From the NCBI GenBank assembly GCA_964430355.1, contig CAYSFW010000089.1, forward strand, positions 147,750 to 211,749: DNA of 64,000 nucleotides, in the 5' to 3' direction. Below the pieces are notes generated by a model. The model saw nothing but the letters and a program-made list of their open reading frames with translations, ran no database searches and was not told the DNA's origin. The DNA comes from an uncultured Thiotrichales bacterium. GTDB lineage: Bacteria; Pseudomonadota; Gammaproteobacteria; UWMA-0217. Both the position numbers and the translations under genes were made by a program. Shown piece by piece: positions 1 through 64,000 of this stretch (positions are counted from its first letter, which is position 1; each line of letters begins with the position of its first letter).

Positions 1-621
1 GAGGCTTGCGATCAGGGTGACGATCTGCACCACACACGCGGTTTTGCGGCGCTGGCTGGGAGGCAGTGGTCGCTGCAGCCAGGTGAGCCGCTCGCCGGCG
101 GCGACGAACACATAGCGTAGCAGCCCAGCGGCGAGGACCCACACGCCCGCCTTGCCCGACAGCCACGCGAGCACGGCCAGCCCCATGATCAACACCGCAT
201 CGGTTTCCATATCGAAGCGCGCGCCGAACGGGCTGGCCAGGCCACTACGACGCGCGATCCAGCCATCCACGCCATCCAGCGCGACCACGAGGAGCGCCAG
301 GCTGACCGCAAGGCTGGGTGCGGCGGGCGACGACGCGCCGATCAGGGCAAGCATCAGGCAGGTCAGGGCCAGACGCCCGAGCGTCACCGCGTTGGCCGCG
401 CCGAAGCGCGTGTGCGGTGCGTGTGACGGCAGCCAGCGCGCAAACAGGCCCGCGATCGCCACGAAAGCGAACGCGGCCTGGGCGACGAACCACGACCCCA
501 GGTCGAAAACGTTGGCCAGCGCGCTGCCCGCAGCGAGCAGCGCCAAGATCGCGGGCATGGCGTGCCAGGCGGCGGAGCGCCACAGCAGGCCATCGGGGCA
601 TGTCGGTTGTGGGTCGGTCAT
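1..621 (-). CDS. CDP-alcohol phosphatidyltransferase family protein (3' end runs off the window)
   Basis: Not in the ORF track because it has no stop in the window. Manual translation from ATG at 621 gives MTDPQPTCPDG...FGAANAVTLGR...ALDGVDGWIARRSGLASPFGARFDMETD, which contains the family motif DGxDGxxAR..S.FGA..D. Confidence 0.85.
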   Translation of the reverse strand, partial: MTDPQPTCPDGLLWRSAAWHAMPAILALLAAGSALANVFDLGSWFVAQAAFAFVAIAGLFARWLPSHAPHTRFGAANAVTLGRLALTCLMLALIGASSPAAPSLAVSLALLVVALDGVDGWIARRSGLASPFGARFDMETDAVLIMGLAVLAWLSGKAGVWVLAAGLLRYVFVAAGERLTWLQRPLPPSQRRKTACVVQIVTLIASL

Positions 622-868
622 GGCGTACACTCGGGTGATGCCGGGGTGGGGAGGTGCTGATCCGATCCCATTCTCCCCCGGGTACCGGCGGCGTTGGCTG
701 AAGTGTCTATTGAATCAAGGTTTAAGAACCACTGAGGGGTGTCGATGCGGCGTTGCGTGCCGTCAAAAATGGCCGTTCTTGATGGCTTGAGCAGGACTCT
801 CAGGGCTGGGCTTGTGGCGCCGCTGCACGATTTATCGCAGCGCTCGGCGGCTGGGTGGGGTGCGTGAC

Positions 869-1867
869 ATGCCGAGCCAGGTCGTGTCGCAGATGATCGA
901 GGCTGAGGCGTTCTGGATCTGCGAACCGGGTGTCGGAGAGCTGCGTCGCGAGACCCTCACCCCGCCACGCACGGACGAGGTTCTGGTGCGGACGCTGTTC
1001 TCGGGCATCAGCCGGGGTACGGAGAGTCTGGTCTTCCGCGGTGCGGTGCCGCCGAGCGAGTACCTGCGGATGCGTTGTCCGTTTCAGTCCGGAGAGTTCC
1101 CGAGGCCGGTGAAATACGGCTATATCAGTGTCGGACAGGTCGAGCTCGGGCCGCCGGAGCTTATGGATCGCGTCGTGTTCTGTCTGCACCCGCACCAGAC
1201 GCGCTATATCGTTCCGGCCGGTGCGGTTGTGCCACTGCCCGCGGGCGTTCCGCCCAGGCGCGCCGTGCTCGCGGCCAACCTCGAAACGGCGTTGAACGGC
1301 CTGTGGGATGCGCAGCTGCTGCCCGGTGATCGCATCGCCGTGGTCGGCGCGGGCGCGGTTGGCTGTCTGGTTGCCTGGCTCGCAGGTCAGCTACCGGGTT
1401 GCGAGGTCGAATTGATCGATGTCGATCCCGCGAGGTCCACCGTGGCGGCACACCTTGGGGTCACCTTTGTCTCGCCCACGGAGGCCAGTGGCGATGCCGA
1501 TGTCGTGTTTCACGCGAGCGGCAACCCCGCTGGCCTGAGCACCGCGCTCGGGCTGGCGGGCTTCGAGGCCAAGGTCGTCGAACTGAGCTGGTACGGCGAC
1601 CGCCCGGTCGCGCTGCCGCTCGGTGAGGCCTTCCATGCCCGCCGCCTGCGACTGTGCTCGTCACAGGTCGGGGCGGTGGCCACCCCGCAGCGGGCCCGTT
1701 GGACGCACCGCCGGCGGATGGCGCTTGCGCTGCGCTTGCTTGGCGATGCGCGGCTCGATGCGCTCATCACGGGCGAGAGTGATTTCCACGACCTCCCCAG
1801 GGTCATGGCGCGCCTCGCGCAGGCGCCCGACGGCGCAATTTGTCACCGCATCCGCTACGGCGATTGA
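869..1867 (+). CDS. Zinc-binding (MDR-family) alcohol dehydrogenase-like protein
   Basis: GroES-like N-terminus (SGISRGTE), GYISVG motif, Rossmann VVGAGAVG. Start taken at ATG 869 (or 893) rather than track start 812. Confidence 0.8.
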   Translation: MPSQVVSQMIEAEAFWICEPGVGELRRETLTPPRTDEVLVRTLFSGISRGTESLVFRGAVPPSEYLRMRCPFQSGEFPRPVKYGYISVGQVELGPPELMDRVVFCLHPHQTRYIVPAGAVVPLPAGVPPRRAVLAANLETALNGLWDAQLLPGDRIAVVGAGAVGCLVAWLAGQLPGCEVELIDVDPARSTVAAHLGVTFVSPTEASGDADVVFHASGNPAGLSTALGLAGFEAKVVELSWYGDRPVALPLGEAFHARRLRLCSSQVGAVATPQRARWTHRRRMALALRLLGDARLDALITGESDFHDLPRVMARLAQAPDGAICHRIRYGD

Positions 1868-2020
1868 CGATCAAAGGGGAAATTTTTCGGTCCGTTCGGG
1901 ACGAACCCGCTGTTCTTGGTGGGGTTTCGGCAAATTGCATATAATCGCGACGCCCCGGGGCTGCCGCCCGGCAAACGCAACATCAAAGGTATTTCAGTGC
2001 ACACCGAAGACAAAGACGTG

Positions 2021-2869
2021 ATGGCCAAGCTGCTGCTCGTGCTCGGCCTGTTGGTGATCGTGACCGTAGTCGTATTCCTCGGTTCGCGGCTCCTGTCGGT
2101 CATCAGCGCCAACGCGACGAAGGGCGAGGACGGCGATGACTATCAGAAGCAGCGGGCTGCGCTTGTCGAGGAGCGCATCCAGAAGGTAGGCACCGTGCGC
2201 GCGGGCGTCGTGCCGAAGGGGCCGGTGGTGCGTTCCGGCAAGGAAATCGTCGAGGCGGTCTGCTCGTCGTGCCACAAGGCCGGCGTGCTGGGTGCGCCGA
2301 AGATCGGCGAGGCGGGCGACTGGGCGCCCCGGGTGGGGCAGGGCTTCGATGGGCTGGTCAAGTCCGCGATCGGCGGCAAGGGTTCCATGCCCGCGAAGGG
2401 CGGTGACTCGACCCTGCAGGACGACGACATCAAGAAGGCCGTCGCGTTCATGTTGAAAGAGTCTGGCCAGAAGGCGCCGGATGTCGAGTCCGCGCCGGCT
2501 GGTGGTTCTGCCGAGGCACCCGCGGCCGGCGGTGCCGCCGCGAGCAGTGCGCAGCCCGCTGGCAGTGCCCAAGGCGCCATGGCTTCAACCGGCGCTGCGG
2601 CGCCCGCAGCCGTGGGCGCCTCCGCCTCCGCGAAGGGTGAGCAGGTGTACAAGGCGGCTTGCTCATCCTGCCACGACCTCGGTGTCGCCGGCTCGCCCAA
2701 GCTCGGCGACAAGGCCGCGTGGCAAGCCCGGATCGGCGCTGGCGCGGAGTCGCTGTACCGCAATGCGATCAACGGCAAGGGCGGCATGCCCCCCAAGGGT
2801 GGCCGGCTCGACCTGGCGGATGCCGACGTGAAGGCTGCCGTGGACTTCATGGTGGCGCAAAGCCAGTAA
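2021..2869 (+). CDS. Membrane-anchored di-heme cytochrome c5 family protein
   Basis: N-terminal hydrophobic helix, two CSSCH heme-binding motifs, two c5-like GAPK/GSPK...W...MPxKGG segments, Ala/Gly/Pro-rich linker. Confidence 0.88.
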   Translation: MAKLLLVLGLLVIVTVVVFLGSRLLSVISANATKGEDGDDYQKQRAALVEERIQKVGTVRAGVVPKGPVVRSGKEIVEAVCSSCHKAGVLGAPKIGEAGDWAPRVGQGFDGLVKSAIGGKGSMPAKGGDSTLQDDDIKKAVAFMLKESGQKAPDVESAPAGGSAEAPAAGGAAASSAQPAGSAQGAMASTGAAAPAAVGASASAKGEQVYKAACSSCHDLGVAGSPKLGDKAAWQARIGAGAESLYRNAINGKGGMPPKGGRLDLADADVKAAVDFMVAQSQ

Positions 2870-2895
2870 GCGACGACCCTTCGTCCGTTCCACCC

Positions 2896-2920
2896 AAAGG
2901 CGCGCTCGTCGCGCCTTTTT
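2896..2920 (+). terminator. Intrinsic terminator after the cytochrome c gene
   Basis: AAAGGCGCG-ctcgt-CGCGCCTTT followed by a T run. Confidence 0.7.
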
Positions 2921-3101
2921 CGTGAAAGCCCGTTCCGCGTCCCGCGGCTCGCTGCAACACTGTTCCCGCCGAGGGTCGCCACGAGCGCCTGAGGGACCGC
3001 ACACGGCGCCATGTCACGCACCGCCGCGCCGCCAACCGCTGAGGCATGGCCTCCGGCATGCGGTAAGATCGGCGCCTTTCGAACCGAACCCCTGAGATTG
3101 C

Positions 3102-5396
3102 ATGGACATCCATCAACGCATCGCCGCTGAACTCAACGCCCAGCCTGCCCAGGTGGCCGCCGCCGTGCGGCTGCTCGACGAGGGGGCCACGGTGCCCTTC
3201 ATCGCCCGCTACCGCAAGGAGGTGACCGGGGGGCTCGATGACACGCAGCTGCGCCACCTCGAGGAGCGCCTGGGGTATCTGCGCGAGCTTGACGTGCGGC
3301 GTGCGGCGATCCTGAAGTCGATCGACGAGCAGGGCAAGTTGACGCCCGCGCTTCAGCAACAGATCGAGTCGGTGCTGACCAAGACCGAGCTCGAGGACTT
3401 GTATCTGCCTTACAAGCCCAAGCGGTGCACCAAGGCGCTGATCGCGCGTGAGGCGGGCCTCGAGCCGCTCGCGCTCGATTTGCTCGCGAACCCGACGCTC
3501 CAGCCGGAGGTCGAGGCAGCCCGCTACGTCGATGCGGACAAGGGGGTTGCGGATGGGCACGCGGCGCTGGATGGCGCGCGGCAGATCCTGATGGAGCGTT
3601 TCGCCGAAGACGCCGCGCTGCTGGCCAGCCTCCGCGACTACCTATGGGAAAATGGGGTGCTGAAGTCCTCGCTCGTCGAGGGCAAGGCGCAGGAAGGCCA
3701 GAAGTTCGCGGATTACTTCGACTACGCGGACCCGATCGCGAAGATTCCCTCGCACCGGGCGCTCGCGCTGTTTCGTGGACGTAACGAGGACGTGCTGAAC
3801 CTGACGCTCGACGTGGAGCACGGCGACGGCCCGCATCCCTGCGAGGGGCGCATCGCCCAGCACGTCGGGGTGGCGGATCGCGGCCGCCCGGCGGATGCCT
3901 GGCTGCTGGAGACCGTGCGTTGGGCCTGGCGGGTGAAGATCGCCAGCAAGCTCGACGTCGATCTCAAGCTCAAGCTGCGCGAGCAGGCCGAGGCGGAGGC
4001 CATCGAGGTCTTCGGCCGCAATCTCAAGGATCTGCTGCTCGCCGCTCCGGCGGGTCCAAAGGTGTGCATGGGCCTCGATCCGGGGCTGCGCACGGGCGTG
4101 AAGGTCGCCGTGGTCGATGCCACCGGCAAGTTGCTCACTACCGACACGATCTACCCCCATGCGCCGAAAAATCACTGGGATGCCTCGATCGACCGGCTGG
4201 CGAAGCTCTGCGCGCACTTCGGGGTGAATCTCGTCAGCATCGGCAACGGCACCGCCTCGCGGGAGACGGACCGGCTCGTGGCGGACCTCATGCAGCGGCA
4301 TCCGGAACTCAAACTGCAGCGGGTGGTGGTCTCGGAGGCCGGGGCGTCGGTGTATTCGGCCTCCGAACTGGCGGCCAGGGAGTTCCCGGATCTCGACGTC
4401 TCGCTGCGGGGTGCGGTGTCGATCGCGCGCCGCTTGCAGGACCCGCTCGCGGAGCTGGTCAAGATCGACCCCAAGGCAATCGGTGTGGGCCAGTACCAGC
4501 ACGACGTGAGCCAACCGGCGCTGGCGCGCAAGCTCAGCGCGGTGGTCGAGGATTGCGTGAACGCCGTCGGCGTAGACGTGAACACGGCCTCCGTGCCGCT
4601 GCTCGCGCGGGTGTCCGGGCTCTCGCCGAGCCTCGCTGCGAACGTGGTCGCTTTCCGTGACGCAAACGGGGCGTTTCGCGAGCGCAGCCAGCTCAGGCAG
4701 GTGCCAAGGCTCGGTGAGAAGGCCTTCGAGCAGGCGGCCGGGTTCTTGCGCATCATGAACGGGGATAATCCCCTCGACGCCTCGGCCGTGCACCCGGAAG
4801 CCTACCCCGTAGTCGAGCGCATCCTTGCCGAGACCGGCAAGGACGTGCGTGCGCTGATCGGCGACGCCCGTCTGCTCGCGAGCCTCGATCCGGCCAAATT
4901 CACCGACGAGCACTTCGGCCTGCCGACGGTAAAGGATATCCTGCGCGAGCTGGAGAAGCCCGGCCGCGACCCGCGCCCGGAATTCAAGACCGCCACCTTC
5001 CGGGAGGGTGTGGAGACGATTGCCGACCTGCAACCGGGTATGCTGCTCGAAGGGGTGGTCACCAACGTCGCCAATTTCGGTGCCTTCGTCGACATTGGCG
5101 TCCACCAGGACGGTCTCGTGCACATCTCCATGCTCGCCGACCGGTTCGTGAAGGACCCGCGTGAGGTCGTCACCGCTGGACAGATCGTCAAGGTGAAGGT
5201 GCTGGAGGTCGATGTGCCGCGCAAGCGCATCGCGCTGACGATGCGTCTCGGGGATGCGCCGCAGGCAGCAGGCGGCAAACCCGCCGCACGCCCGCCGCGT
5301 GCCGAGGGCAAGGTGGCTCGTCCAGCCGAGAAGCCAGCCCAGTCTGGTGCCCTCGGCAGTGCGTTGGCCCAGGCCTTCGCCAAGGCACGAAAGTAG
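3102..5396 (+). CDS. tex: Tex (YhgF) RNA-binding transcriptional accessory protein
   Basis: [13 protein letters not shown], YqgF-like domain ([11 protein letters not shown]), HhH repeats, C-terminal S1 domain ([17 protein letters not shown]). Confidence 0.95.
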
Positions 5397-5792
5397 GTGA
5401 CCGGGCGGATCGAGATCCTCCCCGTAGCGGGCCGTGTGGATGCGCGAGGTGTTGCGCTCGACTTACCGGCCCGTGCGGTGGCGTTCCTCGGGCGCATCGC
5501 CGCGCTGCATCTCGTGACCATCGAGCCCGGGGCCGTGCGCGGCAACCACCGCCACCGCGGGCGCCGCGAGGCGCTGCTCGTTCACGCCGAAGGGCCGTGG
5601 CGTCTGGCATGGCAACACGACGGAGAGCCGGCGCCGACTCGGCGCGATTTCCCCGGTCACTTGGCCTGCCTCGTGCTGATTCCGGAAGGCGTCTGGCACG
5701 CCATCGAAAACTGCGGCCCCACCGCGCTCGCTGCCGTGTCGTGCGCTAGCGCCGGGCCGACAGACGGTGACACCGACTGGCGGGCTCTGTGA
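5397..5792 (+). CDS. Cupin-domain protein (WxcM/sugar-isomerase-like)
   Basis: DARG...PGAVRGNHRH...E...IPEGVWHAIEN cupin motifs; GTG start directly after the tex stop. Confidence 0.7.
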   Translation: MTGRIEILPVAGRVDARGVALDLPARAVAFLGRIAALHLVTIEPGAVRGNHRHRGRREALLVHAEGPWRLAWQHDGEPAPTRRDFPGHLACLVLIPEGVWHAIENCGPTALAAVSCASAGPTDGDTDWRAL

Positions 5793-5874
5793 CGCCGTGC
5801 GCGTCCGCGCCAATTGTGCGCTGCTATCCTCGCGCTGCTTTTTTATCGACGTTCAGCAGCTACAGGAGACAGGT

Positions 5875-6498
5875 ATGTCGCACAGGACTTGGTTATGGAG
5901 TGTTCTTGTCTTGGCCGGCACGGTGCAGGCCGCTGGCGAGGTCGGCGTGGGGTTGCTTGGTGGCACGGGCGGTTTCGGTGCCCAGGCGGCTTACCGCGTC
6001 AGTGACGAGCTCGGGCTTCGGGTGCAAGCGGCGCGGTGGAGCACGAGTCGCGATGAGGAGATCGACGGCACGGACTACAAGGCGGACCTGACGCTGGGTG
6101 CAGCGGGTCTGCTGTTGGACTGGCACCCGACGGGCGGCACTTTCCGCGTCACGGGTGGCGTGACCAAGAGCCTGTTCGACGCGAGCTTCAGCAACCATAC
6201 CGGGAGCATCGAAGTGGGCGACCGTCGGTATTTTCTGAACGAGGGTAGCCTCACCGGCGCGGTCTCGTTCGGCACCGCGCCCTATCTCGGCATCGGCTGG
6301 GGCACGCCCGCGCGCAAGGGCCTGAGCTTCGTCGCGGACATCGGCGTGCAATTCCTCGGCTCGGCGGACGTGAGCCTCCGCGACAGCTCCAATACCGTCT
6401 CGCAGAGCGACATCGACAAGGAAATCGCGAACGCCGCCGGCGATTTCGACAACCTGATCTACCCGCTGGTCAGCCTCGGCATGGCCTACGGCTGGTAA
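5875..6498 (+). CDS. Outer-membrane beta-barrel protein
   Basis: Signal peptide MSHRTWLWSVLVLAGTVQA, alternating beta-strand pattern, PYLGIGW motif, C-terminal aromatic (AYGW); AGGAG RBS before ATG 5875. Confidence 0.75.
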   Translation: MSHRTWLWSVLVLAGTVQAAGEVGVGLLGGTGGFGAQAAYRVSDELGLRVQAARWSTSRDEEIDGTDYKADLTLGAAGLLLDWHPTGGTFRVTGGVTKSLFDASFSNHTGSIEVGDRRYFLNEGSLTGAVSFGTAPYLGIGWGTPARKGLSFVADIGVQFLGSADVSLRDSSNTVSQSDIDKEIANAAGDFDNLIYPLVSLGMAYGW

Positions 6499-6538
6499 CC
6501 CTGCCTGCCATCGAGGGCAAACGCCGACCCAGCGACCA

Positions 6539-6570
6539 GGCGGGTGGCGCGAGAGCCTGCGCCACCCGCC
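6539..6570. terminator. Perfect 12-bp hairpin between convergent genes
   Basis: GGCGGGTGGCGC-N8-GCGCCACCCGCC between the beta-barrel gene and sucB stops; no clear U tail. Confidence 0.55.
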
Positions 6571-6665
6571 GTTGGATGTACCTTGCCTCCACCCGATTTA
6601 GGGGAGCGGTGGCTTTACACGCTTCGACTGGCCGACCGCGGCTCGATCCGGGGCCGGCGCGTCGC

Positions 6666-7895
6666 TCAGATGCACAGCAGCAGCCGTGCCGGGTCCTCGA
6701 CCATTTCCTTGATGGCCACCAGAAACTTCACGGCGTGCTCGCCGTCGATGAGGCGGTGGTCGTAGGACAACGCGACATACATCATCGGCCGGATGACGAT
6801 CTGGTCGTTCACGACGACAGGGCGCTTCTCGATCTTGTGCATACCTAGGATGGCGCTTTGCGGCGGGTTGAGGATCGGTGTCGACATCAGCGAACCGAAC
6901 ACGCCGCCGTTGGAGATGCTGAACGTGCCGCCGGTGAGGTCGTCCATCGACAGCTTGCCCTCGCGCGCGCGGGTGGAGAAATCCACGATGGCCTGCTCAA
7001 TCGCCGCGAGGCCGAGCTGATCGGCATCGCGGATGATCGGCACGACTAGGCCCCGGTCGGTGCTCACCGCAACCCCGATGTCGAAATAGCCGTGGTAGAT
7101 GATGTCCGGTCCGTCGATGGTCGCGTTGACTTCTGGATAGCGCCGCAGGGCCTCGCAGGCCGCGCGCACGAAAAAGGACATGAACCCGAGCCGCACGCCG
7201 TGGCGTTTCTCGAAGGCGTCCTTGTGACGGGTGCGTAGCTCCATCACCCCGCTCATGTCGATTTCGTTGAACGTGGTCAGGATGGCGGCGTTGTGCTGGG
7301 CTGCGAGTAACCGCTCGGCGATGCGCGCGCGCAGCCGGCTCATGGGCACGCGCCGTTCCTCGCGAGGCTCGCTCCGGTAGCCAGGGGCCGACGCGGGCGT
7401 AGGCATCGGCTTTGCAGGCGCGGGACCGGGCGCCGGGTTGATGGGTGTACGGGCGACGTGCGTCGCCGCGTTGACGTCCTCCAGCGTGATGCGCCCCTTG
7501 GGGCCTGTTGCCTGCACGGCCGAGGGCTCGATGTCGTGCGCGTGCAGCGCGCGACGCACTGAGGGGCTCGCGTGCGTGTCGAGCACTGTTGCCGGCCGAG
7601 GCGCAGGCTGGGGTGTGGGTGCGCTGGCCTGGGGTTGTCCAGCAGCGGCAGGTTGTGCACCGGCTTCGATCTGTGCGAGGAGTTCGTCCGGTTTCACCAC
7701 GGCGCCGTCGGCGCGGAGGATCTCCTGCAGCACGCCGTCGGCGGGTGCGGGCACCTCGAGCACGACCTTGTCGGTTTCCAGGTCAAGCAGGTTCTCACCG
7801 GCACGGACGGCGTCGCCGGGTCGTTTGTGCCAGGCGACGATGGTCGCGTCGGCAACGGATTCGGGCAACTGCGGGGTTTTGACGGGGGTCAGCAT
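6666..7895 (-). CDS. sucB: 2-oxoglutarate dehydrogenase E2 (dihydrolipoyllysine succinyltransferase)
   Basis: Lipoyl domain ETDKV, E3-binding domain (ASPSVRR...GTG-like), catalytic [11 protein letters not shown]. Confidence 0.95.
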
Positions 7896-7922
7896 GTGGG
7901 TTCCTTACGCAGCGGGTTCGCC

Positions 7923-10778
7923 TCAGGTTGACAGCGCCTGATGGATCAGCGCTTGTTGTTGTTCCTTGTGGACCTTGAGCTTGCCAACGGCGGGCGCGGC
8001 GGCCTCCGGCCGTGCGACAGGGCGCAGATCCACGTCGTGCCCAAGGGTGCGACGGAGGTCGTCGCGCACGTTTTCCCAGGCGCCCTGATTGATTGGCTCC
8101 TCCTGGCACCAGATGAAGTCCGTGACGTGCGGGTACGGCTCCAGCTTGCGGATGAGTGGGTACTCCGGGAAGGGGTAGAGCTGTTCGATCCGCAGGATCG
8201 CGATGTCGTCAATCCCCCGGGCGCGGCGCGCCTCGAGCAGATCGTAGTACACCTTGCCGCAGCAAAGGATGATGCGCCGAACCTTCGCAGGGTCAAGGTC
8301 GTCGATCTCGCTGAGCACGGTTTTAAAATTGCCTTCCGTGAAATCACTGACCTGGCTGACGGCCAACGGATGTCGCAACAGGCTCTTCGGCGTGATCACG
8401 ATTAGCGGCTTGCGATAACGGCGCAGCATCTGCCGGCGCAGCAGGTGGAACATCTGCGCCGGCGTGGTCGGCACGCAGACCTGCATGTTCTCCTGTGCAC
8501 ACAGTTGCAGGTAGCGCTCGATGCGGGCCGAGGAGTGCTCCGGCCCCTGCCCTTCGTAGCCGTGGGGCAGGAACATGGTCAGACCCGACATGCGGCCCCA
8601 CTTCTGCTCACCCGAGGAGATGAACTGGTCGATGACCACCTGCGCGCCGTTGGCGAAGTCGCCGAACTGCGCCTCCCAGATCGTCAGCACCTCGGGCTCG
8701 GTCGTGGCATAGCCGTACTCAAAGGCGAGCACGGCCTCCTCGGAGAGCAGGGAGTCGATGACGGTGAACCGATTCTGGTCGAAGGCGATGTTCTGCAGCG
8801 GGATGTAGGTGGTGCCGTCGCGCTGGTCGTGCAGCACGGCGTGGCGGTGGAAGAAGGTGCCGCGGCCTGAATCCTGGCCGACCAGCCGCACGGGGTGCCC
8901 TTCGGTGACCAGTGCCGCGTAGGCGAGGCATTCACCCATACCCCAGTCGATCGGCTGGGTGCCAGCCGCCATGGCGCGGCGCGCCTCGATGATGCGGGCG
9001 ACCCGGGGGTGGAGTTCGAAACCGTCTGGCACGCGGGTCAGTGCCTCACCGAGCCGCCGGAAGCGCTCCGGCGTGATGCGCGTGTCGGCGGGCGCGTCCC
9101 AGCGGTAGCCGATGAAGCGCTTCCAGTCCACGCCATAGATGTACTCGACGGCACTCACCGGCAGCAGGTGCGGCACGACGGGATCGCCCTTCTCCAGGCT
9201 GCTGCGGCGCTGCTCGATCAGGGCCTCGGCATCCAGGCGGGAGATCACACCTTCGTCCATCAGGCGCTGCGCGTAGCGGGCCCGCGTGGTCGGCAGCGCC
9301 CGGATCTTGCGGTACATCACCGGCTGCGTGGCCACAGGCTCGTCGGCCTCGTTGTGGCCGTGCCGGCGGTAACAGACCATGTCGATGACCACGTCCTTGC
9401 GGAAGCGCATCCGGTAGTCGAGCGCGATCTGCGTGACGAACATCACCGCTTCGGGGTCGTCGCCGTTCACGTGGAAGATCGGCGCGTTGACCATCTTCCC
9501 CACGTCCGTGCAGTAGTAGGTCGAGCGTGCGTCCTGCTGTGCGCTGGTGGTGAAGCCGATCTGGTTGTTGATGATGATGTGGAGGGTTCCGCGCGTGGTG
9601 AAACCGCGTGTTGCGGACATGTTGAGCGTCTCCATCACCACGCCCTGGCCCGCGAAGGCCGCATCGCCGTGGATCAGCACCTGCAGAACCTGGCTGCCGT
9701 CGCGGTCGTTGCGCCGGTCCTGACGGGCGCGCACCGAGCCTTCGACCACCGGGTCGACGATCTCCAGGTGCGAGGGGTTGAACGCCATTGCCACGTGGAT
9801 CGGCCCCCCGGGGGTGTTCATGTCCGAGGAAAAGCCCATGTGGTACTTCACATCGCCGGTGCGGTCGCCGATCTCGATCGAGCCTTCGAATTCCTTGAAC
9901 AACAGCGCCGGGGACTTGCCGAGGATGTTCACCAGCACGTTGAGCCGCCCGCGATGCGCCATGCCGAACACGATCTCGCGCACGCCGAGCGCGCCGGCGT
10001 TCTGCAGCAGGTCGTCGAGCAGTGGGATGAGGCTCTCGGCGCCTTCGAGCGAAAAGCGCTTCTGGCCGACGTACTTGGTGTGCAGAAACTGCTCCAGCAC
10101 CTCGGCAGCGGTGAGCCGCTCGAGGATGTAGCGGCGCTGGTCGGCGGTGAATTCCGGGCTGCTGCGCACGCTCTCCAAGCGCTGCTGGATCCAGCGCTTC
10201 TCGACCACGCTCGGGATGTGCATGTACTCCGCACCGACCGACCCGCAGTAGGTTTGCCGCAGCTGCTCGTAGATGGCCCCGAGGGTCATCTCGGCGGGGC
10301 CGACCAGCGAGCCGGTATGGAATCGCGTGTTGAGGTCCGCTTGTCCGAGCTTGTGGTAGGCGAGCGTCAGCTCCGCGACCTCCACGCGCCGATCTTCCTC
10401 GAGCGGGTTGACCCGCGCGGCCAGGTGCCCGAGGAAACGGAAGGCGTTGATGAGCTGGAGCACGCGCACCTGCTTGTGCTCGTGGTCCGCGGCCACACGC
10501 TGCAGGGTCGTCTCGGGCATCTCCGGCAGCGGCTTCGGACGGTAGTCGCGAAAATGGGCGCGCGTGGCGACGTGCAGGGGTTTATCCACCGTTGCGCCCT
10601 GCTCTGCGGCGAGCGCCGCAAAGTACGACTGCCACTCGGCGGGGACGCTGAGCGGATCGCGCAGATAGCTCTCGTACAGCGCCTCCAGGTAGAAGGCGTT
10701 ATCACCGTCGAGCAGCGACTCCGCGCGCTGGGCAGCCCAGCCGCGCGGCAGGTCGATCGTGGGGTTTTGAGTGCTCAC
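7923..10778 (-). CDS. sucA: 2-oxoglutarate dehydrogenase E1
   Basis: KRFSLEG, GMAHRGRLNVL, GDVKYH, HGDAAFAGQG (TPP binding), PHGYEGQGPEHSSAR. Confidence 0.97.
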   Translation of the reverse strand: MSTQNPTIDLPRGWAAQRAESLLDGDNAFYLEALYESYLRDPLSVPAEWQSYFAALAAEQGATVDKPLHVATRAHFRDYRPKPLPEMPETTLQRVAADHEHKQVRVLQLINAFRFLGHLAARVNPLEEDRRVEVAELTLAYHKLGQADLNTRFHTGSLVGPAEMTLGAIYEQLRQTYCGSVGAEYMHIPSVVEKRWIQQRLESVRSSPEFTADQRRYILERLTAAEVLEQFLHTKYVGQKRFSLEGAESLIPLLDDLLQNAGALGVREIVFGMAHRGRLNVLVNILGKSPALLFKEFEGSIEIGDRTGDVKYHMGFSSDMNTPGGPIHVAMAFNPSHLEIVDPVVEGSVRARQDRRNDRDGSQVLQVLIHGDAAFAGQGVVMETLNMSATRGFTTRGTLHIIINNQIGFTTSAQQDARSTYYCTDVGKMVNAPIFHVNGDDPEAVMFVTQIALDYRMRFRKDVVIDMVCYRRHGHNEADEPVATQPVMYRKIRALPTTRARYAQRLMDEGVISRLDAEALIEQRRSSLEKGDPVVPHLLPVSAVEYIYGVDWKRFIGYRWDAPADTRITPERFRRLGEALTRVPDGFELHPRVARIIEARRAMAAGTQPIDWGMGECLAYAALVTEGHPVRLVGQDSGRGTFFHRHAVLHDQRDGTTYIPLQNIAFDQNRFTVIDSLLSEEAVLAFEYGYATTEPEVLTIWEAQFGDFANGAQVVIDQFISSGEQKWGRMSGLTMFLPHGYEGQGPEHSSARIERYLQLCAQENMQVCVPTTPAQMFHLLRRQMLRRYRKPLIVITPKSLLRHPLAVSQVSDFTEGNFKTVLSEIDDLDPAKVRRIILCCGKVYYDLLEARRARGIDDIAILRIEQLYPFPEYPLIRKLEPYPHVTDFIWCQEEPINQGAWENVRDDLRRTLGHDVDLRPVARPEAAAPAVGKLKVHKEQQQALIHQALST

Positions 10779-10939
10779 GTCGCGCTCCTGCGGGGAACGG
10801 ATGGTCCGGATTAGTAAATGATACGGTTATAAGGCATTGGCTGGGTCAATGCTCCCAATGATCGTGTGAGCATAGTTCAAGATCCTTCGGCAAGGTGCTG
10901 GACCATCGAGGGCGCAGGGCATTCTGATAAGATTCGGCG

Positions 10940-13144
10940 ATGGAAGATGTCTCTGCTTTGCTCGATTCCCTCAACGCTGCCCAGCGCGAGGCGGTCTGCC
11001 TGCCGCCGGTGCCTGCGCTGGTGCTGGCTGGCGCCGGCAGCGGCAAGACCCGCGTGCTCGTGCACCGCATGGCCTGGTTGATCGGTGTCGAACGTGTCTC
11101 GCCGTATGCGCTGCTCGCCGTCACATTTACCAACAAGGCTGCCGCCGAGATGCGCGGCAGGGTCTCCGAGCTGCTCGGCATCGCGCCAGGGGGGCTCTGG
11201 CTCGGCACCTTTCACGGCATCGCGCATCGCCTGCTGCGCCAGCATTGGCAAGAGGCCGGGTTGCCGCAGCAGTTCCAGATTCTGGACAGCGACGATCAAC
11301 AACGGCTGGTCAAGCGCGTGATCCGCAGCCTCGAGCTCGATGAGGCGCGCTGGCCACCCAAGCAGGCGCAAGTGTTCATCAACGCCCGCAAAGACGAGGG
11401 GCTGCGCCCGCAGCACATCGAGGAGCGCGGGGATGAGTACACCCGGCAGATGGTGCGCATCTACACGGCCTATGAAAATGCCTGCCAGCGCGCCGGGGTG
11501 ATCGATTTTGCCGAGCTGTTGCTGCGCTCGCTCGAGCTGTTGCGCGGCGATGTCGGGCTGCGCGAGCACTACCAGCGTCGCTTCCGGCACATTCTGGTGG
11601 ATGAGTTTCAGGACACGAACACCCTGCAGTACGCGTGGCTGCGGCTGCTCGCCGGCGAGGACATCCCGGTGTTCGCAGTCGGCGACGATGATCAGTCCAT
11701 CTACGGTTGGCGGGGCGCGCGCATCGAACACATCCAGCGCTTCCCCACGGACTTTCCGGGCACACAGATCGTGCGCCTGGAGCAGAACTACCGATCGACC
11801 GACAACATTCTCGCCGCCGCCAATGCGTTGATCGCGCACAATCAAGGGCGCATGGGCAAGAACCTGTGGACGGAGGACAAGGCCGGCGAGCCGCTGGATC
11901 TGTTCACCGCCTACAACGACCACGAGGAAGCGCGCTACATCGGAGAGCGCATCCGCGCCTGGGTTGAGGGTGGCGGTTCGCGACGTGATGTGGCCGTGCT
12001 CTACCGCTCCAACGCGCAATCGCGGGTGCTTGAGGAGACCTTCATCGGCATGGGTATCGCCTACCGGGTGTACGGCGGCCTGCGCTTCTTCGAGCGCGCC
12101 GAGATCAAGGACGCGCTCGCCTATCTGCGGTTGACCGCCAATCCCGACGACGATGCCAGTTTCGAGCGGGTCATCAATCAGCCGCCCCGCGGCATCGGCG
12201 AGCGCACCCTGGAGCAGATCCGCCAGTTGGCGCGCGAAACCGGGCTGAGCCTGTACCGCAGTGCGACGCAACTCGCATCGGGCGGTGCGCTTGCCGCGCG
12301 GCAGACGGGTCCGCTGCGCGCGTTCCTGCAACGCCTCCAGCAGTGGACGGCGGCCGTGCAGGATCTGCCGCTGCATGAGGTGGTGGACTATCTCAATGAA
12401 CAGAGCGGGCTGAAGGCCCACTTTGCCAAGGAAAAGGGCGAGGTCGGCACGTCGCGGGTCGACAACCTGGACGAGCTGGTGACAGCCGCACGGGCGTTCG
12501 CTTACGACGCAGAACGCGACGGCGAGATGTCACCTCGCGACGCCTTTCTCGCGCACGCCGTGCTGGAGTCGGGGGAGGGGCAAGGCTCGGCTAACGACGA
12601 TTGCGTGCAGATGATGACGCTGCACTCGGCGAAAGGGCTGGAATTCCCCCTCGTCTTTCTGTGCGGCATGGAGGAAGGGCTATTTCCTCACCAGATGTCG
12701 CTGGATGAACCCGGGCGGCTCGAGGAGGAGCGGCGGTTGTGCTATGTCGGCATCACACGCGCCAGGCAGCAACTGGTGCTGACCTGCGCGGAGCGCCGCC
12801 GGCTGCACGGTCAGGAGCGTTACAACCTTCCTTCGCAGTTCCTGCGCGAGCTGCCGCCAGAGCTCGTGCGGGAGGTGCGTGCGCGGGCAGCGCAGCCGTT
12901 TGCGTCCCCTTTCGCCGGAGACAGGTCAGCGAGCGGGTTTGGCGCCGGCCTCGGTTCCGCTTCAAGCGGCGAGGGGATTCCGGTGGGATTGCGGCTCGGC
13001 GCGCGCGTCGCGCACGCGAAGTTTGGCCGCGGCGTGGTCACCAACACGGAAGGCAGCGGCGCGTCGGCGCGCGTGGAGGTGCGTTTCGAGGACTACGGGA
13101 GCAAGTGGCTCGTGCTGAGCTACGCCAAGTTACAGGTGCTTTGA
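10940..13144 (+). CDS. uvrD: DNA helicase II
   Basis: LAGAGSGKT Walker A, VDEFQDTN, LEQNYRS, MTLHSAKGLEF, EEERRLCYVGITRA, C-terminal Tudor-like domain. Confidence 0.96.
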   Translation: MEDVSALLDSLNAAQREAVCLPPVPALVLAGAGSGKTRVLVHRMAWLIGVERVSPYALLAVTFTNKAAAEMRGRVSELLGIAPGGLWLGTFHGIAHRLLRQHWQEAGLPQQFQILDSDDQQRLVKRVIRSLELDEARWPPKQAQVFINARKDEGLRPQHIEERGDEYTRQMVRIYTAYENACQRAGVIDFAELLLRSLELLRGDVGLREHYQRRFRHILVDEFQDTNTLQYAWLRLLAGEDIPVFAVGDDDQSIYGWRGARIEHIQRFPTDFPGTQIVRLEQNYRSTDNILAAANALIAHNQGRMGKNLWTEDKAGEPLDLFTAYNDHEEARYIGERIRAWVEGGGSRRDVAVLYRSNAQSRVLEETFIGMGIAYRVYGGLRFFERAEIKDALAYLRLTANPDDDASFERVINQPPRGIGERTLEQIRQLARETGLSLYRSATQLASGGALAARQTGPLRAFLQRLQQWTAAVQDLPLHEVVDYLNEQSGLKAHFAKEKGEVGTSRVDNLDELVTAARAFAYDAERDGEMSPRDAFLAHAVLESGEGQGSANDDCVQMMTLHSAKGLEFPLVFLCGMEEGLFPHQMSLDEPGRLEEERRLCYVGITRARQQLVLTCAERRRLHGQERYNLPSQFLRELPPELVREVRARAAQPFASPFAGDRSASGFGAGLGSASSGEGIPVGLRLGARVAHAKFGRGVVTNTEGSGASARVEVRFEDYGSKWLVLSYAKLQVL

Positions 13145-13406
13145 GGGACGCTGGACAATGTTGGCGTGCCCCGCCAAGCTGCAATCCCATCGCCCCGCTG
13201 GCTGTTGGTTATGATGTTTTTTCGGCGGCAAAGGGTCCGCATGAACACCTCTGCTGCGCCCCTCACAACGTCGGTTGCCAACTCCAGCGGTTCAGCATGC
13301 CCCCGATGCGCCCGGGCGATTGGGGGGGGGTGCGCTCAACTCCCCAACGAAACCACGCGCCGGGCGTCGAACGCCGCGGCGAGTGCGTCATCAGGCCAGA
13401 CCCACG

Positions 13407-14144
13407 TTAGCGCTGGGGCGATGCTTCCTGCCGTCTCGCGGACCCGTTGAGCCGCGCCGCGCCCAGCATGCCGAGCAGGCCGGAGGAGAACAACCACAGC
13501 GCGGTAGGCACCGGAACCGGAGTAGGCGGGCTCGCAATCTGGGCCAGCACTTCGTAATGGTGGAAGGCATCACCTGCCACGCTGGCGATGTTGACGAACG
13601 CGAAGTCGCGATACACGTACGGGCCGACCTCGTTGTTGAAGAAGTTCCAATTGAAACTGAGCAGCCCCCCGGAGGCCGCCGTGATCACGAACCGCAAGAG
13701 GGAGCCATCGGTTCCGGCCGCGCCGTTCGCATTGGTGTAGTCGCTGGTTGATGTGCCAGTGCCGATCATACGCAGCATGTGGCTACCCTCCGTCGGCGCA
13801 GCGCCAAAGATCGGGGCGTTGAGTACGCTCGTCCAGCCCAAGGTCGAGTACCCGACCGTGGTGCCGGTCTCGAAACCGCGGTTACCGGCTGCCGCGCCAA
13901 AGCCTACGGTGCCGCCGAGGTTGTCGATCAGCATCTCGGGATCGGCGAGCGTGTCTCCTTGGTTGCTCAAACCGATGGTGACTAGGGCGTCGAAGGTCTT
14001 GTCTGTCGGGAGATTGATCGTGAATGTCTGCCAGCCCGTCGACGGGCTGGTGACGAACTGGGTGGCCGCCAAACTCGGAACACTGCTGAATGTAAGAGTC
14101 GCACCGAGAGCGGCGGTTATCGCCTTGCCAAACGCAACTTGCAT
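13407..14144 (-). CDS. Secreted protein with PEP-CTERM/VPLPA-CTERM-like exosortase sorting signal
   Basis: Signal peptide ending SLA|A; C-terminus PVPVPTALWLFSSGLLGMLGAARL..RR; GGAGGT RBS. Confidence 0.75.
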   Translation of the reverse strand: MQVAFGKAITAALGATLTFSSVPSLAATQFVTSPSTGWQTFTINLPTDKTFDALVTIGLSNQGDTLADPEMLIDNLGGTVGFGAAAGNRGFETGTTVGYSTLGWTSVLNAPIFGAAPTEGSHMLRMIGTGTSTSDYTNANGAAGTDGSLLRFVITAASGGLLSFNWNFFNNEVGPYVYRDFAFVNIASVAGDAFHHYEVLAQIASPPTPVPVPTALWLFSSGLLGMLGAARLNGSARRQEASPQR

Positions 14145-14864
14145 CGCCTACCTCCCCATAGCGGACGCGTGCGTGAGCGTCCGTCTGTTCGTCTTGACCA
14201 ATAAGCCCGAAATATCTTGTTTTTGCGTGCGCTCATGCGCAGCCTATAAGTTGACTGTAAGCGCGAGATACTTAGCGTGCATGCCGACTACATAAAAGCG
14301 AGAGCCAGTTCACAATTTTCGAGCGCTTTTCTCTCCAGCCGGTTTATCGAGCCGACAAAGTCGGAACCCCTGGTGCGTAATCCCTGCAGCGCGAGCCCCT
14401 CCTACCTACTGGGATTCGGGAGCGCATTCACAAATCCGAAGCGAACGTCCAGAGCACGCGCAGTTCGCAGCTGGATTCATGCGTCAAACGGACTATCCTA
14501 GTTCCCGATGGTCGGCGCTTGATTCCGGATGAGCGGAGTTGCATCCGACAGCAAGCATATTGAATGCGGCTCTTGATGCGGAAGGGTAGCAGCCTAGCGG
14601 TTGCTAGACAGGCCATAGTTTTTAACGAGTTAGCTGCGGAACCTTTGATTGCATATTGCGTTTAATGTGCAATGTGCTAAAGTTGGTTTAAGTGCATCAT
14701 CAGAGGACACGCTGAGGTGTGTCCGGGTAGGTACGGTGGGCGGGTTGGCGTCGAGGGGCAAGCGGGCGCGGAAGCCACGACTGGGAGGTACTGCCCGAGG
14801 TGCTTGGAGCCGGAACGGCTGCTCGCAACACAGACAGGTCAAAGAAAGCGGAGACGATTCAGTC

Positions 14865-17800
14865 ATGCGACAAAAACACATTAACCATGCCGTGCGCCGT
14901 GCCATGACGGGCGCGGCGTTTGCGACGGCCTCACTGGCCTTGGCCGCAGGCGCACCCGCGGCCCGCGCAGCGGGGGGGTGCCCGGCGGACCAGACGCCTG
15001 TCGGACCCAACCTAATCAAGAACGGGTCTTTTGCCACCGCGATTGCGAATCCGAAGCCTAACTCATTTTTACCAGCGGGCACGGATCTGAATGACTGGAC
15101 AAGCGGCGTGCCGTACACGGGACTCAACCGTTACCCGCAGGATTTTTCGGACGCCAATGACATCGGCACGGGCGGTTCGGGCGTCGCCGTCATGAGCGGT
15201 CATTTCACCGGCGGGCTGGAAAGCGGGGTCTATCTACTCGACCAGATAGCGTTCCCGGGCGATACGGTGAACGGCGTGCCCGCAGCGGCCAACTGGCTTG
15301 CCTACGGCGGTAAGACGAGCACGGCGCCCGTGCCGTCACTGATCTGGAGCCAGGCAGTCAGTGGGCTGGACACCAATTCTGATTACGTCATGTTTGGCTA
15401 CGCGTCGAACGTGGTTAACCCGCCGTATCAGGGGACAACGGTTACGGGGCTTCAGGTTGTTCCGCCCAAGGTAGGCTTCAGGCCGCAGCTGAGCGGTGCG
15501 TTGCTTGGTGCAGTGACGGTGTGTGATAACACGATCACGCCGACGGGCAGTTGCGCTGCTGCGCTGAGCGACGTTTGGAAGCGGTTTGAGTTCACTTTCA
15601 AGCCGACGGCAGCGAATCTTACTCTCCAATTGCTGGACGATCAGATTCCCGAGGTCAACGGCAACGACCTGGCGATGACGCAGCTCAGCCTCTACAAGTG
15701 CCAACTGAGCGAGGCGGGCATCACCTTTCAGCCGGTCCTGCTGAGTTTTGGTGACGTGCGCATCCCCGCATCCAAGGAGCTGACCGTCACGATCCGCAAT
15801 GCCGGTAATGTGGCGCTCAACAACCTCGCTTTCTCGATACCGGCCGGGACGAACCTGACCGGGGCGTTCGCGCTGGGCACGATGGGCAGCGCAACGCCGC
15901 ACTGTGGCACGACGCTCGCACCGGGTGCGACCTGTACGGTTCCGGTTATTTTCAACACGAGCGCGTTCAACGCCGACACCGGCACGGGCGAGAAGCTCGG
16001 CAAGTTGCAGGTCACAGGGACCGGTATCGGTAGTGCGACCTCGACCTTCCTGCTAGACCTTCGCGGTACCGCCACGGCCGGACCGCCGAAGCTGAGCGCG
16101 GACAAGTCATCGCTCTCCTTCGAAACGGCGATCAACACCGCAAGGTCCGAGGTGGTGACGGTCACCAACACGGGCCAGCAGACGCTGCGAATCTCTTCGG
16201 TCGTGCTCGGCGCGGGTTCGGACTTCACGTTGGGTGGCAACACCTGCTCCGGCGCAGACCTCGCGCCCAATCAGCAGTGCTCCGTGACGGTCAATTTCGC
16301 CCCAACGACGACGGGCGAAAAATCCGGCACGCTGACGATCGCCTCGAACGACCCCGAAGGCGCGACCAAGACAATCACCCTGAGCGGGCGGGCGCTCAGT
16401 ACGTTGCCAGCAGACGTGGATACCGACGGTGACGGCCTGACCGACAATCAGGAGGCCATCATAGGCACAAATCCGAACAACCCTGATACAGACGGCGACG
16501 GCATCCGCGACGGGGTGGAGGTCGGTCCGGACGTCAATAAGCCGAAGGACACCGACGGCGACCAAATCCCCGACGCACTGGAGCCCAATGACGTCGATAC
16601 CGACGGAGACGGATTCGCCAACTACAACGATCCGGACGACGACGGCGACGGCATTCCCACGAAGAACGAGGACGCCAACGGCGATGGTAAGCCGTGGAAC
16701 GACGACTACGACAAGGACACCATCCCGGACTACCTGGAGAATAACAACTGGGATACGGACGACGACGGCAAGCCGAACTGGCAGGACAACGACGATGATG
16801 CCGAAGGCGGACCCACCGGTGTCGATTTCGTCTACGGCGAGGCTGGCCCTGACTACTGGCGTCCGTGGGGCTCCTGCGACATGAACGGCAAGGTGTCGGT
16901 AAATCCCAACCAGGCGGACGACAAGGACTGCATCCCGGACTACCTCGACGCCGACGAGACCAACCGCGCCGGCATGGCCGATGGGACGGGGGATTCGGAC
17001 AGCGACGGCTATTCCGACAAGGCGGAGTGCCCAAGCTTCCCGGCCAATTGCCCGGATGAGAATAAAGATGGCACGCCGAATTACATGCAGAAGCCGAACC
17101 CAGTGCTGACCGGCCTACAAGGCGGCATCGGTGGTGGCGCGGCGGGTCTGCCGTGGCTGGCGGTGCTCGGCGGTGCGCTGCTGTTTCGCCGTCGTAGGGC
17201 GACGCAGTCGGCAATGCCGGCGCGCCGTCGCCTCCCACTCGCGGTTGCCGCAGTGGTCGCGGGTTCCCTGAGCCTGGGCACGGATGTCCAGGCCGAGCCA
17301 GGCCAGTTCTACATCGGCGCGGGTGCTGGCCAGTCTCGACTGGAACCCGACACCAATGGAACGTCCTTTTTCGTCGATGACAAGACCGATATCGGATACA
17401 AGCTGTTTTTCGGTTATGACATCACCAAGCTCTTCGGCGTCGAGGCGTTCTATTCAAAGCTCGGACAGGCGGGCATTGGCGCGCTGAGTCCATACCGTGG
17501 CGGCGAGATCGACTACAACATGTATGGCATCGGCGCCGTCGTGAACTTCCCGCACAACGGCCCCGGGGCTTCGCTGATCGGCAAGATCGGTGTGGCGGGC
17601 ATGGACAACGACTCCGACTCCGTGCCGTACAGGAAGGTGGAGGATGTCCAGATCTACGGCGGCGTAGGCGCGGAGTACCAGTTCAAGCACGGGTTTTCTG
17701 CCCGGGCTGAGTACGAGTACTACGACGAGGACGCCCAACTTGCCTCCATCAGCTTTGTAAAGCGTTTCGGCGGCAAGCCTACGCCCGCGCCGGTCGTTGC

Positions 17801-18230
17801 CCAACCGAAGCCGGCGCCTGCGCCGGCCGCGGCTCCACCAGCGCCGCAGCCAGTGACGCCGGAGGTCATCGAACGCTTTAGCGGCGTGCTTGACGGCGTG
17901 AACTTCCATTTTGACTCGGATCGCCTGACCAATGAGGCAATGCGCATCCTCGACGGCGTTGCTGCGGAGATGGCCCAGTACCCGGAGCTGAAGGTCGTGA
18001 TCGTCGGGCACACGGACAACATCGGTACGCCAAGCTACAACAAGGATCTTTCACTGCGGCGCGCGAAATCCGTCGCGCGTTACATGCTCTCCAAGGGTAT
18101 CGACGCGAGCCGGATGCGCTACGCCGGCATGGGTGAGGAACAGCCGCGTGCATCAAACGCGACGAAGGAAGGCCGCGACCAAAACCGCCGCGTTGAATTC
18201 ATCGCTCACGACGGAACCCAAGGGGCCTAA
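14865..18230 (+). CDS. Large surface protein: signal peptide, jelly-roll/CBM-like domain, two Ig-like (choice-of-anchor D/ASH-like) domains, TSP3-like Ca-binding repeats, GlyGly-CTERM-like segment, second signal peptide, OmpA beta-barrel and OmpA C-terminal peptidoglycan-binding domain
   Basis: Start ATG 14865 ([35 protein letters not shown]). DxDGDG repeats; [26 protein letters not shown]; OmpA-C motifs [17 protein letters not shown] and NRRVE. Confidence 0.8.
16413..17090 (+). repeat. Thrombospondin type-3-like Asp-rich Ca2+-binding peptide repeats
   Basis: Repeated DTDGDG(L/I/F)xD, DxDxDxIPDYL units in translation. Confidence 0.8.
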
Positions 18231-18249
18231 TAACATCGTGTTATACCGC

Positions 18250-18283
18250 CCGAAGGGAGCCTCGCGCTCCCTTCGGCGTTTAT
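18250..18283 (+). terminator. Intrinsic terminator after the OmpA-fusion gene
   Basis: CCGAAGGGAGC-ctcgc-GCTCCCTTCGG followed by cgtttat. Confidence 0.65.
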
Positions 18284-18421
18284 GAGGCCTTTGTTCCCCA
18301 CCTCCCAGCTGGCAGCCTTCTCCAAGGAGGAGGTCAGCCCAATGTCGACGCCACGCGGGTGAGAGTCCCGATAGCCCTCGATGCTATACTCTGCCGCCTT
18401 GCTCAAGCTCGGGTTCCGGAC

Positions 18422-19372
18422 ATGTCCGCTTACGACGTTTCGACTTTCCAGGGGCTGATCCACGCCCTGCAGGATTACTGGGGCAAACAAGGCTGCGTCA
18501 TCGTCCAGCCCTACGACATGGAGATGGGTGCGGGGACGTTCCATCCCGCGACCTTCCTGCGCGCGATCGGTCCTGAGCCGTGGCGTGCGGCCTACGTGCA
18601 GCCCTCGCGGCGGCCGACCGACGGACGTTATGGCGAAAATCCCAACCGATTGCAGCATTACTACCAGTTCCAGGTCGTGCTGAAGCCGTCGCCGCACGAC
18701 ATTCAGGAGCTCTACCTCGGCTCGTTGCGCGCGCTCGGTATCGATACGTTGGTGCACGACGTGCGCTTTGTTGAGGACAACTGGGAGTCGCCCACGCTTG
18801 GTGCCTGGGGTCTCGGCTGGGAGGTGTGGCTGAATGGCATGGAGGTCACGCAGTTCACTTATTTCCAGCAGGTCGGCGGCCTCGATTGCCGACCGGTAAC
18901 CGGCGAGATCACCTACGGGCTGGAGCGTATCGCGATGTACTTGCAAGGTGTGGACAGTGTGTATGACCTGGTTTGGACCACCGGGCCGCAGGGCGCCGTG
19001 ACCTACGGCGATGTGTTCCACCAGAACGAGGTAGAGCAGTCCACCTACAACTTCGAGCACGCAAACGTGGAGGCGCTGTTCCAGCATTTCGCCACGTACG
19101 AGCTCGAGAGCACCCGGCTCATCGGGCTCGGGTTGCCCCTGCCTGCCTATGAGCAGATGCTGAGGGCGTCCCACACCTTCAACCTGCTCGACGCGCGTAA
19201 GGCCATCTCGGTGACGGAGCGGCAGGGTTACATCCTGCGCATCCGCTCACTCGCGCGGGCGGTTGCGGAGGCGTACTACGCGGCACGAGAGAAGCTGGGC
19301 TTCCCGATGCTCGCCGAAGTACACGGCAGCGCCGGTGAGCCGCTCGCGGCCCGCAGCGCGGAGGTGGCGTGA
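18422..19372 (+). CDS. glyQ: Glycyl-tRNA synthetase alpha subunit
   Basis: [58 protein letters not shown]. Confidence 0.97.
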
Positions 19373-21465
19373 TGGGCGAGCGCGCGGATCTGCTGGTCGA
19401 GATCGGCACCGAGGAGCTGCCGCCGAAGGCCCTCAAATCGTTGATGGAGCATTTTGGCGCGGAGTGCGCCCAAGCGCTCAGCGAGGCGGGCCTCGGACAT
19501 CGCGCCGTGAAGGCCTATGCCTCGCCGCGTCGCCTCGCGGTCGTGGTGGAAGGGCTCGCGCTGCGGCAGCCGGACAAGGTGGTGGAGCGCCGTGGGCCGG
19601 CGATTCAGGCGGCGTTCGATGCGGAGGGCCGCCCCACGCAGGCCGCCGAAGGCTTCGCGCGTTCCTGCGGGGTCACGGTCGATCAGCTCAAGGTCGTGGA
19701 GCAGGGCAAGGGTCGCTGGCTGGCCTACGAGAGCATCCAGTCAGGCGTGGAGGCGAGGCGCCTGTTGCCGGCGCTGGTGGAGGCGGCGCTCGGGCGACTG
19801 CCGATCCCCAAGCGGATGCGCTGGGGGTCGGGAAGTGCCGAATTCGTTCGCCCGGTGCACTGGGTCGTGCTGCTGCTGGGGGATGAGGTGGTCCCGGGTA
19901 GCGTGCTCGGTATCCCCACCGGCGGCGTCAGTCGGGGGCACCGTTTCCATCACCCCGAGATTATCGAAATCCCTCACCCGTCGGCCTACGTAGAGCAGCT
20001 GCGCATCCAGGGGCGTGTGCTGGTGGACTTCGCGCAGCGCCGCGCGGCCATCCGCGAACAGGTCGAGTCCGCCGCACAGGCGGTGCAGGGGCGTCCGTTG
20101 ATCGACGACGAGCTGCTTGATGAGGTCACCGCGCTGGTTGAGTGGCCGGTCGCGCTCGCCGGGCATTTCGAGGAGCGATTCCTTGATGTGCCGCAGGAGG
20201 CGCTGATCTCCACGATGCAGGACAACCAGAAGTATTTCCCGGTCGTCGATGCCGGCGGGCGACTGATGCCGTACTTCATCACCGTCGCCAACCTCGAGAG
20301 TCGCGAACCGCAGCGGATCGTGGAGGGCAACGAGCGGGTGATCCGGCCGCGCTTCACCGATGCGGCGTTTTTCTGGCAGCAGGATCGCAAGCAGCCGCTG
20401 ATTGCGAGGCTCGAGCGGCTCAAGACCGTCACCTTCCAGCAGCGGTTGGGCACGCTCTACGACAAGACCGAGCGGATTGTGGCGCTCGCCGGGCAAATTG
20501 CTCTGGCCATCGACGCCGATGTGGCGCAGGCCGAGCGAGCGGCTTGGCTGTCGAAGTGCGATCTGATGACGGACATGGTTTTTGAGTTCACCGAGCTGCA
20601 GGGGATCGCAGGGCGCTACTACGCGCGGCTAGATGGTGAGCCTGACGCGGTCGCTGAAGCGCTCGATGAGCAGTACCGGCCACGCCAGGCGGGGGATGCG
20701 CTCCCCGTGGGCCGGGTGGGCCAGGCGCTCGCGCTCGCGGACAAGCTGGACACTCTCGTGGGGATCTTCGCGATCGGCCAGAAGCCCACGGGCACGAAAG
20801 ACCCGTTCGGCCTGCGCCGGGCTGCGCTCGGCGTGTTGCGCATCATCATCGAGTGCGGCCTGCGGCTGGATCTCAGGCGGCTGCTCACGGTTGCTGCGGT
20901 TGGCCTGCGGGGCAGGGTGGACGCCGAGGCCGCTGTCGAGCCGTGTTTCGAATACATCCTCGAAAGGCTGCGGGCGTACTACCAGGACCAAGGTGTGCCT
21001 ACGGATGTGGTGGACGCCGTGATGGCACTGCGGCCCTCGCAGCCGCTCGACTTCCACCACCGCGTGCAGGCGGTGGTGGCGTTTCGGGCACTGCCGGAGG
21101 CGGCAAATCTCGCCGCGGCCAACAAGCGCACGCAGAACATTCTCAAGAAGTTCGAGGGCGTCATTCCTGAGCGGGTCGATCCTGCCCTACTAATCGAGCC
21201 GGCCGAGCGGGCTCTGTTCGAGGCCATGAGCGCCCTGTCGGATAGTGTGTCGGCGCAGTTTGCGGCGGGGCAGCACACCGCAGCGCTGACGCAGCTAGCC
21301 CGGCTGCGCGAACCGGTAGACGGCTTTTTCGACGCGGTGATGGTGATGGCGGAGGATGCAGCGTTGCGCGACAACCGGCTGGCGTTGCTCAGCCAACTGG
21401 CCCGCCTGTTTTCGGGTGCGGCGGATTTGTCGCGCCTGACAGCGCCAGCGGCGGTTGGCGACTGA
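19372..21465 (+). CDS. glyS: Glycyl-tRNA synthetase beta subunit
   Basis: LLVEIGTEELPP, SPRRLAV, MRWG, DPFGLRRAALG, RDNRLALL; overlaps the glyQ stop. Confidence 0.96.
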   Translation: MGERADLLVEIGTEELPPKALKSLMEHFGAECAQALSEAGLGHRAVKAYASPRRLAVVVEGLALRQPDKVVERRGPAIQAAFDAEGRPTQAAEGFARSCGVTVDQLKVVEQGKGRWLAYESIQSGVEARRLLPALVEAALGRLPIPKRMRWGSGSAEFVRPVHWVVLLLGDEVVPGSVLGIPTGGVSRGHRFHHPEIIEIPHPSAYVEQLRIQGRVLVDFAQRRAAIREQVESAAQAVQGRPLIDDELLDEVTALVEWPVALAGHFEERFLDVPQEALISTMQDNQKYFPVVDAGGRLMPYFITVANLESREPQRIVEGNERVIRPRFTDAAFFWQQDRKQPLIARLERLKTVTFQQRLGTLYDKTERIVALAGQIALAIDADVAQAERAAWLSKCDLMTDMVFEFTELQGIAGRYYARLDGEPDAVAEALDEQYRPRQAGDALPVGRVGQALALADKLDTLVGIFAIGQKPTGTKDPFGLRRAALGVLRIIIECGLRLDLRRLLTVAAVGLRGRVDAEAAVEPCFEYILERLRAYYQDQGVPTDVVDAVMALRPSQPLDFHHRVQAVVAFRALPEAANLAAANKRTQNILKKFEGVIPERVDPALLIEPAERALFEAMSALSDSVSAQFAAGQHTAALTQLARLREPVDGFFDAVMVMAEDAALRDNRLALLSQLARLFSGAADLSRLTAPAAVGD

Positions 21466-21473
21466 CGTCGGCC

Positions 21474-22025
21474 ATGAAGCTCGTGATACTCGACCGTGAT
21501 GGCGTCATCAACGAAGACTCGGATGCCTACATCAAGTCGCCGTCGGAGTGGATTCCGATCCCGGGGAGCCTCGAGGCCATCGCCCGGCTGAAGGCGGCTG
21601 GCTACACGGTGGCCGTCGCGACCAATCAGTCCGGTTTGGCGCGGGGCCTGTACGACACCCCGGCGCTAGAGGCGATCCACCGCAAAATGGCTGTCCTGCT
21701 CGCGTCCATGGACGGCACGGTCGATGTGCTCGAATACTGTCCGCACGGTCCTGAAGCGGGGTGTGATTGTCGCAAGCCGAGGCCCGGGATGCTCGTGCGT
21801 ATCGGGAAGCGGCTGGGTGTTTCGTTGCAGCGGGTGCCCGCTGTGGGCGACTCCCTGCGTGACCTCCAGGCTGCTGCCGACGTCGGGGCGCAACCGATAC
21901 TCGTTAGGACCGGCAAGGGTGAGCGCACCCTGGCCGGCGGACACCTTCCGGCGGGGACGCTCGTGTATGCGGACCTTGCTGCGGTCGTCGAAGCGCTGCT
22001 CGCTGGAGAGCTTGCGCATGCGTGA
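21474..22025 (+). CDS. gmhB: D-glycero-D-manno-heptose 1,7-bisphosphate phosphatase
   Basis: HAD motifs LDRDGVIN, ATNQSG, CPH...CDCRKPRPGM, VGDSLRD; usual position after glyS. Confidence 0.9.
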   Translation: MKLVILDRDGVINEDSDAYIKSPSEWIPIPGSLEAIARLKAAGYTVAVATNQSGLARGLYDTPALEAIHRKMAVLLASMDGTVDVLEYCPHGPEAGCDCRKPRPGMLVRIGKRLGVSLQRVPAVGDSLRDLQAAADVGAQPILVRTGKGERTLAGGHLPAGTLVYADLAAVVEALLAGELAHA

Positions 22026-22773
22026 GTCTCCGCTCATGCTGGGGTGGCTTGGCGTTCGCGCCGCGTTGTTTTGGGTCGTTCTGGCGCTTAGCACGGTGGT
22101 GTACTCGGTGCTTGCGATTGTCCTGATGCCCCTGCCGGCGGATACCCGCTACCGCATCATCATGACCTGGGCGAGCCTCAACATCTGGTGGCTCAAGGTC
22201 GTCTGTGGCGTGAATTACCGCGTCGAGGGGCGGGAGCATTTACCCAAGGGGCCGGCTGTCGTGCTCTCCAAGCACCAGTCTAGCTGGGAGACGCTGGCGT
22301 TTGCCTTCCTGTTTCCCCCGCAGGTGTGGGTGCTCAAGCGCGAGTTGCTGCACATCCCGTTCTTTGGCTGGGGACTCGCGGCCATGTCGCCGATCGCGAT
22401 CGACCGCAAGGCGGGTCGCACCGCAATCGAACAGGTCGTGCGCCAAGGCACCGAGCGCATTCGCGCGGGGCGCTGGGTGGTCGTCTACCCGGAAGGAACG
22501 CGCATGGCGCCTGGCACCAAGGGCCGCTACAAGCTCGGTGGCGCCATCCTCGCCGCGAAGGCCGGCGTGCCCGTCGTGCCAGTTGCCCACAACGCTGGGC
22601 ATTTCTGGCCACGTCACCAGTTCATCAAATGGCCGGGCACGATCACCGTCCGCATTGGGCCGGCCATCGACACGACCGGGCTGTCGCCCGAAGAAATCAA
22701 TGCGCGGGCCGAGGCGTGGATTGAGGCGCAGATGGTGGAACTCGGGCACAACCCGCGCAATCTTCCGACCTGA
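22018..22773 (+). CDS. plsC: 1-acyl-sn-glycerol-3-phosphate acyltransferase
   Basis: SKHQSSWET (HxxxxD/E), YPEGTR, VPVVPVA; ATG 22018 overlaps the gmhB end. Confidence 0.85.
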   Translation: MRESPLMLGWLGVRAALFWVVLALSTVVYSVLAIVLMPLPADTRYRIIMTWASLNIWWLKVVCGVNYRVEGREHLPKGPAVVLSKHQSSWETLAFAFLFPPQVWVLKRELLHIPFFGWGLAAMSPIAIDRKAGRTAIEQVVRQGTERIRAGRWVVVYPEGTRMAPGTKGRYKLGGAILAAKAGVPVVPVAHNAGHFWPRHQFIKWPGTITVRIGPAIDTTGLSPEEINARAEAWIEAQMVELGHNPRNLPT

Positions 22774-22867
22774 AGCCCGCGCTCGTTCATCATCTCTGCT
22801 CTTGTTTCCGGGGTCGGATGCTTTTCACAGCCTCTGAACTGTCCGGCCCGAGTGGATCCGGTCTTTG

Positions 22868-22906
22868 TATAGATCCTTATAAATGTGTTCGATAAGAATT
22901 ATCGAA
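22868..22906. promoter_or_regulatory. AT-rich LysR (CbbR)-type operator upstream of cbbL
   Basis: TATAGATCCTTATA and perfect inverted repeat TTCGATAA-gaa-TTATCGAA in an otherwise GC-rich genome. Assignment to CbbR is inference. Confidence 0.55.
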
Positions 22907-22980
22907 TTGCATTGATTCTGTCGGAACGTATCCTTTGCCGCGTTGATCGCAATTTGAGATTCCAACCCGAGGAACTAGAG

Positions 22981-24402
22981 ATGGCAGTCAAGACCTACAA
23001 CGCTGGCGTCAAAGAGTATCGCCAAACATACTGGATGCCCGAATACACCCCGCTTGATACCGACATCTTGGCGGTATTCAAGATCACTCCGCAGCCCGGC
23101 GTTGACCGCGAAGAGGCCGCTGCCGCGGTTGCTGCCGAGTCCTCGACCGGCACCTGGACCACGGTGTGGACCGACCTGCTGACCGACCTCGACTACTACA
23201 AAGGTCGGGCTTACGCCATCGAGGATGTCCCGGGCGACGACACCTGCTTTTACGCTTTCATTGCCTACCCGATCGACCTGTTCGAAGAGGGCTCGGTTGT
23301 CAACGTGTTCACCTCGCTGGTCGGTAACGTCTTCGGCTTCAAGGCCGTTCGTGCGCTCCGTCTGGAAGACGTGCGCTTCCCTATCGCCTACGTGAAGACC
23401 TGCGGCGGTCCGCCGCACGGTATCCAGGTCGGGCGCGACATCATGAACAAATATGGTCGTCCGCTGCTCGGCTGCACGATCAAACCCAAGCTCGGTCTGT
23501 CGGCGAAGAACTATGGTCGTGCGGTGTATGAGTGCCTGCGCGGGGGGCTCGACTTCACGAAAGACGATGAGAACGTCAACAGCCAGCCCTTCATGCGGTG
23601 GCGCCAGCGTTTCGACTTCGTCATGGAGGCCATCCACAAGGCTGAGCGCGAAACTGGCGAGCGCAAGGGTCACTATCTGAACGTGACCGCACCGACGCCG
23701 GAAGAGATGTACAAGCGCGCCGAATATGCCAAGGAAATCGGTGCGCCGATCATTATGCATGACTACATCACTGGCGGCTTCTGCGCCAACACGGGCCTGG
23801 CCAACTGGTGCCGCGACAACGGCGTGCTGCTGCACATTCACCGTGCAATGCACGCGGTCATCGACCGTAACCCGCACCATGGCATTCACTTCCGAGTGCT
23901 GACCAAGATCCTGCGTCTGTCTGGTGGTGACCACCTGCACACCGGTACCGTGGTGGGTAAGCTTGAGGGCGACCGTGCCTCCACTTTGGGCTGGATCGAC
24001 CTGCTGCGCGAATCCTATGTCAAGGAAGACCGCAGCCGCGGCATCTTCTTCGATCAGGACTGGGGTTCGATGCCGGGTGCGTTTGCCGTGGCTTCCGGTG
24101 GTATCCACGTGTGGCACATGCCGGCGCTGGTCACCATCTTTGGGGATGACTCCGTACTCCAGTTCGGTGGCGGCACGCTGGGCCATCCGTGGGGCAATGC
24201 TGCGGGCGCTGCTGCCAACCGTGTGGCGCTTGAGGCCTGCGTCGAGGCGCGTAACCAAGGCATGCAGCTCGAGAAGGAAGGCAAGGAGATCCTCACCAAG
24301 GCTGCAGCTCACAGCCCAGAGCTGAAGATCGCCATGGAAACCTGGAAAGAGATCAAGTTCGAATTCGACACCGTTGACAAACTGGATGTCGCTCACAAGT
24401 AG
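22981..24402 (+). CDS. cbbL: Rubisco large subunit, form IA
   Basis: [13 protein letters not shown] start after GAGG RBS; [30 protein letters not shown]. Track extension 22885-22980 is promoter sequence. Confidence 0.98.
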
Positions 24403-24499
24403 TGCTGCATTTGTGAGCAGCACGGTCATCCCGGGCGGGCCGGTCGCGGCCCGTGCCGGGACTCAGTAAGCCAGATACCGACTTGAAAGGAACCCTTCT

Positions 24500-24853
24500 A
24501 TGAGTATGCAAGACTACAAATCGCGCCTCTCCGACCCGAGCAGTCGCAAGTTCGAAACCTTCTCCTACCTGCCGGCCATGAGTGAAGCGGACATCCGCAA
24601 GCAGGTGGAATACATCGTCAAGAAAGGCTGGAACCCCGCGATCGAGCACACCGAGCCAGAGCACGCGTTCGACCACTACTGGTACATGTGGAAGTTGCCG
24701 ATGTTCGGCGAGACCGATGTCGACAAGATCCTCGCGGAAGCTGAGGCCTGTCATAAAGCCAACCCGAACAACCACGTGCGCCTGGTTGGCTACGACAATT
24801 TCTCCCAGTCCAAGGGTGCCGAGATGGTGATCTACCGCGGCAAGCCCGTCTGA
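24500..24853 (+). CDS. cbbS: Rubisco small subunit, form IA (IAq-like)
   Basis: [22 protein letters not shown]; long N-terminus [18 protein letters not shown]. Confidence 0.97.
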
Positions 24854-24876
24854 TCGGCGCGGCGGACGGACACACC

Positions 24877-24916
24877 GGCCCCCGTCGCGCGCTGGCGTGG
24901 CGGGGGCCTTTTGTTT
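24877..24916 (+). terminator. Intrinsic terminator/attenuator between cbbS and cbbQ
   Basis: GGCCCCCGTCGCGC-gctg-GCGTGGCGGGGGCC followed by TTTTGTTT. Confidence 0.7.
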
Positions 24917-25006
24917 GTGTCGGTTGGCCGTCAGGTCGCCGTCCGGCGTGAAAGGTGCCGGTCTGAAGTCCAACCAACACGCACCTGACTGATTTGAGGA
25001 ATGTTC

Positions 25007-25810
25007 ATGGCCAGTATCATCGACCAGTACCGCATCACCAAAGAACCCTACTATCGCCCCGTTGCCGACGAGGTGGAACTCTTCGAGGCCGCCTACTCCG
25101 TGCGCATGCCCATGATGCTCAAGGGGCCGACGGGCTGCGGCAAGACCCGATTCGTCGAATACATGGCCTACAAGCTCGGCAAGCCGCTCATCACGGTGGC
25201 GTGTAACGAGGATATGACCGCGTCGGACCTGGTCGGCCGCTTTCTGCTGTCCGCGTCGGGAACCGAATGGCAGGACGGACCGCTTGCGATTGCGGCGCGG
25301 TACGGCGCCATCTGCTACCTCGACGAGGTAGTCGAGGCGCGCCAGGACACCACCGTCGTCATCCACCCGCTCACTGACAACCGCCGCGTCCTGCCCCTGG
25401 AGAAAAAGGGTGAACTGGTCCATGCCCACCCAGACTTCCAGATCGTCATCAGCTACAACCCGGGCTACCAGTCACTGATGAAGGACCTGAAGCAGTCCAC
25501 CAAGCAGCGCTTCGGCGGGCTCGACTTCACCTACCCCGACCACGCCATCGAGACTGAGATTGTCGCCCATGAATCCGGTGTAGATGCCGGTATCGCGGGT
25601 AAACTGGTGTCCATTGCTGAGCGCTCCCGCAACCTCAAAGGTCACGGACTGGACGAGGGGCTGTCGACCCGCATGCTGATCTATGCCGGCAGCCTGATCG
25701 CCAAGGGCGTCCAGCCACAAGCAGCGTGTCGGGTTGCCCTGGTGCGCCCAATCACGGACGACCCCGACATGCGCGATGCCTTGGATGCTGCGGTTTCGAC
25801 GTTCTTCTGA
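25007..25810 (+). CDS. cbbQ: Rubisco activase AAA+ subunit
   Basis: [44 protein letters not shown]. Start 25001 or 25007. Confidence 0.95.
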
Positions 25811-25913
25811 CTGTAGCGGGCGGTCGGGCCGATCGGTCATGATCTACTGTGTGGATTGCCGCCCGGGCTTCTACCGCGGCGGCTGACCGGCCTCACATAC
25901 AAGGTTGCGCACC

Positions 25914-28259
25914 ATGTCCATCCAACTCGAAGACTACGCTGAACTGCTGGAGGGGCTCTCCGAGCACAGTCAGGCCGCGCTGCTTGCCAATTGGCACGAA
26001 GCGACGAAGACGCTCTCGCCGCGGGGGCTCGACAACTATCTCAAAGGTGTGTCGGCTATCCGTGGACTCGGTCGGGGAGATTCGCTGGTGGAGACCTGGA
26101 TCGAGCAGGCTCCGATGGTGGCCAAGGAGGTAGGCGAGGATGTGGTGAGCGATCTAGCGACGGCTTCGCTGATGCTGGCCTCCAAGACATCCGGCGCAGT
26201 CATCGAACTGCTGCTGGCCACCGCACCGACCGCTGCCAACCGGCTGGGCGATGCCGAGCTGTTCCGCAAGTACCTGCAGTTTATCAATACCCTCATCGCG
26301 CAGGCACCACGTGGCGTGCGCCCGATGCTCGACAAGCTCGAGGTACTCTTTCAGAACCTCACCCTCGGTGGGCTACGCCGCTGGGCGATGTGGGGCGCAC
26401 ATGCCCACCGCACGAATTACGAAGAGCAGATCAAGTACTTTGGACTGGAGACCAAAGAGTCTCTGGCGATGCTGCAAAAGGAACGCAAGGGAACGCTGCT
26501 GGTGGACGTGCAGCGGCGCATCAACATGTACCTGCGCGCGCTCTGGGCGCGGGACTTTTTCATGCGGCCCACGGCGGGTGACTATGAAACGCGCGAGGGT
26601 CTCAAGCCCTACATCGAGGATTACCTGCTGCACCTGCCGGATGCCTACGATGACTTTGCGCCCGAGGGCCACGAGGCCGTTCCGGGGCTCGAGCTTTACC
26701 GCGCCGCAGCTGCGCACTGCGCCGCGCACGTGGTCGAAACGCGCCAGCCGATCTCCGCAGAGGGACTCAATCCGATGCAGATGGCGGTCATTTCGGCCAT
26801 CGAGGATGCGCGCGTCGAGACCCTGTCCGTACGCCGCTTTCCCGGGTTGAAAGCGCTGTGGCGCAAGCTGCACGTTGTCACACCGGAGCGCAGTGCCAGC
26901 ATTGGCGATTATCTGGACCGGCTGGCCCGCGCGCTACTCGACGACACCTATCGGGACGACGACCCGTGGATCATGCAGGGTCGGGAGCTTTTCACGAAAG
27001 CTATGTCGGAAAATCGTCTCGGCGACAACCGCACGTCCTGGGAAATTGGTGTGACGCTAGCGCACACGCTCAAGGATAAGGGCATCGCCTTCAATCCGCG
27101 CAAGGACGTGCTCTCCGCCCCCTACCGCGACGACAATCGTTACTTCTGGGAGTTTCAGGAATTCGACTTCGAAAAGGCCGCAGCCGCGGGCTACGAAAGG
27201 GTCAAGCAGGTACGCAAGTACGTGACCCTGATGGAAATGGTCAACGAGGTCGACAACGAGCTGGCCTCCGACGACGCGCAGGAGATCTGGGTGCTGCCCA
27301 CCGAGTTCTACCTCGACCAGGAGGGTGTGACCATTAACTCTCTCGAGGGTAAGGAGCCCGTTTCCGAGCCTGTGCACTATGCGGAGTGGGATTACCAGAT
27401 CCAGCTCGAGCGTCCGGCGTGGGTGACGGTGTACGAAAAGCGCGCGAAGCTCGGTGACCTGCAGCTCATCAACGACATCACCAGTCAGTACAAGCGCGAA
27501 ATCTACCGCATGAAGTTTCTGCTCGATGCGATGCAGCCCCAAGGTGTGCAGCGTATCCGCAAACTCGAGGATGGTGACGAGATCGACATCAACGCGGCCA
27601 TCGTCAGCTTTACGGACATCCGTCTCGGCAACCAGCCCGACCCGCGCATCATGATGCGCAGCGTGCGCAAGACGCGCGACTTTTCCATTCTGGTGCTGCT
27701 CGACCTCTCCGAGTCCACCAATGATCTCGTACAGGGACAGGATTACTCCGTGCTTGACCTCACGCGCCGTGCCTGTGTGTTACTCAGCGACGCCATTAGC
27801 AAGGTCGGCGACCCGTTTGCCATTCACGGCTTCTGCTCGGATGGCAGGCACGATGTGGAGTACTACCGCTTCAAGGACTTTGACCAGCATTGGGATGAAG
27901 AGCCCAAAGCGAAACTGGCGGGGATGACCGGTCAGCTCTCCACGCGCATGGGCGCGGCCATTCGCCACGCAGGGCATCACCTGAGGCTGCAGCGTTCGGC
28001 CAAGAAGCTATTGATCGTCATTACCGACGGGGAGCCGGCCGACATCGACGTGCGCGATCCCCAGTACCTGCGCTACGACACCAAAAAGGCGGTTGAGGAG
28101 GTGGGTAAATTTGGGGTCGTCACGTACTGCATGAGCCTCGACCCGCGAGCCGATAACTATGTCAGCCGCATCTTTGGGCAAAAGAATTACATGGTCGTGG
28201 ACCACGTACAGCGGTTGCCCGAGAAGCTCCCGCTCTTGTACGCTGGTTTGACGCGTTGA
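25914..28259 (+). CDS. cbbO: Rubisco activase adaptor, vWA-domain protein
   Basis: C-terminal vWA with MIDAS (LLDLSES...STRMGAAIRHA...TDGEP); follows cbbQ. Confidence 0.93.
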   Translation: MSIQLEDYAELLEGLSEHSQAALLANWHEATKTLSPRGLDNYLKGVSAIRGLGRGDSLVETWIEQAPMVAKEVGEDVVSDLATASLMLASKTSGAVIELLLATAPTAANRLGDAELFRKYLQFINTLIAQAPRGVRPMLDKLEVLFQNLTLGGLRRWAMWGAHAHRTNYEEQIKYFGLETKESLAMLQKERKGTLLVDVQRRINMYLRALWARDFFMRPTAGDYETREGLKPYIEDYLLHLPDAYDDFAPEGHEAVPGLELYRAAAAHCAAHVVETRQPISAEGLNPMQMAVISAIEDARVETLSVRRFPGLKALWRKLHVVTPERSASIGDYLDRLARALLDDTYRDDDPWIMQGRELFTKAMSENRLGDNRTSWEIGVTLAHTLKDKGIAFNPRKDVLSAPYRDDNRYFWEFQEFDFEKAAAAGYERVKQVRKYVTLMEMVNEVDNELASDDAQEIWVLPTEFYLDQEGVTINSLEGKEPVSEPVHYAEWDYQIQLERPAWVTVYEKRAKLGDLQLINDITSQYKREIYRMKFLLDAMQPQGVQRIRKLEDGDEIDINAAIVSFTDIRLGNQPDPRIMMRSVRKTRDFSILVLLDLSESTNDLVQGQDYSVLDLTRRACVLLSDAISKVGDPFAIHGFCSDGRHDVEYYRFKDFDQHWDEEPKAKLAGMTGQLSTRMGAAIRHAGHHLRLQRSAKKLLIVITDGEPADIDVRDPQYLRYDTKKAVEEVGKFGVVTYCMSLDPRADNYVSRIFGQKNYMVVDHVQRLPEKLPLLYAGLTR

Positions 28260-28355
28260 TTTGTCCGAGAAAACGCATTTGGCTGGCTGTCGGCGATGGA
28301 GCTTGCTTGGCGCGTGACCGCTGCCGCGCGAACCACCCAGGAACCGGACGAGAGT

Positions 28356-28655
28356 ATGAAAGACCCCACTTATGTTGGCTTCAATAACGACAAGCACGGC
28401 ATCACCCAACTCGGACGTATCGTGCTCGACGGATGGCTGTTTGGGTTGATCCCCGAGGCCGAGGATTGCAGTGGTTGGGAGATCGGGCGGATGCAAAACC
28501 TCATGGAGCGCGTGCAGGCCGAGTGGGACAAGTACGGCGGGTTACCTAGCCTGTTGCCGGAAGATCTGCGCACGCGCCACGCCGAGATTTACGACCGCGC
28601 GTTGAAACTCGCCCGGGCCAAGGGCTGGGACCCCGAACTCGGCGACGAAGACTGA
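28356..28655 (+). CDS. Conserved-looking hypothetical protein (99 aa) downstream of cbbO
   Basis: High G/C third-position codon usage; W-rich sequence ending ARAKGWDPELGDED; no family recognised. Confidence 0.65.
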   Translation: MKDPTYVGFNNDKHGITQLGRIVLDGWLFGLIPEAEDCSGWEIGRMQNLMERVQAEWDKYGGLPSLLPEDLRTRHAEIYDRALKLARAKGWDPELGDED

Positions 28656-29055
28656 CCGCGCGCGGCGCGTAGCCTCCTGTGCTGCGCGCTCAGCCAAGGC
28701 AAGTTCCTCCAGTCATACGCGGCGCCGATTCCTGGCGGTAAGGCGGCGCCGAAGATTGCCTGAACCCCGTCACCAACCGAGCCCCGCAGCGTTCGCCCCA
28801 CGCTTCGGCCGGTGGAATCTGCAGCCGTCCTGAATTTCGGCCCGTCCCCCCAGGCCCTTGGTGCAACCTGTCAGCGTCGTCGCCGACCGAGGCTGCACCG
28901 GCTTCCCGGTAATCTCACCCCACTATCTGCACCGGCGCCCAGATACTGGTGCCGATCCACCTTGGGTAACGTCATGAATCTCGCTAGTTACCCCGTGGCA
29001 GCCTTCAAAAGCCCGGTGTGTGTGAGCCCAGTCCGAATTCAGTGCGGCTGAATAA

Positions 29056-29109
29056 ACTTTAATTAAAGTAAATCATAAACAACAAAAATTATTGTTTATG
29101 GCTATAGCC
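29056..29109. promoter_or_regulatory. Palindrome-rich operator upstream of the dab operon
   Basis: ACTTTAATTAAAGT (29056-69), CATAAACAA-N9-TTGTTTATG (29074-100) and GGCTATAGCC (29100-09). Confidence 0.6.
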
Positions 29110-29322
29110 GCTACCATAAACGGGCCATTGTCAAATGTCTTGATGAGCCCGAGCTGTGAAGCTTGTCCGCAATACTTGTCACTCGCTACCGAACCAAGAC
29201 GGGCTCTGCCTGTTTCTGGGCGAGGGCGGAGTCAACGTCGCCGAGCGCCTCGAGCCTCAGGGGCGTGAGCCGCGTGGTGTCCCGGGCACACCAGCTGGCA
29301 CGGCCGGGAGGAGGAGGGGAGC

Positions 29323-31005
29323 GTGCCGGTCTTAGCCCTATTGCTCCTCGCCTCACCGCTGGTATCGGCTGTACTCATCACGCTACTGGCTGGTCGGCTG
29401 GCAGACCGCAAACCTATTATCGCGCGAGTGAGCGTCGGCTGCGCGTTGCTCACCAGTCTCGCCGCCAAGGGTATGCTGGCGATGAGGGTGCTCAATCAAG
29501 AAGCACAGACCGTCGATGCAGGGCTGGGCGATCTCTATCTGGATCCCCTGGCTGGCGTCATGGTCGTCGTCGTGGCGGCCATCAGTCTCGTGGTGCATAT
29601 CTACTCGGTCCGCTACATGGCAGAAGAGGCTGGATATGCGCGCTTTTTCGCGCTGCTCGACCTGATGACCTTCACCATCCTGCTGATGGTCACAGCAGGG
29701 GATCTCATCACCTTGCTGCTTGCCTGGCACCTCGTGGGCGTGCTGCTGTACTTCCTGCTCGGTCACGATCTGCAGCGCGCCGAACCACAGCGCTACGCCT
29801 TGCGGGCGCTGATCACCTACCGGCTCGGTGACCTTCCGTTGGTCCTTGCGGCACTGCTGCTGTACGACGCCTATGCGACGCTGTCGCTGCCGGATCTGTT
29901 TGCGCGGGTGGCCGCGGCGCCCCTTCAGCCGACCGTATTCGATCTGCCCATCGCACCTACGGTGGCCCTGCTCGTCGCGCTTGCAGCCTTTGCCCGATCG
30001 GCACAGGTCCCCCTGCACATCTGGCTACCCTACACAATGGAAGGGCCGACCCCGGTTTCTGCCCTTATGCATGCTGGTATTGTCAATGCCGGCGGTTATC
30101 TGCTCAACCGCTTCGCACCAGTTTACGTCCATGCCGGTGAGGTGTTGCACCTGGTGTTTGCCGTTGGTCTGATCACGGCCATATTGGGGTCGATGCTCAT
30201 GTTGACGCAGAACGACGTCAAAAAGGCGCTGGGTTACTCGACGATGGGGCAGATGGGCTTCATGTTTGTAGAGGTCGGGGTAGGGGCCTTCTCCCTTGCC
30301 ATCTATCACCTGATTGCGCACGGTTTGTTCAAGGGCACCCTGTTTTTGGGGGCAGGTGGCGTCATCGGTGAGGCGCGCCGGGCCGATGGCGTGCCTCACG
30401 ACGAGGTGTACGCCTTCGTGGTCCAGAAGCGACCGGCGGCGTCCAGGCTACCTTGGCTGCTGGCGGCGGGTATCACGGTCGTCGTACCCCTCTTGTTGCT
30501 GGGCTTGACGCGATGGCTGCTCGGTGGTGGCTTCGTCGGTGAGCAGGGCGCCATCATCCTGCTTTTTTTCGGTTGGGTGACTGGCGCCCAGTTATTGTTC
30601 GCCACCCACCGCCTCGAGGCCGAAAATCCCTGGCGGGTGATGGGCCTGAACATCCTCTCCCTCGCCGTCGTCGTCGCGGGCTACACGTTCATGGAACACG
30701 CCTTCGGGTACTTCCTGTACCCGGACAGAGACCTTGCCGAGGCGCTGTACGCGGCGGCGAGTATTCCGGCCCCCGTCTTTTATGGGCTGGTGGCGGTCGT
30801 CACGCTACTGATCGTGCTCGGTTGGATCGGGACGTTCTACGGCATGGCCAGTCGTGGTGCACGGACCGAGGAAACCTCGCGTCTGCGGCTCGGCGTTTAC
30901 TCGCTCGTATCCCGCGAGTTCTACGTTGCCGACCTTCACGACTGGCTGACGCGATCTCTGCTCGCTGTGTCGCGGCGGCTGAACTTATGGTCGAGGTGGA
31001 TTTGA
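29323..31005 (+). CDS. dabB: DAB/DAC inorganic-carbon pump membrane subunit (NuoL/MrpA-like)
   Basis: ARSAQVPLHIWLP, EGPTPVSALMHAG, KKALGYSTMGQMG, HLIAHGLFKG; upstream of a DUF2309 gene. Confidence 0.85.
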   Translation: MPVLALLLLASPLVSAVLITLLAGRLADRKPIIARVSVGCALLTSLAAKGMLAMRVLNQEAQTVDAGLGDLYLDPLAGVMVVVVAAISLVVHIYSVRYMAEEAGYARFFALLDLMTFTILLMVTAGDLITLLLAWHLVGVLLYFLLGHDLQRAEPQRYALRALITYRLGDLPLVLAALLLYDAYATLSLPDLFARVAAAPLQPTVFDLPIAPTVALLVALAAFARSAQVPLHIWLPYTMEGPTPVSALMHAGIVNAGGYLLNRFAPVYVHAGEVLHLVFAVGLITAILGSMLMLTQNDVKKALGYSTMGQMGFMFVEVGVGAFSLAIYHLIAHGLFKGTLFLGAGGVIGEARRADGVPHDEVYAFVVQKRPAASRLPWLLAAGITVVVPLLLLGLTRWLLGGGFVGEQGAIILLFFGWVTGAQLLFATHRLEAENPWRVMGLNILSLAVVVAGYTFMEHAFGYFLYPDRDLAEALYAAASIPAPVFYGLVAVVTLLIVLGWIGTFYGMASRGARTEETSRLRLGVYSLVSREFYVADLHDWLTRSLLAVSRRLNLWSRWI

Positions 31006-31006
31006 G

Positions 31007-31750
31007 ATGGCAGCGCTGATTGCATCCGGCCTGTTCCTGTCGCTCTACCCGCTGAGCGTCGTTTTGGGTGCGGTACATGCCCGCACGCGCTTGCCCGTCG
31101 CTCGCTTTGCCTTGCTGCTGCTCTGGCCTCAACTTGGCGTGTTGCTGGTGAATGTGGGGGCGACTCCCGTTCCCCAATGGCTAGTGGCTTGGGCGTTGGC
31201 GACTTCTGGATTCTATGCCCTGCGATTACTCACCGTCCGGGAACTTGCGCGCTACGCCGCCACATTCGCCGCATCCGCAGCGCCACTGGCCTGGGGACTA
31301 GCCGGAGGCGGTGCGGATACAGTGTCTGTTTCCCTATTTACGCTGTCGCTGACGCTGCCGATCGCCATGCTCAACCTACTCGAGGGCGCGATTTCGCGGC
31401 GTTTTGGTGCCGCCCATGCTTCGGTCAGTGTCGGCCTGGCCAGCGCGGCCCCGAGACTGGCCACGATGCTGTCCCTCGTCGTGCTGGCAGCAGCGGCGAC
31501 ACCGCCGTTTCCCGGCTTTTTCGCTATGCTGGCTCTGCTAACCCACCTGGAATGGCCAGCCAGTCTGGCCGCCCTCGGCATCTGGTTCATTTGGGGCTGG
31601 GCAGCGGCCGGTCTGTTTAAGCACCTCGTCGCTGGCTTGCCCCGTCAGGACAACGTCGACGATCTGAGCGTTAGTGCGAGTTGGCTGTCGGCCAGCGTGC
31701 TGACGGCGATGGCTTTGGCCACCCTTTATCTGGCGGGGCCAGTCGGATGA
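31007..31750 (+). CDS. Small antiporter-like membrane subunit of a three-component DAC
   Basis: Highly hydrophobic; TPPFPGF motif resembling the NuoM/N C-terminal half; translationally coupled to both neighbours. Confidence 0.65.
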   Translation: MAALIASGLFLSLYPLSVVLGAVHARTRLPVARFALLLLWPQLGVLLVNVGATPVPQWLVAWALATSGFYALRLLTVRELARYAATFAASAAPLAWGLAGGGADTVSVSLFTLSLTLPIAMLNLLEGAISRRFGAAHASVSVGLASAAPRLATMLSLVVLAAAATPPFPGFFAMLALLTHLEWPASLAALGIWFIWGWAAAGLFKHLVAGLPRQDNVDDLSVSASWLSASVLTAMALATLYLAGPVG

Positions 31751-34700
31751 TGATGACCTCAAGCCCGTCCGCGACCCTTACACTCGGCAGGCGGCTCGGC
31801 ATCCGCAGTATCGTGTATGTCGCTGGCGAGGCCATTCCCTACTTCTGGCCGATGCGGACCTTCATCCACCACAACCCGCTGCACGGGCTTGAGCATCTGC
31901 CGTTCCACGCTGCCGTGGCGGAGGGCGAACGCTTGTTCCATGGCCAGGGCTACCTCAACCGAACGGCGTACCGGCGCTACCTGAAGGAAGGCCGGCTCTC
32001 GCGGGCGGACCTTGAGGTCCAGGTCGAGCGCTACATCGCGTCACGTCCCCCCCTTTCCGGCATCGACGCGCACGCCTTGCTAATGGAGAGGTTGATTGGG
32101 TCTGCGCCATCCCAGGCAGGGAATCTTGCTCTTGCGGACGCAGCGGACGTGCGCGCCGCGCTCAACCGCGCGCGCTTGCCGACCCGACACGTCGACGTGG
32201 CCACCCAAGTACTGCCGCTCGTATCCGGAAAACGTCCCCTCTACGAGGCGGTCGACCTGTTGTTCGGCACCGAGATCGGCGCGACGCTCGACGAGTTGGT
32301 GGTAAAGGGCTGTCTGGACTTCTTCGACGAAGGCCAGTCAGCTTGGCGCATGCCTGGCCGGGAACAAGGCTTGTTTCGCGCATGGAGTGCGGTGGCGCGC
32401 CACAACCTGCGCCTGTTCATCCGCGGGCTGCACATCCAGCGCATTCTGCAGGCCGCCGACTCGCCCGAAGGGGTCATCAGCCACGTGCTGAGCGAGTTGG
32501 GCATACCGGAGGAGCGTTGGGTGGACTACTTCGCCGCGGAGCTCACGCGACTGCACGGCTGGGCAGGCTTCATCCGGTGGCGATCGGCAGCGAAGACCTA
32601 CTTGTGGAGCCGTCATCACCCCGCGGACCTGACGGATTACCTCGCAATCCGGCTCGTGCTCGGGTTGGTCCTGCTTCGCGAGCATGCGGCGCGTGCGCAA
32701 ACACCGGGCAACCTACCCGCCCTGCGCCAGTTCGTTGAAGCGCATCCAGAAGAGGCTTACCTACGGCTGGAGTTTCACACGGGGCGGGTGATCCCCGCGC
32801 TGGCGCATGCGGTGGAGGACGCAATCGCCACGCCGCGGAGCGGGCGCCTGCGGCGACTCATGCCGGAGTACCTCGCCAGCAAGCGCGCGCAAGAGGCAGG
32901 GCAGCTTGCCGAGGGTCTGATAGCTCTGGCTGGACCCTCAGGGCAGCGACAAGCTCTTGCAGGCCTGGATGTCGAGTCGCTTGGTATGTTGCTGAGCCTG
33001 CTCGAAGATTTCTCACGCGTGGAAGGCGCCGTTTGGCTAGAGGCCCACGAAGCGCACTTCCGCCGCGAGCTCTTAGGTCGCCTCAGCCTCGCGCTGCCTC
33101 CGCCACGGGCCAAGCGTCCCTTTGCACAGGCGATGTTCTGCATCGACGTGCGCTCCGAGAGGATTCGGCGCCACCTGGAGCGCGTGGGCGATTACCAAAC
33201 GTTTGGCATCGCCGGCTTCTTTGGTATTCCGATGAGCTTCATCGGCCTGGACAAGGGCAGTGAGACCCAACTCTGCCCGGTGGTCGTGACCCCAAAAAAC
33301 GTGGTGTTGGAGTTGGATATCGCCCGCGCCAAAGATCACGACGCATTCATCTCGGTGCTTGAGCACGTGTTTCATGACCTGAAGGCTTCGGTGCTGTCGC
33401 CCTACATCACTGTGGAGGCCATCGGTCTGTTGTTCGGGCTGGACATGTTCGGCAAGAGCTTTGCGCCTGCCGTGTATAACCGCTGGCGCAGCCGCCTGCA
33501 TCCGCAGAAGACCGACAGCCGGCTCCTGCTCGACAAACTCTCCCGGGAGCAGGCCGATTCCATCATCCGCGCGCTGCAGCGGGCCATGATTGTCAAGGCG
33601 GTTACGCGCGAGCTTGGCATCCGACGTGAGGCGATCACCGACGAGATGATTCGCGAGCTGCGCGAGACGGCGCTCTGCAACCGCGAAGGGCCGAGCCGCC
33701 TGGCAACAGCGTTCAAGCTCGAAGCCGAGGTCGAGGCTCGGTTCATCCAGCGCTTGCGCGAGGTCTACCGCGTGGACCGTGGCTATGCACAGATCCAAAT
33801 GGAGCGCCTCGGGCGCATCGGTTTCAGCCTCGAGGAGCAGATCAACTACGTCGTACTCGTTCTGCGCTCGATCGGCCTGACCCGAGGGTTCTCCCGCTTC
33901 GTTCTCGCAGTGGGCCACGGCAGCCGCTCGGAGAACAACCCCTATGAGTCGGCACTGGACTGTGGCGCCTGTGGGGGCAACCACGGACTGATCAACGCAC
34001 GGGTACTTAGCCAGATCGCCAACAAGCCCGCGGTCCGCGAGGGACTGCGCCGACACGGCATCGACGTGCCGGACGACACCTGGTTTGTGCCCGCCCTGCA
34101 CAACACCACGACCGACCAGATTGTGCTGCATGATCTCGACCTGCTGCCCCCGAGTCACCTGGTGTACCTGGACCGGTTATCCAGCGGGCTTGAGGCAGCC
34201 TCCCGCCTCAGTGCCTGCGAGCGATTGCCCGCGCTAGCTTCGGTCACGCACCCCCTTGCCACTGAGAGGGCTTACCGAGTTGCTTACACCAACGCCTTCG
34301 ATTGGTCGCAGGTCCGGCCGGAGTGGGGGCTCTCGCGCAATGCCGCCTTCATCATTGCCAGACGTCAGGTGACCGAGCAGGCGGACCTGCAAGGCCGGGT
34401 GTTCCTGCATTCTTATGACTATCGTTGTGACCCCAAGGGCCGGTTACTTGAAAACATCCTTGCCGGTCCCCTCGTCGTAGGGCAGTGGATCAATCTGGAA
34501 CATTATTTTTCGGTCGTAGACAACGAGCGTTACGGCAGCGGCTCCAAGGTCTATCACAACGTTGCGGGTCGCTTCGGCGTCATGACCGGAAACCTGTCCG
34601 ACCTGCGCACCGGGCTGCCGGCCCAGACCGTACTCAAGGACGGACGGCCCTTTCACGAGCCCCTGCGGTTGCTCACGGTCATTGAAGCGCCATTCGAGCA

Positions 34701-34872
34701 GGCGCGAAAGGCCGTCGAGGGTGTGGCAAAGGTCAAAGGCCTCGTGCGTAACGGGTGGGTGCACATGGTCATCGTGGATCCGGAAACGGGCGAGGTGCGC
34801 CGCTACACCGAGGGATGCTGGCAGCGCGAGACGCTCGGCGAGTTCACCCCGTCACAGGAGTCTTTGCCATGA
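31747..34872 (+). CDS. dabA: DAB/DAC soluble subunit (DUF2309, beta-CA-like)
   Basis: FIHHNPLHG, FCIDVRSE, GHGS, ALDCGACGG Zn-ligand motifs, WSQVRPEWGL, HNVAG...GN. Confidence 0.92.
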   Translation: MMMTSSPSATLTLGRRLGIRSIVYVAGEAIPYFWPMRTFIHHNPLHGLEHLPFHAAVAEGERLFHGQGYLNRTAYRRYLKEGRLSRADLEVQVERYIASRPPLSGIDAHALLMERLIGSAPSQAGNLALADAADVRAALNRARLPTRHVDVATQVLPLVSGKRPLYEAVDLLFGTEIGATLDELVVKGCLDFFDEGQSAWRMPGREQGLFRAWSAVARHNLRLFIRGLHIQRILQAADSPEGVISHVLSELGIPEERWVDYFAAELTRLHGWAGFIRWRSAAKTYLWSRHHPADLTDYLAIRLVLGLVLLREHAARAQTPGNLPALRQFVEAHPEEAYLRLEFHTGRVIPALAHAVEDAIATPRSGRLRRLMPEYLASKRAQEAGQLAEGLIALAGPSGQRQALAGLDVESLGMLLSLLEDFSRVEGAVWLEAHEAHFRRELLGRLSLALPPPRAKRPFAQAMFCIDVRSERIRRHLERVGDYQTFGIAGFFGIPMSFIGLDKGSETQLCPVVVTPKNVVLELDIARAKDHDAFISVLEHVFHDLKASVLSPYITVEAIGLLFGLDMFGKSFAPAVYNRWRSRLHPQKTDSRLLLDKLSREQADSIIRALQRAMIVKAVTRELGIRREAITDEMIRELRETALCNREGPSRLATAFKLEAEVEARFIQRLREVYRVDRGYAQIQMERLGRIGFSLEEQINYVVLVLRSIGLTRGFSRFVLAVGHGSRSENNPYESALDCGACGGNHGLINARVLSQIANKPAVREGLRRHGIDVPDDTWFVPALHNTTTDQIVLHDLDLLPPSHLVYLDRLSSGLEAASRLSACERLPALASVTHPLATERAYRVAYTNAFDWSQVRPEWGLSRNAAFIIARRQVTEQADLQGRVFLHSYDYRCDPKGRLLENILAGPLVVGQWINLEHYFSVVDNERYGSGSKVYHNVAGRFGVMTGNLSDLRTGLPAQTVLKDGRPFHEPLRLLTVIEAPFEQARKAVEGVAKVKGLVRNGWVHMVIVDPETGEVRRYTEGCWQRETLGEFTPSQESLP

Positions 34873-35195
34873 AAAACCTCAACTTCAGTCCGTTGAAAAA
34901 ACTCGAGATCATTATCGAGGGCGCTCACCAGGAATACGCCACTGACCTGCTCGACCGCGCGGGGGTGAGTGGCTACACCATCGTCAACAACCTTTCTGGC
35001 AAAGGGCGTCATGGCTTCCACGAAGGCCACCTGATGTTCAACGAAGACGCCGTGCTCATCATGATTATCGTCGCTGTGCCGGAGGAGTTGGTGAAGCCCT
35101 TGCTTGAGGGCTATGCGCCGTTTTTCAGCCAGCACTCGGGGGTCGTCTTCATCTCGGACATTCAGGTCACCCGATTGCAAAAGTTCACCGGGTGA
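34869..35195 (+). CDS. P-II superfamily (SbtB-like) regulator of the DAC
   Basis: KKLEIIIEG, GVSGYTI...SGKGRHG; ATGA overlap with dabA. Confidence 0.8.
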   Translation: MKNLNFSPLKKLEIIIEGAHQEYATDLLDRAGVSGYTIVNNLSGKGRHGFHEGHLMFNEDAVLIMIIVAVPEELVKPLLEGYAPFFSQHSGVVFISDIQVTRLQKFTG

Positions 35196-35216
35196 AGGCG
35201 TTGGTCCGCTGGCGGC

Positions 35217-36191
35217 TCAGGTTGGTGCTGTCGATTGGGAGACGCCAAACCCCTCGTTCGTGCCACGCATCTGTGGCTGGACTTGCTCCCAGATGCGGCG
35301 GCCGTCCTGGAGCAGGAAGTCGCGAAACATACGAGCGGTTGGGGACAGCTTCTTGCCCTTGAGATGCACCGCGTACCACTTGCGGATCAAGGGGAAATGT
35401 TCCACATCAAGCACGGCGAGCAGCCCGGACTCCATTTCCAGCCGTAGGTTGTGGCGCGACAGCACGGAAATGCCCAAGCCCGCCATCACTGCCTGCTTGA
35501 TGGCCTCGCTGCTGCCGAGCTCCATGTACACGTTAGCGGAGAGTCCATGCTCGGCGAACAGGCGCGTGCGCGCTGCTCGGGTGCCCGAGCCGGGTTCGCG
35601 GGCGAGGAAGCGCTCCTCGGCGATGCGGGCCAGTGGAATGTTCCGTTGTCCTACCAGGGGGTGGTCTGGGTGGGCCACCACGACGATCGGATTGTCGAGA
35701 AAGTATTCCGCTTCCAGGTCCAGGTTTTCGGGCAGGGTCCCCATGATGACGATGTCATCAAGATTGTTTTCCAACCGCTCCACAACGCGCGCCTGGTTCG
35801 TGATGGTCAGCCTGGGTTCGACTTCCGGGTAATCCCGCAGAAAAACCCCCAGCAGGTGGGGCATGAAGTACTTGGCTGTGGTGATCGCGGAGAGCTTGAT
35901 TGGTCCCTTGACGCCTTTCTCCAGACCGATCATGTCCTCGTTGAGCACCTGAAGGCGGTCGAGCACGTCCCGGCTCGCTTCGAATAACTCCCGCCCCGCT
36001 TCCGTGAGAAACAGGCGCTTCCCTACCTGCTCTACCAAAGGGATGCCGACACTTTCCTCCAACCGCTTGATTTGTATGGAAACAGCGGGCTGCGTCAGAA
36101 ACAGCTCTTCGGCCACGCGGGTATAGCTGAGGTGCGTACCCAGGCTGTGGAACAGGCGGAGCTGGTGCAAGGTCACGTTTCGCAGCCGCAT
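35217..36191 (-). CDS. cbbR: LysR-family CBB regulator
   Basis: TLHQLRLF...AEELFLTQPAVSIQ HTH, TTAKYFMPHLLG, REPGSGTR, SSEAIKQAV. Confidence 0.85.
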   Translation of the reverse strand: MRLRNVTLHQLRLFHSLGTHLSYTRVAEELFLTQPAVSIQIKRLEESVGIPLVEQVGKRLFLTEAGRELFEASRDVLDRLQVLNEDMIGLEKGVKGPIKLSAITTAKYFMPHLLGVFLRDYPEVEPRLTITNQARVVERLENNLDDIVIMGTLPENLDLEAEYFLDNPIVVVAHPDHPLVGQRNIPLARIAEERFLAREPGSGTRAARTRLFAEHGLSANVYMELGSSEAIKQAVMAGLGISVLSRHNLRLEMESGLLAVLDVEHFPLIRKWYAVHLKGKKLSPTARMFRDFLLQDGRRIWEQVQPQMRGTNEGFGVSQSTAPT

Positions 36192-36201
36192 CTTACCCTC
36201 C

Positions 36202-36257
36202 GTTCATAAATTAATTTATATGAACAACATAATAACAATTAACTGTAGTTGATTGTT
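36202..36257. promoter_or_regulatory. Divergent cbbR/csoS2 control region with LysR-type boxes
   Basis: Palindrome ATAAATTAATTTAT (36206-19) inside GTTCAT..ATGAAC, and AACAATTAAC-tgta-GTTGATTGTT (36234-57). Confidence 0.6.
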
Positions 36258-36370
36258 CTTCCCAGCTACAGTGCGTGACATGCAGCGATTCCACCGGCCC
36301 ATGCGACCGCCACGAATCGCGCCCGGCGAGCACGCCGGGATTCCGTCAACGCACCACCGAGAGGAAAGAC

Positions 36371-38704
36371 ATGCCAGAGCAGACTGCGACAGCCGACGCC
36401 ATGGCGGGCTTGAGCGGAAGGGATTTTGCCCGTGCGCGCCGGGCCATGTTGAGTCAGACCGGGAAGAAGGGCAATGGGCTACTGACGCCGCAGGGCGTGG
36501 CCTCGATTCAGCGCGAACGTCTTGTCAACGCGTCAAGCGCGCCCGCGACGCTGCCGGCTGCGCCAACTACGGGAGCCATAACGGATTCCCCCGCGCTGTC
36601 GTTCGAGGTCGCCAACGAGGTGGCTGCAGATGTTGCCTGTGCGTTGATCGAAAGCTCACCAGACGTCGCCGCCGCCGTGGAAGCGGACAGCGGCATCAGC
36701 ATGCGCGACTACTGCCGCCAGCGCCGGCAGGCGCTGGCCACGAAGGGCAAAACGGCCTTGCCCCCAAAGCCGGGGTCGGCCATCGGCGGGAGTGGCTCTT
36801 CGGGCCATGCGGTGGCCAGGCAGCGACGCATCGAGCAAAGTCTCAAGGGGCGTGGTAGTGCGCCGCCGGCGCGTCCCAGCGGCCGCATCCGTCCGCAAGT
36901 CGAGCCACCCCCCAAGGTTGAAACGGGGACCACGCTCGCTGGCCAGACGGTCACTGGCACGCAGGTCGAGCGGACGGTCAAGGTCACCGGCAATGAGCCG
37001 GGCTCATGCCGTGTGATCACCGGCACGGAGTACATCGGACAGGAGCAGTTCGACAAGTTCTGCATATCGCGGCCCAATCCCGCGCCAGCCAAGGTCGGCG
37101 CGAGCGCTACCAGTCGTGGCCAGGTGGTCAGCGGCACCGAGGTGGCCCGCACACCGAAGGTCACGGGTGGTGAGGCCGGCACATGCAAGCCGGTGACCGG
37201 CACCGAGTACTTGGGTAATGAGACGTTCGTCGAGTTCTGCGCTGGAAAGAACCTGATTGCCAGACCCGAGAAGGTGGTCATGGGCACCAGTGCCCGGCGG
37301 GGGTTGACTATCACCGGTAGCGACGAGGCTCGTCCCGTCGCGGTCACAGGCGTCGAGGCCGGGGCGCGGCGGACGATCACTGGATCGCAGTACAACGATG
37401 CGGGCGTTTCACGCCTGACCATCAATGGTCCGCGCAAGGTGGCGTTGACCCACACGTTGGCGGGCCGTCCCGTTTCGGGTACCGAGGTCGGGCGTTCTTT
37501 CAAGGTCACCGGCGACGAGGCAGGGGCGTGCCGGACGATCTCGGGTACGGAATACCTCTCGAACGAGCAGTTCCAGAGCATCTGTCACACCCGTCCCCCC
37601 GCAGGAGCGGCCAAGGTGGGCGAAGCGGCGAGTCTCACTGGTCAGCGGATCACTGGCAATCTGGTCGAGCGCACCGCAAAGGTCACGGGCAACGAGCCGC
37701 GCGCGGAAGGGCGCATCACCGGCTCTCAGTATGAGCGCTGCGCCACACCCGGCACCGCGCCGGCCAAGGTGCGTGAGATGCACACGTTGGCTGGCCGCCC
37801 GGTTACGGGGGGACTGCTGGTCGGGCGTGTGTCCCCAAAGTTGAGCGGTGACGAGCGGGGTGGGTGCCAGCCCGTCACCGGAACCGAGTACGCAGGGGCG
37901 GAACAGGCCGCCGCTTGCCCGACGTTGGAGCCGGTAACGCCTGCTGCCAAGGTTGATGTCACCCACACCCTGCGCGGTCAGGTGGTTTCCGGGACACCCC
38001 TGGGCCGTTCCACCCTTGTGACCGGTGATGAGCCAGGCAGTCACCTGGCCATCAGTGGGACACCCTATGCGGCCAGCGAGCAAGTCGCCGGTGCGTGTGG
38101 GTGCGGTTGCGGTTGCAAGGGTCCCGAGTCTGCCGAGGTCGATACGCTGCCCCAGGCCCATCCCCGCTTCCAGCCACCTGGCCGTACCCGTGCCATGGCC
38201 ATGAGCATGATGCCGGCCGAGCCCCGCCCGCAGTCGTTCAGCGTTACGGGCCCCGCGCGTGAGGCTCGCAGCCGCATCACCGGCACTGGCTATGGCGGCT
38301 CCGGGCGCATCACCGGCCCCGTGAACATGGCCACGGGCCTGGTCTCGGGTACGCCGGAATTTCGCTATCGCGACGAGGGCAGCTTCATCGCCCGCAATTG
38401 CCGGGACGCCATGCCCAGTCAGGCGGCGGTTGGGGATTCGCGCATCACCGGCGAGGGTCGCGATGCCGGCCAGCGCATCACCGGCGATGATTGGGGGCGC
38501 AGCGAGCGTGTGACCGGTACCGAAGGCCGCTGGGCACAAACCCGAAATCCGACCTTGCGTGGCGTCAGTTGTGGCATGTCCGCGGGCGCTTGGGCCAACA
38601 AAGGCCGCGAACGCCCCGAGGTGCCCTTGGCGAAGGTCACGGGTAGTAGCGGCAACGCGGGCAAGGGGGCGGTGGTCACGGTCTCTGGCGGGGCGCGGGG
38701 CTAA
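36371..38704 (+). CDS. csoS2: Alpha-carboxysome scaffold protein CsoS2
   Basis: Three N-repeats (RDFARARR, RDYCRQRR, HAVARQRR), seven M-repeats with (V/I)(T/S)G triplets and GTEY, C-terminus VTVSGGARG; GAGGA RBS before ATG 36371. Confidence 0.93.
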   Translation: MPEQTATADAMAGLSGRDFARARRAMLSQTGKKGNGLLTPQGVASIQRERLVNASSAPATLPAAPTTGAITDSPALSFEVANEVAADVACALIESSPDVAAAVEADSGISMRDYCRQRRQALATKGKTALPPKPGSAIGGSGSSGHAVARQRRIEQSLKGRGSAPPARPSGRIRPQVEPPPKVETGTTLAGQTVTGTQVERTVKVTGNEPGSCRVITGTEYIGQEQFDKFCISRPNPAPAKVGASATSRGQVVSGTEVARTPKVTGGEAGTCKPVTGTEYLGNETFVEFCAGKNLIARPEKVVMGTSARRGLTITGSDEARPVAVTGVEAGARRTITGSQYNDAGVSRLTINGPRKVALTHTLAGRPVSGTEVGRSFKVTGDEAGACRTISGTEYLSNEQFQSICHTRPPAGAAKVGEAASLTGQRITGNLVERTAKVTGNEPRAEGRITGSQYERCATPGTAPAKVREMHTLAGRPVTGGLLVGRVSPKLSGDERGGCQPVTGTEYAGAEQAAACPTLEPVTPAAKVDVTHTLRGQVVSGTPLGRSTLVTGDEPGSHLAISGTPYAASEQVAGACGCGCGCKGPESAEVDTLPQAHPRFQPPGRTRAMAMSMMPAEPRPQSFSVTGPAREARSRITGTGYGGSGRITGPVNMATGLVSGTPEFRYRDEGSFIARNCRDAMPSQAAVGDSRITGEGRDAGQRITGDDWGRSERVTGTEGRWAQTRNPTLRGVSCGMSAGAWANKGRERPEVPLAKVTGSSGNAGKGAVVTVSGGARG
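37834..37851 (+). other. -1 programmed ribosomal frameshift site (CsoS2A/CsoS2B)
   Basis: In-frame C CCA AAG in M-repeat 6 (TCC CCA AAG); the -1 frame reads CCC AAA GTT GAG CGG TGA. Same heptamer as the known Halothiobacillus csoS2 frameshift. Confidence 0.75.
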
Positions 38705-38717
38705 GGAGGGCAATCGC

Positions 38718-40247
38718 ATGAATACCCGCAACGCCTACGCTCTGCGCGTGAAGGCCCAGCGCAAGGCCGCACCAGCGCGCGCTCCCTACGGCCTCGGTAC
38801 GCCGACCGCGACGCTTCAGACGCGGCAGGCCACAGGTTTGGAAGCGGCGGACAAGTCGACCTTGCGCCACGCATTGACGGACCGGTCCATGAATGCGCGG
38901 CTGGCCCACTGCGAGGAGTCCGTCAAGGGGCGCTTCGACACCATCGCGCCGACGCTTAAGTGTATTTCAGCCCTTCAGCATCTCGAGGACTTCCCGGAGC
39001 GCGCGCAAGCCATCGCCCGTGAGCGGCTGGGCTACGAGCTGCCCGTCAATATCCTGGAGGATGCCTGGGTTGCGGGCCTGGATCTGAAATCGCTGTACGC
39101 GCACTGCGTCTTCGAGGCGCTCAAAGGCGCGTCGGCGCAATTCGTGCATGACATTCAAAACCAATTGGAGCGCGTGCAGGATGCCCGCAACTTCTTCCTG
39201 GAGTGCGGCTACCACGCGGTGGACATCAGTCCATGTGCCGACGGTCGCCTCAAGGGGCTCTCCCGTTACATCCTGCGCCTGCCACTGACTTCGCTGACAC
39301 GGCGCAAATCCTATGCCGGTGCCCTGTTCGACGTCGAAACCGACATGCGTCACTGGGGTGTCGTCGAACTGCGTCGCTTTCGCGAGGGTGTGCCCACCAC
39401 GGCGGATGCCGGAACGCGCTATCTCAAGATCGCGGTCTACCACACCAGCTCGTCTGACCCGACGCATCAAGGGTGCGCCGCGCATGGGAGCAACGAGCAC
39501 AAGGCGATCGACGCAGCCCTCGAGCGGCTCGTCCAATTCCGCCAGGCCATCGAGAACAGCTTTTGCTGCGGCGCGAGCACCGACTTGCTGCTCCTCGGCG
39601 TGGACACCGACACGGACGCGATCAAGGTTCACATACCTGACAGCTGCGGTGACCTCTCTCCGCATCGTGTCCTCGACAACGCAGATCTCTACCGGCAAAC
39701 CGCTGGCATGTCCGCCGACGCTGCGCGAGCGGCGGTTTATGAGGCCATCCGGGCTGCCAGTCGTCAGGGTGGGTGGGGCGCGGGAGCGGGCGAGCCGCAC
39801 GATGGCATGCGTCGGTTCATCGCCAACCTGTTGATCAACAACTTCTCGCAGATCGAGTACGTGAACGAGCTCCACGGCGGACGCTACGCCGACGTTGGCC
39901 ACGCCGAGCGCTTCATCTGTGTGGGGGATGGGTTGGAAGAGGTGCAGATGCGCAACGTCGTCTACTACGCGCATTTGGCCACCCTGGAGGAAGGGGTCGC
40001 GGATGTGGACGTTGGCGTCAAGATCTTCAAGGAGCTCAACGTTAAGCACGGGCTACCCGTGCCTGTCGTGGTGCATTTCCGCTATGACAGTCGTGTGCCG
40101 GGCTCCCGCCAGCGGGCCGCCGACAAGGCCCGTCGTGTAGGAGAAGCCATCCAGAGCCGTTACGCCGATCTGAGCAGCAAGGGCTTCTTGGTATGCCGTC
40201 TCCTCGTACAGGACCAACCCACGGGCAGTTCGCTGGAGGAGGTATAA
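38718..40247 (+). CDS. csoSCA: Carboxysomal carbonic anhydrase CsoSCA
   Basis: SPCADGRL, YHTSSSDPTHQGCAAH Zn ligands, GVDTDTDAI, GHAERFI. Confidence 0.95.
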   Translation: MNTRNAYALRVKAQRKAAPARAPYGLGTPTATLQTRQATGLEAADKSTLRHALTDRSMNARLAHCEESVKGRFDTIAPTLKCISALQHLEDFPERAQAIARERLGYELPVNILEDAWVAGLDLKSLYAHCVFEALKGASAQFVHDIQNQLERVQDARNFFLECGYHAVDISPCADGRLKGLSRYILRLPLTSLTRRKSYAGALFDVETDMRHWGVVELRRFREGVPTTADAGTRYLKIAVYHTSSSDPTHQGCAAHGSNEHKAIDAALERLVQFRQAIENSFCCGASTDLLLLGVDTDTDAIKVHIPDSCGDLSPHRVLDNADLYRQTAGMSADAARAAVYEAIRAASRQGGWGAGAGEPHDGMRRFIANLLINNFSQIEYVNELHGGRYADVGHAERFICVGDGLEEVQMRNVVYYAHLATLEEGVADVDVGVKIFKELNVKHGLPVPVVVHFRYDSRVPGSRQRAADKARRVGEAIQSRYADLSSKGFLVCRLLVQDQPTGSSLEEV

Positions 40248-40252
40248 GGCGC

Positions 40253-40516
40253 ATGAAGATCATGCAAGTGGAGAAAACCCTGGTGTCGACCAACCGAATC
40301 GCTGAACTCGGCCACCGCCCACTATTAGTGGTGCGTGAAAAGGCTGGCGGCGCGCGCCAGGTCGCCGTAGATGCCATCGGCTGCATTCCGGGCGATTGGG
40401 TCATCTGCGTGGGCTCGTCCGCGGCGCGCGAGGCAGCGGGCAGCAAGGAGTACCCGTCGGACCTCACGATCGTTGGCATCATCGATCACTGGTCCGCAGA
40501 AGAGGCCAAATCCTGA
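40253..40516 (+). CDS. csoS4A: Carboxysome vertex pentamer
   Basis: MKIMQVEKTLVSTNR...VAVDAIGCIPGDWVICVGSSAAR...DLTIVGIID. Confidence 0.93.
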   Translation: MKIMQVEKTLVSTNRIAELGHRPLLVVREKAGGARQVAVDAIGCIPGDWVICVGSSAAREAAGSKEYPSDLTIVGIIDHWSAEEAKS

Positions 40517-40767
40517 TGGAAATCATGCAGGTACGTTCCGACTTGGTAGCCACGCGGCGCACCTCTGGCCTCAAGAACCACTCCCTTCGGGTGGTCGTGG
40601 ATGCCAAGGGCAACCTCTCCGTGGCGTGCGATCCGGTGGGTGTGCCGCCGGGTAAGTGGGTGTTTACCGTGAGTGGCTCGGCTGCACGGTACGCGGTTGG
40701 CGATCCTAAGGTCCTCACCGACCTGACCATTGCCGGAATCATTGATAACTGGGACCCGGAGACCTGA
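40516..40767 (+). CDS. csoS4B: Carboxysome vertex pentamer
   Basis: MEIMQV...VACDPVGVPPGKWVFTVSGSAAR...DLTIAGIIDNW. Confidence 0.93.
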   Translation: MEIMQVRSDLVATRRTSGLKNHSLRVVVDAKGNLSVACDPVGVPPGKWVFTVSGSAARYAVGDPKVLTDLTIAGIIDNWDPET

Positions 40768-40828
40768 GCGCCGGGGCGATCGACGACTCGACCTTCAACC
40801 GTTTCTCAAAACCTGTAGGAGAACTGAA

Positions 40829-41122
40829 ATGGCAGCAGTAACTGGTATTGCGCTTGGCATGATCGAAACCCGCGGCCTCGTCCCCGCTATCGAGGCGGCG
40901 GATGCCATGACCAAAGCGGCGGAGGTGCGCCTCGTGGGCCGTGAATTTGTTGGCGGCGGCTACGTCACGGTGATGGTGCGCGGTGAGACCGGTGCGGTGA
41001 ACGCAGCGGTGCGCGCCGGGGCCGATGCCTGCGAGCGCGTGGGTGACGGCTTGGTGGCCGCGCATATCATCGCCCGTGTGCACTCGGAAGTCGAAGGCGT
41101 GCTGCCCCAGGCTACATCCTGA
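40829..41122 (+). CDS. csoS1: Carboxysome shell hexamer CsoS1 (copy 1)
   Basis: GIALGMIETRG...AADAMTKAA...FVGGGY...HIIAR. Confidence 0.95.
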   Translation: MAAVTGIALGMIETRGLVPAIEAADAMTKAAEVRLVGREFVGGGYVTVMVRGETGAVNAAVRAGADACERVGDGLVAAHIIARVHSEVEGVLPQATS

Positions 41123-41169
41123 TTCGCCCAAAGATACACACTGAAATCTTGAGTTGATGGAGAACCGAA

Positions 41170-41466
41170 ATGGCTGAGATTACTGGTATTGCCCTTGGCA
41201 TGATTGAAACTCGTGGCCTTGTTCCCGCCATCGAGGCGGCAGATGCCATGACCAAAGCGGCGGAAGTCCGACTGATTGGTCGGCAGTTCGTCGGTGGGGG
41301 CTATGTCACCGTGCTGGTTCGTGGTGAGACGGGGGCGGTCAATGCCGCTGTACGTGCCGGTGCAGACGCCTGCGAACGGGTTGGCGATGGGCTTGTCGCC
41401 GCGCACATCATTGCGCGCGTTCACTCCGAGGTGGAGGGCATCCTGCCCAAGGCGCCTAGCGCGTGA
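41170..41466 (+). CDS. csoS1: Carboxysome shell hexamer CsoS1 (copy 2)
   Basis: Same BMC-H motifs; GRQFVGGGY variant. Confidence 0.95.
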   Translation: MAEITGIALGMIETRGLVPAIEAADAMTKAAEVRLIGRQFVGGGYVTVLVRGETGAVNAAVRAGADACERVGDGLVAAHIIARVHSEVEGILPKAPSA

Positions 41467-41529
41467 CGTAACTGCCGTGAGGTGGGCGTAACGCCCCCTC
41501 ACGAACAGCATTCTTCCTGGAGAACTGAA

Positions 41530-41868
41530 ATGTCGGCTATGACTGGAATCGCGTTGGGGATGATCGAAACCCGCGGGTTGGTGCCCGCCATCGAGGCGGC
41601 GGATGCCATGACCAAGGCCGCGGAAGTCCGCTTGATCGGGCGCGAGTTCGTCGGTGGGGGCTACGTCACGGTGATGGTGCGTGGCGAGACGGGTGCCGTG
41701 AATGCTGCAGTGCGTGCCGGTGCCGACGCCTGCGAACGGGTCGGCGATGGGCTTGTTGCCGCGCACATCATCGCGCGCGTCCACGCCGAGGTCGAAGGCG
41801 TGCTGCCGAGCTCGCCGAGCGCCGCAGGCGGCGGACGTGATGGCGAGGTCACCACGCGGCGCAGTTGA
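41530..41868 (+). CDS. csoS1: Carboxysome shell hexamer with C-terminal extension (CsoS1B-like)
   Basis: BMC-H core plus tail SSPSAAGGGRDGEVTTRRS. All three csoS1 genes share the leader GGAGAAC(T/C)GAAATG. Confidence 0.93.
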   Translation: MSAMTGIALGMIETRGLVPAIEAADAMTKAAEVRLIGREFVGGGYVTVMVRGETGAVNAAVRAGADACERVGDGLVAAHIIARVHAEVEGVLPSSPSAAGGGRDGEVTTRRS

Positions 41869-41878
41869 GGGTTGGGTG

Positions 41879-42355
41879 ATGCGTGCAAACCCTCGACTGG
41901 CTGGTTACCTCACGCAGGCGCTGGATCATGAGCTGAGCGTGGTTCAGCAGTACCTCACGCAGTCCTGCCTATGTCGGCTGTGGCGGGAGGACGCACTGGC
42001 AGATTATTTCCGCAGGGAGGCCGACGAGGAACAAAGCCACGCAGGCAAGTTGGTCTGCCATTTATTGAGTTTGGGCCTTGCCCCCAACGGTACCCGGCTC
42101 AAACCCGTGCGGCCCGGCCGCGAACTGCGGGAGATGCTGTTGCTCGACCGCCAGCTGGAGCTGGATGCGGTGTTGCTCTACCAGGACGCCCTGCACTACG
42201 CCGAGCGATGCCGGGACGCGGCGGCCTCAGCCCTGTTTGCCGAGCTGCTGGCCGACGAGGAAGCGCACTTGGCGGAACTCGATCGCATGCTCGCTGGACT
42301 TGCGGATCGGGACTATGACCCAGAGAGTTTCTTGAGAGAGGTGTGCCATGTCTGA
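41879..42355 (+). CDS. Bacterioferritin-like protein associated with alpha-carboxysome loci
   Basis: Ferroxidase-like residues ALDHEL..QQY, EEQSH, LEL...Y, DEEAH. Confidence 0.8.
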   Translation: MRANPRLAGYLTQALDHELSVVQQYLTQSCLCRLWREDALADYFRREADEEQSHAGKLVCHLLSLGLAPNGTRLKPVRPGRELREMLLLDRQLELDAVLLYQDALHYAERCRDAAASALFAELLADEEAHLAELDRMLAGLADRDYDPESFLREVCHV

Positions 42356-42608
42356 ACTACCGCCGCCGGGATGGCAGGTCCAAACCAAGCCGCCCATGAT
42401 GATGCGGCGCTTTGAATTTCCAGACTACACGGCTACTCGCGCCTTCCTGGACGGGCTCGCAAAGCTTTCGGAGAAATGCGGCTACTACCCCGACCTCAAT
42501 TTCGCCAAGACCCATGTCAGCGTCACGCTCGCCGCCCGCGATGTGGCGCTGGGTGCAGATGAGTACGGCTTTGCTAGCCGTGTGAACGCCCTGGTCGAGA
42601 GTCAGTGA
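42348..42608 (+). CDS. Pterin-4a-carbinolamine dehydratase-like Rubisco assembly factor (acRAF/Raf2-like)
   Basis: W...RRFEF.DY..TR.FLD.LA.LSE..GYYPDLNF pattern; usual position after the bfr-like gene. Confidence 0.8.
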   Translation: MSELPPPGWQVQTKPPMMMRRFEFPDYTATRAFLDGLAKLSEKCGYYPDLNFAKTHVSVTLAARDVALGADEYGFASRVNALVESQ

Positions 42609-42617
42609 GGGACGACG

Positions 42618-43274
42618 ATGGGTGGCCATGTGCTTGCAGTGGCCAGCCTGAAGGGCGGGTGTGGAAAATCGACACTGGCGTGGAACCTCGCGGCGGGCCT
42701 GACCGAGCGCGAAGGGCATGGGCGAGTGGGATTGCTTGATGCGGACCCGCAAGGTGCGCTTACCCACTGGGCAGCGTGGGCGCGGGGCAGCGGATCGGGT
42801 GCTGCGAGGGCGCCGGAGGTCATGCCAGCCCACCTCGAGCCCGCACAGACCTTGGCCCAGGTACGCGAGCGGTTCGCCTGGCTGCTGGTGGATTGTCCGC
42901 CTTCCGTTGACATGTCCATCACCCGCCGGGTCCTTGCACTTGCCGACACCGTGGTTGTGCCCGTACTGCCCTCTCCGCTCGATCTTTGGGCCAGCGCGCA
43001 AACGATGCACGCAGTGCTCGATGCGCAAGTGAACAATCCCACGCTCGCGGCGTGGCTGCTCTTGAATCAGGTAGAGCCAAGCAGCGCACTCTCCCGCGCC
43101 ATGCGCAGGGCGCTCGCCGAGCAAGCGTTTCCGACGCTCACGAGCGTCGTTCGCCGTCGAGCGGCGTTCCGCAGCGCGGCCCTGGAAGGCGTGAGTGTCT
43201 ATCAACTCGGTGCGCGTGGTCGGCAAGCGGCGCGCGACATTGACCAAGTCATCGAGGAGCTACTGCGACCATGA
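42618..43274 (+). CDS. mcdA: ParA/MinD-like carboxysome positioning ATPase
   Basis: Deviant Walker A KGGCGKST, DADPQG, VDCPP, PSPLDLWA; followed by an McdB-like gene. Confidence 0.78.
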   Translation: MGGHVLAVASLKGGCGKSTLAWNLAAGLTEREGHGRVGLLDADPQGALTHWAAWARGSGSGAARAPEVMPAHLEPAQTLAQVRERFAWLLVDCPPSVDMSITRRVLALADTVVVPVLPSPLDLWASAQTMHAVLDAQVNNPTLAAWLLLNQVEPSSALSRAMRRALAEQAFPTLTSVVRRRAAFRSAALEGVSVYQLGARGRQAARDIDQVIEELLRP

Positions 43275-43543
43275 GCAAACTGGACGACAAACTTGCCGCC
43301 AGCGTCAAGCTGGCGGTGGATCCGGCGGCTACAGCCAAGCCGGCCCCAAAGAAGTCAGCGGTAAGGAAATCTGCCAACAGCGCGTCCGTGAAAACGCCGA
43401 GCCCGGCGCCCGCGGTCACGCCGTCGCCCGCGCGACAGCCCGAGCCCTGCGGCGCGGCTGCCGCGGGCGATAAGGTCGAGGAGGTGATTCAGGGGGCTGC
43501 TCGCGGCAGGTCGCTGCATCCACGCCGCGTCTGGCCGGATTAG
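43271..43543 (+). CDS. mcdB: Carboxysome positioning adaptor
   Basis: MSKLDDKLAASVK N-terminus, disordered Pro/Ala/Lys-rich middle, C-terminal LHPRRVWPD. Confidence 0.8.
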   Translation: MSKLDDKLAASVKLAVDPAATAKPAPKKSAVRKSANSASVKTPSPAPAVTPSPARQPEPCGAAAAGDKVEEVIQGAARGRSLHPRRVWPD

Positions 43544-43552
43544 GAGGTGCGT

Positions 43553-43800
43553 ATGGCGGAGGCCGATCGCGACGGCGGCGACGCGGCTCAGTCCGCCTAG
43601 GCGTCGTGTCTGCTCGGTTAGAATCTGTGGACCGTGCTACTCGTACTGCTGGCGAGCGGGCTCATGTTCGGCTTGAGCGTGCCTGAAGTGCAGCCGCTCA
43701 TCATAGGCTTCATGCTGGCCGGGCTCGTGCTCAACTGCTGGCTGTCGAGGTGTGCCGCCATGAGCGATCGTGAAACGCCTGAAGGCAAGGCGAACTTATC
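43553..43800 (+). pseudogene. Possible disrupted small membrane-protein gene
   Basis: Strong AGGAGGT RBS and ATG 43553; two in-frame TAGs (43598, 43619), then two hydrophobic helices in the same frame. End coordinate approximate. Confidence 0.3.
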
Positions 43801-43825
43801 CGGCCCGCCAGCCGCCTGCGCTCGT

Positions 43826-44878
43826 TCACACCTGCTCGAGCGCCCTCGATTGCCAGTTCAGCACGGCAGTGCGGCGGTACATCTTATCAGCCAGTACCGG
43901 AAACTCTCGGCTGATGATGTCGGCGGTGAATTCCGCCATGAAGCGCGCCTTCACCACGGCGCGGGCGCGGTCGACGCCAAGCTCCTCGTAGGGCGCTGAG
44001 GCCAGCATTAGGAAGCCGTCATCCGGAATGCGTCCCGTGCGCATGTTGTTGAGGATGATGCTGGCCGCCTTGCGCAGGGGGTCTTCCAGGTTGGGGCTAT
44101 AGGGCCCGATGATCAGGGCCAGATTGGGCATGTGCAGGAAGTCGAATCCGCGGCCGACACAGATCATCCATTCCCTGTGTTCGATGTCCAGGGCTCGGTC
44201 CTGGCTGCGTACCTGGGCGATGCGTTTGAGGTTTCCGGCCAGGAGCGGCAGCAGGTCGTCGCGCATCTGTTGGGACATGTCCGGAAACAGTGCAGCAAGC
44301 CTCGGAGCCAGGGTGTCGGCATCGGCGGGCGTAAGCTCGGCGAGATTCAGCTCGCCGTCCTCCGCGCCATGCAGGATCAGCGCATCTTCGTCGGTCTCGA
44401 AACCGCAAACGATGGGATAAACCCCACCGTGCTCGCGTCCGAATACGTCCTCCACCTGTGCCTTGACGGTGCGCGTGTGGGCGATGGCGGCGTGGGTGTC
44501 GTAGTTGAACCCCGCGCACCCGCGTCGCGGGTCACCCTTGGAGAAGTGATAGGTGATCAGCGCAAGCGTTTGTCGCCCCCCGCGTACCGTGCGCAGGATG
44601 TGGTGCGCGAGCGTCTCGTTTAAATGCGGCCAGCCGAGGTGAAACATGCCACCCAGGTTGCGGAACGGCTGAATGATCCCAGGTGGCGTCTGCGTCGCTA
44701 CGGGGATGTTGATGCGGCCATCCATGCACTTGAGGGCAACGATATCGGTGGGATGTTGCGCCAAGTATCGCACCCGCGCCATCCAGGTCTCCGGACTGGT
44801 GTAGGTCTCCGTGTAGCGTGCAGCAACGTCGAATAGCCAGTTGATGCGTTCAGCGATCGGGGCACCGTAGATGTCCAC
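43826..44878 (-). CDS. Stand-alone CsoSCA-like beta-carbonic anhydrase
   Basis: KCMDGR, YHFSKGDPRRGCAG and GFETDEDALILH parallel the CsoSCA motifs; GTG start 6 nt after GAGGAG; no signal peptide. Confidence 0.72.
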   Translation of the reverse strand: MDIYGAPIAERINWLFDVAARYTETYTSPETWMARVRYLAQHPTDIVALKCMDGRINIPVATQTPPGIIQPFRNLGGMFHLGWPHLNETLAHHILRTVRGGRQTLALITYHFSKGDPRRGCAGFNYDTHAAIAHTRTVKAQVEDVFGREHGGVYPIVCGFETDEDALILHGAEDGELNLAELTPADADTLAPRLAALFPDMSQQMRDDLLPLLAGNLKRIAQVRSQDRALDIEHREWMICVGRGFDFLHMPNLALIIGPYSPNLEDPLRKAASIILNNMRTGRIPDDGFLMLASAPYEELGVDRARAVVKARFMAEFTADIISREFPVLADKMYRRTAVLNWQSRALEQV

Positions 44879-45123
44879 TCATTGCTCCTCGACAAGTTCT
44901 CGATGCGGTCTGGATTTCGTGACCCTTGGGATCATGAGGTTGCGTGCCGGTGTTTCGACACCTGGCGCGTCTTGTGAAATATGGCCTAGAATCGATTCAT
45001 CTTTTCTTACCAGCCCCCGGCGAAGGGCCGAGCCGTACTGGTCCAAATTGTCGTTGGAGGACCCCTGTGGAGCAACCGGGAAAGCGCCTTCGACCGGCAT
45101 GCTACAGTGTCTCCTATTGAACT

Positions 45124-45558
45124 ATGTCACGTGACGACGGGATGTATTGGGTTCGAGAGCAATTCCATCGCGGTCCCGAGATCGGGCGACGGGAGCGCCA
45201 CCTCGCAGCCACGCTCTACAACGCGACCCGTCGCCTGCTGCTGCGTGCTGAGCGAGGTTGCGTTTTCGTGCCGATCCGCTCCATGCAGTATCTCGCCGCG
45301 CTTGATGCCGAGGAGATCGTTTTCATCGACGGGCAGGGCGATCGCTCGATCGAATTTGCCTGGCAATCTTTCCACCCGCAGGTGCGCTCGCGTCTCGATG
45401 AGCCGGTGCCGTACGTCTGCGTCGCTTATCAGTCCAAGGCCTGGCAGACGCAGCTACGGGTCCATGCGGAGTTCGCCAAGGCACTGCAATTGCTGGAGGG
45501 TCGTCTGCGTCGCGGCGAACCCTCAGCAGCTAACAACCTCCTGACGTTCCGACGGTAA
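45124..45558 (+). CDS. Hypothetical protein divergent from the second carbonic anhydrase
   Basis: Globular-looking sequence with FVPIRSMQYLA..DAEEIVF.D and W..F.PQ.R..L.EPVPY; no family named. Confidence 0.65.
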   Translation: MSRDDGMYWVREQFHRGPEIGRRERHLAATLYNATRRLLLRAERGCVFVPIRSMQYLAALDAEEIVFIDGQGDRSIEFAWQSFHPQVRSRLDEPVPYVCVAYQSKAWQTQLRVHAEFAKALQLLEGRLRRGEPSAANNLLTFRR

Positions 45559-45576
45559 CGTTCCTCAGTTGACCGC

Positions 45577-47046
45577 TCAGAACAGGCTGCGGTTGATCAG
45601 AAAATGGGCGCCGATGCTGGAGACATAGCCGAGCGCCACCGCCCAGCTCCAGCGCAGGTGGCTGAAAAACGTGTACTGGCCGCGTGCCTGGCCCATCAAG
45701 GCCACGCCGGCAGCCGATCCGATCGACAGCAGCGACCCGCCCACCCCCGCCGTCAACGTCACCAACAGCCACTGACCCACCGACATGTCGGGATTCATGG
45801 TCAGCACCGCAAACATGACCGGGATGTTGTCCACGATGGCCGAGAGCAGGCCAATGGCGACGTTGGCGGTGGTCGGGCCCCATTGCGCGTACATGACGTC
45901 TGATGCCAGCGCGAGGTATCCCATGAATCCCAGGCCGCCGACGCACAGGATGACGCCGTAGAAAAAGAACAGCGTGTCCCATTCCGCGCGCGCCACCCGC
46001 TCGAAAATGTCGAAGGGCACCACGTCGCCGATTTCGGCGCCCCCCTCGCGATCTGCCGCTTCGCCGTTGTAGCGGCCGTGCGTCTTGCGTAGATAGAACG
46101 CGTAGACCTTAAGGAAGCCCATGCCGGTGAGCATGCCGATGACGGGCGGCAAGTGTAAAAAGTTGTGGAAGGCAACCGCGGTGGCAATGGTCAGCAGAAA
46201 CAGCACAAGGATTGTGAATGCGCCGCGTTTCATGCGTACGTGATCGTTGACGACACTGGGCGATGCATCAGGTACGGCGAAGTGCATCAGCGCCGCGGGC
46301 ACCACGAAATTGACGAGCGAAGGCACGAACAGGGCGAAAAAGGTCCAGAAGTCCACGACACCCTTCTGCCAGACCATGAGTGTGGTGATGTCGCCAAACG
46401 GACTGAAAGCCCCCCCGGCATTCGCTGCAACGACGATGTTGATGCAGGCCAGAGAAATGAAGCGCGCGTTGCCGCCGCCGACGGACAGGACCACCGCGCA
46501 CATCAGCAAGGCAGTAGTGAGGTTGTCCGCCATCGGCGAGATGAAGAACGCGAGGGTGCCGGTGATCCAGAATAACGCACGCAAGCCGTACCCCCGCGAA
46601 ACCAGCCACGATCGAAGTGCCTCAAAAACCAGGCGCTCGTCCAGCGCGTTGATATAGGTCATGGCCACCAGCAAGAACAGCATCAGCTCGGCGTATTCGA
46701 GTAGATTGTGCCGCACGGCGGCCTCCGCCTCGTGCGGTAGGCCATGCTGGCCGTAGTACAGCGCGATCATCGCCCAGATGATCCCCGCGGCAAGTACCAC
46801 GGGCTTTGACTTGCGCAGGTGAATGAATTCCTCGGCCATCACCAGAAGGTAGGCCAGCACGAAGATCGCAATGCCGGTGAAGCCAACCCAGTGCTGGGTC
46901 AGATCAAGCCGCGCACTAGCGCCGCTCGCCCACACCAACTCGGGCAGAAGCAAGAAAGCCGCTGCTGCCACGGCCGAAGCGATGCCACCCGGCGAACGTC
47001 GGGCTCGAGTGCAACTTGCGGGCGGGTTGGGTGGCTGACAGATCAT
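45577..47046 (-). CDS. nhaD: NhaD-type Na+/H+ antiporter
   Basis: EEFIHLRKSKP, FLLVAMTYIN, ADNLTT, ANAGGAFSPFGDITT, SAIVDNIP, GSLLSIGSAAGV. Start uncertain (47046 chosen). Confidence 0.9.
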   Translation of the reverse strand: MICQPPNPPASCTRARRSPGGIASAVAAAAFLLLPELVWASGASARLDLTQHWVGFTGIAIFVLAYLLVMAEEFIHLRKSKPVVLAAGIIWAMIALYYGQHGLPHEAEAAVRHNLLEYAELMLFLLVAMTYINALDERLVFEALRSWLVSRGYGLRALFWITGTLAFFISPMADNLTTALLMCAVVLSVGGGNARFISLACINIVVAANAGGAFSPFGDITTLMVWQKGVVDFWTFFALFVPSLVNFVVPAALMHFAVPDASPSVVNDHVRMKRGAFTILVLFLLTIATAVAFHNFLHLPPVIGMLTGMGFLKVYAFYLRKTHGRYNGEAADREGGAEIGDVVPFDIFERVARAEWDTLFFFYGVILCVGGLGFMGYLALASDVMYAQWGPTTANVAIGLLSAIVDNIPVMFAVLTMNPDMSVGQWLLVTLTAGVGGSLLSIGSAAGVALMGQARGQYTFFSHLRWSWAVALGYVSSIGAHFLINRSLF

Positions 47047-47181
47047 CAGGGCATACCTTCGGTGGCGTGGGTTTGGTTCCAGTCGGCCGCCGCGACCCGG
47101 CAACCGGAAAAGCCTGTGATGATAGGTCAGCCGATGGACAGGCAACAGCCCGATTCGGCGGTACGGCGAGCCATCGCGAAC

Positions 47182-47212
47182 TTGACAAAGGGTATAGAAA
47201 ATCATCTATAAG
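47182..47212. promoter_or_regulatory. TTGACA plus TATAG-N8-CTATA operator between nhaD and the LysR gene
   Basis: TTGACA at 47182-87; ATAG-AAAATCAT-CTAT at 47194-47209. Confidence 0.6.
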
Positions 47213-47249
47213 AGGGTTCGGTCCGATCAATCCATGGCCCCATCAGCAC

Positions 47250-48185
47250 GTGCTCGCCCGACATATCACATTGCGTCAACTCCAGGTCTTCGAGGCTATC
47301 GTCCGCCACGGCAGTTTCACCCGGGCAGCTGAAGAGCTCTACCTCACGCAGCCTACGGTTTCCATGCAGATCAAGAAGCTCTCCGATGAGGTGGGCCTGC
47401 AGCTGTTCGAACAAGTGGGGCGCACGGTGGAGCTGACGGACGCCGGACGCGAGTTGTACAACGCGAGTCGCAATATTTTCTCCGCTTTTTCCAACCTGGA
47501 GATGAAGATTGCCGACATGAAGGGGCTACGCGCGGGCAGGTTGCGACTGACGGCACTGACCACGGCGCAGTACTTCGCACCGCGAATACTGGCCGAGTTC
47601 AGCCGGCGCTACCCCGGGATCGATGTCAACCTGAGTGTGGTCAACCGTGAGCAGGTCATAGAACGTTTGGCGAACAACGAGGACGACCTCTACATTCTGG
47701 GCCAGACGTTGCCGCAGGAGCTTGCGATCGAAGCCGCGCCGTTCGCGCCGAATTGTCTCGTCGTGCTTGCGCGGCACGATCATCCGTTGGTCGGGCAGCG
47801 CAACATTCCGGTCGAGCGGCTGGCCCGGGAGCCGTTCATCATGCGCGAGTCCGGCTCGGGCATCCGGGATGCAGTCCACCGCCTGTTTCAGGCTCACAAT
47901 GTCGAGCCGCAGGTGCGCATGGCACTGGGCAGCAACGAGGCGATCAAGCACGCTATTGTGGCTGGCTTGGGCGTGTCGGTGCTGTCGGCGACTGCCCTCA
48001 TCCTGGAGGGCGTCGAGGGTCCGTTGCGGATCCTGGATGTCGAGGGCTTCCCCATCCGCCGTCAGTGGTACCTGGCCTACCCTCGGAGCAAGGCGTTGAC
48101 GCTGGTCGCGCAGACCTTCTGGAATTTCTGCATGGAGGAAGGCGAGGATCTGACGGGCAGTCTGCTCGGGCACCTGGCCCTGTGA
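47250..48185 (+). CDS. Second CbbR/CmpR/CcmR-like LysR regulator
   Basis: TLRQLQVFEA..RHGSFTRAAEELYLTQPTVSMQ, TTAQYFAPRIL, NNEDDLYIL, RESGSG, SNEAIKHAI. GTG start 47250 inferred. Confidence 0.85.
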   Translation: MLARHITLRQLQVFEAIVRHGSFTRAAEELYLTQPTVSMQIKKLSDEVGLQLFEQVGRTVELTDAGRELYNASRNIFSAFSNLEMKIADMKGLRAGRLRLTALTTAQYFAPRILAEFSRRYPGIDVNLSVVNREQVIERLANNEDDLYILGQTLPQELAIEAAPFAPNCLVVLARHDHPLVGQRNIPVERLAREPFIMRESGSGIRDAVHRLFQAHNVEPQVRMALGSNEAIKHAIVAGLGVSVLSATALILEGVEGPLRILDVEGFPIRRQWYLAYPRSKALTLVAQTFWNFCMEEGEDLTGSLLGHLAL

Positions 48186-48186
48186 C

Positions 48187-48951
48187 TCAGCCCAGGCCGA
48201 ATAGCGCCCGGGCGTTCGCCGTCGTCTGCTCGGCGACCTCCTCGACGGGCACGCCCCGCAAACGCGCCAGCGTCTCGGCGACAGCAGGCAGGTAGGCCGG
48301 TTCGTTGCGCTGGCCGCGGTGCTCGGCATCCGGTTGGTCAGGTACATCGGTCTCGATCAGGATCGCCTTGAGTGACAGTTCCCGCGCGAGTTGCTGCGGC
48401 CGACGGGCGTTCTCCCAGGTGATCGGGCCACCTAGTCCGAAACTGAAGCCAAGCTTCCGCAGCGCTTGGGCTTGCTCGACGCTCCCGGCGTAGCTGTGGA
48501 GCACGCCACGCACGCCGGGGAACCGTTGCAACGTTTTGTACACTGATTCGACCGCACGGCGCGCGTGGATGACGACCGGCAGGTCGTGTTTGCGAGCGAG
48601 TTCGAGCTGGCCCTCGAAGTAGAACTGCTGGGTCGCACGGTCCAGCTCCCTGTCGTAGTAATCCAGCCCGCACTCGCCGACAGCGACGGCTGGATGGGTC
48701 GTCAACCACTCGTCCAGCTCGGACAGGTGCTCGGCACGGTGTTCCGCGAGATAGACCGGGTGCAGTCCATATGCGGGATGAATGCCAGCGTAGGCGGTGG
48801 CAACCGCATGTAGGCCGGCCCAGCTCGCCGCGGTGATTGCGGGTGCCACGATCCGTTCAACCCCGACTGCGGTCGCGCGCGCGAGGCAGGTGGCGCGATC
48901 TGCGTCGAAGCTCGCGTCGTCGATGTGGCAGTGCGAATCGATCAGTCGCAC
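48187..48951 (-). CDS. TatD family metal-dependent nuclease
   Basis: IDSHCH, GLHP, VGECGLDY, VIHAR, LHSY, IETD.P. Confidence 0.92.
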   Translation of the reverse strand: MRLIDSHCHIDDASFDADRATCLARATAVGVERIVAPAITAASWAGLHAVATAYAGIHPAYGLHPVYLAEHRAEHLSELDEWLTTHPAVAVGECGLDYYDRELDRATQQFYFEGQLELARKHDLPVVIHARRAVESVYKTLQRFPGVRGVLHSYAGSVEQAQALRKLGFSFGLGGPITWENARRPQQLARELSLKAILIETDVPDQPDAEHRGQRNEPAYLPAVAETLARLRGVPVEEVAEQTTANARALFGLG

Positions 48952-48960
48952 GGCACGCCG

Positions 48961-49536
48961 CTACAAGGTCTCGGACAGGGCCTCGAGCGCCAGCCCGCCG
49001 CGCCGCAGGACGGCGCGCTGGCCATCCCGTTGCCAGACGGCCTCGACGGATGATTGCATCGTCGGCTGGCCGAACTGGGCGCTCAACTGGTTGACCGTCT
49101 CTTGAAACTGCCTGTCGGTGCTCGGGGCGTTGAAAGCAGCCTCAATCTGACTCAGCCGTCCGTTGACGAACACATACCGCACCCGCTTGACCGCCTGGCC
49201 TATGGCGGATAGCCAGGCGGGCAGCTCCGCCAGGCCCGGTGCGACACAGGCCTCGAGTGCTGGTGCCTGGCCTGCCGGACCGGGCGGCTCGCGAATTTCG
49301 CAGGTTGCCCAGTGTCGCTGCGTTCGTGCAAGCCGCTCGGCCAGCTCGCCCTTACGGGCGCCGAGCGGGGTGTCGAACAGGCGCCACGTCGTTTCAGCGG
49401 ATTTCATGGTCGCCCTCGGCTCCGTGGCGACCGGTTCCGGAGCGCTGACGCACCCTCCAAGCACGGCCATCGCGAATCCCGCGAACACGGTCATGCGGCT
49501 CGCGTGCCGACGCCGTTGTGAACATGCACTCGTCAT
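48961..49536 (-). CDS. Hypothetical lipoprotein
   Basis: Lipobox-like AVLGGC after a hydrophobic stretch; start may be ATG 49494. Confidence 0.55.
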   Translation of the reverse strand: MTSACSQRRRHASRMTVFAGFAMAVLGGCVSAPEPVATEPRATMKSAETTWRLFDTPLGARKGELAERLARTQRHWATCEIREPPGPAGQAPALEACVAPGLAELPAWLSAIGQAVKRVRYVFVNGRLSQIEAAFNAPSTDRQFQETVNQLSAQFGQPTMQSSVEAVWQRDGQRAVLRRGGLALEALSETL

Positions 49537-49623
49537 GGCTATTCCATTAAACTAGCGATTGTTTCGTTCCTCGAACCGATCAAATTCTCGGAAATTTAGG
49601 TTGCAAGGCCCTCACCCACCCTC

Positions 49624-50544
49624 ATGAATCCACGGTATTTCACGGTTGGGCTGGTGCTGCTGGCACTGGCCGTCGGGGCGGCTCGCGCAGAGCTGATGCC
49701 ACGCATCATCGGCGGCACTGTCTCCCAGCCCGGTGCATGGCCCAGCATGGTCTCGCTGCAGCAGGTCAGCGACACCGGCCGCGTAATCGGCCACTTCTGT
49801 GGCGGCAACCTCATCGGCAACAAGTGGGTGCTGACCGCGGCGCACTGCGCATACACCAAGGATGCGGACGGGCGGTTCGTGAGGCTCGCCACACGCAACG
49901 TCCAGGTTCTTGCCGGATCGGATTACAGCGACGCGAACCGGGGTGGCACTCTCGTGCCGGTGGCGAATATTTTCGTTCACCCAAACTACAACGCAAATAC
50001 CTTCGACGCCGATCTCGCAATTCTGGAGCTCGCGTACACGGTTTCGCAGCCCGTGATGAAGCTCTACCCGGTGGCGCCCAATGTCGGTTCGCTCGCCACC
50101 GTGATCGGCTGGGGCACCACGCAGTACATCGACGGCGTCGCTTCCAACTTCTCGGTGCAGTTGCGCCAGGCCCAGCTGCCCATCATCAGCAACGCCACGT
50201 GCAATCAGGCCAATCCAGGCGTCACCGCGAACCAGCTCTGCGCCGGTTATGCCGAGGGCGGCAAGGACAGCTGCGCGGGTGACAGCGGCGGGCCGCTGAT
50301 GATCCCGCTGAGCACCGGGGAGTTCCAGCAGGTGGGGATCGTCAGCTCGGGTGAGGGCTGCGCCTTGCCCAACAACTACGGCATCTACACCCGCACCGCG
50401 AACTATCTGACCTGGATCAATGCCTACTTGGGCGGGTCTACCCCGTCCAACGGCAGCAGCAACGGCGGTGGCGGAGCGTCTGGCTGGGCGTGGTTGACAG
50501 CGGCGTGGGTCGCCGACTGGCTGCGCAGACGTCGCCCACGCTGA
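49624..50544 (+). CDS. Secreted trypsin-like (S1) serine protease with GlyGly-CTERM
   Basis: Signal peptide, RIIGG activation motif, LTAAHC, DLAIL, GDSGGP; C-terminal GGGGASGWAWLTAAWVADWLRRRR. Confidence 0.9.
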   Translation: MNPRYFTVGLVLLALAVGAARAELMPRIIGGTVSQPGAWPSMVSLQQVSDTGRVIGHFCGGNLIGNKWVLTAAHCAYTKDADGRFVRLATRNVQVLAGSDYSDANRGGTLVPVANIFVHPNYNANTFDADLAILELAYTVSQPVMKLYPVAPNVGSLATVIGWGTTQYIDGVASNFSVQLRQAQLPIISNATCNQANPGVTANQLCAGYAEGGKDSCAGDSGGPLMIPLSTGEFQQVGIVSSGEGCALPNNYGIYTRTANYLTWINAYLGGSTPSNGSSNGGGGASGWAWLTAAWVADWLRRRRPR

Positions 50545-50680
50545 CGGAGCCGCTGCCTATCCGTGCGATGGACCGCCCGGCCCACGGTGCGTGGCGCCTG
50601 GACATAACAGGTCGGTAGGCTAGGCATTCGCACCGTGTAGGGCGGCACTTCGACCGCGTAGTCAGTGGGTCTGCTTGCCC

Positions 50681-51721
50681 CTAAGGACTGGGGTTGGGGA
50701 TGCGCCGATGAATGGCTTCGATGCCATCGAGTACCGTCCCCGAGAGGTGCACCGCGGCCGATTCGATGTTCTCCGCGAGCTGCTCGAGCGATGTCGCGCC
50801 GATGAGCGTGCTGGCTACGAAAGGCCGTGAATTTACGAAGGCCAGCGCCATCTGCGCGGGCTTAAGCCCGTGGCGGTGCGCGAGATCTACGTAGGCTGCG
50901 GTGGCCTTTCCCGCGTCCGGGCCCGAGTAGCGGCTGTAGTTCGGAAACAGGGTGACTCTCGCGCCAGCCGGGCGCCTGCCGTGGAGGTATTTGCCGCTCA
51001 GTACGCCGAAACCGAGCGGCGAGTACGCAAGCAGGCTCACCCGTTCGCGGTGGGCGATTTCGGCAAGCCCCACCTCGAAGGTCCGGTTGAGCAGGCTGTA
51101 GGGGTTCTGGATGCTTACGATGCGCGGCCAGCCACGTTCGCGCGACAGCCGCAGGTATTCCATCGTCCCCCACGGCGTTTCGTTCGAAATGCCCACCTGC
51201 CGCACCTTGCCGGCGCGCACAAAGCCATCCAGCACCTCCAGCGTCTCCTCGATGGGCACGGCGTGCGCGTCGGGTTGCGGTGTGTAGCCGAGCTTGCCGA
51301 AATAATTGGTGGCGCGCTCCGGCCAGTGGATCTGGTAGAGATCGAGATAGTCCGTGCGCAGTCGCGTCAGACTGCCGTGCAATGCGCGCTCGAGGTGGTG
51401 GCGGTTGAGCCGTGGTCCGCCGCGGATGTGCCGCACCCAAGTCTCGCCCGGCCCCGTGGCCTTGCTCGCGAGCACGATGCGCGACCGGAAGCCGCGCGCA
51501 GCAAGCCATGCGCCGATGTATTCCTCAGTGCGTCCGTAGGTCTCCGCCCGCGGTGGGATCGAGTACAGCTCGGCGGTATCGATGAAGTTCACGCCGTGAT
51601 CGAGCGCGTAGTCCAGCTGCGCATGGGCTTCTTCCAGCGTGTTCTGTTGACCCCAGGTCATAGTGCCAAGGCCTATGACACTGACCTGAATGCCGCTGTC
51701 GCCGAGTTCGCGGTATTCCAC
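50681..51721 (-). CDS. tas: NADP(H)-dependent aldo/keto reductase (Tas-like)
   Basis: GLGTMTWG, NFIDTAELY, DYLDLYQIHWP, GISNET, SIQNPYSLLNR, LLAYSPL. Confidence 0.85.
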   Translation of the reverse strand: MEYRELGDSGIQVSVIGLGTMTWGQQNTLEEAHAQLDYALDHGVNFIDTAELYSIPPRAETYGRTEEYIGAWLAARGFRSRIVLASKATGPGETWVRHIRGGPRLNRHHLERALHGSLTRLRTDYLDLYQIHWPERATNYFGKLGYTPQPDAHAVPIEETLEVLDGFVRAGKVRQVGISNETPWGTMEYLRLSRERGWPRIVSIQNPYSLLNRTFEVGLAEIAHRERVSLLAYSPLGFGVLSGKYLHGRRPAGARVTLFPNYSRYSGPDAGKATAAYVDLAHRHGLKPAQMALAFVNSRPFVASTLIGATSLEQLAENIESAAVHLSGTVLDGIEAIHRRIPNPSP

Positions 51722-51737
51722 GACCGCAAGACGCCTC

Positions 51738-52859
51738 TCAAAGAAAAAGGTTGAGTACGCCCGTGTAGCCGTACAGCCGGTTGTGGAAGATCTCGCCGTT
51801 GGCGAAAAAGCCCACGAGCGGAAACTCCCCCAAAACCTCGGTGATCATGCGCAACTCCTCGGAGTTTTCGCCGAACTGGTTTCGCCCGCGCCCCAGGCAG
51901 GAGAAGTACAGTGCGCCCCGCGGTTTCCGCCCTCTGCAGCGGCGTGCGAGACCCTCAAGCATCCTCGACATGTCCTCGCGGGCGGTGTTGCCGTCTCTGC
52001 GGCAGAACATGATCTGATCGCCTTCACCCACCAACTCGCCGATGGCAATCAGCCCCTGCCCGACATCGATGCCCAGCAGGTTGCGCACGAGGTAGTCTTG
52101 GGTGTCGGAGTGTGGGAGCGGCAGGCCGACAAAGATATAGCCGCCGAGCCGACTCAGGTCGCGCGCCAGCACCTCGCCAATGTCCTGCTTCATCATATCG
52201 AGCGCGGGGCGGCCGTCGAGCTCGGCGATGATATTACGGTGGGCGCGGGTGATGGTCCGAACCGGCCCGATGGGGCTGCAGCCTTGCGTGTGGCCGGCGG
52301 CCACCTCCACCTCTGACGCGAACAGCACGCCGGACAGCCCGCCGGTTTGGACTCCATCGGCCACTTGGGCGAGCAGCCCGTTGGATGAGGTTAGGCCGCC
52401 GACGAAGAACGCACCATCGAGAGCGGATGAGACCTGCTCAATCAATCCGGGCAGCGCAGGGTTGCTCGGATCGCCGTGCAGCACACCGAAGCGCGGCTGG
52501 TGTGCGGAGATCCAGGCGGCCTCGCTGTCGAGGGCGTCACCGGCGGCCGAGGTCAGGTTGGGGAACACCCGGAAGGCCTCCGCCGGAAAATCGCGGAGCA
52601 TGACCGCCACGGCAGGCTGGTCATAGATTTCCCGACCCTGAACACTGATGGCCATGCCTACGCTCCCTGTCCAATGGGTGACTCCCGTAGCCTGTTTCAG
52701 CAGTTGCAGGATGTGGGGTAGCTCCCGAGCCAGCGCGTCGGTGGCGTAGATGAAGCCGAGATTGGCAGCCGGCGGGGGATCGCCGATCTGTGATAGCAGG
52801 GTGTTGACCAGCGTGCGTGGCTCGCTACCGAGGGCGTAACCGTAGACAAATGAGGACAT
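51738..52859 (-). CDS. FIST-domain sensory protein
   Basis: FFVGGLTSS, GHTQGCSPIG, ELDGRPAL, YLVRNL, YFSCLGRG, GFFANGEI..LYGYTGV. Confidence 0.85.
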   Translation of the reverse strand: MSSFVYGYALGSEPRTLVNTLLSQIGDPPPAANLGFIYATDALARELPHILQLLKQATGVTHWTGSVGMAISVQGREIYDQPAVAVMLRDFPAEAFRVFPNLTSAAGDALDSEAAWISAHQPRFGVLHGDPSNPALPGLIEQVSSALDGAFFVGGLTSSNGLLAQVADGVQTGGLSGVLFASEVEVAAGHTQGCSPIGPVRTITRAHRNIIAELDGRPALDMMKQDIGEVLARDLSRLGGYIFVGLPLPHSDTQDYLVRNLLGIDVGQGLIAIGELVGEGDQIMFCRRDGNTAREDMSRMLEGLARRCRGRKPRGALYFSCLGRGRNQFGENSEELRMITEVLGEFPLVGFFANGEIFHNRLYGYTGVLNLFL

Positions 52860-52975
52860 AGGTACACTGCTCCCAGAGTAGCGTGGGAAGGCGAAGACCA
52901 GTGAGCCGTGGCTCAGATCACACGGTAGGTGGAGGTGCCAGCGGGGTCAAGGGAACCAGGGGGAGAAGGGGCATT

Positions 52976-53015
52976 TCGGGGCGGGCGCCTGACTTGACCG
53001 GCGCCCGCCACCCGA
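52976..53015 (-). terminator. Hairpin after prk
   Basis: TCGGG-GCGGGCGCC-N10-GGCGCCCGC-ca-CCCGA immediately after the prk stop. Confidence 0.5.
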
Positions 53016-53018
53016 GGC

Positions 53019-53912
53019 TCAGCCCTTTTTCTTCTCGATCAGGTCGTGGATGATCGGGGCGAGGATGATCTCCATCGACATCTGCATTTTGCCGCCAGGC
53101 ACGACGATCGTGTTGCGCCGGGACATGAAGGAGCCGGGAATCATCGCCAGCAGATACGGGAAGTCGATGTTGAACTTCCTCGGGTCACGGAAGCGGATCA
53201 CCACGAAGCTTTCATCCGGCGTGGGAATGTCGCGCGCGATGAACGGGTTGGAGGTGTCCACGGTCGGCACCCGCTGGAAGTTGATGTCCGTGTGGGAGAA
53301 CTGCGGCGTGATGTAATTCACGTAGTCCGGCATACGGCGCAGGATCGTGTCGACCGTGGCCTCGGCGGAGTATCCACGCTCGCGGTTGTCGCGCTGGATC
53401 TTCTGGATCCACTCCAGGTTGACGATCGGGACCACACCGATACCGAGATCGACGTACTTGGGCATGTCGATCGTGTTGGTCTTGACCATGCCGTGCAACC
53501 CTTCGTAGAACATCAGGTCGCTGCCGGGCGGGATCTCCTCCCATGGCGTGAATTCACCAGGCTTGAGGTCCGTGCCCAAGCGCGCGTTGTGCTCGGCGGC
53601 CTCTTCGACACTGTGCAGGTAGTAGCGCTTGCGGCCCGTGCCAGACTCGCCGTAATCGCGGAACAGCCCTTCCAGCAGGTCGAAATGATTTGCTTCGGGC
53701 CCGAAGTGGCTGAAGGAGTTGTTGCCCTCGGCCTCGGCCTTTTTCATCGCCTCCTTGAACTCGGCGCGATTCAGGCTGTGGAAGCTATCGCCCTCGATCA
53801 CCACCGCATTGATGCGCTCGCGAAAGAAAATCTGCTCGAACGCGCGCTTGACGGTCGTGGTGCCGGCGCCGGAAGAACCCGTGACGACGACGATGGGGTG
53901 TTTTGCGGACAT
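53019..53912 (-). CDS. cbbP: Phosphoribulokinase (proteobacterial type)
   Basis: MSAKHPIVVVTGSSGAGTTT, IEGDSFH, FYEGLHG, PIVNLEWIQKI, QRVPTVDTSNPF. Confidence 0.95.
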   Translation of the reverse strand: MSAKHPIVVVTGSSGAGTTTVKRAFEQIFFRERINAVVIEGDSFHSLNRAEFKEAMKKAEAEGNNSFSHFGPEANHFDLLEGLFRDYGESGTGRKRYYLHSVEEAAEHNARLGTDLKPGEFTPWEEIPPGSDLMFYEGLHGMVKTNTIDMPKYVDLGIGVVPIVNLEWIQKIQRDNRERGYSAEATVDTILRRMPDYVNYITPQFSHTDINFQRVPTVDTSNPFIARDIPTPDESFVVIRFRDPRKFNIDFPYLLAMIPGSFMSRRNTIVVPGGKMQMSMEIILAPIIHDLIEKKKG

Positions 53913-54299
53913 TAGGATCTCCCCGGATGAGAAGTTAGGGTCGCCGGGTCCGACGTCAGGCGCCGGGCCCTGGATGGTTCGAATGCTGCTTCTCCGGGGA
54001 TGCGCGGTGCGCCTCATCTGCTGTGAAACAGACGGCGATCACCGCACGGCGACCCGTTGTAACCCCCCGGCGAATCAGGCCAAGTGCCTCATTCTACCGA
54101 TGAATATGCGGCTACGCTACGGCGCTGCCGGTCCCTCTCGCGCCGGTCTCTGGGCAGCAGGGCGCCGCTAGGCTTGCGGTCGCTTCCTGTGGTATGTTTC
54201 CGTCTCTTGTATTGGGGAGCCCGTCCCGATCACACCAGAGGGGCGGACGCAAACTGTCCAACCGTCGCAACAAGACACTGCTTGATTGAGGAGTTTCGC

Positions 54300-54530
54300 A
54301 TGACTGCCGTAGCAAAAGAGCTTGACGCTCGTGGCCTGAACTGCCCCCTGCCAATCCTGAAGGCGAAGAAGGCGCTCAACGAAATCGGTTCGGGCGAGGT
54401 CCTTAAGGTCATCGCGACCGACCCGGGTTCCGTGAAAGACTTCCAAGCCTTTGCCAAGCAAACTGGCAACGAGCTGATGGAGCAGACCGAAGCGGGCGGT
54501 GAGTACACCTTCCTGCTGAAGAAGGGCTGA
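54300..54530 (+). CDS. tusA: TusA/SirA-family sulfur carrier
   Basis: LDARGLNCPLPILKAKKAL...DPGSVKDF; GAGGAG RBS. Confidence 0.92.
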   Translation: MTAVAKELDARGLNCPLPILKAKKALNEIGSGEVLKVIATDPGSVKDFQAFAKQTGNELMEQTEAGGEYTFLLKKG

Positions 54531-54557
54531 TTCCGCATCGCAACCAGTGTCGCCGTG

Positions 54558-54587
54558 AAAAAGGGGGGCTTCGGGGCCCCCTTTTTT
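54558..54587. terminator. Bidirectional intrinsic terminator
   Basis: AAAAAGGGGGGC-TTCG-GGGCCCCCTTTTTT region between convergent tusA and methyltransferase genes. Confidence 0.8.
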
Positions 54588-54595
54588 GTCTGCGA

Positions 54596-55258
54596 TCAGG
54601 GGCGCCGGCCGAACGCGATCCAGTGCCGGTCGCTGACCACCTCGACTCTCAGCCAGCCGAGTCCCGCCGAGCAGAGCTGTTCAGCCACTTCATCGGCACG
54701 GTACGCAGCACACAGCGAGTGGAAGAAATCCCGCTTGAGCAGGTCGGGTTCGCCGCCCGAATAGCGTTCGACCAGCACGTGTGCCACACCCTCATCGGCG
54801 GGCCGCAACAGGTCCATCACGAATACGGCACCGCCCGCTGCACAATAGCGATCAATGCACTGCCAGAGCGCCATCGGATCCTCCAGGTGGTGGAGCAGGC
54901 TGTTGCTGATGACGGTGTCGTATGAGGCGAGCGGCGGCGTCTCCTGCGGCAGGTAGCGGTGCAGCAGTCGGATGCGGTGGGCCTCGGGCGTGCCGTCGAG
55001 CAGCGCTTGGCCCACCTCGAGCATGGCCTGTGCCCCGTCCAGCCCGTGGATTTCGCAAGATGGGTAAGCCCGCGCGAAACGGCGGCAGATGTCCCCCGGA
55101 CCGCAGCCGAGGTCCAGGACCTGCCGCGGTGCATGGCCTGTGCAGTGTTCGCGAAACAGGGCGACAAAACGCTCGTGGGGCTCTGTGAAATCGGCTTGCG
55201 CGTAGGCCTGCGCCTGCGCAGGGTCGTCCATCAGCTCGGGTTCGGGGCGGCGTTGCAT
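54596..55258 (-). CDS. Class I SAM-dependent methyltransferase
   Basis: PEPELMD, VLDLGCGPGD, GLDG, SNSLLHH. Start ATG 55258 or TTG 55273. Confidence 0.85.
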   Translation of the reverse strand: MQRRPEPELMDDPAQAQAYAQADFTEPHERFVALFREHCTGHAPRQVLDLGCGPGDICRRFARAYPSCEIHGLDGAQAMLEVGQALLDGTPEAHRIRLLHRYLPQETPPLASYDTVISNSLLHHLEDPMALWQCIDRYCAAGGAVFVMDLLRPADEGVAHVLVERYSGGEPDLLKRDFFHSLCAAYRADEVAEQLCSAGLGWLRVEVVSDRHWIAFGRRP

Positions 55259-55269
55259 GGTGCTGGCGC

Positions 55270-56517
55270 TCAAGGAAGGGTGGTTTCACCGGCCAGCAAC
55301 TGCTCGATCGTCTCGCGGGGCCGCACGAGGTGCGCCGCATCGCCATCGACCATAACCTCCGCCGGGCGCGGTCGCATGTTGTAGTTGGAGCTCATCGAAA
55401 AGCCATAGGCACCGGCGGAGCGCACGGCGAGCAGATCGCCCTCGCTCAGGGTGAGTTCACGCCCCTTGCCGAGAAAATCGCCGGTCTCGCACACGGGGCC
55501 TACGATGTCGTAGTGGGCGTGGCGTCCGGCGCTGTGTGGCCGCACGGGGATGATGGCCTGCCAGGCGTTGTACAGCGCCGGCCGGAGCAGGTCGTTCATC
55601 GCTGCGTCCACGATTGCAAAGTCGTGACCCGTGTTGTGCTTGAGATATTCCACGCGCGTCAGCAACACGCCCGCATTGCCCATGATGGCCCGGCCGGGTT
55701 CCAGGATGATCTCGTAGGGGCGGCCCTGAAGGCGTTCGAGCACCGCCGCCGCGTAGTCGGCGGGCTCGGGTGGCGCCTCCTCGCGGTAGCGGATGCCGAG
55801 CCCGCCGCCGAGGTCCAGGTGTTCGATGGCGATGCCGCGGCGTTCCAGTCGTGCAGCGAGTTCGAGCACACGCTCGAGCGCTTCCAGCACCGGGCTGACC
55901 TGCGTGAGCTGCGACCCGATGTGGCAGTCGATGCCCACGGGCCGCACGTGCGGCAGGGCTTGGGCAATGGCGTAAATTTCCTCTGCGGCGTTGATGTCGA
56001 TGCCGAACTTGTTCTGTTTGAGGCCGGTGGAGATGTAGGGATGCGTCAGCGGATCGACGTCGGGATTGACACGCAGGCTGACCGGCGCAACTGCACCGCG
56101 CTCGCCGGCCACCTGGTTCAGGCGCAGCAGCTCGGCCTCGGACTCCACGTTGAAACAGCGAATACCGACCTCCAGGGCCCGCGCCATCTCGTCACCGCGC
56201 TTGCCCACGCCCGAGAACACCACCTTCCGTGGATCACCGCCGGCGCGCAGCACCCGCTCCAGCTCTCCGACCGAGACGATATCGAAGCCCGAGCCGAGCC
56301 GCGCCATCACGTTGAGCACGGCCAGGTTGGCGTTGGCCTTCACGGCGTAGCAGATCAGGTGCGGATGGTCTCCGAGGGCCCGATCGAAGGCGTGCCAATG
56401 GCGCTCGATGGTCGCCCGGGAGTAGACATAGCAGGGCGTGCCGTAGGTCGCGGCGATCGACTCGAGCGAGACGCCCTCCGCGTGCAGGACGCCTTCGACG
56501 TATCCAAAGTGATCCAT
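55270..56517 (-). CDS. lysA: Diaminopimelate decarboxylase
   Basis: YAVKAN (PLP lysine), KFG, HIGSQ, LDLGGG, EPGR, GPVCETGD. Confidence 0.95.
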   Translation of the reverse strand: MDHFGYVEGVLHAEGVSLESIAATYGTPCYVYSRATIERHWHAFDRALGDHPHLICYAVKANANLAVLNVMARLGSGFDIVSVGELERVLRAGGDPRKVVFSGVGKRGDEMARALEVGIRCFNVESEAELLRLNQVAGERGAVAPVSLRVNPDVDPLTHPYISTGLKQNKFGIDINAAEEIYAIAQALPHVRPVGIDCHIGSQLTQVSPVLEALERVLELAARLERRGIAIEHLDLGGGLGIRYREEAPPEPADYAAAVLERLQGRPYEIILEPGRAIMGNAGVLLTRVEYLKHNTGHDFAIVDAAMNDLLRPALYNAWQAIIPVRPHSAGRHAHYDIVGPVCETGDFLGKGRELTLSEGDLLAVRSAGAYGFSMSSNYNMRPRPAEVMVDGDAAHLVRPRETIEQLLAGETTLP

Positions 56518-56519
56518 AT

Positions 56520-56654
56520 CTACTTCTTGCGCTCCTGGGAGTGCCGCGCATCGTCCGGGAGGTACAGCGGCCCCTTCTGGCCGCACGCTTGTACGAGCCA
56601 GAGCGCCGCGAGGAGGAGCAGCCAGCGCCAAGCGCCTCGCCGTTCGAGTTGCAT
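56520..56654 (-). CDS. lptM: Small lipoprotein LptM/YifL
   Basis: ACGQKGPLYLP signature directly upstream of lysA. Confidence 0.85.
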   Translation of the reverse strand: MQLERRGAWRWLLLLAALWLVQACGQKGPLYLPDDARHSQERKK

Positions 56655-56726
56655 GGGGGTATCGGTCCAACAAAAACGGTAGGATAGCACGCCATACCCC
56701 ATGAACCGCGGAATGCCGCAGAGTAC

Positions 56727-58640
56727 TTGAAGCTACGCGCCCACATCCTGCTCTGGCTGATGCTGACGAGCCTGCTGCCGTTGCTCGCCCTGATGCTCGG
56801 CGCGATCGTCTACAGCCAGAAGGTCTATCTCGGCAGCGTGGATCGCGAGCTGCAGGCCACGCTCGACCGGGTCGCGCTCACCCTCGATCAACACTTCTCG
56901 CACCAGCGTCTGTTGCTGGAGTCGCTCGCGCAGTCGCCGCTGCTCCTGGATTTTGCCCGCGCGGTGCGCGACCTCGACCGCACGGAGGCCGCGCGCACCC
57001 GCTTCGACCAGGAGAAGGGGCGCATCGAGGCGCTGCTCAATGACCTGCACGCGCTGGTCGCCGAGGACGCTGTGATCCGCGTGCTGGATGCAAGCGCCAA
57101 CACGTTGATCAAGGTCCATTTTGGGGCCTCGCCCCTGCCGCGCCTGCAAAGCCTGCTGCCCTACGAAATCCGCGAGACCGAGCCCGACCCGGCCTTCGTG
57201 CGCCGCCTGCGGACGCTGCCACCACGCCAGATCAGCCATCTGCGCTTCCCCGCCGCCGCGACCGACTACGCCCCGGTACCGCTGCGGCTCTTGGACATGG
57301 TCCGCCCGGTGACGCTCGGTGACGACACCGTGCTCTACCTCGTGCTGACGTCGGTGGGCGAGCGGTTGGACCGACTGCTCGCGATCGCCCCGCGGCCGTT
57401 CAAGGCCACCCTCAGCATCGTCGAGCGCGATCTCGATCGCGGCACGGACGAGCTCGCGGTGCTCTACGACGATGCCCGACGGGCCGGGTTCGCCACGGCC
57501 GGGCCGGGTGAGCACTCCCCGCCACCGTGGCTCGCGGCGCGGTTGCCGGCGCAGCGTGCCGGTGTGGGCTTCGACGATGCTGATCACGGCAAGCGCTACT
57601 TCGTTTCGGAATACATCCCGTATCCGGAGCGTCTGCTCAACTGGATACTCATAGCGGAAGTGGATCGTGACATCTTCACGGCACAGTACCGGCTGCTCCG
57701 GCTCGGGCTTCTCGCACTGGGGGTTGTGGCCATCGGTTTGAGCCTGTTTCTTGCGCACCTCGCCTCGCGGCTCATCAGCGCGCCCATCGTGCGGCTGTCG
57801 GAAAACCTCGAGGCCTACGGGCGGGGTGAGTCACCGGCCGCGGATCTGCCGACCGCGACCACAGAAATCCGCAACCTGCAGCGTTCGTTTCGTGCGATGA
57901 CGGAATCCCTTACCGCTGCGGAGCAGGAAAAGGCCGCTGCCCAGCAGCGGTTGCTGCGTACCGCCAAGCTGGCCTCGATCGGCGAGATGGCCGCCGGCAT
58001 CGGCCATGAGCTGAATAATCCGCTCAACAATATCCTGGCCCTGATCAAGCTCCTCGGCAGGCGGCTCGCAACGGACGACGCGGCACAACAGGACCTGCAG
58101 TCCCTGCGTGAGGAGGCCCATCGTGCGGCGCTGATCGTGCGCGGCGTGCTCAACTTCGCAAAACAGATCCAGCCGACCCTGCAGCGCTATGCGGTGGCCC
58201 CCTGGCTGGAAACTTGCGTGCGCCGCGTGCAGCGATCCGCCGACGCGAAGCGCATCGTGATCCGCATCGAGTGCGAGGCGGATTTGCTCGCCCATGCCGA
58301 CCCCTTCCAGATGGAGCAGGTCGTCGTGAACCTGCTGACCAACGCGATCCAGGCGAGCCCCGAGGACGGCGAGATCCTCCTCGCCGCCGCGCGCACCGAC
58401 CCGTGGTTGCGGCTGCAGATCATCGACCAGGGCGGCGGGCTGCCGCCCGAGGTGCTCGATCACCTGTTCGAACCGTTTTTCACCACCAAGCCCTTCGGCG
58501 AAGGCAGTGGTTTGGGCTTGAGCGTGAGCCTGGGGATCGTCGAATCCCACGGCGGACAGCTCCATCTGTTCAACCATGCGCAGGGCGGTTGCACCGCCGA
58601 GATCCTGCTGCCCCTCGAAAGCCCGGAAACCCAGGCATGA
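56727..58640 (+). CDS. Membrane sensor histidine kinase (NtrB/AtoS-like)
   Basis: Two TM helices around a periplasmic sensor, HAMP domain, H-box AGIGHELNNPL, N/G1/F/G2 boxes (FFTTKPFGEGSGLGL). Confidence 0.92.
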   Translation: MKLRAHILLWLMLTSLLPLLALMLGAIVYSQKVYLGSVDRELQATLDRVALTLDQHFSHQRLLLESLAQSPLLLDFARAVRDLDRTEAARTRFDQEKGRIEALLNDLHALVAEDAVIRVLDASANTLIKVHFGASPLPRLQSLLPYEIRETEPDPAFVRRLRTLPPRQISHLRFPAAATDYAPVPLRLLDMVRPVTLGDDTVLYLVLTSVGERLDRLLAIAPRPFKATLSIVERDLDRGTDELAVLYDDARRAGFATAGPGEHSPPPWLAARLPAQRAGVGFDDADHGKRYFVSEYIPYPERLLNWILIAEVDRDIFTAQYRLLRLGLLALGVVAIGLSLFLAHLASRLISAPIVRLSENLEAYGRGESPAADLPTATTEIRNLQRSFRAMTESLTAAEQEKAAAQQRLLRTAKLASIGEMAAGIGHELNNPLNNILALIKLLGRRLATDDAAQQDLQSLREEAHRAALIVRGVLNFAKQIQPTLQRYAVAPWLETCVRRVQRSADAKRIVIRIECEADLLAHADPFQMEQVVVNLLTNAIQASPEDGEILLAAARTDPWLRLQIIDQGGGLPPEVLDHLFEPFFTTKPFGEGSGLGLSVSLGIVESHGGQLHLFNHAQGGCTAEILLPLESPETQA

Positions 58641-59992
58641 ACGCAGCGCACCGTGTGATCTTCGTCGACGACGAGCCCAAGGCGGGCCAGCTCTTCAAGC
58701 GCTTCTGCGAGACGAGCGGCCTTGCCGTCGAGGCCTTTCAGGGGGCAGGCGAGGCGCTGAAACACTTTCAGGCCGAGTCCGCGGACCTGATCGTCACCGA
58801 CCTGATGATGCCTCACATGTCTGGCATTGAGCTGCTGCAAAAGGTGCGGGCGCTGGACCCGGACGTGCCGGTGATCATCGTCACCGGCTACTCCACGGTG
58901 GAGAACGCCATCGAGGCACTGCGCCTCGGTGCGACCGATTTTCTGCGCAAGCCCTACGATCCGGAGGAGCTGCAGCGGCGCATCCTGCTGATCCTCGAGA
59001 ACCGTCGCCTGCGCCGCGAGAATCAGGACCTCCGACTGGATCTCGTCCACGAGCGCGGCACGCCAAGCCTGATCGGCGAGAGTGTGGTGATGCAGCGGCT
59101 ACGCGAGCGCATCCGCAAGCTCGCTGCCGTGCGCTGCAACGTGATCGTCACCGGCGAATCCGGCACGGGCAAGGAGTTGGTGGCCCGCGACCTGCACGCG
59201 CTGAGCCCGCAACGCGACAACCCCTTCGTGGTGATCGACTGCGGCGCCATGAACGACACCCTGCTCGAGAGCGAGCTGTTCGGCCATGAGAAGGGCGCCT
59301 TTACGGGGGCCGACCGGCAGCGCATCGGTCGCCTCGAAACGGCCAAGGGCGGCACGGTGTTCCTGGACGAGATCTGCAACATTTCCGACGCCATGCAGAT
59401 CAAGCTCCTGCGGGTAGTGCAGGAACAGCAGATCACGCGAGTCGGGGGCAATCGGCCGCTGTCGATCGACGTGCGCTTCATCGCCGCCACCAACCGCGAC
59501 CTGGAGGCGATGGTCGCGCAAGGGCAGTTCCGCCACGATCTCTACCACCGCCTCAACGTCGTGCGCATCGACGTTCCGCCGCTGCGCGAGCGGCGCGAGG
59601 ACGTGCCGCTGCTTACGCGCCACTTCATCGACTTTTTCAATGCCCGCTTCGGGCGTCAGGTGCGCGAGTTTTCGGCCCAAGCCAACCAGGCGCTCGCGGC
59701 CTACGCTTGGCCGGGCAACGTGCGTGAGCTGCGCAATCTCGTGGAGCGCCACGTCGCGCTCGCCGAGACGCCGGTCATGGAGTTGATGGAATCGCTCGCC
59801 TCCGCGCCGCAGGCGATGACCTGCGGCGAGTCGATCGATGCAGATTGGCCTGATCTCGCGACCCTGGAGCGGCGCTACATCCTCAAGATGCTGGATCGAC
59901 AGCGCGGCAGCCGCGAGAAAACCGCCGAGGCGCTCGGCATCAACAAATCCACGCTTTGGCGCAAACTGCAGAGCTATGAGGTGCAGGACTAG
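58637..59992 (+). CDS. Sigma54-dependent response regulator (NtrC/AtoC family)
   Basis: Receiver domain (DD, TDLMMP, K), GESGTGKE, ELFGHEKGAFTGA, WPGNVRELRN, C-terminal Fis-type HTH. Confidence 0.93.
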   Translation: MNAAHRVIFVDDEPKAGQLFKRFCETSGLAVEAFQGAGEALKHFQAESADLIVTDLMMPHMSGIELLQKVRALDPDVPVIIVTGYSTVENAIEALRLGATDFLRKPYDPEELQRRILLILENRRLRRENQDLRLDLVHERGTPSLIGESVVMQRLRERIRKLAAVRCNVIVTGESGTGKELVARDLHALSPQRDNPFVVIDCGAMNDTLLESELFGHEKGAFTGADRQRIGRLETAKGGTVFLDEICNISDAMQIKLLRVVQEQQITRVGGNRPLSIDVRFIAATNRDLEAMVAQGQFRHDLYHRLNVVRIDVPPLRERREDVPLLTRHFIDFFNARFGRQVREFSAQANQALAAYAWPGNVRELRNLVERHVALAETPVMELMESLASAPQAMTCGESIDADWPDLATLERRYILKMLDRQRGSREKTAEALGINKSTLWRKLQSYEVQD

Positions 59993-60266
59993 CTGGGTGT
60001 TCAAAATCGACTGCGAGGTGCTGATGCAACGTTGCAAATCGCCTCATAGTGCTCATTAACGCCATGTGAACTGTGCTTTTTCGGCGATTCGGGCCTTGCC
60101 TGAGCACCCCTCGCTATGTCTTTCAACACCCTGCGGGGCGGTGCCGACTCGGGAGCGAGACCCTGTTTGCAAATTGCACTCGTGAACGTTGTATTTTGCA
60201 CTGCGCCGTCCAGCTTGCCGGTCGGTCGGCGTATACAACCCACTGATTCGCCGAAATTCACACCGC

Positions 60267-60282
60267 TGGCACGGCGCGTGCT
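60267..60282 (+). promoter_or_regulatory. Sigma54 (-24/-12) promoter of soxYZ
   Basis: TGGCAC-GGCGC-GTGCT with exact GG-N10-GC spacing, 43 nt before the soxY ATG. Confidence 0.7.
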
Positions 60283-60324
60283 ACAAAGGTGGCGCTCAAC
60301 CAATCACTGTTGGAGTGGAGAAAC

Positions 60325-60786
60325 ATGCAACGTAGAACTTTCCTGAAAGGCACCCTGGCTGCCGGTGCAGCTGGCGTGGCCGTAAGCGCCGGGCTGCTCA
60401 CCCCGCAACGCGTCCTGGCTGCGTGGCCGCAAGCCGCATTCGACGCTAAGGACGTCAACTCTGCGCTGAGCGCCATCGGCGCGAGCGGCGGAGCTGAGAG
60501 CGCGGACATCAGCATCAAGGCCCCTGACATCGCAGAAAACGGCGCAGTCGTGCCCGTGACGGTCGAGACGACGGCGAGCGGCGTCGAGTCCATCGCCATT
60601 CTGGCCTCCGAGAACGGCACGCCGCTGACCAGCCAGTACATGCTCGGCACGGGCGCGGATGCCTATGTTTCCACCCGTATCAAGATGGCCAAGACTTCCA
60701 ACGTGGTCGCAGTGGTTAAGGCGGGCGGTAAGGTCATGACCGCGAAGAAAGAAGTCAAGGTCACCATCGGCGGCTGCGGCGGCTAA
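60325..60786 (+). CDS. soxY: Sulfur-carrier protein SoxY
   Basis: Tat signal MQRRTFLK, APDIAENGAVVPV, C-terminal VTIGGCGG. Confidence 0.96.
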   Translation: MQRRTFLKGTLAAGAAGVAVSAGLLTPQRVLAAWPQAAFDAKDVNSALSAIGASGGAESADISIKAPDIAENGAVVPVTVETTASGVESIAILASENGTPLTSQYMLGTGADAYVSTRIKMAKTSNVVAVVKAGGKVMTAKKEVKVTIGGCGG

Positions 60787-60805
60787 TCGAGAAGGAGATT
60801 TCCCT

Positions 60806-61117
60806 ATGTCATCGATCAAATTGCGTGCAGAAGAGGCGGGTGGCGTCACCACCATCAAGGCCCTGATCACTCACCCCATGGAAACCGGCCTGCGCAAGGA
60901 CAAGGCCACCGGCCAACTCGTTCCGGCCCACTTCATCCAGGAAGTGGTGGCCGAGCACAAGGGCAACAAGGTGTTCACGGCACTCTGGAGCGGTGGCATC
61001 TCCACCAACCCGTACCTGTCGTTCCGCTTCAAAGGCGCCGCGAAGGGCGACACCGTCAAACTCTCGTGGACCGACAACAAGGGCGGCTCGGATTCAGTCG
61101 AGGCCCAGGTCAGCTGA
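60806..61117 (+). CDS. soxZ: SoxZ
   Basis: HPMETGLRKD...PAHFI...NPYLSF...WTDNKG; follows soxY. Confidence 0.95.
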   Translation: MSSIKLRAEEAGGVTTIKALITHPMETGLRKDKATGQLVPAHFIQEVVAEHKGNKVFTALWSGGISTNPYLSFRFKGAAKGDTVKLSWTDNKGGSDSVEAQVS

Positions 61118-61149
61118 CCGGTTGAGCGCGCACATCATCCTTTGGCTTT

Positions 61150-61175
61150 GAGGCGCGTTTCGCGCCTCTTTTTTT
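61150..61175 (+). terminator. Intrinsic terminator after soxZ
   Basis: GAGGCGCG-ttt-CGCGCCTC-TTTTTTT. Confidence 0.85.
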
Positions 61176-61194
61176 GTCGCGAGACCACCTCCGC

Positions 61195-63237
61195 TCACCC
61201 GTAGGTCCGCTCCAGTGCGGCCAGAGCGGCCTCCTTGGTGGCAAACAGGTTGTCGCGTCCAATCACCTCGTCGAGGCCGGCCCTGTCGAGGGCGTCGCGG
61301 ACGGGCTTTTTAAGTCCCGCGAGCACCAGCCGGACACCGGCGGCGCGCAAGTCCTTGGCTAGCGCCCACAACTTCTCCTCGCCACTTGCGTCGATGCGGT
61401 TGATGCCGTTGCCCACCACCATGACGGCGCGCGCCTTGGGGAACTGGCTCAGGGCATTCATCACAGCCTCCTCGAAATAGGCGGCGTTGATGAACACGAG
61501 CGAAGCATCGAAGCGCATCACAACGAAGTTCTCGCTGACGGGCGCCAGGTCGTGACTGATAGCGCCGGCGAGCGCGCCGTCGTGTGTTCGTCCGAGGATC
61601 TCCGCCCGCGGCCGCATGGTTCCGTGCAGGAACACAAAAATGGTCAGCACCACACCCACGAGCACACCGCCCGCCAGCTGGGGTGCGAGCCAGAGCGTGG
61701 CTAGGAAGGTCGCGATGCCAGTCGCTCCGTCACTGCGCCGTACGCGCCAGGCGTGGCGGAGCCCCTTGAAGTCGACCAGACCAAATACAGCGCTCATGAC
61801 GATAGCAGCGAGCACCGGCTGCGGCAGGTGGTAGAAGTATTGGGTGAAAAACAAGATGACCAGCATCACGGCCAGCGCACTGACGATGGCGAACATACCG
61901 GTTTGCGCGCCGCTTTTGGCGGCGACTGCAGAGCGCGAGAACGAGCCAGAGACGACATAGGACTGAAAAAACGAGCCGGCGATGTTCGCAAGTCCCTGTC
62001 CGATTAGCTCCTGGTTGGGGTCGAGCCGCTCGCGGCTCTGCGCCGCGAGTGCTCGCGAGATGGAAATGGCCTCCATGAAACCGATCATGGCCATCACAAA
62101 GGCAATCCCGAGGAGCCCGGAGAGTGTGGCCAGGTCCAGCGGCGGCACCGAGAAGCCGGGCAAGCCCGCGGGAATCGTGCCCACCACTTGACCGCCGCCG
62201 GAGAGCCGGATCTGGCCGTCCTTCACCCCGGCAAAGCGCCAGACGGGTGCAAACGGCGATGCCTCGGTCGCCGCGCGATAGGTCACGACCCCGTCGCTCC
62301 CGGTTTCGGGTACCAGTGCGTGACGGAATACGGCCACGCGCTGCCCGTAGAGTTGTTTCTGGAGCGCATTGTCCTCCCCGGCCAGCTGCGCAGCGCGGGC
62401 TTCCAGCGAGTAGTCGTGTGCATCGGTGCGTGACAGCTGTTTGATCTGCTTCTGCACCTGTGCTATGTCGGCCTTGACCTGCTTGAGCGACGTTTCCAGC
62501 GCAATGAACTTCTCGTAATCGCTCCGCGCGGCGGGGGCGGCGATGTGGTCGAGCGGCACAGACGCGGTCTTCTCGAAGCCGACGGCGGCGCTGATAACGG
62601 TGCCGAGCAGTACGACGATCAACACGCCCGGCCACTTCGGCGCCCAGCGCTTCAGCCAGTGCAGCGCCAGCAGCGTACCGATACCGAAAGCCACACTAAG
62701 CCCATGGGCCAGCGGGACTTGCAGGACGACGTGCCACAGGTCGCGCAGGAACATGTCCGAGCGCGGCATGGGCACGTTCAGGAAGCTGCTGAGCAGCGAC
62801 AGCCCGATGATCAGTGCAGCGGCGTTGGTGAAACCCTGGATCACCGGGTGCGATGCGAGGTTGATGAGCACCCCCATGCGGAACGCGCCGAGCAGCAGAC
62901 GGATCACCCCGACCATCAGGGCGAGTGACATAGATAGCTCAATGAACTCCATGCTGCCGCGGCTGGCCAACGGCTCGATGGCCGCCGCCGACATCAGCGA
63001 GAGCAGCGCGACGGGCCCGGTGTGCAGAAAACGCGATGCCCCCCAGAGGGACGCAACAATCACGGGAAGGAACGAGGCGTACAGCCCGTACACGACGGGC
63101 AGGCCCGCCAGGGACGCATAGGCCATGGCCTGGGGGATCAGGACCATGGCCACGGTCACTCCCGCGATGAAATCGCCGCGCAGGCTCTGTGCGCGCAGCG
63201 GCAGCCAGTTCAGGAAAGGAAACAGTGTTTTCAGCAC
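61195..63237 (-). CDS. SulP/SLC26 anion transporter with C-terminal STAS domain
   Basis: DFIAGVTVAMVLIPQAMAYA, GLYAS, GF..AAA, NQELIGQGLAN, GSFSRS, STAS (ASLVFINA, IDASG). Confidence 0.92.
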   Translation of the reverse strand: MLKTLFPFLNWLPLRAQSLRGDFIAGVTVAMVLIPQAMAYASLAGLPVVYGLYASFLPVIVASLWGASRFLHTGPVALLSLMSAAAIEPLASRGSMEFIELSMSLALMVGVIRLLLGAFRMGVLINLASHPVIQGFTNAAALIIGLSLLSSFLNVPMPRSDMFLRDLWHVVLQVPLAHGLSVAFGIGTLLALHWLKRWAPKWPGVLIVVLLGTVISAAVGFEKTASVPLDHIAAPAARSDYEKFIALETSLKQVKADIAQVQKQIKQLSRTDAHDYSLEARAAQLAGEDNALQKQLYGQRVAVFRHALVPETGSDGVVTYRAATEASPFAPVWRFAGVKDGQIRLSGGGQVVGTIPAGLPGFSVPPLDLATLSGLLGIAFVMAMIGFMEAISISRALAAQSRERLDPNQELIGQGLANIAGSFFQSYVVSGSFSRSAVAAKSGAQTGMFAIVSALAVMLVILFFTQYFYHLPQPVLAAIVMSAVFGLVDFKGLRHAWRVRRSDGATGIATFLATLWLAPQLAGGVLVGVVLTIFVFLHGTMRPRAEILGRTHDGALAGAISHDLAPVSENFVVMRFDASLVFINAAYFEEAVMNALSQFPKARAVMVVGNGINRIDASGEEKLWALAKDLRAAGVRLVLAGLKKPVRDALDRAGLDEVIGRDNLFATKEAALAALERTYG

Positions 63238-63275
63238 CTTGGTAACCCTGCGTCACTCAGTGGCCGGGGCGCAGT

Positions 63276-63854
63276 TCAAGCCGCGCGGGTGTCAGTGGCG
63301 TCTTGCGTTGCCTTGCGGTTCTCGATGGCATCGGCACCGCGAGGTGTCACCAGCACCACCGGAATGGGTAGCGCGTTGCTGGTTTGGGTGCCGTTGACTA
63401 GTTTCCAACCCAGGAAGCCGGTTTCGTTGCACGCGAGAAAAGCCACCTCGGGGTGGCGGCGCAGGTAGCGCGACAGCGCCGCGAGCGGTTCGCCCTCCAG
63501 CGATCGCACCCGCAGCGCGATACCGGCTTCCTTCAGCGTCTGCACGAGCGGCGCGAGCAGATCACGCGCGCGGGCCTCGGGCTGCAGGGTAAGCACCGTC
63601 AGACCGTAATCCATGCGTTGGCACATCTGCAACACGTAATCCGCGGTGTGCGGGGAGAGTTCGCTCCCCAGGTAGAGCCCTACCTGCTTTTGGGGGGATT
63701 GAGCGCTGGCCGGCTTGACTGTGGGTTGTGGGGTCGGCTGCGTGGGCGCGGAGTCGAGATATCGCGCCTTCTGGCTGAGCATGAGGTATTCGCCCGCGTC
63801 AGCAGCGGCCAGGGCGTTGAGTATTTGCTTGAGGACTTGAGTCATGGTTTTCAT
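63276..63854 (-). CDS. Hypothetical protein, degenerate universal-stress-protein-like fold
   Basis: LAAADAGEY N-terminus, alpha/beta core, C-terminal LPIPVVLV resembling the USP end motif; co-oriented with sulP. Confidence 0.55.
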   Translation of the reverse strand: MKTMTQVLKQILNALAAADAGEYLMLSQKARYLDSAPTQPTPQPTVKPASAQSPQKQVGLYLGSELSPHTADYVLQMCQRMDYGLTVLTLQPEARARDLLAPLVQTLKEAGIALRVRSLEGEPLAALSRYLRRHPEVAFLACNETGFLGWKLVNGTQTSNALPIPVVLVTPRGADAIENRKATQDATDTRAA

Positions 63855-64000
63855 GGTGTATTATATGGACGCCTCCCGTTTGCCAAGATCGGTTTGGGTG
63901 TGCTGGGACAGATAGGCTGCAGTTTTATATCCGGCCTGTAGTGCAGGCGGATGCCTGCTGGCCCTGATGGAATCCGCGCAACCCGCGCCTCATTTCTCCG

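Follow-up and report, generated by a model that had tools for sequence, protein, structure and literature searches.

A probable polyprotein in a Thiotrichales bacterium: one open reading frame for an adhesin-like protein, an internal sorting tag, a second signal peptide and an OmpA-like protein

By definition, GlyGly-CTERM, JDVT-CTERM and MYXO-CTERM are C-terminal sorting tags, and it is at the end of a protein that the curated models search for them. In the window, by which we mean the whole stretch of 64,000 nucleotides that was analysed, one open reading frame runs through a tag of this kind and continues into an OmpA-like protein. Does this frame code for a polyprotein that is cut into two envelope proteins, or have two ordinary genes been joined without consequence? 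Because the same layout recurs in many bacteria, we take it to be no error but, probably, a real polyprotein from which two partner proteins are cut. Judged from sequence, the probable answer is a genuine polyprotein, in which two genes that form a widespread module in Gammaproteobacteria, one for a large tagged adhesin of the surface or periplasm and one after it for a dedicated OmpA-like protein, are fused.

According to the ORF listing of the window, the frame is open from 14649 to 18230 on the + strand (as are all features below), corresponding to 1193 aa from a TTG codon. Read from the ATG at 14865, the same frame codes for 1121 aa, opens with a normal signal peptide and ends with a stop codon at 18228-18230. 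A Shine-Dalgarno-like GGAG (14850-14853) is located 11 nt before this ATG; its anti-SD duplex of -6.6 kcal/mol is the best among all candidate starts tested. An identical 1121-aa protein is already on record, as found by protein homology search. Hydropathy analysis of the 1121 aa reveals just three hydrophobic segments, namely the N-terminal signal peptide and two segments at the junction. A previous sequence-only reading had described one continuous ORF through the tag into OmpA, and this is borne out. The 26-aa tag peptide that it cited maps to 17121-17198, the boundary between VQA and EPGQFY lies at 17294/17295 and an in-frame ATG is present at 17214, all exactly at the positions given there. 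That reading also named a stop codon or indel between 17198 and 17214 as an observation that would speak against it. Logan contigs from four runs of two studies, with a depth of about 6-21x, contain neither, and the four metagenome assemblies agree at the junction. No RNA run was found that covers the region.

The part of the protein upstream of the tag is adhesin-like. It starts with a Sec signal peptide of 35 aa (14865-14969, hydropathy peak at aa 13-33) followed by AGGCP, and homologues have cleavage-type sites immediately upstream of the conserved GCP motif. An N-terminal lipoprotein was considered and rejected: at aa 39 we find the conserved disulfide Cys of GCP, which comes after ARA and AGG, and no lipobox. 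The next domain (14970-15719) is, according to AF2 and Foldseek, a jelly-roll resembling carbohydrate-binding modules, with conserved Cys residues near both ends. Its AF2 model has a pLDDT of 74 and a pTM of 0.77, and its Foldseek matches are CBM16, CBM4, CBM6 and sugar-binding proteins (E about 1e-5, TMt 0.5-0.64), while neither Pfam nor a PDB sequence search gave any match. The same domain is common to P0241, P0244, P0245, P0247, P0249, P0253 and P0254. Two Ig-like domains of the choice-of-anchor D or HYDIN-VesB-like type follow at 15735-16388 (NF012200, PF22073, PF22544, PF15780); NF012200 scores 96.2 bits over two stretches of the ORF against a cut-off of 45, which makes this a choice-of-anchor D protein. 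The region from 16407 to 17099 consists of Asp-rich, calcium-binding bacterial TSP3 repeats (PF18884, TSP3_bac) that are highly conserved in P0121.

The internal tag (17106-17198) is tripartite, with an 11-aa Gly-rich motif containing GGIGGG, a hydrophobic span of 16 aa and RRRR. The RRRR tail has 343 residues after it and is thus not at the extreme C-terminus. The tag had been called a textbook GlyGly-CTERM, which is too strong. More specifically, the GlyGly-CTERM model TIGR03501 (cut-off 15.5) straddles its threshold, giving 15.9 bits for the isolated 37 aa and 14.9 for 49 aa, and does not report the tag when it is scored in 100-aa or full-length context. On the isolated piece TIGR03382 (GC_trans_RRR, cut-off 15.85) scores higher, 20.0 bits, falling to 14.2 in 100-aa context. 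The MYXO-CTERM model TIGR03901 gives 14.5 bits against a cut-off of 20, and aa 740-810 are free of Cys, so the invariant Cys of this motif is absent. The JDVT-CTERM model NF033191 does not match the tag, which has neither the Cys nor the DP motif. Against GlyGly-CTERM, and against any other curated tag model, the window tag is borderline at best.

The tag runs into an Arg-rich loop of 15 aa (17187-17231) with seven Arg and no Asp or Glu, predicted to form a cytoplasmic turn. The loop doubles as the basic tail of the tag and as the n-region of a second, internal signal peptide, whose h- and c-regions occupy 21 aa (17232-17294, hydropathy peak 2.09). A signal peptidase I (SPase I) site is predicted after V-Q-A, before the Glu that follows, at 17294/17295, and VQA with the following EPGQFY is unchanged in P0121. 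In alignments, the second hydrophobic segment falls on the N-terminal signal peptides of 60 stand-alone relatives and on those positions of the NCBIfam OmpA model that represent the signal peptide. With n-, h- and c-regions all present, the segment before the barrel is predicted to be a cleavable Sec signal peptide. In AlphaFold the hairpin region has a pLDDT below 50 and thus no confident structure, which counts neither for nor against helices there.

What follows the predicted cleavage site is a complete OmpA, with barrel and peptidoglycan-binding domain from about 17295 as had been proposed, and in this respect Pfam, NCBIfam, AlphaFold and Foldseek agree. Pfam finds OMP_b-brl, OmpA_membrane and OmpA in the downstream part. 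The 8-stranded OmpA-type beta-barrel (17295-17771; PF13505 3.4e-15, PF01389 4.3e-8) is modelled by AF2 with strands at segment residues 82-237 and pLDDT above 85, starting 3-4 residues past the predicted cleavage site; its Foldseek matches include 1bxw (TMt 0.71) and 9fzc (TMt 0.75). A Pro/Ala-rich periplasmic linker (17772-17879), recognized from the sequence and of lower pLDDT in the model, connects it to the C-terminal peptidoglycan-binding domain (17880-18212; PF00691 1.1e-23), for which Foldseek finds Pal, OprF and OmpA C-domains at TMt 0.8-0.9. The top match of the OmpA module as a whole is full-length E. coli OmpA. The NCBIfam model 'porin OmpA' aligns over positions 6-339 of 358, beginning at aa 794, which is within the second hydrophobic segment.

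Is the fusion confined to the window? In two Thiotrichales MAGs of the same species (L001 and L002, 64-68% identity) the frame is open through the junction and glyQ-glyS follow. A further locus, L013, has kept the fusion in the same synteny, and thus the fused gene is found between uvrD and glyQ-glyS in three lineages: the window, L001/L002 and L013. Beyond these, a profile search gave 2129 matches, and we examined the best 150 representatives of clusters at 50% identity. The barrel lies deep inside a protein of 439-2813 aa in 91 of them. A protein was counted as a fused cargo-tag-signal peptide-OmpA member if, inside a long ORF, an OmpA-type barrel was immediately preceded by two hydrophobic spans with a short positive loop between them. 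This hairpin of tag, loop, signal and barrel is present in 87 of the 91, that is, in the window protein and 86 others. The architecture without a stop is therefore found in other genomes (87 of the best 150 representatives), which together with the three syntenic lineages contradicts the possibility that homologues are always two genes. Less was recovered by other searches. Scanning with a junction profile found no relatives in metagenome contigs and L002 alone in genome contigs, a protein search with a 28-sequence junction alignment gave nothing at E<=1e-15, and in the whole-protein homology search choice-of-anchor D matches dominated and no fused relatives were shown.

The 87 hairpins have much in common. 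Their loops have a median length of 6 aa and a median net charge of +4, with at least two Lys or Arg residues in 85; short, strongly positive loops like these are what one would expect where a hairpin turns in the cytoplasm. The second segment is closed by [AV]-x-A in 56 of the 87, and the barrel begins at most 12 residues further on in 72. The sequence-only reading had called for an HMM search for internal GlyGly-CTERM tags, and TIGR03501 does match the internal tags of 28 of the 86 relatives. At the same position, NCBIfam models find MYXO-CTERM in 20 and JDVT-CTERM in 11.

There are also relatives in which the two parts are separate. In all six split loci examined, a large gene with a true C-terminal tag is directly upstream of an OmpA gene. 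The tags of these split cargos are JDVT-CTERM, GlyGly-CTERM or unclassified: two cargos score above the JDVT-CTERM cut-off, and that of Leucothrix pacifica matches TIGR03501. The verified split gene P0124 has a barrel 59-60% identical to those of fused proteins.

How could one chain become two envelope proteins? The passenger, with its lectin-like, Ig and TSP3 parts, would enter Sec export by way of the N-terminal signal peptide. The hydrophobic span of the tag would halt the transfer and stay in the inner membrane with the Arg cluster in the cytoplasm, and the second span may then restart export as an internal signal peptide, leaving the chain as a hairpin. Cleavage by SPase I after V-Q-A would release an OmpA-like protein of 311 aa, which could be inserted into the outer membrane by BAM and bind peptidoglycan. 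Finally, the tag would be cut by an intramembrane sorting protease of the rhomboid/rhombosortase or the CPBP/MrtJ type. The passenger would presumably reach the surface in this way, and adhesin and OmpA would be made in a 1:1 ratio. It counts against the scheme that after the SPase I cut the tag would still be tied to the second membrane span when it serves as substrate for rhombosortase or MrtJ. The hairpin polyprotein had been proposed with rhombosortase as the second protease. Continuity of the frame, the conserved fusion, the positive loop, the signal-peptide-like second segment and the existence of split forms favour the hairpin; the tag, as described above, is borderline, and no rhombosortase is encoded in the window or at five fused loci. 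More generally, we found no sorting protease within the 64-kb window, where the TM-rich ORFs are a CDP-alcohol transferase, DabB-like, CitMHS and SulP proteins and one 4-TM ORF without assignment, and no rhomboid is found among the multi-TM ORFs. No sorting protease is located beside five distinct fused loci (L001, L003/L004, L005, L012 and L013) either. The cleaving protease could therefore be rhombosortase-like or equally MrtJ-type.

The same lack of a neighbouring protease would fit another outcome, in which SPase I frees OmpA while the hairpin is left uncut and the passenger stays anchored in the inner membrane, facing the periplasm. The sub-threshold score of the window tag in context agrees with this, as do the TSP3 repeats that are present in periplasmic linkers of related OmpA proteins. 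We nevertheless regard it as unlikely. Many tags of the family pass the curated sorting-tag models (JDVT-CTERM with E down to 5e-12), and the TG(L/V)xGxG motif, needless for a mere anchor, is conserved before the span in 62 of the 87. Moreover, split relatives carry bona fide C-terminal tags, and sorting proteases are encoded near four of them: MrtJ above cut-off in L006, L008 and L011, and a rhomboid in L009.

Another possibility is that the genes are nested, i.e. OmpA is made mostly from the ATG at 17214 (17214-17216), and read-through from the adhesin is a side effect, tolerated since a stop codon was lost. This ATG aligns with a GTG in L001, each start would provide a basic n-region (MPARRR and (M)PKRPK, respectively), and split relatives show that both parts can be made separately. 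The SD sequences at internal start candidates are weak or absent (-4.4 kcal/mol with 14-nt spacing for ATG 17214, and -1.9 kcal/mol). Note that uvrD and glyQ in the window also lack a strong SD, so that the weak SD at 17214 is compatible with a nested start. A promoter and terminator scan at the junction found nothing, with no excess over shuffled sequences. In L013 the loop consists of RRRK alone and GTT follows, a codon at which translation cannot start; the first possible start would be inside the hydrophobic core with no n-region left. Met is present in just 7 of the 87 family loops and 46 loops are at most 6 aa long. An internal start for OmpA, which the sequence-only reading had offered as its alternative, is thus disfavoured. 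The frame has stayed open across 87 diverged clusters, which argues that the fusion itself is used. We consider nesting to be quite unlikely as the main mode of expression, while a start codon in the loop (ATG in the window, GTG in L001) makes some independent translation of OmpA possible.

It is highly improbable that the frame is a pseudogene, or that two ordinary genes were joined without functional meaning by faulty assembly or sequencing or by recent loss of a stop codon: the linker does differ between the window and L001 (ATQSA and TEAKP; it is not conserved) and chance stop codons are scarce in high-GC DNA, but all four assemblies, which come from two studies, have the same junction, the fusion recurs in three syntenic lineages and 87 diverse cluster representatives, the loop and signal region carry in-frame indels, and an assembly artefact is ruled out by the four independent assemblies together with the orthologues.

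The polyprotein, then, is the reading that we prefer, and comparison supports it well. Tags defined as terminal are used internally in the window locus and in at least 86 other representatives, and a second signal peptide and OmpA follow. If the polyprotein is real, it would be a natural and widespread bacterial case of a Sec substrate whose translocation halts and starts again, and from which two envelope proteins are then cut. It would also connect surface display that depends on a tag with one particular OmpA clade, and the TraA/TraB idea would reach well beyond myxobacteria. Annotation pipelines would then under-count tagged proteins and label such genes 'OmpA family protein'. The locus offers an experimental handle as well: a single gene has two sites of predicted cleavage, and an N-terminus EPGQFY would be diagnostic. 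We put forward more tentatively, as a possibility that we rather doubt, that a dedicated OmpA-like partner is a general, overlooked third component of Gram-negative C-terminal sorting, beside the tag and the intramembrane protease. The systems concerned would be GlyGly-CTERM/rhomboid, JDVT-CTERM/MrtJ, MYXO-CTERM/MrtX (TraAB) and LPXTG/PdsO, with cargo and partner repeatedly welded into a polyprotein in which one Arg cluster serves both the tag and the internal signal peptide. If so, an adhesin and its outer-membrane, peptidoglycan-linked docking protein would of necessity be inserted together and delivered in a 1:1 ratio.

Polyproteins cut at an internal signal peptide have a precedent in FbcH of Bradyrhizobium japonicum, a cytochrome b-c1 membrane polyprotein split at such a site by signal peptidase. 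The proteins are unrelated, both products of FbcH stay in the inner membrane and there is no sorting tag. In autotransporters (type V) passenger and barrel are also one polypeptide, and a 12-stranded barrel exports its own covalently linked passenger. Unlike the window ORF, autotransporters have no membrane hairpin, second signal peptide or OmpA_C domain. Autotransporter-like secretion was rejected for the window protein, whose barrel is 8-stranded and OmpA-type, has no such pore and is preceded by the hairpin and signal peptide.

In the LPXTG/sortase cassette an OmpA-like protein is encoded with the sorting enzyme and its single target, but as separate genes. The model of that OmpA-like protein has a cut-off of 152 bits, and the window protein reaches 54. 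JDVT-CTERM/MrtJ has been described as cargo plus MrtJ (bioRxiv 10.1101/2023.06.07.544157), and this founding paper does not mention OmpA or internal tags. In our set the JDVT-CTERM tag is found in 11 fused members and two split cargos, and the OmpA gene either separates the cargo gene from MrtJ or forms one gene with the cargo. The GlyGly-CTERM/rhombosortase system (PMC3237569; VesB in PMC6219818 and PMC13393428) and the window protein have in common the Gly-rich motif, single span and Arg tail, a gammaproteobacterial host and a VesB-like Ig domain in the passenger. A GlyGly-CTERM is by definition at the extreme C-terminus, whereas the window tag is internal, and the 2011 description of GlyGly-CTERM mentions no OmpA partners or internal tags.

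The genes for TraA (MYXO-CTERM) and TraB (OmpA-like), which function in outer-membrane exchange in Myxococcus xanthus, overlap (PMC3325183). Their layout of a lectin-like N-domain, repeats and a C-terminal tag, then a partner with an OmpA domain, is that of our split relatives, and in L007 stop and start codons overlap as TAATG. TraA and TraB are two polypeptides, however, and TraA has PA14 in place of the CBM-like jelly roll and choice-of-anchor D domains. The TraB model NF033763 gives the window protein 78.3 bits, in the OmpA_C region only, against a cut-off of 700, which makes it an analogue and not an orthologue.

A close counterpart is MXAN_5598 of M. xanthus, in which an internal MYXO-CTERM is followed by a barrel and OmpA (PMC11980579, mBio 2025). 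The authors of that paper see two fused genes in it, and they suggest processing and surface anchoring of the N-terminal part; processing of internal tags has been found experimentally, according to the works cited there (Navarre & Schneewind 1994; Abdul Halim 2017). The paper mentions this single 'atypical' protein and no second signal peptide, hairpin or wider family. MXAN_5598 has a Cys-containing MYXO-CTERM, the myxosortase MrtX and a host in Myxococcota, whereas the tag of the window protein is Gly-rich and lacks Cys, and the host is a Thiotrichales-like gammaproteobacterium. Going by the published description, and with cleavage proposed for both, the two proteins appear alike in their large adhesin region, internal tripartite tag, outer-membrane barrel and cell-wall-binding OmpA domain.

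The gene at 14865-18230 (+) lies within a single open frame of the window, 14649..18230 (+) in the ORF listing. ATG 14865 is its likely start, which would give a product of 1121 aa with a normal signal peptide at the N-terminus. GGAG is located 11 nt before this ATG, and its anti-Shine-Dalgarno pairing is the best among all candidate starts tested. Shine-Dalgarno complementarity is nearly absent at the starts of uvrD (10940, -1.5 kcal/mol) and glyQ (18422, -3.9 kcal/mol), so Shine-Dalgarno strength is of little use for choosing start codons in the window organism. According to hydropathy, the whole protein contains only three hydrophobic segments, the N-terminal signal peptide and two at the junction. 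The loop between the latter two is 15 aa long, with seven Arg and no acidic residues.

The protein carries two choice-of-anchor D / HYDIN-VesB-like Ig domains (NF012200, 96 bits, cut-off 45), bacterial TSP3 repeats (PF18884), an OmpA-type barrel (PF13505, PF01389) and an OmpA C-terminal domain (PF00691, 1.1e-23). Positions 6-339 of the 358 in the NCBIfam model ‘porin OmpA’ align to aa 794-1116, which means that the match begins within the second hydrophobic segment, at the place of the model's own signal peptide. AlphaFold models aa 733-1121 with two confident parts, an 8-stranded barrel starting 3-4 residues past the VQA-E boundary and an OmpA_C domain. Full-length E. coli OmpA is the top Foldseek match of the OmpA part; TMt is 0.71 for the barrel against 1bxw and 0.8-0.9 for the C-domain against Pal, OprF and OmpA. 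Pfam, NCBIfam, AlphaFold and Foldseek concur that a complete OmpA follows the junction, as the sequence-only reading had it. Neither Pfam nor a PDB sequence search matches the first 250 mature residues. Their predicted fold is a jelly roll (pTM 0.77) resembling, with moderate confidence, the carbohydrate-binding modules CBM16, CBM4 and CBM6.

The same architecture without a stop is found in other genomes. P0121, the fused orthologue from a Thiotrichales MAG (locus L001), is 64-68% identical to the window protein, and glyQ-glyS lies downstream of both genes. Its frame is uninterrupted across the junction (...RTGLDGGVRGGAMGLPLLSLLAGGLWYRRKRTEAKPVPKRPKGLLGLICAAVLASSLAIGPVDTVQA, directly followed by EPGQFY), and a second assembly of the same species (L002) agrees with this read-through. 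The linker is not conserved in sequence between the window protein and P0121 (ATQSA versus TEAKP), whereas its frame and length are. A third lineage, represented by P0241 (L013), shares the synteny uvrD...X...glyQ-glyS. L013 also contains a second fused gene (2803-5691) just upstream of uvrD, with an LRR/fn3/TSP3 passenger followed by ...SIGGGSAGMGIALGGLLGLMRKRRK-LLATAAAVTPLLLASGLADA, a charged linker of ~50 aa, barrel and OmpA; one genome can thus hold several such polyproteins with differing passengers.

Searched against 1.84 billion cluster representatives, a junction profile spanning tail, tag, signal and barrel gave 2129 matches. Among the best 150 of these representatives together with the window protein, the barrel begins more than 120 residues into a protein of 439-2813 aa in 91 of 151 sequences, and 87 of these 91 have two hydrophobic segments directly before it. 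Loops of the 87 hairpins have a median length of 6 aa and a median net charge of +4, with at least two K/R in 85. No more than 12 residues separate the barrel from the second segment in 72/87, the segment ends in [AV]-x-A in 56/87, and a TG(L/V)xGxG-like motif stands ahead of the first span in 62/87. In many members a single Arg cluster is both the cytoplasmic tail of the tag and the n-region of the next signal peptide. The 60 stand-alone relatives among the same 151 have ordinary N-terminal signal peptides where the fused proteins have the second segment. In databases the fused proteins are named ‘OmpA family protein’ or ‘choice-of-anchor D domain-containing protein’.

Comparison of these sequences strongly backs the reading of the window protein as a polyprotein with a membrane hairpin and a signal peptidase site. 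We infer all cleavage steps, topology, surface location and stoichiometry of the window protein. The passenger would be exported via Sec until the tag acts as a stop-transfer signal. The Arg loop would stay in the cytoplasm and the internal signal peptide would restart export. SPase I would cut at V-Q-A/E and free an OmpA-like protein of 311 aa for BAM. The passenger would then be held on the hairpin and its tag cut by an intramembrane sorting protease. A weaker explanation for the window genome is that the OmpA module is made from an internal start in the loop, ATG 17214. This codon aligns with a GTG in P0121, and in the window and L001 lineages taken alone such a start is possible. However, the loop of P0241 is only RRRK followed by the codon GTT, its first possible start codon lies within the hydrophobic core, and its OmpA module can be exported only as part of the fusion. 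Likewise, Met is present in only 7 of the 87 family loops, and 46 of them are no longer than 6 aa. A sequence error as the origin of the fusion is ruled out: Logan contigs of four metagenome runs from two studies, which sampled hot springs and microbial mats, match 16900-17500 at a word depth of about 6-21 with no substitution, indel, joint or junction stop, and an independent assembly has supplied an identical protein of 1121 aa (P0001). The DNA at 17000-17420 and its translation agree exactly with the junction quoted earlier. In three of the runs (X1-X3) a second contig matches 38 bases (17289-17326) with 2 mismatches and diverging flanks; it is a paralogous OmpA gene sharing the mature N-terminus but having a different signal peptide.

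The description of the internal tag as a textbook GlyGly-CTERM was an overstatement. The score of TIGR03501 (GlyGly-CTERM, cut-off 15.5) is near the cut-off and depends on the length of the piece: 15.9 on the isolated 37 aa, 14.9 on a 49-aa piece and no reported match in the 100-aa context. TIGR03382 (cut-off 15.85) gives 20.0 on the isolated 37 aa and a sub-threshold 14.2 in the 100-aa context. MYXO- or JDVT-type identity is ruled out because the tag has no Cys. By its sequence, the tag is a tripartite sorting-tag-like element of uncertain class. Across the family, 86 extracted tags compared with NCBIfam gave GlyGly_CTERM 28 times, MYXO-CTERM 20, JDVT-CTERM 11 (best 5e-12) and SVAGG GlyGly-CTERM 7 times. 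The earlier interpretation is partly supported: comparison favours its polyprotein, hairpin and SPase parts, whereas a rhombosortase as the protease and a surface adhesin in 1:1 ratio are possibilities. No rhombosortase or other sorting protease was seen within the 64-kb window or beside the five distinct fused loci that were inspected.

All six stand-alone OmpA relatives whose genomic context was viewed have a large gene directly upstream that ends in a true C-terminal tripartite tag. In L006 the cargo tag ...LQTGLKGVGGCALNPNASFDPVLLLMLLGAPLYLFRTRRR... before the stop scores 42.7 bits with JDVT-CTERM (cut-off 27), the gap to the OmpA gene is 33 nt, and the sorting protease MrtJ is nearby (100 bits, cut-off 75). 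The JDVT-type cargo tag in L007 scores 39.2 bits, the stop codon overlaps the OmpA start (TAATG), and MrtJ (111 bits) is seen in L008, which is the same neighbourhood. In L011 (3065-7663) an MrtJ-type CPBP protease (92 bits, cut-off 75) adjoins the cargo gene and the adjacent OmpA gene; the Gly-rich, unclassified cargo tag TTGVTGSGGSVSFLSVGLLGLLGGFFGRRQGRQ is without cysteine. An invariant, lipidated Cys is described for MrtJ and MrtX (myxosortase) clients. The L009/L010 cargo tag, ...ATGLKGAGSGGPLLLGALALIAALRRRGGGN at the stop, is unclassified and 64 nt from the OmpA gene. In L009 (6001-9529, same in L010) OmpA is followed by a 326-aa protein with no family match, by a 250-aa protein whose end weakly resembles a J domain and, three genes downstream, by a 228-aa rhomboid whose best match, far under the cut-off, is rhombosortase (37 bits, cut-off 84). 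This cassette may be a distinct rhombosortase-like sorting system. Leucothrix pacifica, a cultured species (GCA_003172875.1; L014), has a Gly-rich cargo tag (GlyGly_CTERM, 19.2 bits, cut-off 15.5) and a 14 nt gap to the OmpA gene of P0130, and L015 an unclassified tripartite cargo tag and a 49 nt gap; no sorting protease was seen in either locus listing. The barrel of a verified split gene (P0124) is 59-60% identical to those of fused proteins. Tagged cargo genes beside OmpA relatives and the likeness of P0124 identify the fused gene as one form of a two-gene module. Fused and split forms of this module, cargo with tag plus dedicated OmpA, interconvert; the state changes ~30 times by a crude NJ/Fitch count, although gene calls cut short may account for some of its ‘stand-alone’ entries.

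Regarding other genes in the window, the next-door gene (13407-14144, -) encodes a 245-aa secreted protein with the tail PVPVPTALWLFSSGLLGMLGAARL..., whose resemblance to PEP-CTERM-type tails is weak (E=0.0034 with the XDP1 tail and E=0.015 with THxN PEP-CTERM). An exosortase system probably also operates in the organism. The genes at 29269-34872 (+) include a pair for uptake of inorganic carbon, consisting of a DabB-like proton-antiporter subunit (29269-31002) and DabA (31681-34872; PF10070, 865 bits), with an unassigned 255-aa, 4-TM ORF (30983-31747) between them. This pair is compatible with a chemolithoautotrophic Thiotrichales-like organism of hot-spring mats. The 784-aa ORF at 25905-28259 (+) has no Pfam match at E<=1e-5.

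In published work, rhombosortase cuts VesB after the GlyGly motif, and surface display of VesB is T2SS-dependent (PMC13393428); the MYXO-CTERM of TraA is cut by myxosortase (PMC11980579). Internal LPXTG and archaeosortase tags have been processed in experiments (Navarre & Schneewind 1994; Abdul Halim 2017), as summarised in PMC11980579. The ORFs of TraA (lectin-like domain, repeats, MYXO-CTERM) and TraB (OmpA domain) overlap by 4 bases, a layout parallel to the split form (PMC3325183), as is that of PdsO in a dedicated sortase cassette (PMC11580497). Curated scores reject the window protein as an orthologue of TraB or PdsO. In the literature we found no account of the second signal peptide and its hairpin, of how broad the family with GlyGly- and JDVT-type tags is in Gammaproteobacteria, or of OmpA genes that regularly adjoin tagged cargo and MrtJ; OmpA goes unmentioned in the GlyGly-CTERM and JDVT papers. 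The one published mention of the fused form concerns MXAN_5598, whose ‘atypical configuration’ places outer-membrane barrel and OmpA domains after an internal MYXO-CTERM; its authors take it for two fused genes and propose that the product is processed (PMC11980579). After MXAN_5598 the fused form is not a total surprise, but a single anecdote has become a widespread and directly testable phenomenon.

Follow-up and report, generated by a model that had tools for sequence, protein, structure and literature searches.

The window, meaning the whole 64-kb stretch of DNA that was analysed, contains a Rubisco block and an alpha-carboxysome shell operon, with the genes of a DAB inorganic carbon uptake system between them. 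No rRNA gene was found within the 64 kb. Loci used for comparison are designated by L numbers.

Gene content of the two blocks

The Rubisco block, cbbL-cbbS-cbbQ-cbbO (22981-28259, plus strand), holds the sole Rubisco of the window, and tblastn with CbbL and CbbS as queries found no second copy of either in the whole 64 kb. The gene cbbL (22981-24402) encodes a form IA Rubisco large subunit of 473 aa (Pfam RuBisCO_large and RuBisCO_large_N), which ends in KLDVAHK and is matched best among solved structures by 9IQO and by 1SVD of H. neapolitanus. Its upstream neighbour is a plsC-like acyltransferase gene. The upstream region of cbbL (22860-22980, plus strand) has no adjoining cbbR, but contains an AT-rich dyad (TTCGATAAGAATTATCGAA) and a TATAGA half-site and aligns with the cbbR-cbbL spacers of cbbQ-linked loci. 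The small subunit gene cbbS (24500-24853) encodes 117 aa (Pfam RuBisCO_small). A consensus scan places a strong hairpin of 14 pairs, 12 of them G-C, with a T-run behind it, directly 3' of cbbS (24877-24908, plus strand), which is likely to be an attenuator or terminator. The gene cbbQ (25001-25810) encodes a MoxR-type AAA+ Rubisco activase subunit (Pfam AAA_5 and CbbQ_C) and cbbO (25914-28259) encodes its 781-aa VWA-domain adaptor (Pfam VWA); the start of cbbO was adopted from the gene calls of L096 and then checked. The conserved small protein orf119 (28296-28655, plus strand) has no match in Pfam or NCBIfam, and its gene trails cbbO in many cbbQ-linked loci, being found 3' of cbbO in more than 25 loci.

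The DAB genes are also on the plus strand. AT-rich dyads upstream of dabB (29070-29130, plus strand; ACTTTAATTAAAGT and ATAAACAA..TTGTTTAT), where the G+C falls to 0.35, form a putative LysR-type operator, and a 28-nt stretch upstream of dabB is 89% conserved in Parasulfuritortus (L101). The gene dabB (29323-31005) encodes the membrane protein of the uptake system that resembles a proton-pumping subunit (Pfam Proton_antipo_M and Proton_antipo_N). Between dabB and dabA lies orf247 (31007-31750), a membrane protein weakly similar to the C-terminal part of NuoM/MrpD, whose position is conserved in L017, L032, L034, L055, L086 and L101. The product of dabA (31747-34872; start from the L096 gene calls) is 1041 aa long and matches Pfam DabA with an E value of 6e-260. 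DabA (PF10070) adjoins a PF00361 membrane subunit, as in a DAB system. A P-II-like protein (34869-35195, Pfam P-II) follows.

The shell operon is on the plus strand and runs intact from csoS2 to McdAB-like genes ending at 43543, with all 11 of its reading frames whole and of normal length. The scaffold gene csoS2 (36371-38704) encodes 777 aa (Pfam CsoS2_M, PF12288, E 1e-134). The first-pass annotation had counted three Rubisco-binding N-repeats in CsoS2; a motif scan instead gives two canonical N-peptides, RxxxxxRRxxxxxxGK, at aa 17-32 and 112-127, and a degenerate third, HxxxxxRRxxxxxxGR, at aa 146-161. The protein also bears [VI][ST]G repeats. The carboxysomal carbonic anhydrase gene csoSCA (38718-40247; Pfam CsoSCA_N, CsoSCA_cat and CsoSCA_C) encodes an N-terminal tail of about 49 aa before the conserved part. 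It is followed by the vertex pentamer genes csoS4A (40253-40516) and csoS4B (40516-40767), both Pfam EutN_CcmL, and by three csoS1 hexamer shell genes (40829-41122, 41170-41466 and 41530-41868; Pfam BMC, located by tblastn and translation). The accessory genes are bacterioferritin-like (41879-42355, Pfam Ferritin), pterin-dehydratase-like (42348-42608, Pfam Pterin_4a, a Rubisco assembly factor candidate) and ParA/McdA-like (42618-43274, Pfam ParA-type, NCBIfam ParA partition ATPase), followed by a small ORF (43271-43543) labelled McdB-like from its size and position only. Their order, from bacterioferritin-like to McdB-like, matches that in L093-L101.

The cbbR-csoS2 junction

With CsoS2, a three-domain CsoSCA, and genes for CsoS1 hexamers and CsoS4 pentamers, this is an alpha-carboxysome locus. 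It is atypical because no form IA cbbL-cbbS lies directly before csoS2 and nothing Rubisco-like occurs between cbbR and csoS2. The regulator gene cbbR (35217-36191, minus strand) is divergent from csoS2 and encodes a LysR-type protein (Pfam HTH_1 and LysR_substrate). Its best NCBIfam model is CbbR, with a score under the cut-off of the model, and its identity to the cbbR adjoining csoS2 in L081-L083 is 83-85%. The first-pass annotation placed csoS2 first in the shell operon, 179 bp from cbbR and 11.5 kb downstream of the only Rubisco of the window, which is accompanied by cbbQ-cbbO. These distances hold, the gap to cbbR being exactly 179 bp and the stretch between the cbbS stop and the start of csoS2 11,517 bp. 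The latter falls within the atypical class in which cbbLS is separate from csoS1-4, 2.6-21 kb off on the same molecule (PMC9164163).

The AT-rich 179-bp spacer (36192-36370) contains a dyad (TTCATAAATTAATTTATATGAA), a second box (ATTAACTGTAGTT) and CTACAGT. It aligns with the cbbR-csoS2 spacers of L081-L083 and L032, and also with the cbbR-cbbL spacers of the typical loci L084, L062, L041, L070 and L065, where the alignment spans the dyad boxes and the -10-like CTACAGT. The earlier suggestion that csoS2 occupies the usual slot of cbbLS is therefore borne out. Since the spacer is homologous to a cbbR-cbbL operator and promoter region and the closest typical loci retain cbbLS there, the sequence supports a clean loss, and we infer that a carboxysome-linked cbbLS was lost from between cbbR and csoS2.

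The form of the junction varies with CsoS2 identity. Among named CsoS2 proteins, those closest to that of the window come from a Thiobacillaceae bacterium (74%), Thiobacillus sp. (68%), Sulfuritortus calidifontis (64%) and Parasulfuritortus (61-62%). In the relatives at 59-74% identity with readable context, cbbR lies directly before csoS2 (L081, L082, L083, L094, L095, L098 and L101), as it also does in L032, which has a partial CsoS2 match. The order at 53-58% identity (L084, L099, L100 and L062) is cbbR-cbbL-cbbS-csoS2. These last four are the nearest typical loci and, like that of Halothiobacillus neapolitanus, they agree with the window in the cso genes present from csoS2 on and their arrangement, the divergent cbbR, the homologous operator region and the CsoS2 N-peptide motif. 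They differ from it in that cbbL-cbbS lies between cbbR and csoS2, CbbS lacks an N-terminal insertion and CbbL has proline at position 348.

Type of the Rubisco and its fit to CsoS2

The longer CbbS N-terminus noticed in the first pass corresponds to an insertion of six residues, RLSDPS, absent from H. neapolitanus CbbS (1SVD_M). Among the matches listed, 52 of 54 cbbQ-linked small subunits have all or nearly all of this insertion, against none of the 18 csoS2-linked ones. CbbS is 58-86% identical to cbbQ-linked and 51-63% identical to csoS2-linked small subunits. Neighbour-joining trees of the best 80 matches listed group the enzyme with cbbQ-linked and not with csoS2-linked sequences; it falls in a CbbL clade of 57 (bootstrap 100) and a CbbS clade of 59 (bootstrap 50), both with no csoS2-linked member. 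The CbbS insertion, the CbbS identities and the CbbL clade without csoS2-linked members mark this Rubisco as cbbQ-linked (IAq) by sequence, as first proposed. In common with the form IAq enzymes that have a CbbQO activase (Badger and Bek 2008; PMC8718961), it has a cbbQ directly after cbbS, here with cbbO, the 6-residue insertion, and at its C-terminus the KLDxxHK motif, which is connected with the action of CbbQO; CbbL C-termini from typical loci are more varied, with KLDVQNR the commonest. Form IAq is, however, defined as unassociated with carboxysome genes, whereas a Rubisco-less cso operon lies 11.5 kb away in the window. The division into IAc and IAq is weaker than assumed at first, as CbbL is 95% identical to one csoS2-linked CbbL (L002) and Tsai et al. 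2021 (PMC8718961) did not find separate clades.

A form IAc assignment was considered and rejected: cbbS is not followed by csoS2, CbbS carries the insertion and CbbL has K348 rather than proline.

The residues that contact the N-peptide in H. neapolitanus are retained at D26, D69, Y72, Y346 and D360 of CbbL and at D94 and F96 of CbbS, with Y346 replacing a phenylalanine and F96 a tyrosine of H. neapolitanus. The interface aromatics pointed out earlier (CbbL Y72 and Y346; CbbS YDNF) are thus present. The contact residues also occur in most cbbQ-linked enzymes, including that of L031, whose MAG additionally carries the csoS2-linked locus L062; therefore, they prove little and do not discriminate. 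Position 348 of CbbL, two residues from contact residue 346, is the one column that divides the context classes almost perfectly. Among the matches listed, it is proline in 17 of 17 csoS2-linked enzymes, as in H. neapolitanus, and lysine in 94% of cbbQ-linked enzymes and in the window. K348 may therefore count against packaging of this Rubisco. Most CsoS2 proteins of at least 59% identity carry the N-peptide motif RxxxxxRRxxxxxxGK twice, at roughly the positions found in the window, and the residue profile of the motif does not differ from that in more distant CsoS2 proteins (55-58% and below, from sampled loci with cbbLS), which argues that the CsoS2 of the window would still bind a Rubisco. 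In H. neapolitanus, a 6-residue CbbS insertion is compatible with packaging, and a non-carboxysomal CbbL of another species was not packaged into its carboxysomes (PMC2570492).

Known split loci and the likely cargo

Earlier publications describe this layout in Thiobacillus and related bacteria, so the window adds another case of a recognized oddity. The first-pass annotation overstated the novelty: what it inferred has already been published, both for T. thioparus (PMC5248467) and for the Thiobacillaceae at large (PMC9164163, section 8). The split layout is on record for T. thioparus, T. denitrificans and Sulfuritortus; it has been reviewed as a trait of the Thiobacillaceae, with separate regulation of the cbbLS and cso blocks proposed (PMC9164163). 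T. thioparus DSM 505 has a single cbbLS with cbbQO, its enzyme being called IAq by Hutt et al. 2017 (PMC5248467). About 9 kb away, behind a divergent cbbR, lies a cso cluster that lacks cbbLS. The window resembles this region in that cbbQ and cbbO come after a lone cbbLS (the sole Rubisco within 64 kb), the cso cluster, of about 11 genes, starts with a gene other than cbbLS and has a divergent cbbR ahead, and the blocks are roughly 9-12 kb apart. The Rubisco block of T. thioparus is reported on the opposite strand, whereas the blocks of the window are co-directional. Carboxysomes of T. thioparus are visible by electron microscopy (PMC5248467). In the Thiobacillus-like L032 and L034, the Rubisco block is inverted with its own cbbR beside cbbL, unlike in the window.

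Sulfuritortus calidifontis J1A (AP018721; PMC9164163, USF Genomics Class et al. 2022) has a co-directional cbbL-cbbS-cbbQ-...-cbbO, then a divergent cbbR and csoS2-csoSCA-csoS4AB, three csoS1, bfr, PCD and ParA. It also shares the CbbS insertion and a compact CsoSCA homologue (csoSCA2) downstream on the opposite strand. It differs in a cbbR beside cbbL, a gamma-carbonic-anhydrase-like gene that separates cbbQ from cbbO, the lack of DAB genes between the blocks, SbtA and P-II after the operon, P348 rather than K348 in CbbL, and a CsoS2 that is 64% identical to that of the window.

The window covers 64 kb of the genome, so a further Rubisco could lie elsewhere. It is unlikely, though, that a second, carboxysome-type (IAc) cbbLS outside the window is the cargo and that the Rubisco described here stays cytosolic. 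The cbbQ-linked state of K348 and the exclusion of a non-carboxysomal CbbL in H. neapolitanus are consistent with such a cargo, and a MAG labelled Thiobacillus sp. (L012) has a typical cbbR-cbbL-cbbS-csoS2 locus. However, the CsoS2 of L012 is only 41% identical to that of the window; therefore, L012 belongs to a different cso lineage. In addition, T. thioparus still makes carboxysomes with one form I Rubisco (PMC5248467), T. denitrificans is described with a single non-cso form I set, and in every typical locus sampled the IAc cbbLS is accompanied by its own csoS2 operon, which makes a lone pair unusual.

It is similarly doubtful that the cso operon is silent, decaying or making Rubisco-free shells in an organism that uses free Rubisco and DAB. 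In favour of this reading, T. denitrificans has csoS1-4 in the same split layout but no observed carboxysomes (PMC9164163), and H. neapolitanus can form empty shells without carboxysomal Rubisco. The intact reading frames, the retained McdAB-like positioning genes and the carboxysomes of T. thioparus speak against it, and conservation of the operon, cbbR and the CsoS2 binding motifs down to about 60% CsoS2 identity is unexpected of relics. Loss of cbbLS through assembly or binning error is extremely improbable, since an identical CsoS2 and the order cbbO-orf119-dabB-orf247-dabA-PII-cbbR-csoS2 occur on independently assembled contigs of two sequencing runs, the junction is found in 9 of 10 related contexts read (the tenth, L093, begins at csoS2), the G+C is even across the region, and none of these gave any point in favour of an artefact.

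The explanation that probably applies is that of a split alpha-carboxysome locus of the Thiobacillaceae type, in which one separately transcribed cbbQ-linked Rubisco also fills the carboxysome; packaging of this enzyme is suggested by the conserved binding motifs and by the published observations on T. thioparus. An ancestor with the usual cbbR and divergent cbbL-cbbS-csoS2 operon would have lost its carboxysome-linked cbbLS, leaving csoS2 directly under the former cbbL promoter and CbbR operator. The cell would keep one cbbQ-linked form IA Rubisco and its CbbQO activase under their own transcription, with the strong hairpin after cbbS. CbbR, if it regulates the cso operon as predicted, would turn it on, probably at low CO2; the CsoS2 N-peptides would then gather the same Rubisco, and the shell proteins would enclose it with CsoSCA. 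The DAB system encoded between both blocks may supply bicarbonate, and at other times the same Rubisco would be free in the cytoplasm.

Arrangement of the carboxysome and Rubisco genes

The window, chromosomal DNA with a high G+C content (0.60-0.68), has its carboxysome shell operon separated from its only Rubisco genes. The gene map, based on Pfam scans of the window, places cbbL (22981-24402), cbbS (24500-24853), cbbQ (25001-25810) and cbbO (25914-28259) on the plus strand, followed on the same strand by a conserved gene without a family, orf119 (28296-28655). The inorganic-carbon uptake (DAB) genes dabB (29323-31005) and dabA (31747-34872) are also on the plus strand, with the membrane protein gene orf247 (31007-31750, +) between them and a P-II-like gene (34869-35195, +) after them. 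The gene cbbR (35217-36191) is on the minus strand and is separated by an AT-rich spacer of 179 bp (36192-36370) from the shell operon. This operon consists of csoS2 (36371-38704), csoSCA (38718-40247), csoS4A and csoS4B (40253-40767), three csoS1 genes (40829-41868) and genes for a bacterioferritin-like protein (41879-42355), a pterin-dehydratase-like protein (42348-42608) and a ParA/McdA-like protein (42618-43274), followed by an McdB-like ORF (43271-43543), all on the plus strand. No Rfam families were found across the window.

The first-pass annotation had described a shell operon lacking its own Rubisco, with a form IAq-like cbbLS and cbbQO 11.5 kb upstream. This observation is right in its facts, since the gene map has that layout, tblastn with CbbL and CbbS finds no second Rubisco in the 64 kb, and the cbbS stop lies 11,517 bp from the csoS2 start. 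The layout is not an assembly artefact, because an identical CsoS2 and the same gene order recur on two short metagenome contigs whose assemblies, from two sequencing runs, are independent of each other. A look-up of the exact CbbL protein gave no match on record.

A gene at 43826-44878 (-) encodes a 350-aa protein corresponding to CsoSCA2 of PMC9164163, a compact homologue of the carboxysomal carbonic anhydrase; it has a weak CsoSCA_cat match, is 26% identical to the catalytic domain of the window CsoSCA, and is also found 3' of the cso operon in Sulfuritortus and in a Thiobacillaceae bacterium (L093). A phosphoribulokinase gene (53019-54017, -) lies about 9 kb 3' of the cso operon, so the region groups several Calvin-cycle and CO2-concentrating functions. 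The orf119 product has no Pfam or NCBIfam match and is an uncharacterised companion of CbbQO; among the best 80 of at least 600 loci, the gene adjoins cbbLSQO in more than 25 cbbQ-linked loci from many genera, mostly directly 3' of cbbO. The 247-aa product of orf247 is weakly similar to the C-terminal part of NuoM/MrpD, and its gene holds the same place between dabB and dabA in Thiobacillus-like loci and those of Nitrobacter, Sulfuriferula and Parasulfuritortus; the protein is a candidate third component of DAB. Genes for 2-oxoglutarate dehydrogenase E1 and E2 (6666-10778, -) may bear on the ability to grow heterotrophically, the other genes of the cycle being outside what the window can tell; the T. 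thioparus genome paper discusses the absence of Krebs-cycle genes from obligately autotrophic Thiobacillus species. The product of a further gene (14649-18230, +), 1193 aa long, joins Ig-like/ASH domains and a TSP3 repeat to an outer-membrane beta-barrel and a C-terminal OmpA domain.

Type of the Rubisco and its fit to CsoS2

Published trees give no clean split between the csoS2-linked (IAc) and cbbQ-linked (IAq) form IA enzymes (PMC8718961, PMC9164163). CbbL relatives were collected by scanning one genome per species and keeping the 80 best loci out of at least 600 stretches. Each locus in these best 80 was labelled by the gene after cbbS, either cbbQ (Q-type, n=54) or csoS2 (C-type, n=17). 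In this sample of the best 80 of at least 600, the window CbbS is 58-86% identical to Q-type and 51-63% to C-type small subunits. It also has an N-terminal insertion of six residues relative to the H. neapolitanus CbbS, which is full or nearly full in 52/54 Q-type and in 0/18 C-type sequences including H. neapolitanus (same best 80 of at least 600). An apparent CbbS-CsoS2 fusion in two of the relatives' loci (L004 and L005) is ruled out by a stop codon. CbbL identity does not discriminate, with 95.8% to a Q-type locus (L001) and 95.1% to a C-type locus (L002). In a neighbour-joining CbbL tree, drawn from the narrow sample of the best 80 of at least 600 stretches, the window falls in a clade of 57 (52 Q-type, four unlabelled, the window and no C-type) with a bootstrap of 100. 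Its CbbL ends in KLDVAHK, the most frequent Q-type ending (26/54) and one found in no C-type sequence among the best 80 of at least 600; this ending matches the KLDxxHK motif, which is tied to CbbQO action (PMC8718961). In this narrow sample the window cbbLS therefore does not cluster with the IAc enzymes, an outcome that would have spoken against the first-pass reading; the lack of a clean split in published trees is a caveat here.

The contact sites for CsoS2 do not make this distinction. Oltrogge et al. report contacts of the CsoS2 N-peptide with CbbL D26, D69, Y72, F346 and D360 and with CbbS D94 and Y96. The window has CbbL D26, D69, Y72, Y346 and D360 and CbbS D94 and F96, so that the aromatic interface residues noted in the first pass are present and both changes retain the ring. 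Among the best 80 of at least 600 loci, C-type enzymes have Y346 in 5/17 and F96 in 2/18. These residues are unspecific, because most Q-type enzymes in the same best 80 of at least 600 carry Y72 (42/54) and D94 (43/54), and the contact-residue signatures of that sample fail to tell the cbbQ-linked and the csoS2-linked enzymes apart.

On the side of CsoS2, two of the three N-repeats proposed earlier are canonical and the third is degenerate. Most CsoS2 proteins with at least 59% identity hold N-peptide motifs near residues 17 and 107. The residue profile of these motifs is the same as in CsoS2 proteins of lower identity, for which the sampled loci contain cbbLS, and reveals no adaptation of the N-peptide to a new cargo. 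The retained positions and the matching profile argue for ongoing selection to bind a Rubisco.

Menon et al. (PMC2570492) found that the CbbS insertion does not block packaging, that CbbL is the determinant, and that a non-carboxysomal CbbL of one other species is kept out of carboxysomes. When CbbL alignment columns were screened for separation of C-type and Q-type, residue 348 (window 24022-24024) was the sole column among the best 80 of at least 600 loci that separates both classes near-perfectly, with P in 17/17 C-type enzymes and H. neapolitanus and K in 94% of the Q-type. It is two residues from contact residue 346 and is a candidate for the packaging determinant left unnamed by Menon et al. 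The window CbbL has K348 and the Sulfuritortus CbbL has P348; residue 348 is thus a lead, yet also a caveat for packaging of the window's Rubisco.

Probable loss of the linked cbbLS and proposed control of the separate blocks

The 179-bp spacer between cbbR and csoS2 can be aligned both with its counterparts in close relatives and with the spacers that separate cbbR from cbbL in typical loci, which places csoS2 behind a promoter that belongs to cbbL in other loci. Within the aligned part are the dyad TTCATAAATTAATTTATATGAA, the second box ATTAACTGTAGTT and CTACAGT, which resembles a -10 element. In the contexts that could be read, the cbbR-csoS2 junction follows CsoS2 identity. The gene cbbR is directly 5' of csoS2 in seven relatives at 59-74% (L081, L082, L083, L094, Sulfuritortus calidifontis L095, Thiobacillus sp. 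L098 and Parasulfuritortus L101) and in L032, where CsoS2 is seen as a partial match; the contig of the Thiobacillaceae bacterium L093 starts at csoS2. Relatives at 53-58% (L084, L099, L100 and L062) have the order cbbR-cbbL-cbbS-csoS2, and the CbbS of L099 and L100 has 110 residues. This distribution, drawn from a handful of contexts, would fit a single loss of the linked cbbLS at the base of a Thiobacillaceae clade.

The best-supported explanation is a loss of the linked cbbLS, with the carboxysome using the cbbQ-type enzyme. The loss and encapsulation proposed in the first pass are on this evidence probable but unproven, and the explanation is already in print for Thiobacillaceae. The main rivals are that another Rubisco, encoded outside the window, fills the shell, and that the shell is silent or free of Rubisco; we consider both unlikely, to much the same degree. 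A swap of cargo, in which the carboxysome of this lineage lost its own Rubisco genes and came to package a Rubisco of non-carboxysomal ancestry, has slightly better than even chances. The enzyme so packaged would bear the small-subunit insertion, K348 and the CbbQO tail. Because the carboxysome would package the non-carboxysomal Rubisco, one enzyme pool would be split between cytoplasm and organelle, in shares set by the strength of shell-operon expression.

AT-rich dyad regions precede cbbL (22860-22980), dabB (29070-29130) and csoS2 (36192-36370). The region upstream of cbbL aligns with Q-type cbbR-cbbL spacers, with a single ATAGA half-site left, and a strong hairpin lies 3' of cbbS. The gap between orf119 and dabB (28656-29322) is 668 bp of non-coding DNA that holds two perfect AT-rich dyads and a sharp dip in G+C (0.35); a stretch of 28 nt is 89% conserved 5' of dabB in Parasulfuritortus. 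No remnant of a decayed cbbR is found in this gap, and a sigma-70 promoter scan of 22600-36500 gave no matches. A second CbbR-like LysR regulator (47234-48185, +) lies within 45577-48185, divergent from a CitMHS-family permease (45577-47205, -). The regulator shares 49% identity with the cbbR at 35217, and 53% with the CbbR that adjoins cbbL in L032. The spacer before it contains TATAGAAAATCATCTATA, an ATAGA-N7-TCTAT box, and such a box is also found in cbbR-cbbL spacers of cbbQ-linked loci. This regulator may control cbbLSQO from a distance. For the locus as a whole, we infer that enzyme, transporter and shell would be separately controlled units.

Relation to known loci and meaning

The layout is not new, and the window adds one more example to an atypical class already described. 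In T. thioparus, Hutt et al. (PMC5248467) described a single cbbLS with cbbQO and, about 9 kb away, an 11-gene carboxysome cluster without cbbLS at its start, with a divergent cbbR between both blocks and carboxysomes visible in electron micrographs, and suggested that the absence of cbbLS from the cluster may be diagnostic of the genus. A review (PMC9164163) lists split loci in Annwoodia, Sulfuritortus, T. denitrificans and T. thioparus, with blocks 2.6-21 kb apart, weighs loss against rearrangement, proposes that both blocks are regulated separately, and states that packaging of such a Rubisco is yet to be verified. For Thiobacillus, a cargo swap has already been suggested in the literature; the papers that could be searched contained no experiment that tests the idea.

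The closest CsoS2 proteins are from a Thiobacillaceae bacterium (74%), Thiobacillus sp. (68%), Sulfuritortus calidifontis (64%) and Parasulfuritortus (61-62%). Sulfuritortus has the same co-directional order and the compact CsoSCA homologue downstream. L032 and Parasulfuritortus have the block dabB-orf247-dabA-PII-cbbR, followed by csoS2, in common with the window, and L083 has it in part. The window adds a variant layout, in which the Rubisco block is co-directional with the cso operon, DAB lies between them, and cbbL has no adjoining cbbR, unlike most of the best 80 of at least 600 loci. It also adds a candidate discriminating residue, CbbL 348, and evidence placing the loss in a single clade of CsoS2, one often met in metagenomes. 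For testing, it gives no gain over cultured T. thioparus.

The textbook rule places IAc inside the carboxysome and IAq outside. If the cbbQ-linked Rubisco is truly the cargo, this rule would break down across an entire sulfur-oxidising family. Carboxysomes would then be able to adopt a foreign Rubisco, which would be worth knowing in attempts to load other Rubiscos into engineered carboxysomes.

Follow-up and report, generated by a model that had tools for sequence, protein, structure and literature searches.

Two bioinformatic studies have described the family of the protein considered here: a compact form of the carboxysomal carbonic anhydrase (CA) CsoSCA, termed CsoSCA2, was described in 2022 (Sutter, Kerfeld & Scott, PMC9164163) and a 'non-cso' CsoSCA cluster in 2024 (Pulsford et al., PMC11086599). 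In both accounts the genes lie away from cso operons; this location is a descriptive trait of the group and not a definition by sequence. The compact N-terminus was reported to comprise about 40 aa folded into two short helices (PMC9164163). A 'variant 1' CsoSCA2, that of Nitrobacter and Nitrosomonas, originated by duplication of csoSCA with loss of the N-terminus. Our literature search found no biochemistry or measured activity for any CsoSCA2 member. Two other systems are comparable. Canonical beta-CAs (Can/CynT, PF00484) share with CsoSCA2 the zinc chemistry and a probable role in housekeeping bicarbonate supply, whereas CsoSCA2 is a single-chain pseudo-dimer of about twice the size without a PF00484 match. 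DabA (DAB/DAC/MpsAB, PF10070) likewise has a beta-CA-derived zinc site, acts in DIC metabolism and is repeatedly linked to CsoSCA2; however, DabA, a vectorial enzyme of ~1000 aa, works together with a membrane subunit of the NuoL type, while CsoSCA2 is small and soluble and has no membrane partner in the same operon.

Models of the CCM require that no free CA be active in the cytoplasm, and cytosolic CA is considered incompatible with a CCM (PMC7714395); many carboxysome-bearing chemoautotrophs nevertheless have predicted cytosolic CAs, which a review called alarming (PMC10880623). The locus described here sharpens this conflict more than any other example that we examined: an apparently intact predicted CA, with neither an encapsulation tail nor a redox off-switch, is encoded a few kb from cso and DAB operons. 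If unregulated, a cytosolic CA of this type should sabotage the adjacent CO2-concentrating gene cluster, and the way in which it avoids short-circuiting the pump bears on how chemoautotrophs switch between carbon-fixation modes. Resolving the role of this protein, P0001, would give the widespread CsoSCA2 family its first function. P0001 belongs to that family; it has the CsoSCA fold and intact catalytic residues, it lacks the targeting and redox elements of the carboxysomal enzyme, and the linkage of its gene to DIC genes is conserved.

The csoSCA2 locus

The window, i.e. the whole 64,000-nucleotide stretch of DNA that was analysed, comes from an assembly of 93 contigs, 99.95% complete, whose nearest relatives are MAGs. 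The features around csoSCA2, the gene for P0001, are the following:

29323..35195, + strand: DAB-type DIC pump operon (NuoL-like DabB, a 247-aa membrane protein, DabA of 1063 aa, a P-II-like protein)
35217..36191, − strand: CbbR-like LysR regulator between dab and cso (best NCBIfam match CbbR, below the cut-off)
36275..43543, + strand: cso operon (csoS2, csoSCA, shell genes, a ferritin-like protein, a ParA/McdA-type ATPase, a small last ORF)
38559..40247, + strand: carboxysomal csoSCA (three CsoSCA Pfam domains, vicinal Cys pair)
43826..44878, − strand: csoSCA2 (350 aa, GTG start), called from the ORF with its translation and from CsoSCA homology
44885..44890, − strand: GAGGAG ribosome-binding site, 6 nt 5' of the GTG, read from the sequence
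45577..47205, − strand: NhaD Na+/H+ antiporter, 0.7 kb upstream of csoSCA2 (NF038006, 638 bits)
47016..48185, + strand: second CbbR-like LysR regulator (homology from about residue 82 of the longest ORF)

The pump operon was assigned by PF00361, PF10070 and PF00543, and the cso operon by Pfam and NCBIfam matches together with tblastn of the shell ORFs to related loci. The longest csoSCA ORF overlaps csoS2, so that its true start is probably later. Carboxysomal csoSCA follows csoS2 within the operon, whereas csoSCA2 is found past the operon end and on the opposite strand, as the initial annotation had stated, with the end of csoSCA (40247) 3.58 kb away. The csoSCA2 stop codon is 282 bp from the 3' end of the cso operon; the two are convergent and the gene is outside the operon. 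Homologs have MDIH... at their N-termini, which is consistent with the GTG start. A scan for sigma-70 promoters and terminators (43400–45300) gave no terminator and one weak promoter-like site, which is intragenic, and no conserved motif emerged when the csoSCA2 upstream regions of the window and of L002, L003 and L004 were aligned. The GC content of the gene (0.60–0.64) is similar to that of its flanks and gives no compositional sign of horizontal transfer.

Family, fold and catalytic residues

A CsoSCA fold had been proposed for P0001 in the initial annotation, with structure prediction as the check. This was carried out: with the AF2 model (pLDDT 81.6) as query, the first Foldseek matches are CsoSCA structures (9g4t, 8thm and 2fgy; E ~1e-15, TMq 0.69–0.74, with 0.73 for the top matches), the alignment spanning 372–393 CsoSCA columns, and the next best beta-CA follows at E 1e-6 and TMq 0.41. 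At the sequence level the relationship is remote. P0001 is 18–26% identical to carboxysomal CsoSCA proteins, the window's own CsoSCA being at 26% over 189 aligned residues (BLASTP, E 2e-7); TIGR02701 matches with 42 bits (E 4.7e-11) against an equivalog cut-off of 241; and the Pfam scan returned PF20686 alone, just under its cut-off (E 2.8e-4), with no match to PF20687, PF08936 or PF00484.

More than 2500 relatives of P0001 were found, 348–360 aa long, and the family amounts to about 520 clusters at 50% identity. P0001 is 65–87% identical to proteins from Thiobacillaceae, Accumulibacter, Thiodiazotropha, Desulfobulbus and Myxococcota MAGs, and the family extends to Patescibacteria. Its close relatives in Accumulibacter and Sulfuricella belong to holders of CsoSCA2 named in PMC9164163, which also names Sulfuritortus; an exact look-up of the Accumulibacter proteins (published exemplar UniProt A0A080M7C6) in the sequence collection gave no match. 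In the tree, the CsoSCA outgroup branch measures ~10 against 0.1–0.6 inside the CsoSCA2 family, and both identity and tree place P0001 outside the carboxysomal CsoSCA clade. Judged on sequence and predicted structure, P0001 is a distant CsoSCA homolog and a member of the compact CsoSCA2, or non-cso, family. It adds no new kind of protein, the family having been named previously. The description of P0001 as a second CsoSCA therefore holds as regards homology but not as regards a local second copy, since the protein represents a deeply diverged and widespread family.

Within the protein, the relevant elements are:

44750..44878, − strand: N-terminal region, residues 1–43, two helices (H8–26 and H29–41, AF2)
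44714..44728, − strand: CMDGR, zinc ligand C51 and D53/R55 dyad, invariant in alignments
44516..44548, − strand: HFSKGDPRRGC, with zinc ligands H111 and C121 (counterparts His242/Cys253 in the 2FGY alignment), invariant
44378..44404, − strand: GFETDEDAL strand/loop, residues 159–167 (CsoSCA counterpart GVDTDTDAI)
44171..44179, − strand: H234-R-E236, equivalent to His397/Glu399 of HnCsoSCA by the 2FGY alignment
43829..44179, − strand: C-terminal 'defunct' beta-CA-like domain, about residues 233–350, with a single Cys

The first, second and third of the sequence motifs had been singled out from the DNA before; all are present, and in the alignments they match the CsoSCA zinc ligands and Asp/Arg dyad. 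Among 94 CsoSCA2 representatives (29–55% identity, mean column identity 29%), C51, D53, R55, H111, C121, H234 and, in GFETDEDAL, T162 are invariant, and E236 and D163 are at least 90% conserved. The HnCsoSCA counterparts of H234 and E236 are a proposed bicarbonate-binding and proton-shuttle pair (bioRxiv 10.64898/2026.04.02.716132). Given this invariance at a mean column identity of 29%, and given that the first match of the predicted fold is CsoSCA, the resemblance in motifs is far beyond chance. P0001 and carboxysomal CsoSCA (CsoS3; 2FGY, 8THM, 9G4T) have in common the Cys-His-Cys zinc site, the Asp/Arg dyad, the His/Glu pair and a pseudo-dimeric build with a defunct C-terminal domain; with a single Cys in its C-terminal half, P0001 has no second zinc site.

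The differences from CsoSCA concern targeting and redox control. A short N-terminus, in line with that published for compact CsoSCA2, replaces the disordered Rubisco-binding tail of ~170 residues and the hook-bearing NTD (PF20687) of CsoSCA, so that the first zinc Cys is already residue 51, compared with Cys173 in the Halothiobacillus enzyme; neither a hydrophobic nor a twin-arginine signal is present. The annotated lack of a carboxysome-targeting N-terminus and of a signal peptide is thus borne out. The vicinal Cys pair of CsoSCA, kept by the window's own CsoSCA ('SFCCGAS'), aligns to a gap in P0001 ('FGREH--GG', 2FGY alignment). In HnCsoSCA this pair (Cys283/284), found in ~80% of orthologs, is reported to form a disulfide switch by which the enzyme stays inactive under reducing conditions (2026 preprint). 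The C283A/C284A variant is, however, inactive (same preprint), and absence of the cysteines alone is therefore no predictor of P0001 activity. C158 and C240, considered as an alternative redox pair, are conserved in close relatives but not across the wider CsoSCA2 family, and were rejected.

Distribution and neighbourhoods of relatives

In contrast to the published location, csoSCA2 abuts a typical cso operon, as part of a DAB–carboxysome superlocus, in the window and at least four related MAGs; this placement is kept in the nearest clade (L002, L003, L004 and L007). The sister-clade genes adjoin dab and not cso. Orthologs of the second CbbR-like LysR regulator are found directly beside csoSCA2 in L005, L009 and L010. 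At least 16 of 80 related loci have csoSCA2 convergent with an operon for DabA, a NuoL-like and two NuoM-like proteins, 0.1–0.25 kb apart; these DabA-convergent loci come from Sedimenticolaceae, Rhodocyclaceae, Hydrogenophilales and other MAGs. Of the 23 genomes with DabA that were checked, at least 9 encode it within ~6 kb of csoSCA2, and the linkage is spread over at least six places in the tree. The position of the DabA operon is occupied in L062 and L079 by Ehr-like NuoB/NuoCD/antiporter clusters. Our literature search found no report of a CsoSCA2–DabA pairing, and DabA is not named in the searched text of PMC9164163 and PMC11086599.

The hosts of the family are mostly sulfur-oxidising or sulfur-cycling bacteria. 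In a set of 50 genomes with close CsoSCA2 relatives, the CsoS2 gene is absent from 41 and DabA from 27, and a canonical beta-CA (PF00484) is present in 41. This last count means that CsoSCA2 is not simply a housekeeping CA or a substitute for one, and a general replacement of beta-CA was rejected on these grounds; replacement of the PF00484 enzyme does hold for the host genome itself, which at 99.95% completeness contains neither a canonical beta-CA (PF00484) nor an alpha-CA (PF00194). PF00484 is present in 11 of the 14 genomes of the host's order. The host genome does encode a gamma-CA-like YrdA homolog and, elsewhere than in the window, form II Rubisco with CbbR and CbbQ. Despite the unremarkable GC content of the gene, its csoSCA2 is the only one in the 14-genome order, and the cso locus of a relative (G007) is without the gene.

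Possible roles of CsoSCA2

We consider it somewhat probable, and the likeliest of the readings, that P0001 is an active cytosolic CA operating when the CCM is off. CsoSCA2 would be a soluble, zinc-dependent cytosolic enzyme with two beta-CA domains, one of them active and the other defunct. Lacking the Rubisco-binding tail and the hook domain, P0001 could not be packed into the carboxysome by the known route. It would equilibrate cytoplasmic CO2 and bicarbonate while the DAB pump and the carboxysome are idle, a mode expected at high CO2 and low O2 with form II Rubisco in use, and would thereby supply biosynthetic carboxylases with bicarbonate and cytosolic Rubisco with CO2. A running CCM would require that CsoSCA2 be repressed or inhibited, probably via the CbbR-like LysR proteins encoded nearby. 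We infer enzyme activity, cytosolic location and reciprocal regulation, the link of csoSCA2 expression to the state of the CCM included. The two-mode CCM switch suggested in the initial annotation is compatible with the form II Rubisco encoded elsewhere and with the nearby CbbR-like regulators. A CsoSCA-like Accumulibacter gene, a candidate CsoSCA2 ortholog, shows high and dynamic expression (PMC4796919). The pairing with the DAB pump could equally mean that pump and CsoSCA2 work jointly and not alternately.

Joint work is the basis of an unlikely alternative, by which CsoSCA2 is a working partner of DabA plus NuoL/M or of Ehr-like ion-translocating DIC machines, active at the same time as they are. 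Its task might be to supply the pump locally or draw on it, to adjust the cytosolic balance of CO2, HCO3- and H+, or to serve pH homeostasis with NhaD. The close convergent DabA operons (0.1–0.25 kb, at least 16 of 80 loci), the Ehr-like clusters that take their place in L062 and L079, the NhaD gene 0.7 kb from csoSCA2, the NAD-related or [Fe-Ni] hydrogenase genes among the neighbours of non-cso CsoSCA (PMC11086599) and the 65–70% identity across phyla, which suggests constraints beyond catalysis, all favour a partnership. However, every DAB-linked locus examined, by gene map or by the strands of the matches, is convergent, so that csoSCA2 and dab are never co-transcribed; DabA is missing from 27 of the 50 CsoSCA2 genomes; and a free CA beside a vectorial CO2-hydrating pump should give a futile cycle. 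A stronger form of the partnership, to which we give rather less credence, makes CsoSCA2 a dedicated soluble module, possibly docked, of ion-gradient-driven DIC machines (DabA plus NuoL/M, Ehr-like). Were it true, a 'leaky' and a vectorial CA would together make up a CO2-concentrating or pH-stat cycle that needs no carboxysome and that would, in this genome, exist beside the classical carboxysome CCM, and the rule that cytosolic CA and CCM are incompatible would be overturned.

A substrate other than CO2 or bicarbonate is also conceivable, albeit improbable. Hydrolysis of COS or CS2 is the reaction of other enzymes that have the beta-CA fold and this set of ligands. P0001 might accordingly act on COS, CS2 or a similar heterocumulene, or might be a bicarbonate/CO2 sensor; the CA activity of CsoSCA2 is a prediction, and the predominance of sulfur-oxidising and sulfur-cycling hosts would suit such a substrate. 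The invariant residues are nonetheless exactly those of the CsoSCA mechanism, His234/Glu236 included, the genomic linkage is to cso, dab and CbbR-like regulators and not to sulfur genes, and Accumulibacter, Myxococcota and Patescibacteria are among the hosts of the family as well.

That P0001 is a second carboxysomal CA, encapsulated without the N-terminal Rubisco-binding peptide, appears very unlikely. Only 282 bp separate its gene from the cso operon, an adjacency kept in the nearest relatives; but the gene is no part of that operon and lies on the other strand, the protein has no N-terminal tail or hook domain, and CsoSCA2 is, in the published view, unable to assemble into carboxysomes (PMC9164163). 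The distribution of the family, with CsoS2 absent from 41 of 50 genomes and sister-clade genes by dab and not cso, likewise speaks against encapsulation by another route, as had been suggested for P0001. Finally, its proximity to csoSCA notwithstanding, P0001 is almost certainly not a recent local csoSCA duplicate that lost its N-terminus, being 26% identical to its neighbour versus 65–87% to proteins of other lineages and separated from CsoSCA by a very long outgroup branch.

The csoSCA2 locus and its genome

The initial annotation had reported a second CA of the CsoSCA (carboxysomal carbonic anhydrase) fold, encoded on the opposite strand 3.6 kb from CsoSCA. This observation is real and correctly described: csoSCA lies on the plus strand with its end 3.58 kb from csoSCA2, and the motifs CMDGR (C51, D53, R55), HFSKGDPRRGC (H111...C121) and GFETDEDAL are all present in the translation of the csoSCA2 product, P0001. 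The start position of csoSCA2 agrees with that of its homologs, whose N-termini read MDIH... The gene and the cso operon converge tail-to-tail, with 282 bp separating csoSCA2 from the last ORF of the operon.

Features of the csoSCA2 locus
22885-24402: cbbL of form I Rubisco, leftmost of the locus
29323-35195: operon of DabB, a membrane protein, DabA and P-II, to the right of form I Rubisco
Between this operon and the cso operon: CbbR-like LysR gene
38559-40247, plus strand: carboxysomal csoSCA (three CsoSCA Pfam domains; TIGR02701, 707 bits)
43826-44878, minus strand: csoSCA2, 350 codons, GTG start with GAGGAG 6 nt upstream
45124-45558, plus strand: ORF of 144 aa between csoSCA2 and nhaD, head-to-head with csoSCA2
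Right of the 144-aa ORF: nhaD
47016-48185, plus strand: second CbbR-like LysR gene, overlapping the nhaD start

Two starts probably need correction. Taken at its longest, the csoSCA ORF shares 146 nt (38559-38704) with the end of csoS2, yet its TIGR02701 match begins only with residue 104; the true start probably lies further downstream. Similarly, homology in the second LysR protein begins at about residue 82, which places its true start probably near 47260. Orthologs of this regulator (46-47% identity) directly adjoin csoSCA2 in three loci of related MAGs (L005, L009 and L010). The 144-aa ORF gave no Pfam or NCBIfam match, and its single homolog detected among 80 loci (L002, 50% identity) precedes csoSCA2 co-directionally, not divergently.

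A profile search of the assembly (G000; 3.48 Mb, 99.95% complete) found neither an alpha-CA nor a canonical beta-CA; PF00484 is present in 11 of the 14 genomes of the order, G000 being among the three without it. Beyond CsoSCA2, CsoSCA and DabA, the only further candidate CA found was a YrdA homolog, a gamma-class CA-like hexapeptide protein with an RGD...SNVQD...H signature (contig C54, ~29.5-30.9 kb). The genome has two Rubiscos, a carboxysomal one of form I and a cytosolic one of form II. The form II gene is split over two contig ends (C72:23-601, L086; C7:8225-8563, L087), the first fragment accompanied by a divergent CbbR-like LysR gene and the second by a CbbQ gene; its presence means that cytosolic, carboxysome-free CO2 fixation is probably also possible in this organism.

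Among the 14 genomes csoSCA2 occurs in this one only and carboxysomal CsoSCA in only three. In G007, a relative from the same order, a LysR gene and then the dab operon come immediately after the cso operon, and csoSCA2 is absent. Since the window's CsoSCA is 73-77% identical to those of Thiobacillaceae-like MAGs versus 50% to that of G007, a Thiobacillaceae-like donor may be the source of the CO2-concentrating mechanism (CCM) locus; base composition did not mark out csoSCA2 as foreign.

Fold, active site and missing elements of P0001

P0001 matched TIGR02701 with E 4.7e-11 but only 42 bits (cut-off 241), and PF20686 slightly below the gathering score (E 2.8e-4). It is 26% identical to the window's CsoSCA over 189 residues (E 2e-7) and matched PDB 2FGY with E 7e-4. 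An AlphaFold2 model based on an alignment of 23 sequences (pLDDT 81.6, pTM 0.80) was searched against the PDB with Foldseek; the CsoSCA structures 9g4t, 8thm and 2fgy came first (E ~1e-15, query TM 0.69-0.74) and ordinary beta-CAs ranked far below. These profile, sequence and structure matches together confirm the proposed CsoSCA fold.

In the HMMER alignment, H111 and C121 of P0001 correspond to His242 and Cys253 of 2FGY, and H234 and E236 to His397 and Glu399, a pair proposed to bind bicarbonate and shuttle protons (2026 preprint). We aligned 94 family representatives drawn from a library of 1.8 billion proteins (29-55% identity to P0001). Mean column identity was 29%, and the sole invariant columns were C51, D53, R55, H111, C121, T162, N216, H234 and G242, with E236 at least 90% conserved; selection has thus kept exactly the CA machinery. 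It is established that the CA active site of P0001 is intact and that purifying selection on it is strong. This conservation is strong indirect evidence for the predicted catalysis, and we infer that P0001 is an active cytosolic CA; our literature search found no measured activity for any CsoSCA2 member. Two further cysteines, C158 (44405-44407) and C240 (44159-44161), are at least 90% and 100% conserved, respectively, in an alignment of close relatives (A1), but not family-wide.

P0001 is also established to be without the known encapsulation and redox-control elements. Its first zinc ligand is residue 51, as against Cys173 in Halothiobacillus CsoSCA, and the 43 N-terminal residues form two predicted helices (AlphaFold2). 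The disordered Rubisco-binding tail and the hook-bearing N-terminal domain of CsoSCA have no counterpart, which bears out the suggestion that a carboxysome-targeting N-terminus is missing. The vicinal pair Cys283/Cys284, reported to render carboxysomal CsoSCA inactive in reducing conditions (preprint), falls in a gap of the P0001 alignment to 2FGY, whereas the window's own CsoSCA keeps 'FCCGAS'. Constitutive activity cannot be predicted from the absence of this switch alone, because a Cys-to-Ala variant of HnCsoSCA was reported to be inactive (preprint).

Membership and distribution of the CsoSCA2 family

Sutter, Kerfeld and Scott (2022, PMC9164163) coined the name csoSCA2 for homologs of csoSCA that are encoded away from carboxysome loci; the 'non-cso' cluster of Pulsford et al. 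2024 (PMC11086599) is the same group. Its compact variant was described as having an N-terminal region of ~40 residues predicted to form two helices, loops that are shortened, one active domain beside one defunct domain and the full set of catalytic residues, as separate in phylogeny, and as widespread in autotrophs and heterotrophs, with genes 'yet to be studied' (PMC9164163). P0001 agrees with this description in every sequence and structure feature, and thus belongs to a family already named and biochemically untouched. Proteins 65-70% identical to it occur in Accumulibacter and Sulfuricella, both named as csoSCA2 holders (PMC9164163). Several relatives are labelled 'carboxysome shell carbonic anhydrase (domain-containing protein)' at NCBI, and our literature search found no experimental paper on 'CsoSCA2'.

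The family is large, with more than 2500 relatives in a 90%-clustered collection and 520 clusters at E <= 1e-3 in a 50%-clustered library. Hosts of the 80 best loci include Thiobacillaceae, Rhodocyclaceae (including Accumulibacter), Sedimenticolaceae (Thiodiazotropha), Sulfuricellaceae, Magnetococcales, Alphaproteobacteria, Desulfobulbaceae, Deferrisomatales and Myxococcota, and the tree is discordant with taxonomy, implying frequent transfer. Whole-genome profile searches of 50 of the genomes behind these loci detected CsoS2 (carboxysomes) in 9, DabA in 23 and canonical beta-CA (PF00484) in 41. CsoSCA2 is thus not part of the carboxysome, nor does it simply stand in for a housekeeping beta-CA. 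The family is probably used in vivo, if CAP2UW1_1967, a CsoSCA-like gene highly and dynamically expressed in an Accumulibacter metatranscriptome (PMC4796919), is indeed the ortholog for which it is a candidate.

Linkage to DIC-handling genes and possible role

Repeated linkage of csoSCA2 to DIC-handling genes is established. P0001 falls in a fully supported clade with the proteins of L002, L003 and L004 (85-88% identity), where csoSCA2 is likewise convergent and lies 0.7-6 kb from McdA, a ferritin-like gene and csoSCA; L007 and L005, of the next clade, are cso-linked too. These clades contradict the general statement in the literature that non-cso genes are unassociated with cso operons. A different and strikingly constant arrangement marks the sister clade and a number of further lineages: a convergent DabA operon ends within 0.1-0.25 kb past the csoSCA2 stop. 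This enlarged DAB-type operon encodes, besides DabA (~1100 aa), a single NuoL-like protein and a pair of NuoM-like ones (L045:11275-19236, convergent); the same arrangement is found in L020, L022, L025, L026, L030, L036, L040, L047, L048, L054, L063, L068, L070, L071 and L073, spanning several beta- and gammaproteobacterial lineages and always convergent. DabA lies 4.5-5.6 kb downstream of csoSCA2 in 16 of the 80 loci, and three or four more, truncated, have a NuoM-like gene at the same place. At least 9 of the 23 DabA-bearing genomes have DabA within ~6 kb of csoSCA2, where random expectation in a 3-5 Mb genome is well under 1%. The linkage requires at least six changes on the tree, trusting well-supported branches only, and is therefore not one inherited accident. 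The pairing is not named as such in the papers searched.

Of interest are this recurrent linkage, the missing redox switch, and the fact that csoSCA2 adjoins a complete DAB-carboxysome locus while the genome encodes no further alpha or canonical beta CA. A carboxysome CCM is held not to tolerate free CA in the cytosol (PMC7714395; PMC10880623), so the simplest reading, essentially the 'two-mode' idea of the initial annotation, is that CsoSCA2 serves the CCM-off state. It would then act at high CO2 with form II Rubisco, supply bicarbonate for biosynthesis in a genome lacking another beta-CA, and be shut off upon induction of dab and cso, plausibly by CbbR-like regulators; a search for promoters, terminators and conserved upstream motifs at csoSCA2 found none. 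The main rival, favoured by the tight synteny, is that CsoSCA2 acts jointly with ion-translocating complexes of the DAB or Ehr type. However, csoSCA2 is convergent in every DAB-linked locus examined, many of its hosts are DabA-free, and the futile-cycle argument also speaks against joint action.

DabA is replaced downstream of csoSCA2 in two Sulfuricella-like loci (L062:11839-15529 and L079:11069-15474) by a complex-I/hydrogenase-like cluster with NuoB, a fused NuoCD and an antiporter-like subunit. In one clade (L021, L024 and L028), a glutamine-dependent NAD synthase gene (CN_hydrolase + NAD_synthase) follows ~100 bp downstream on the csoSCA2 strand. Together these genes probably account for the neighbours that Pulsford et al. 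list (PMC11086599), and the NAD synthase may correspond to the 'nicotinamide adenine dinucleotide' neighbour of non-cso genes mentioned there.
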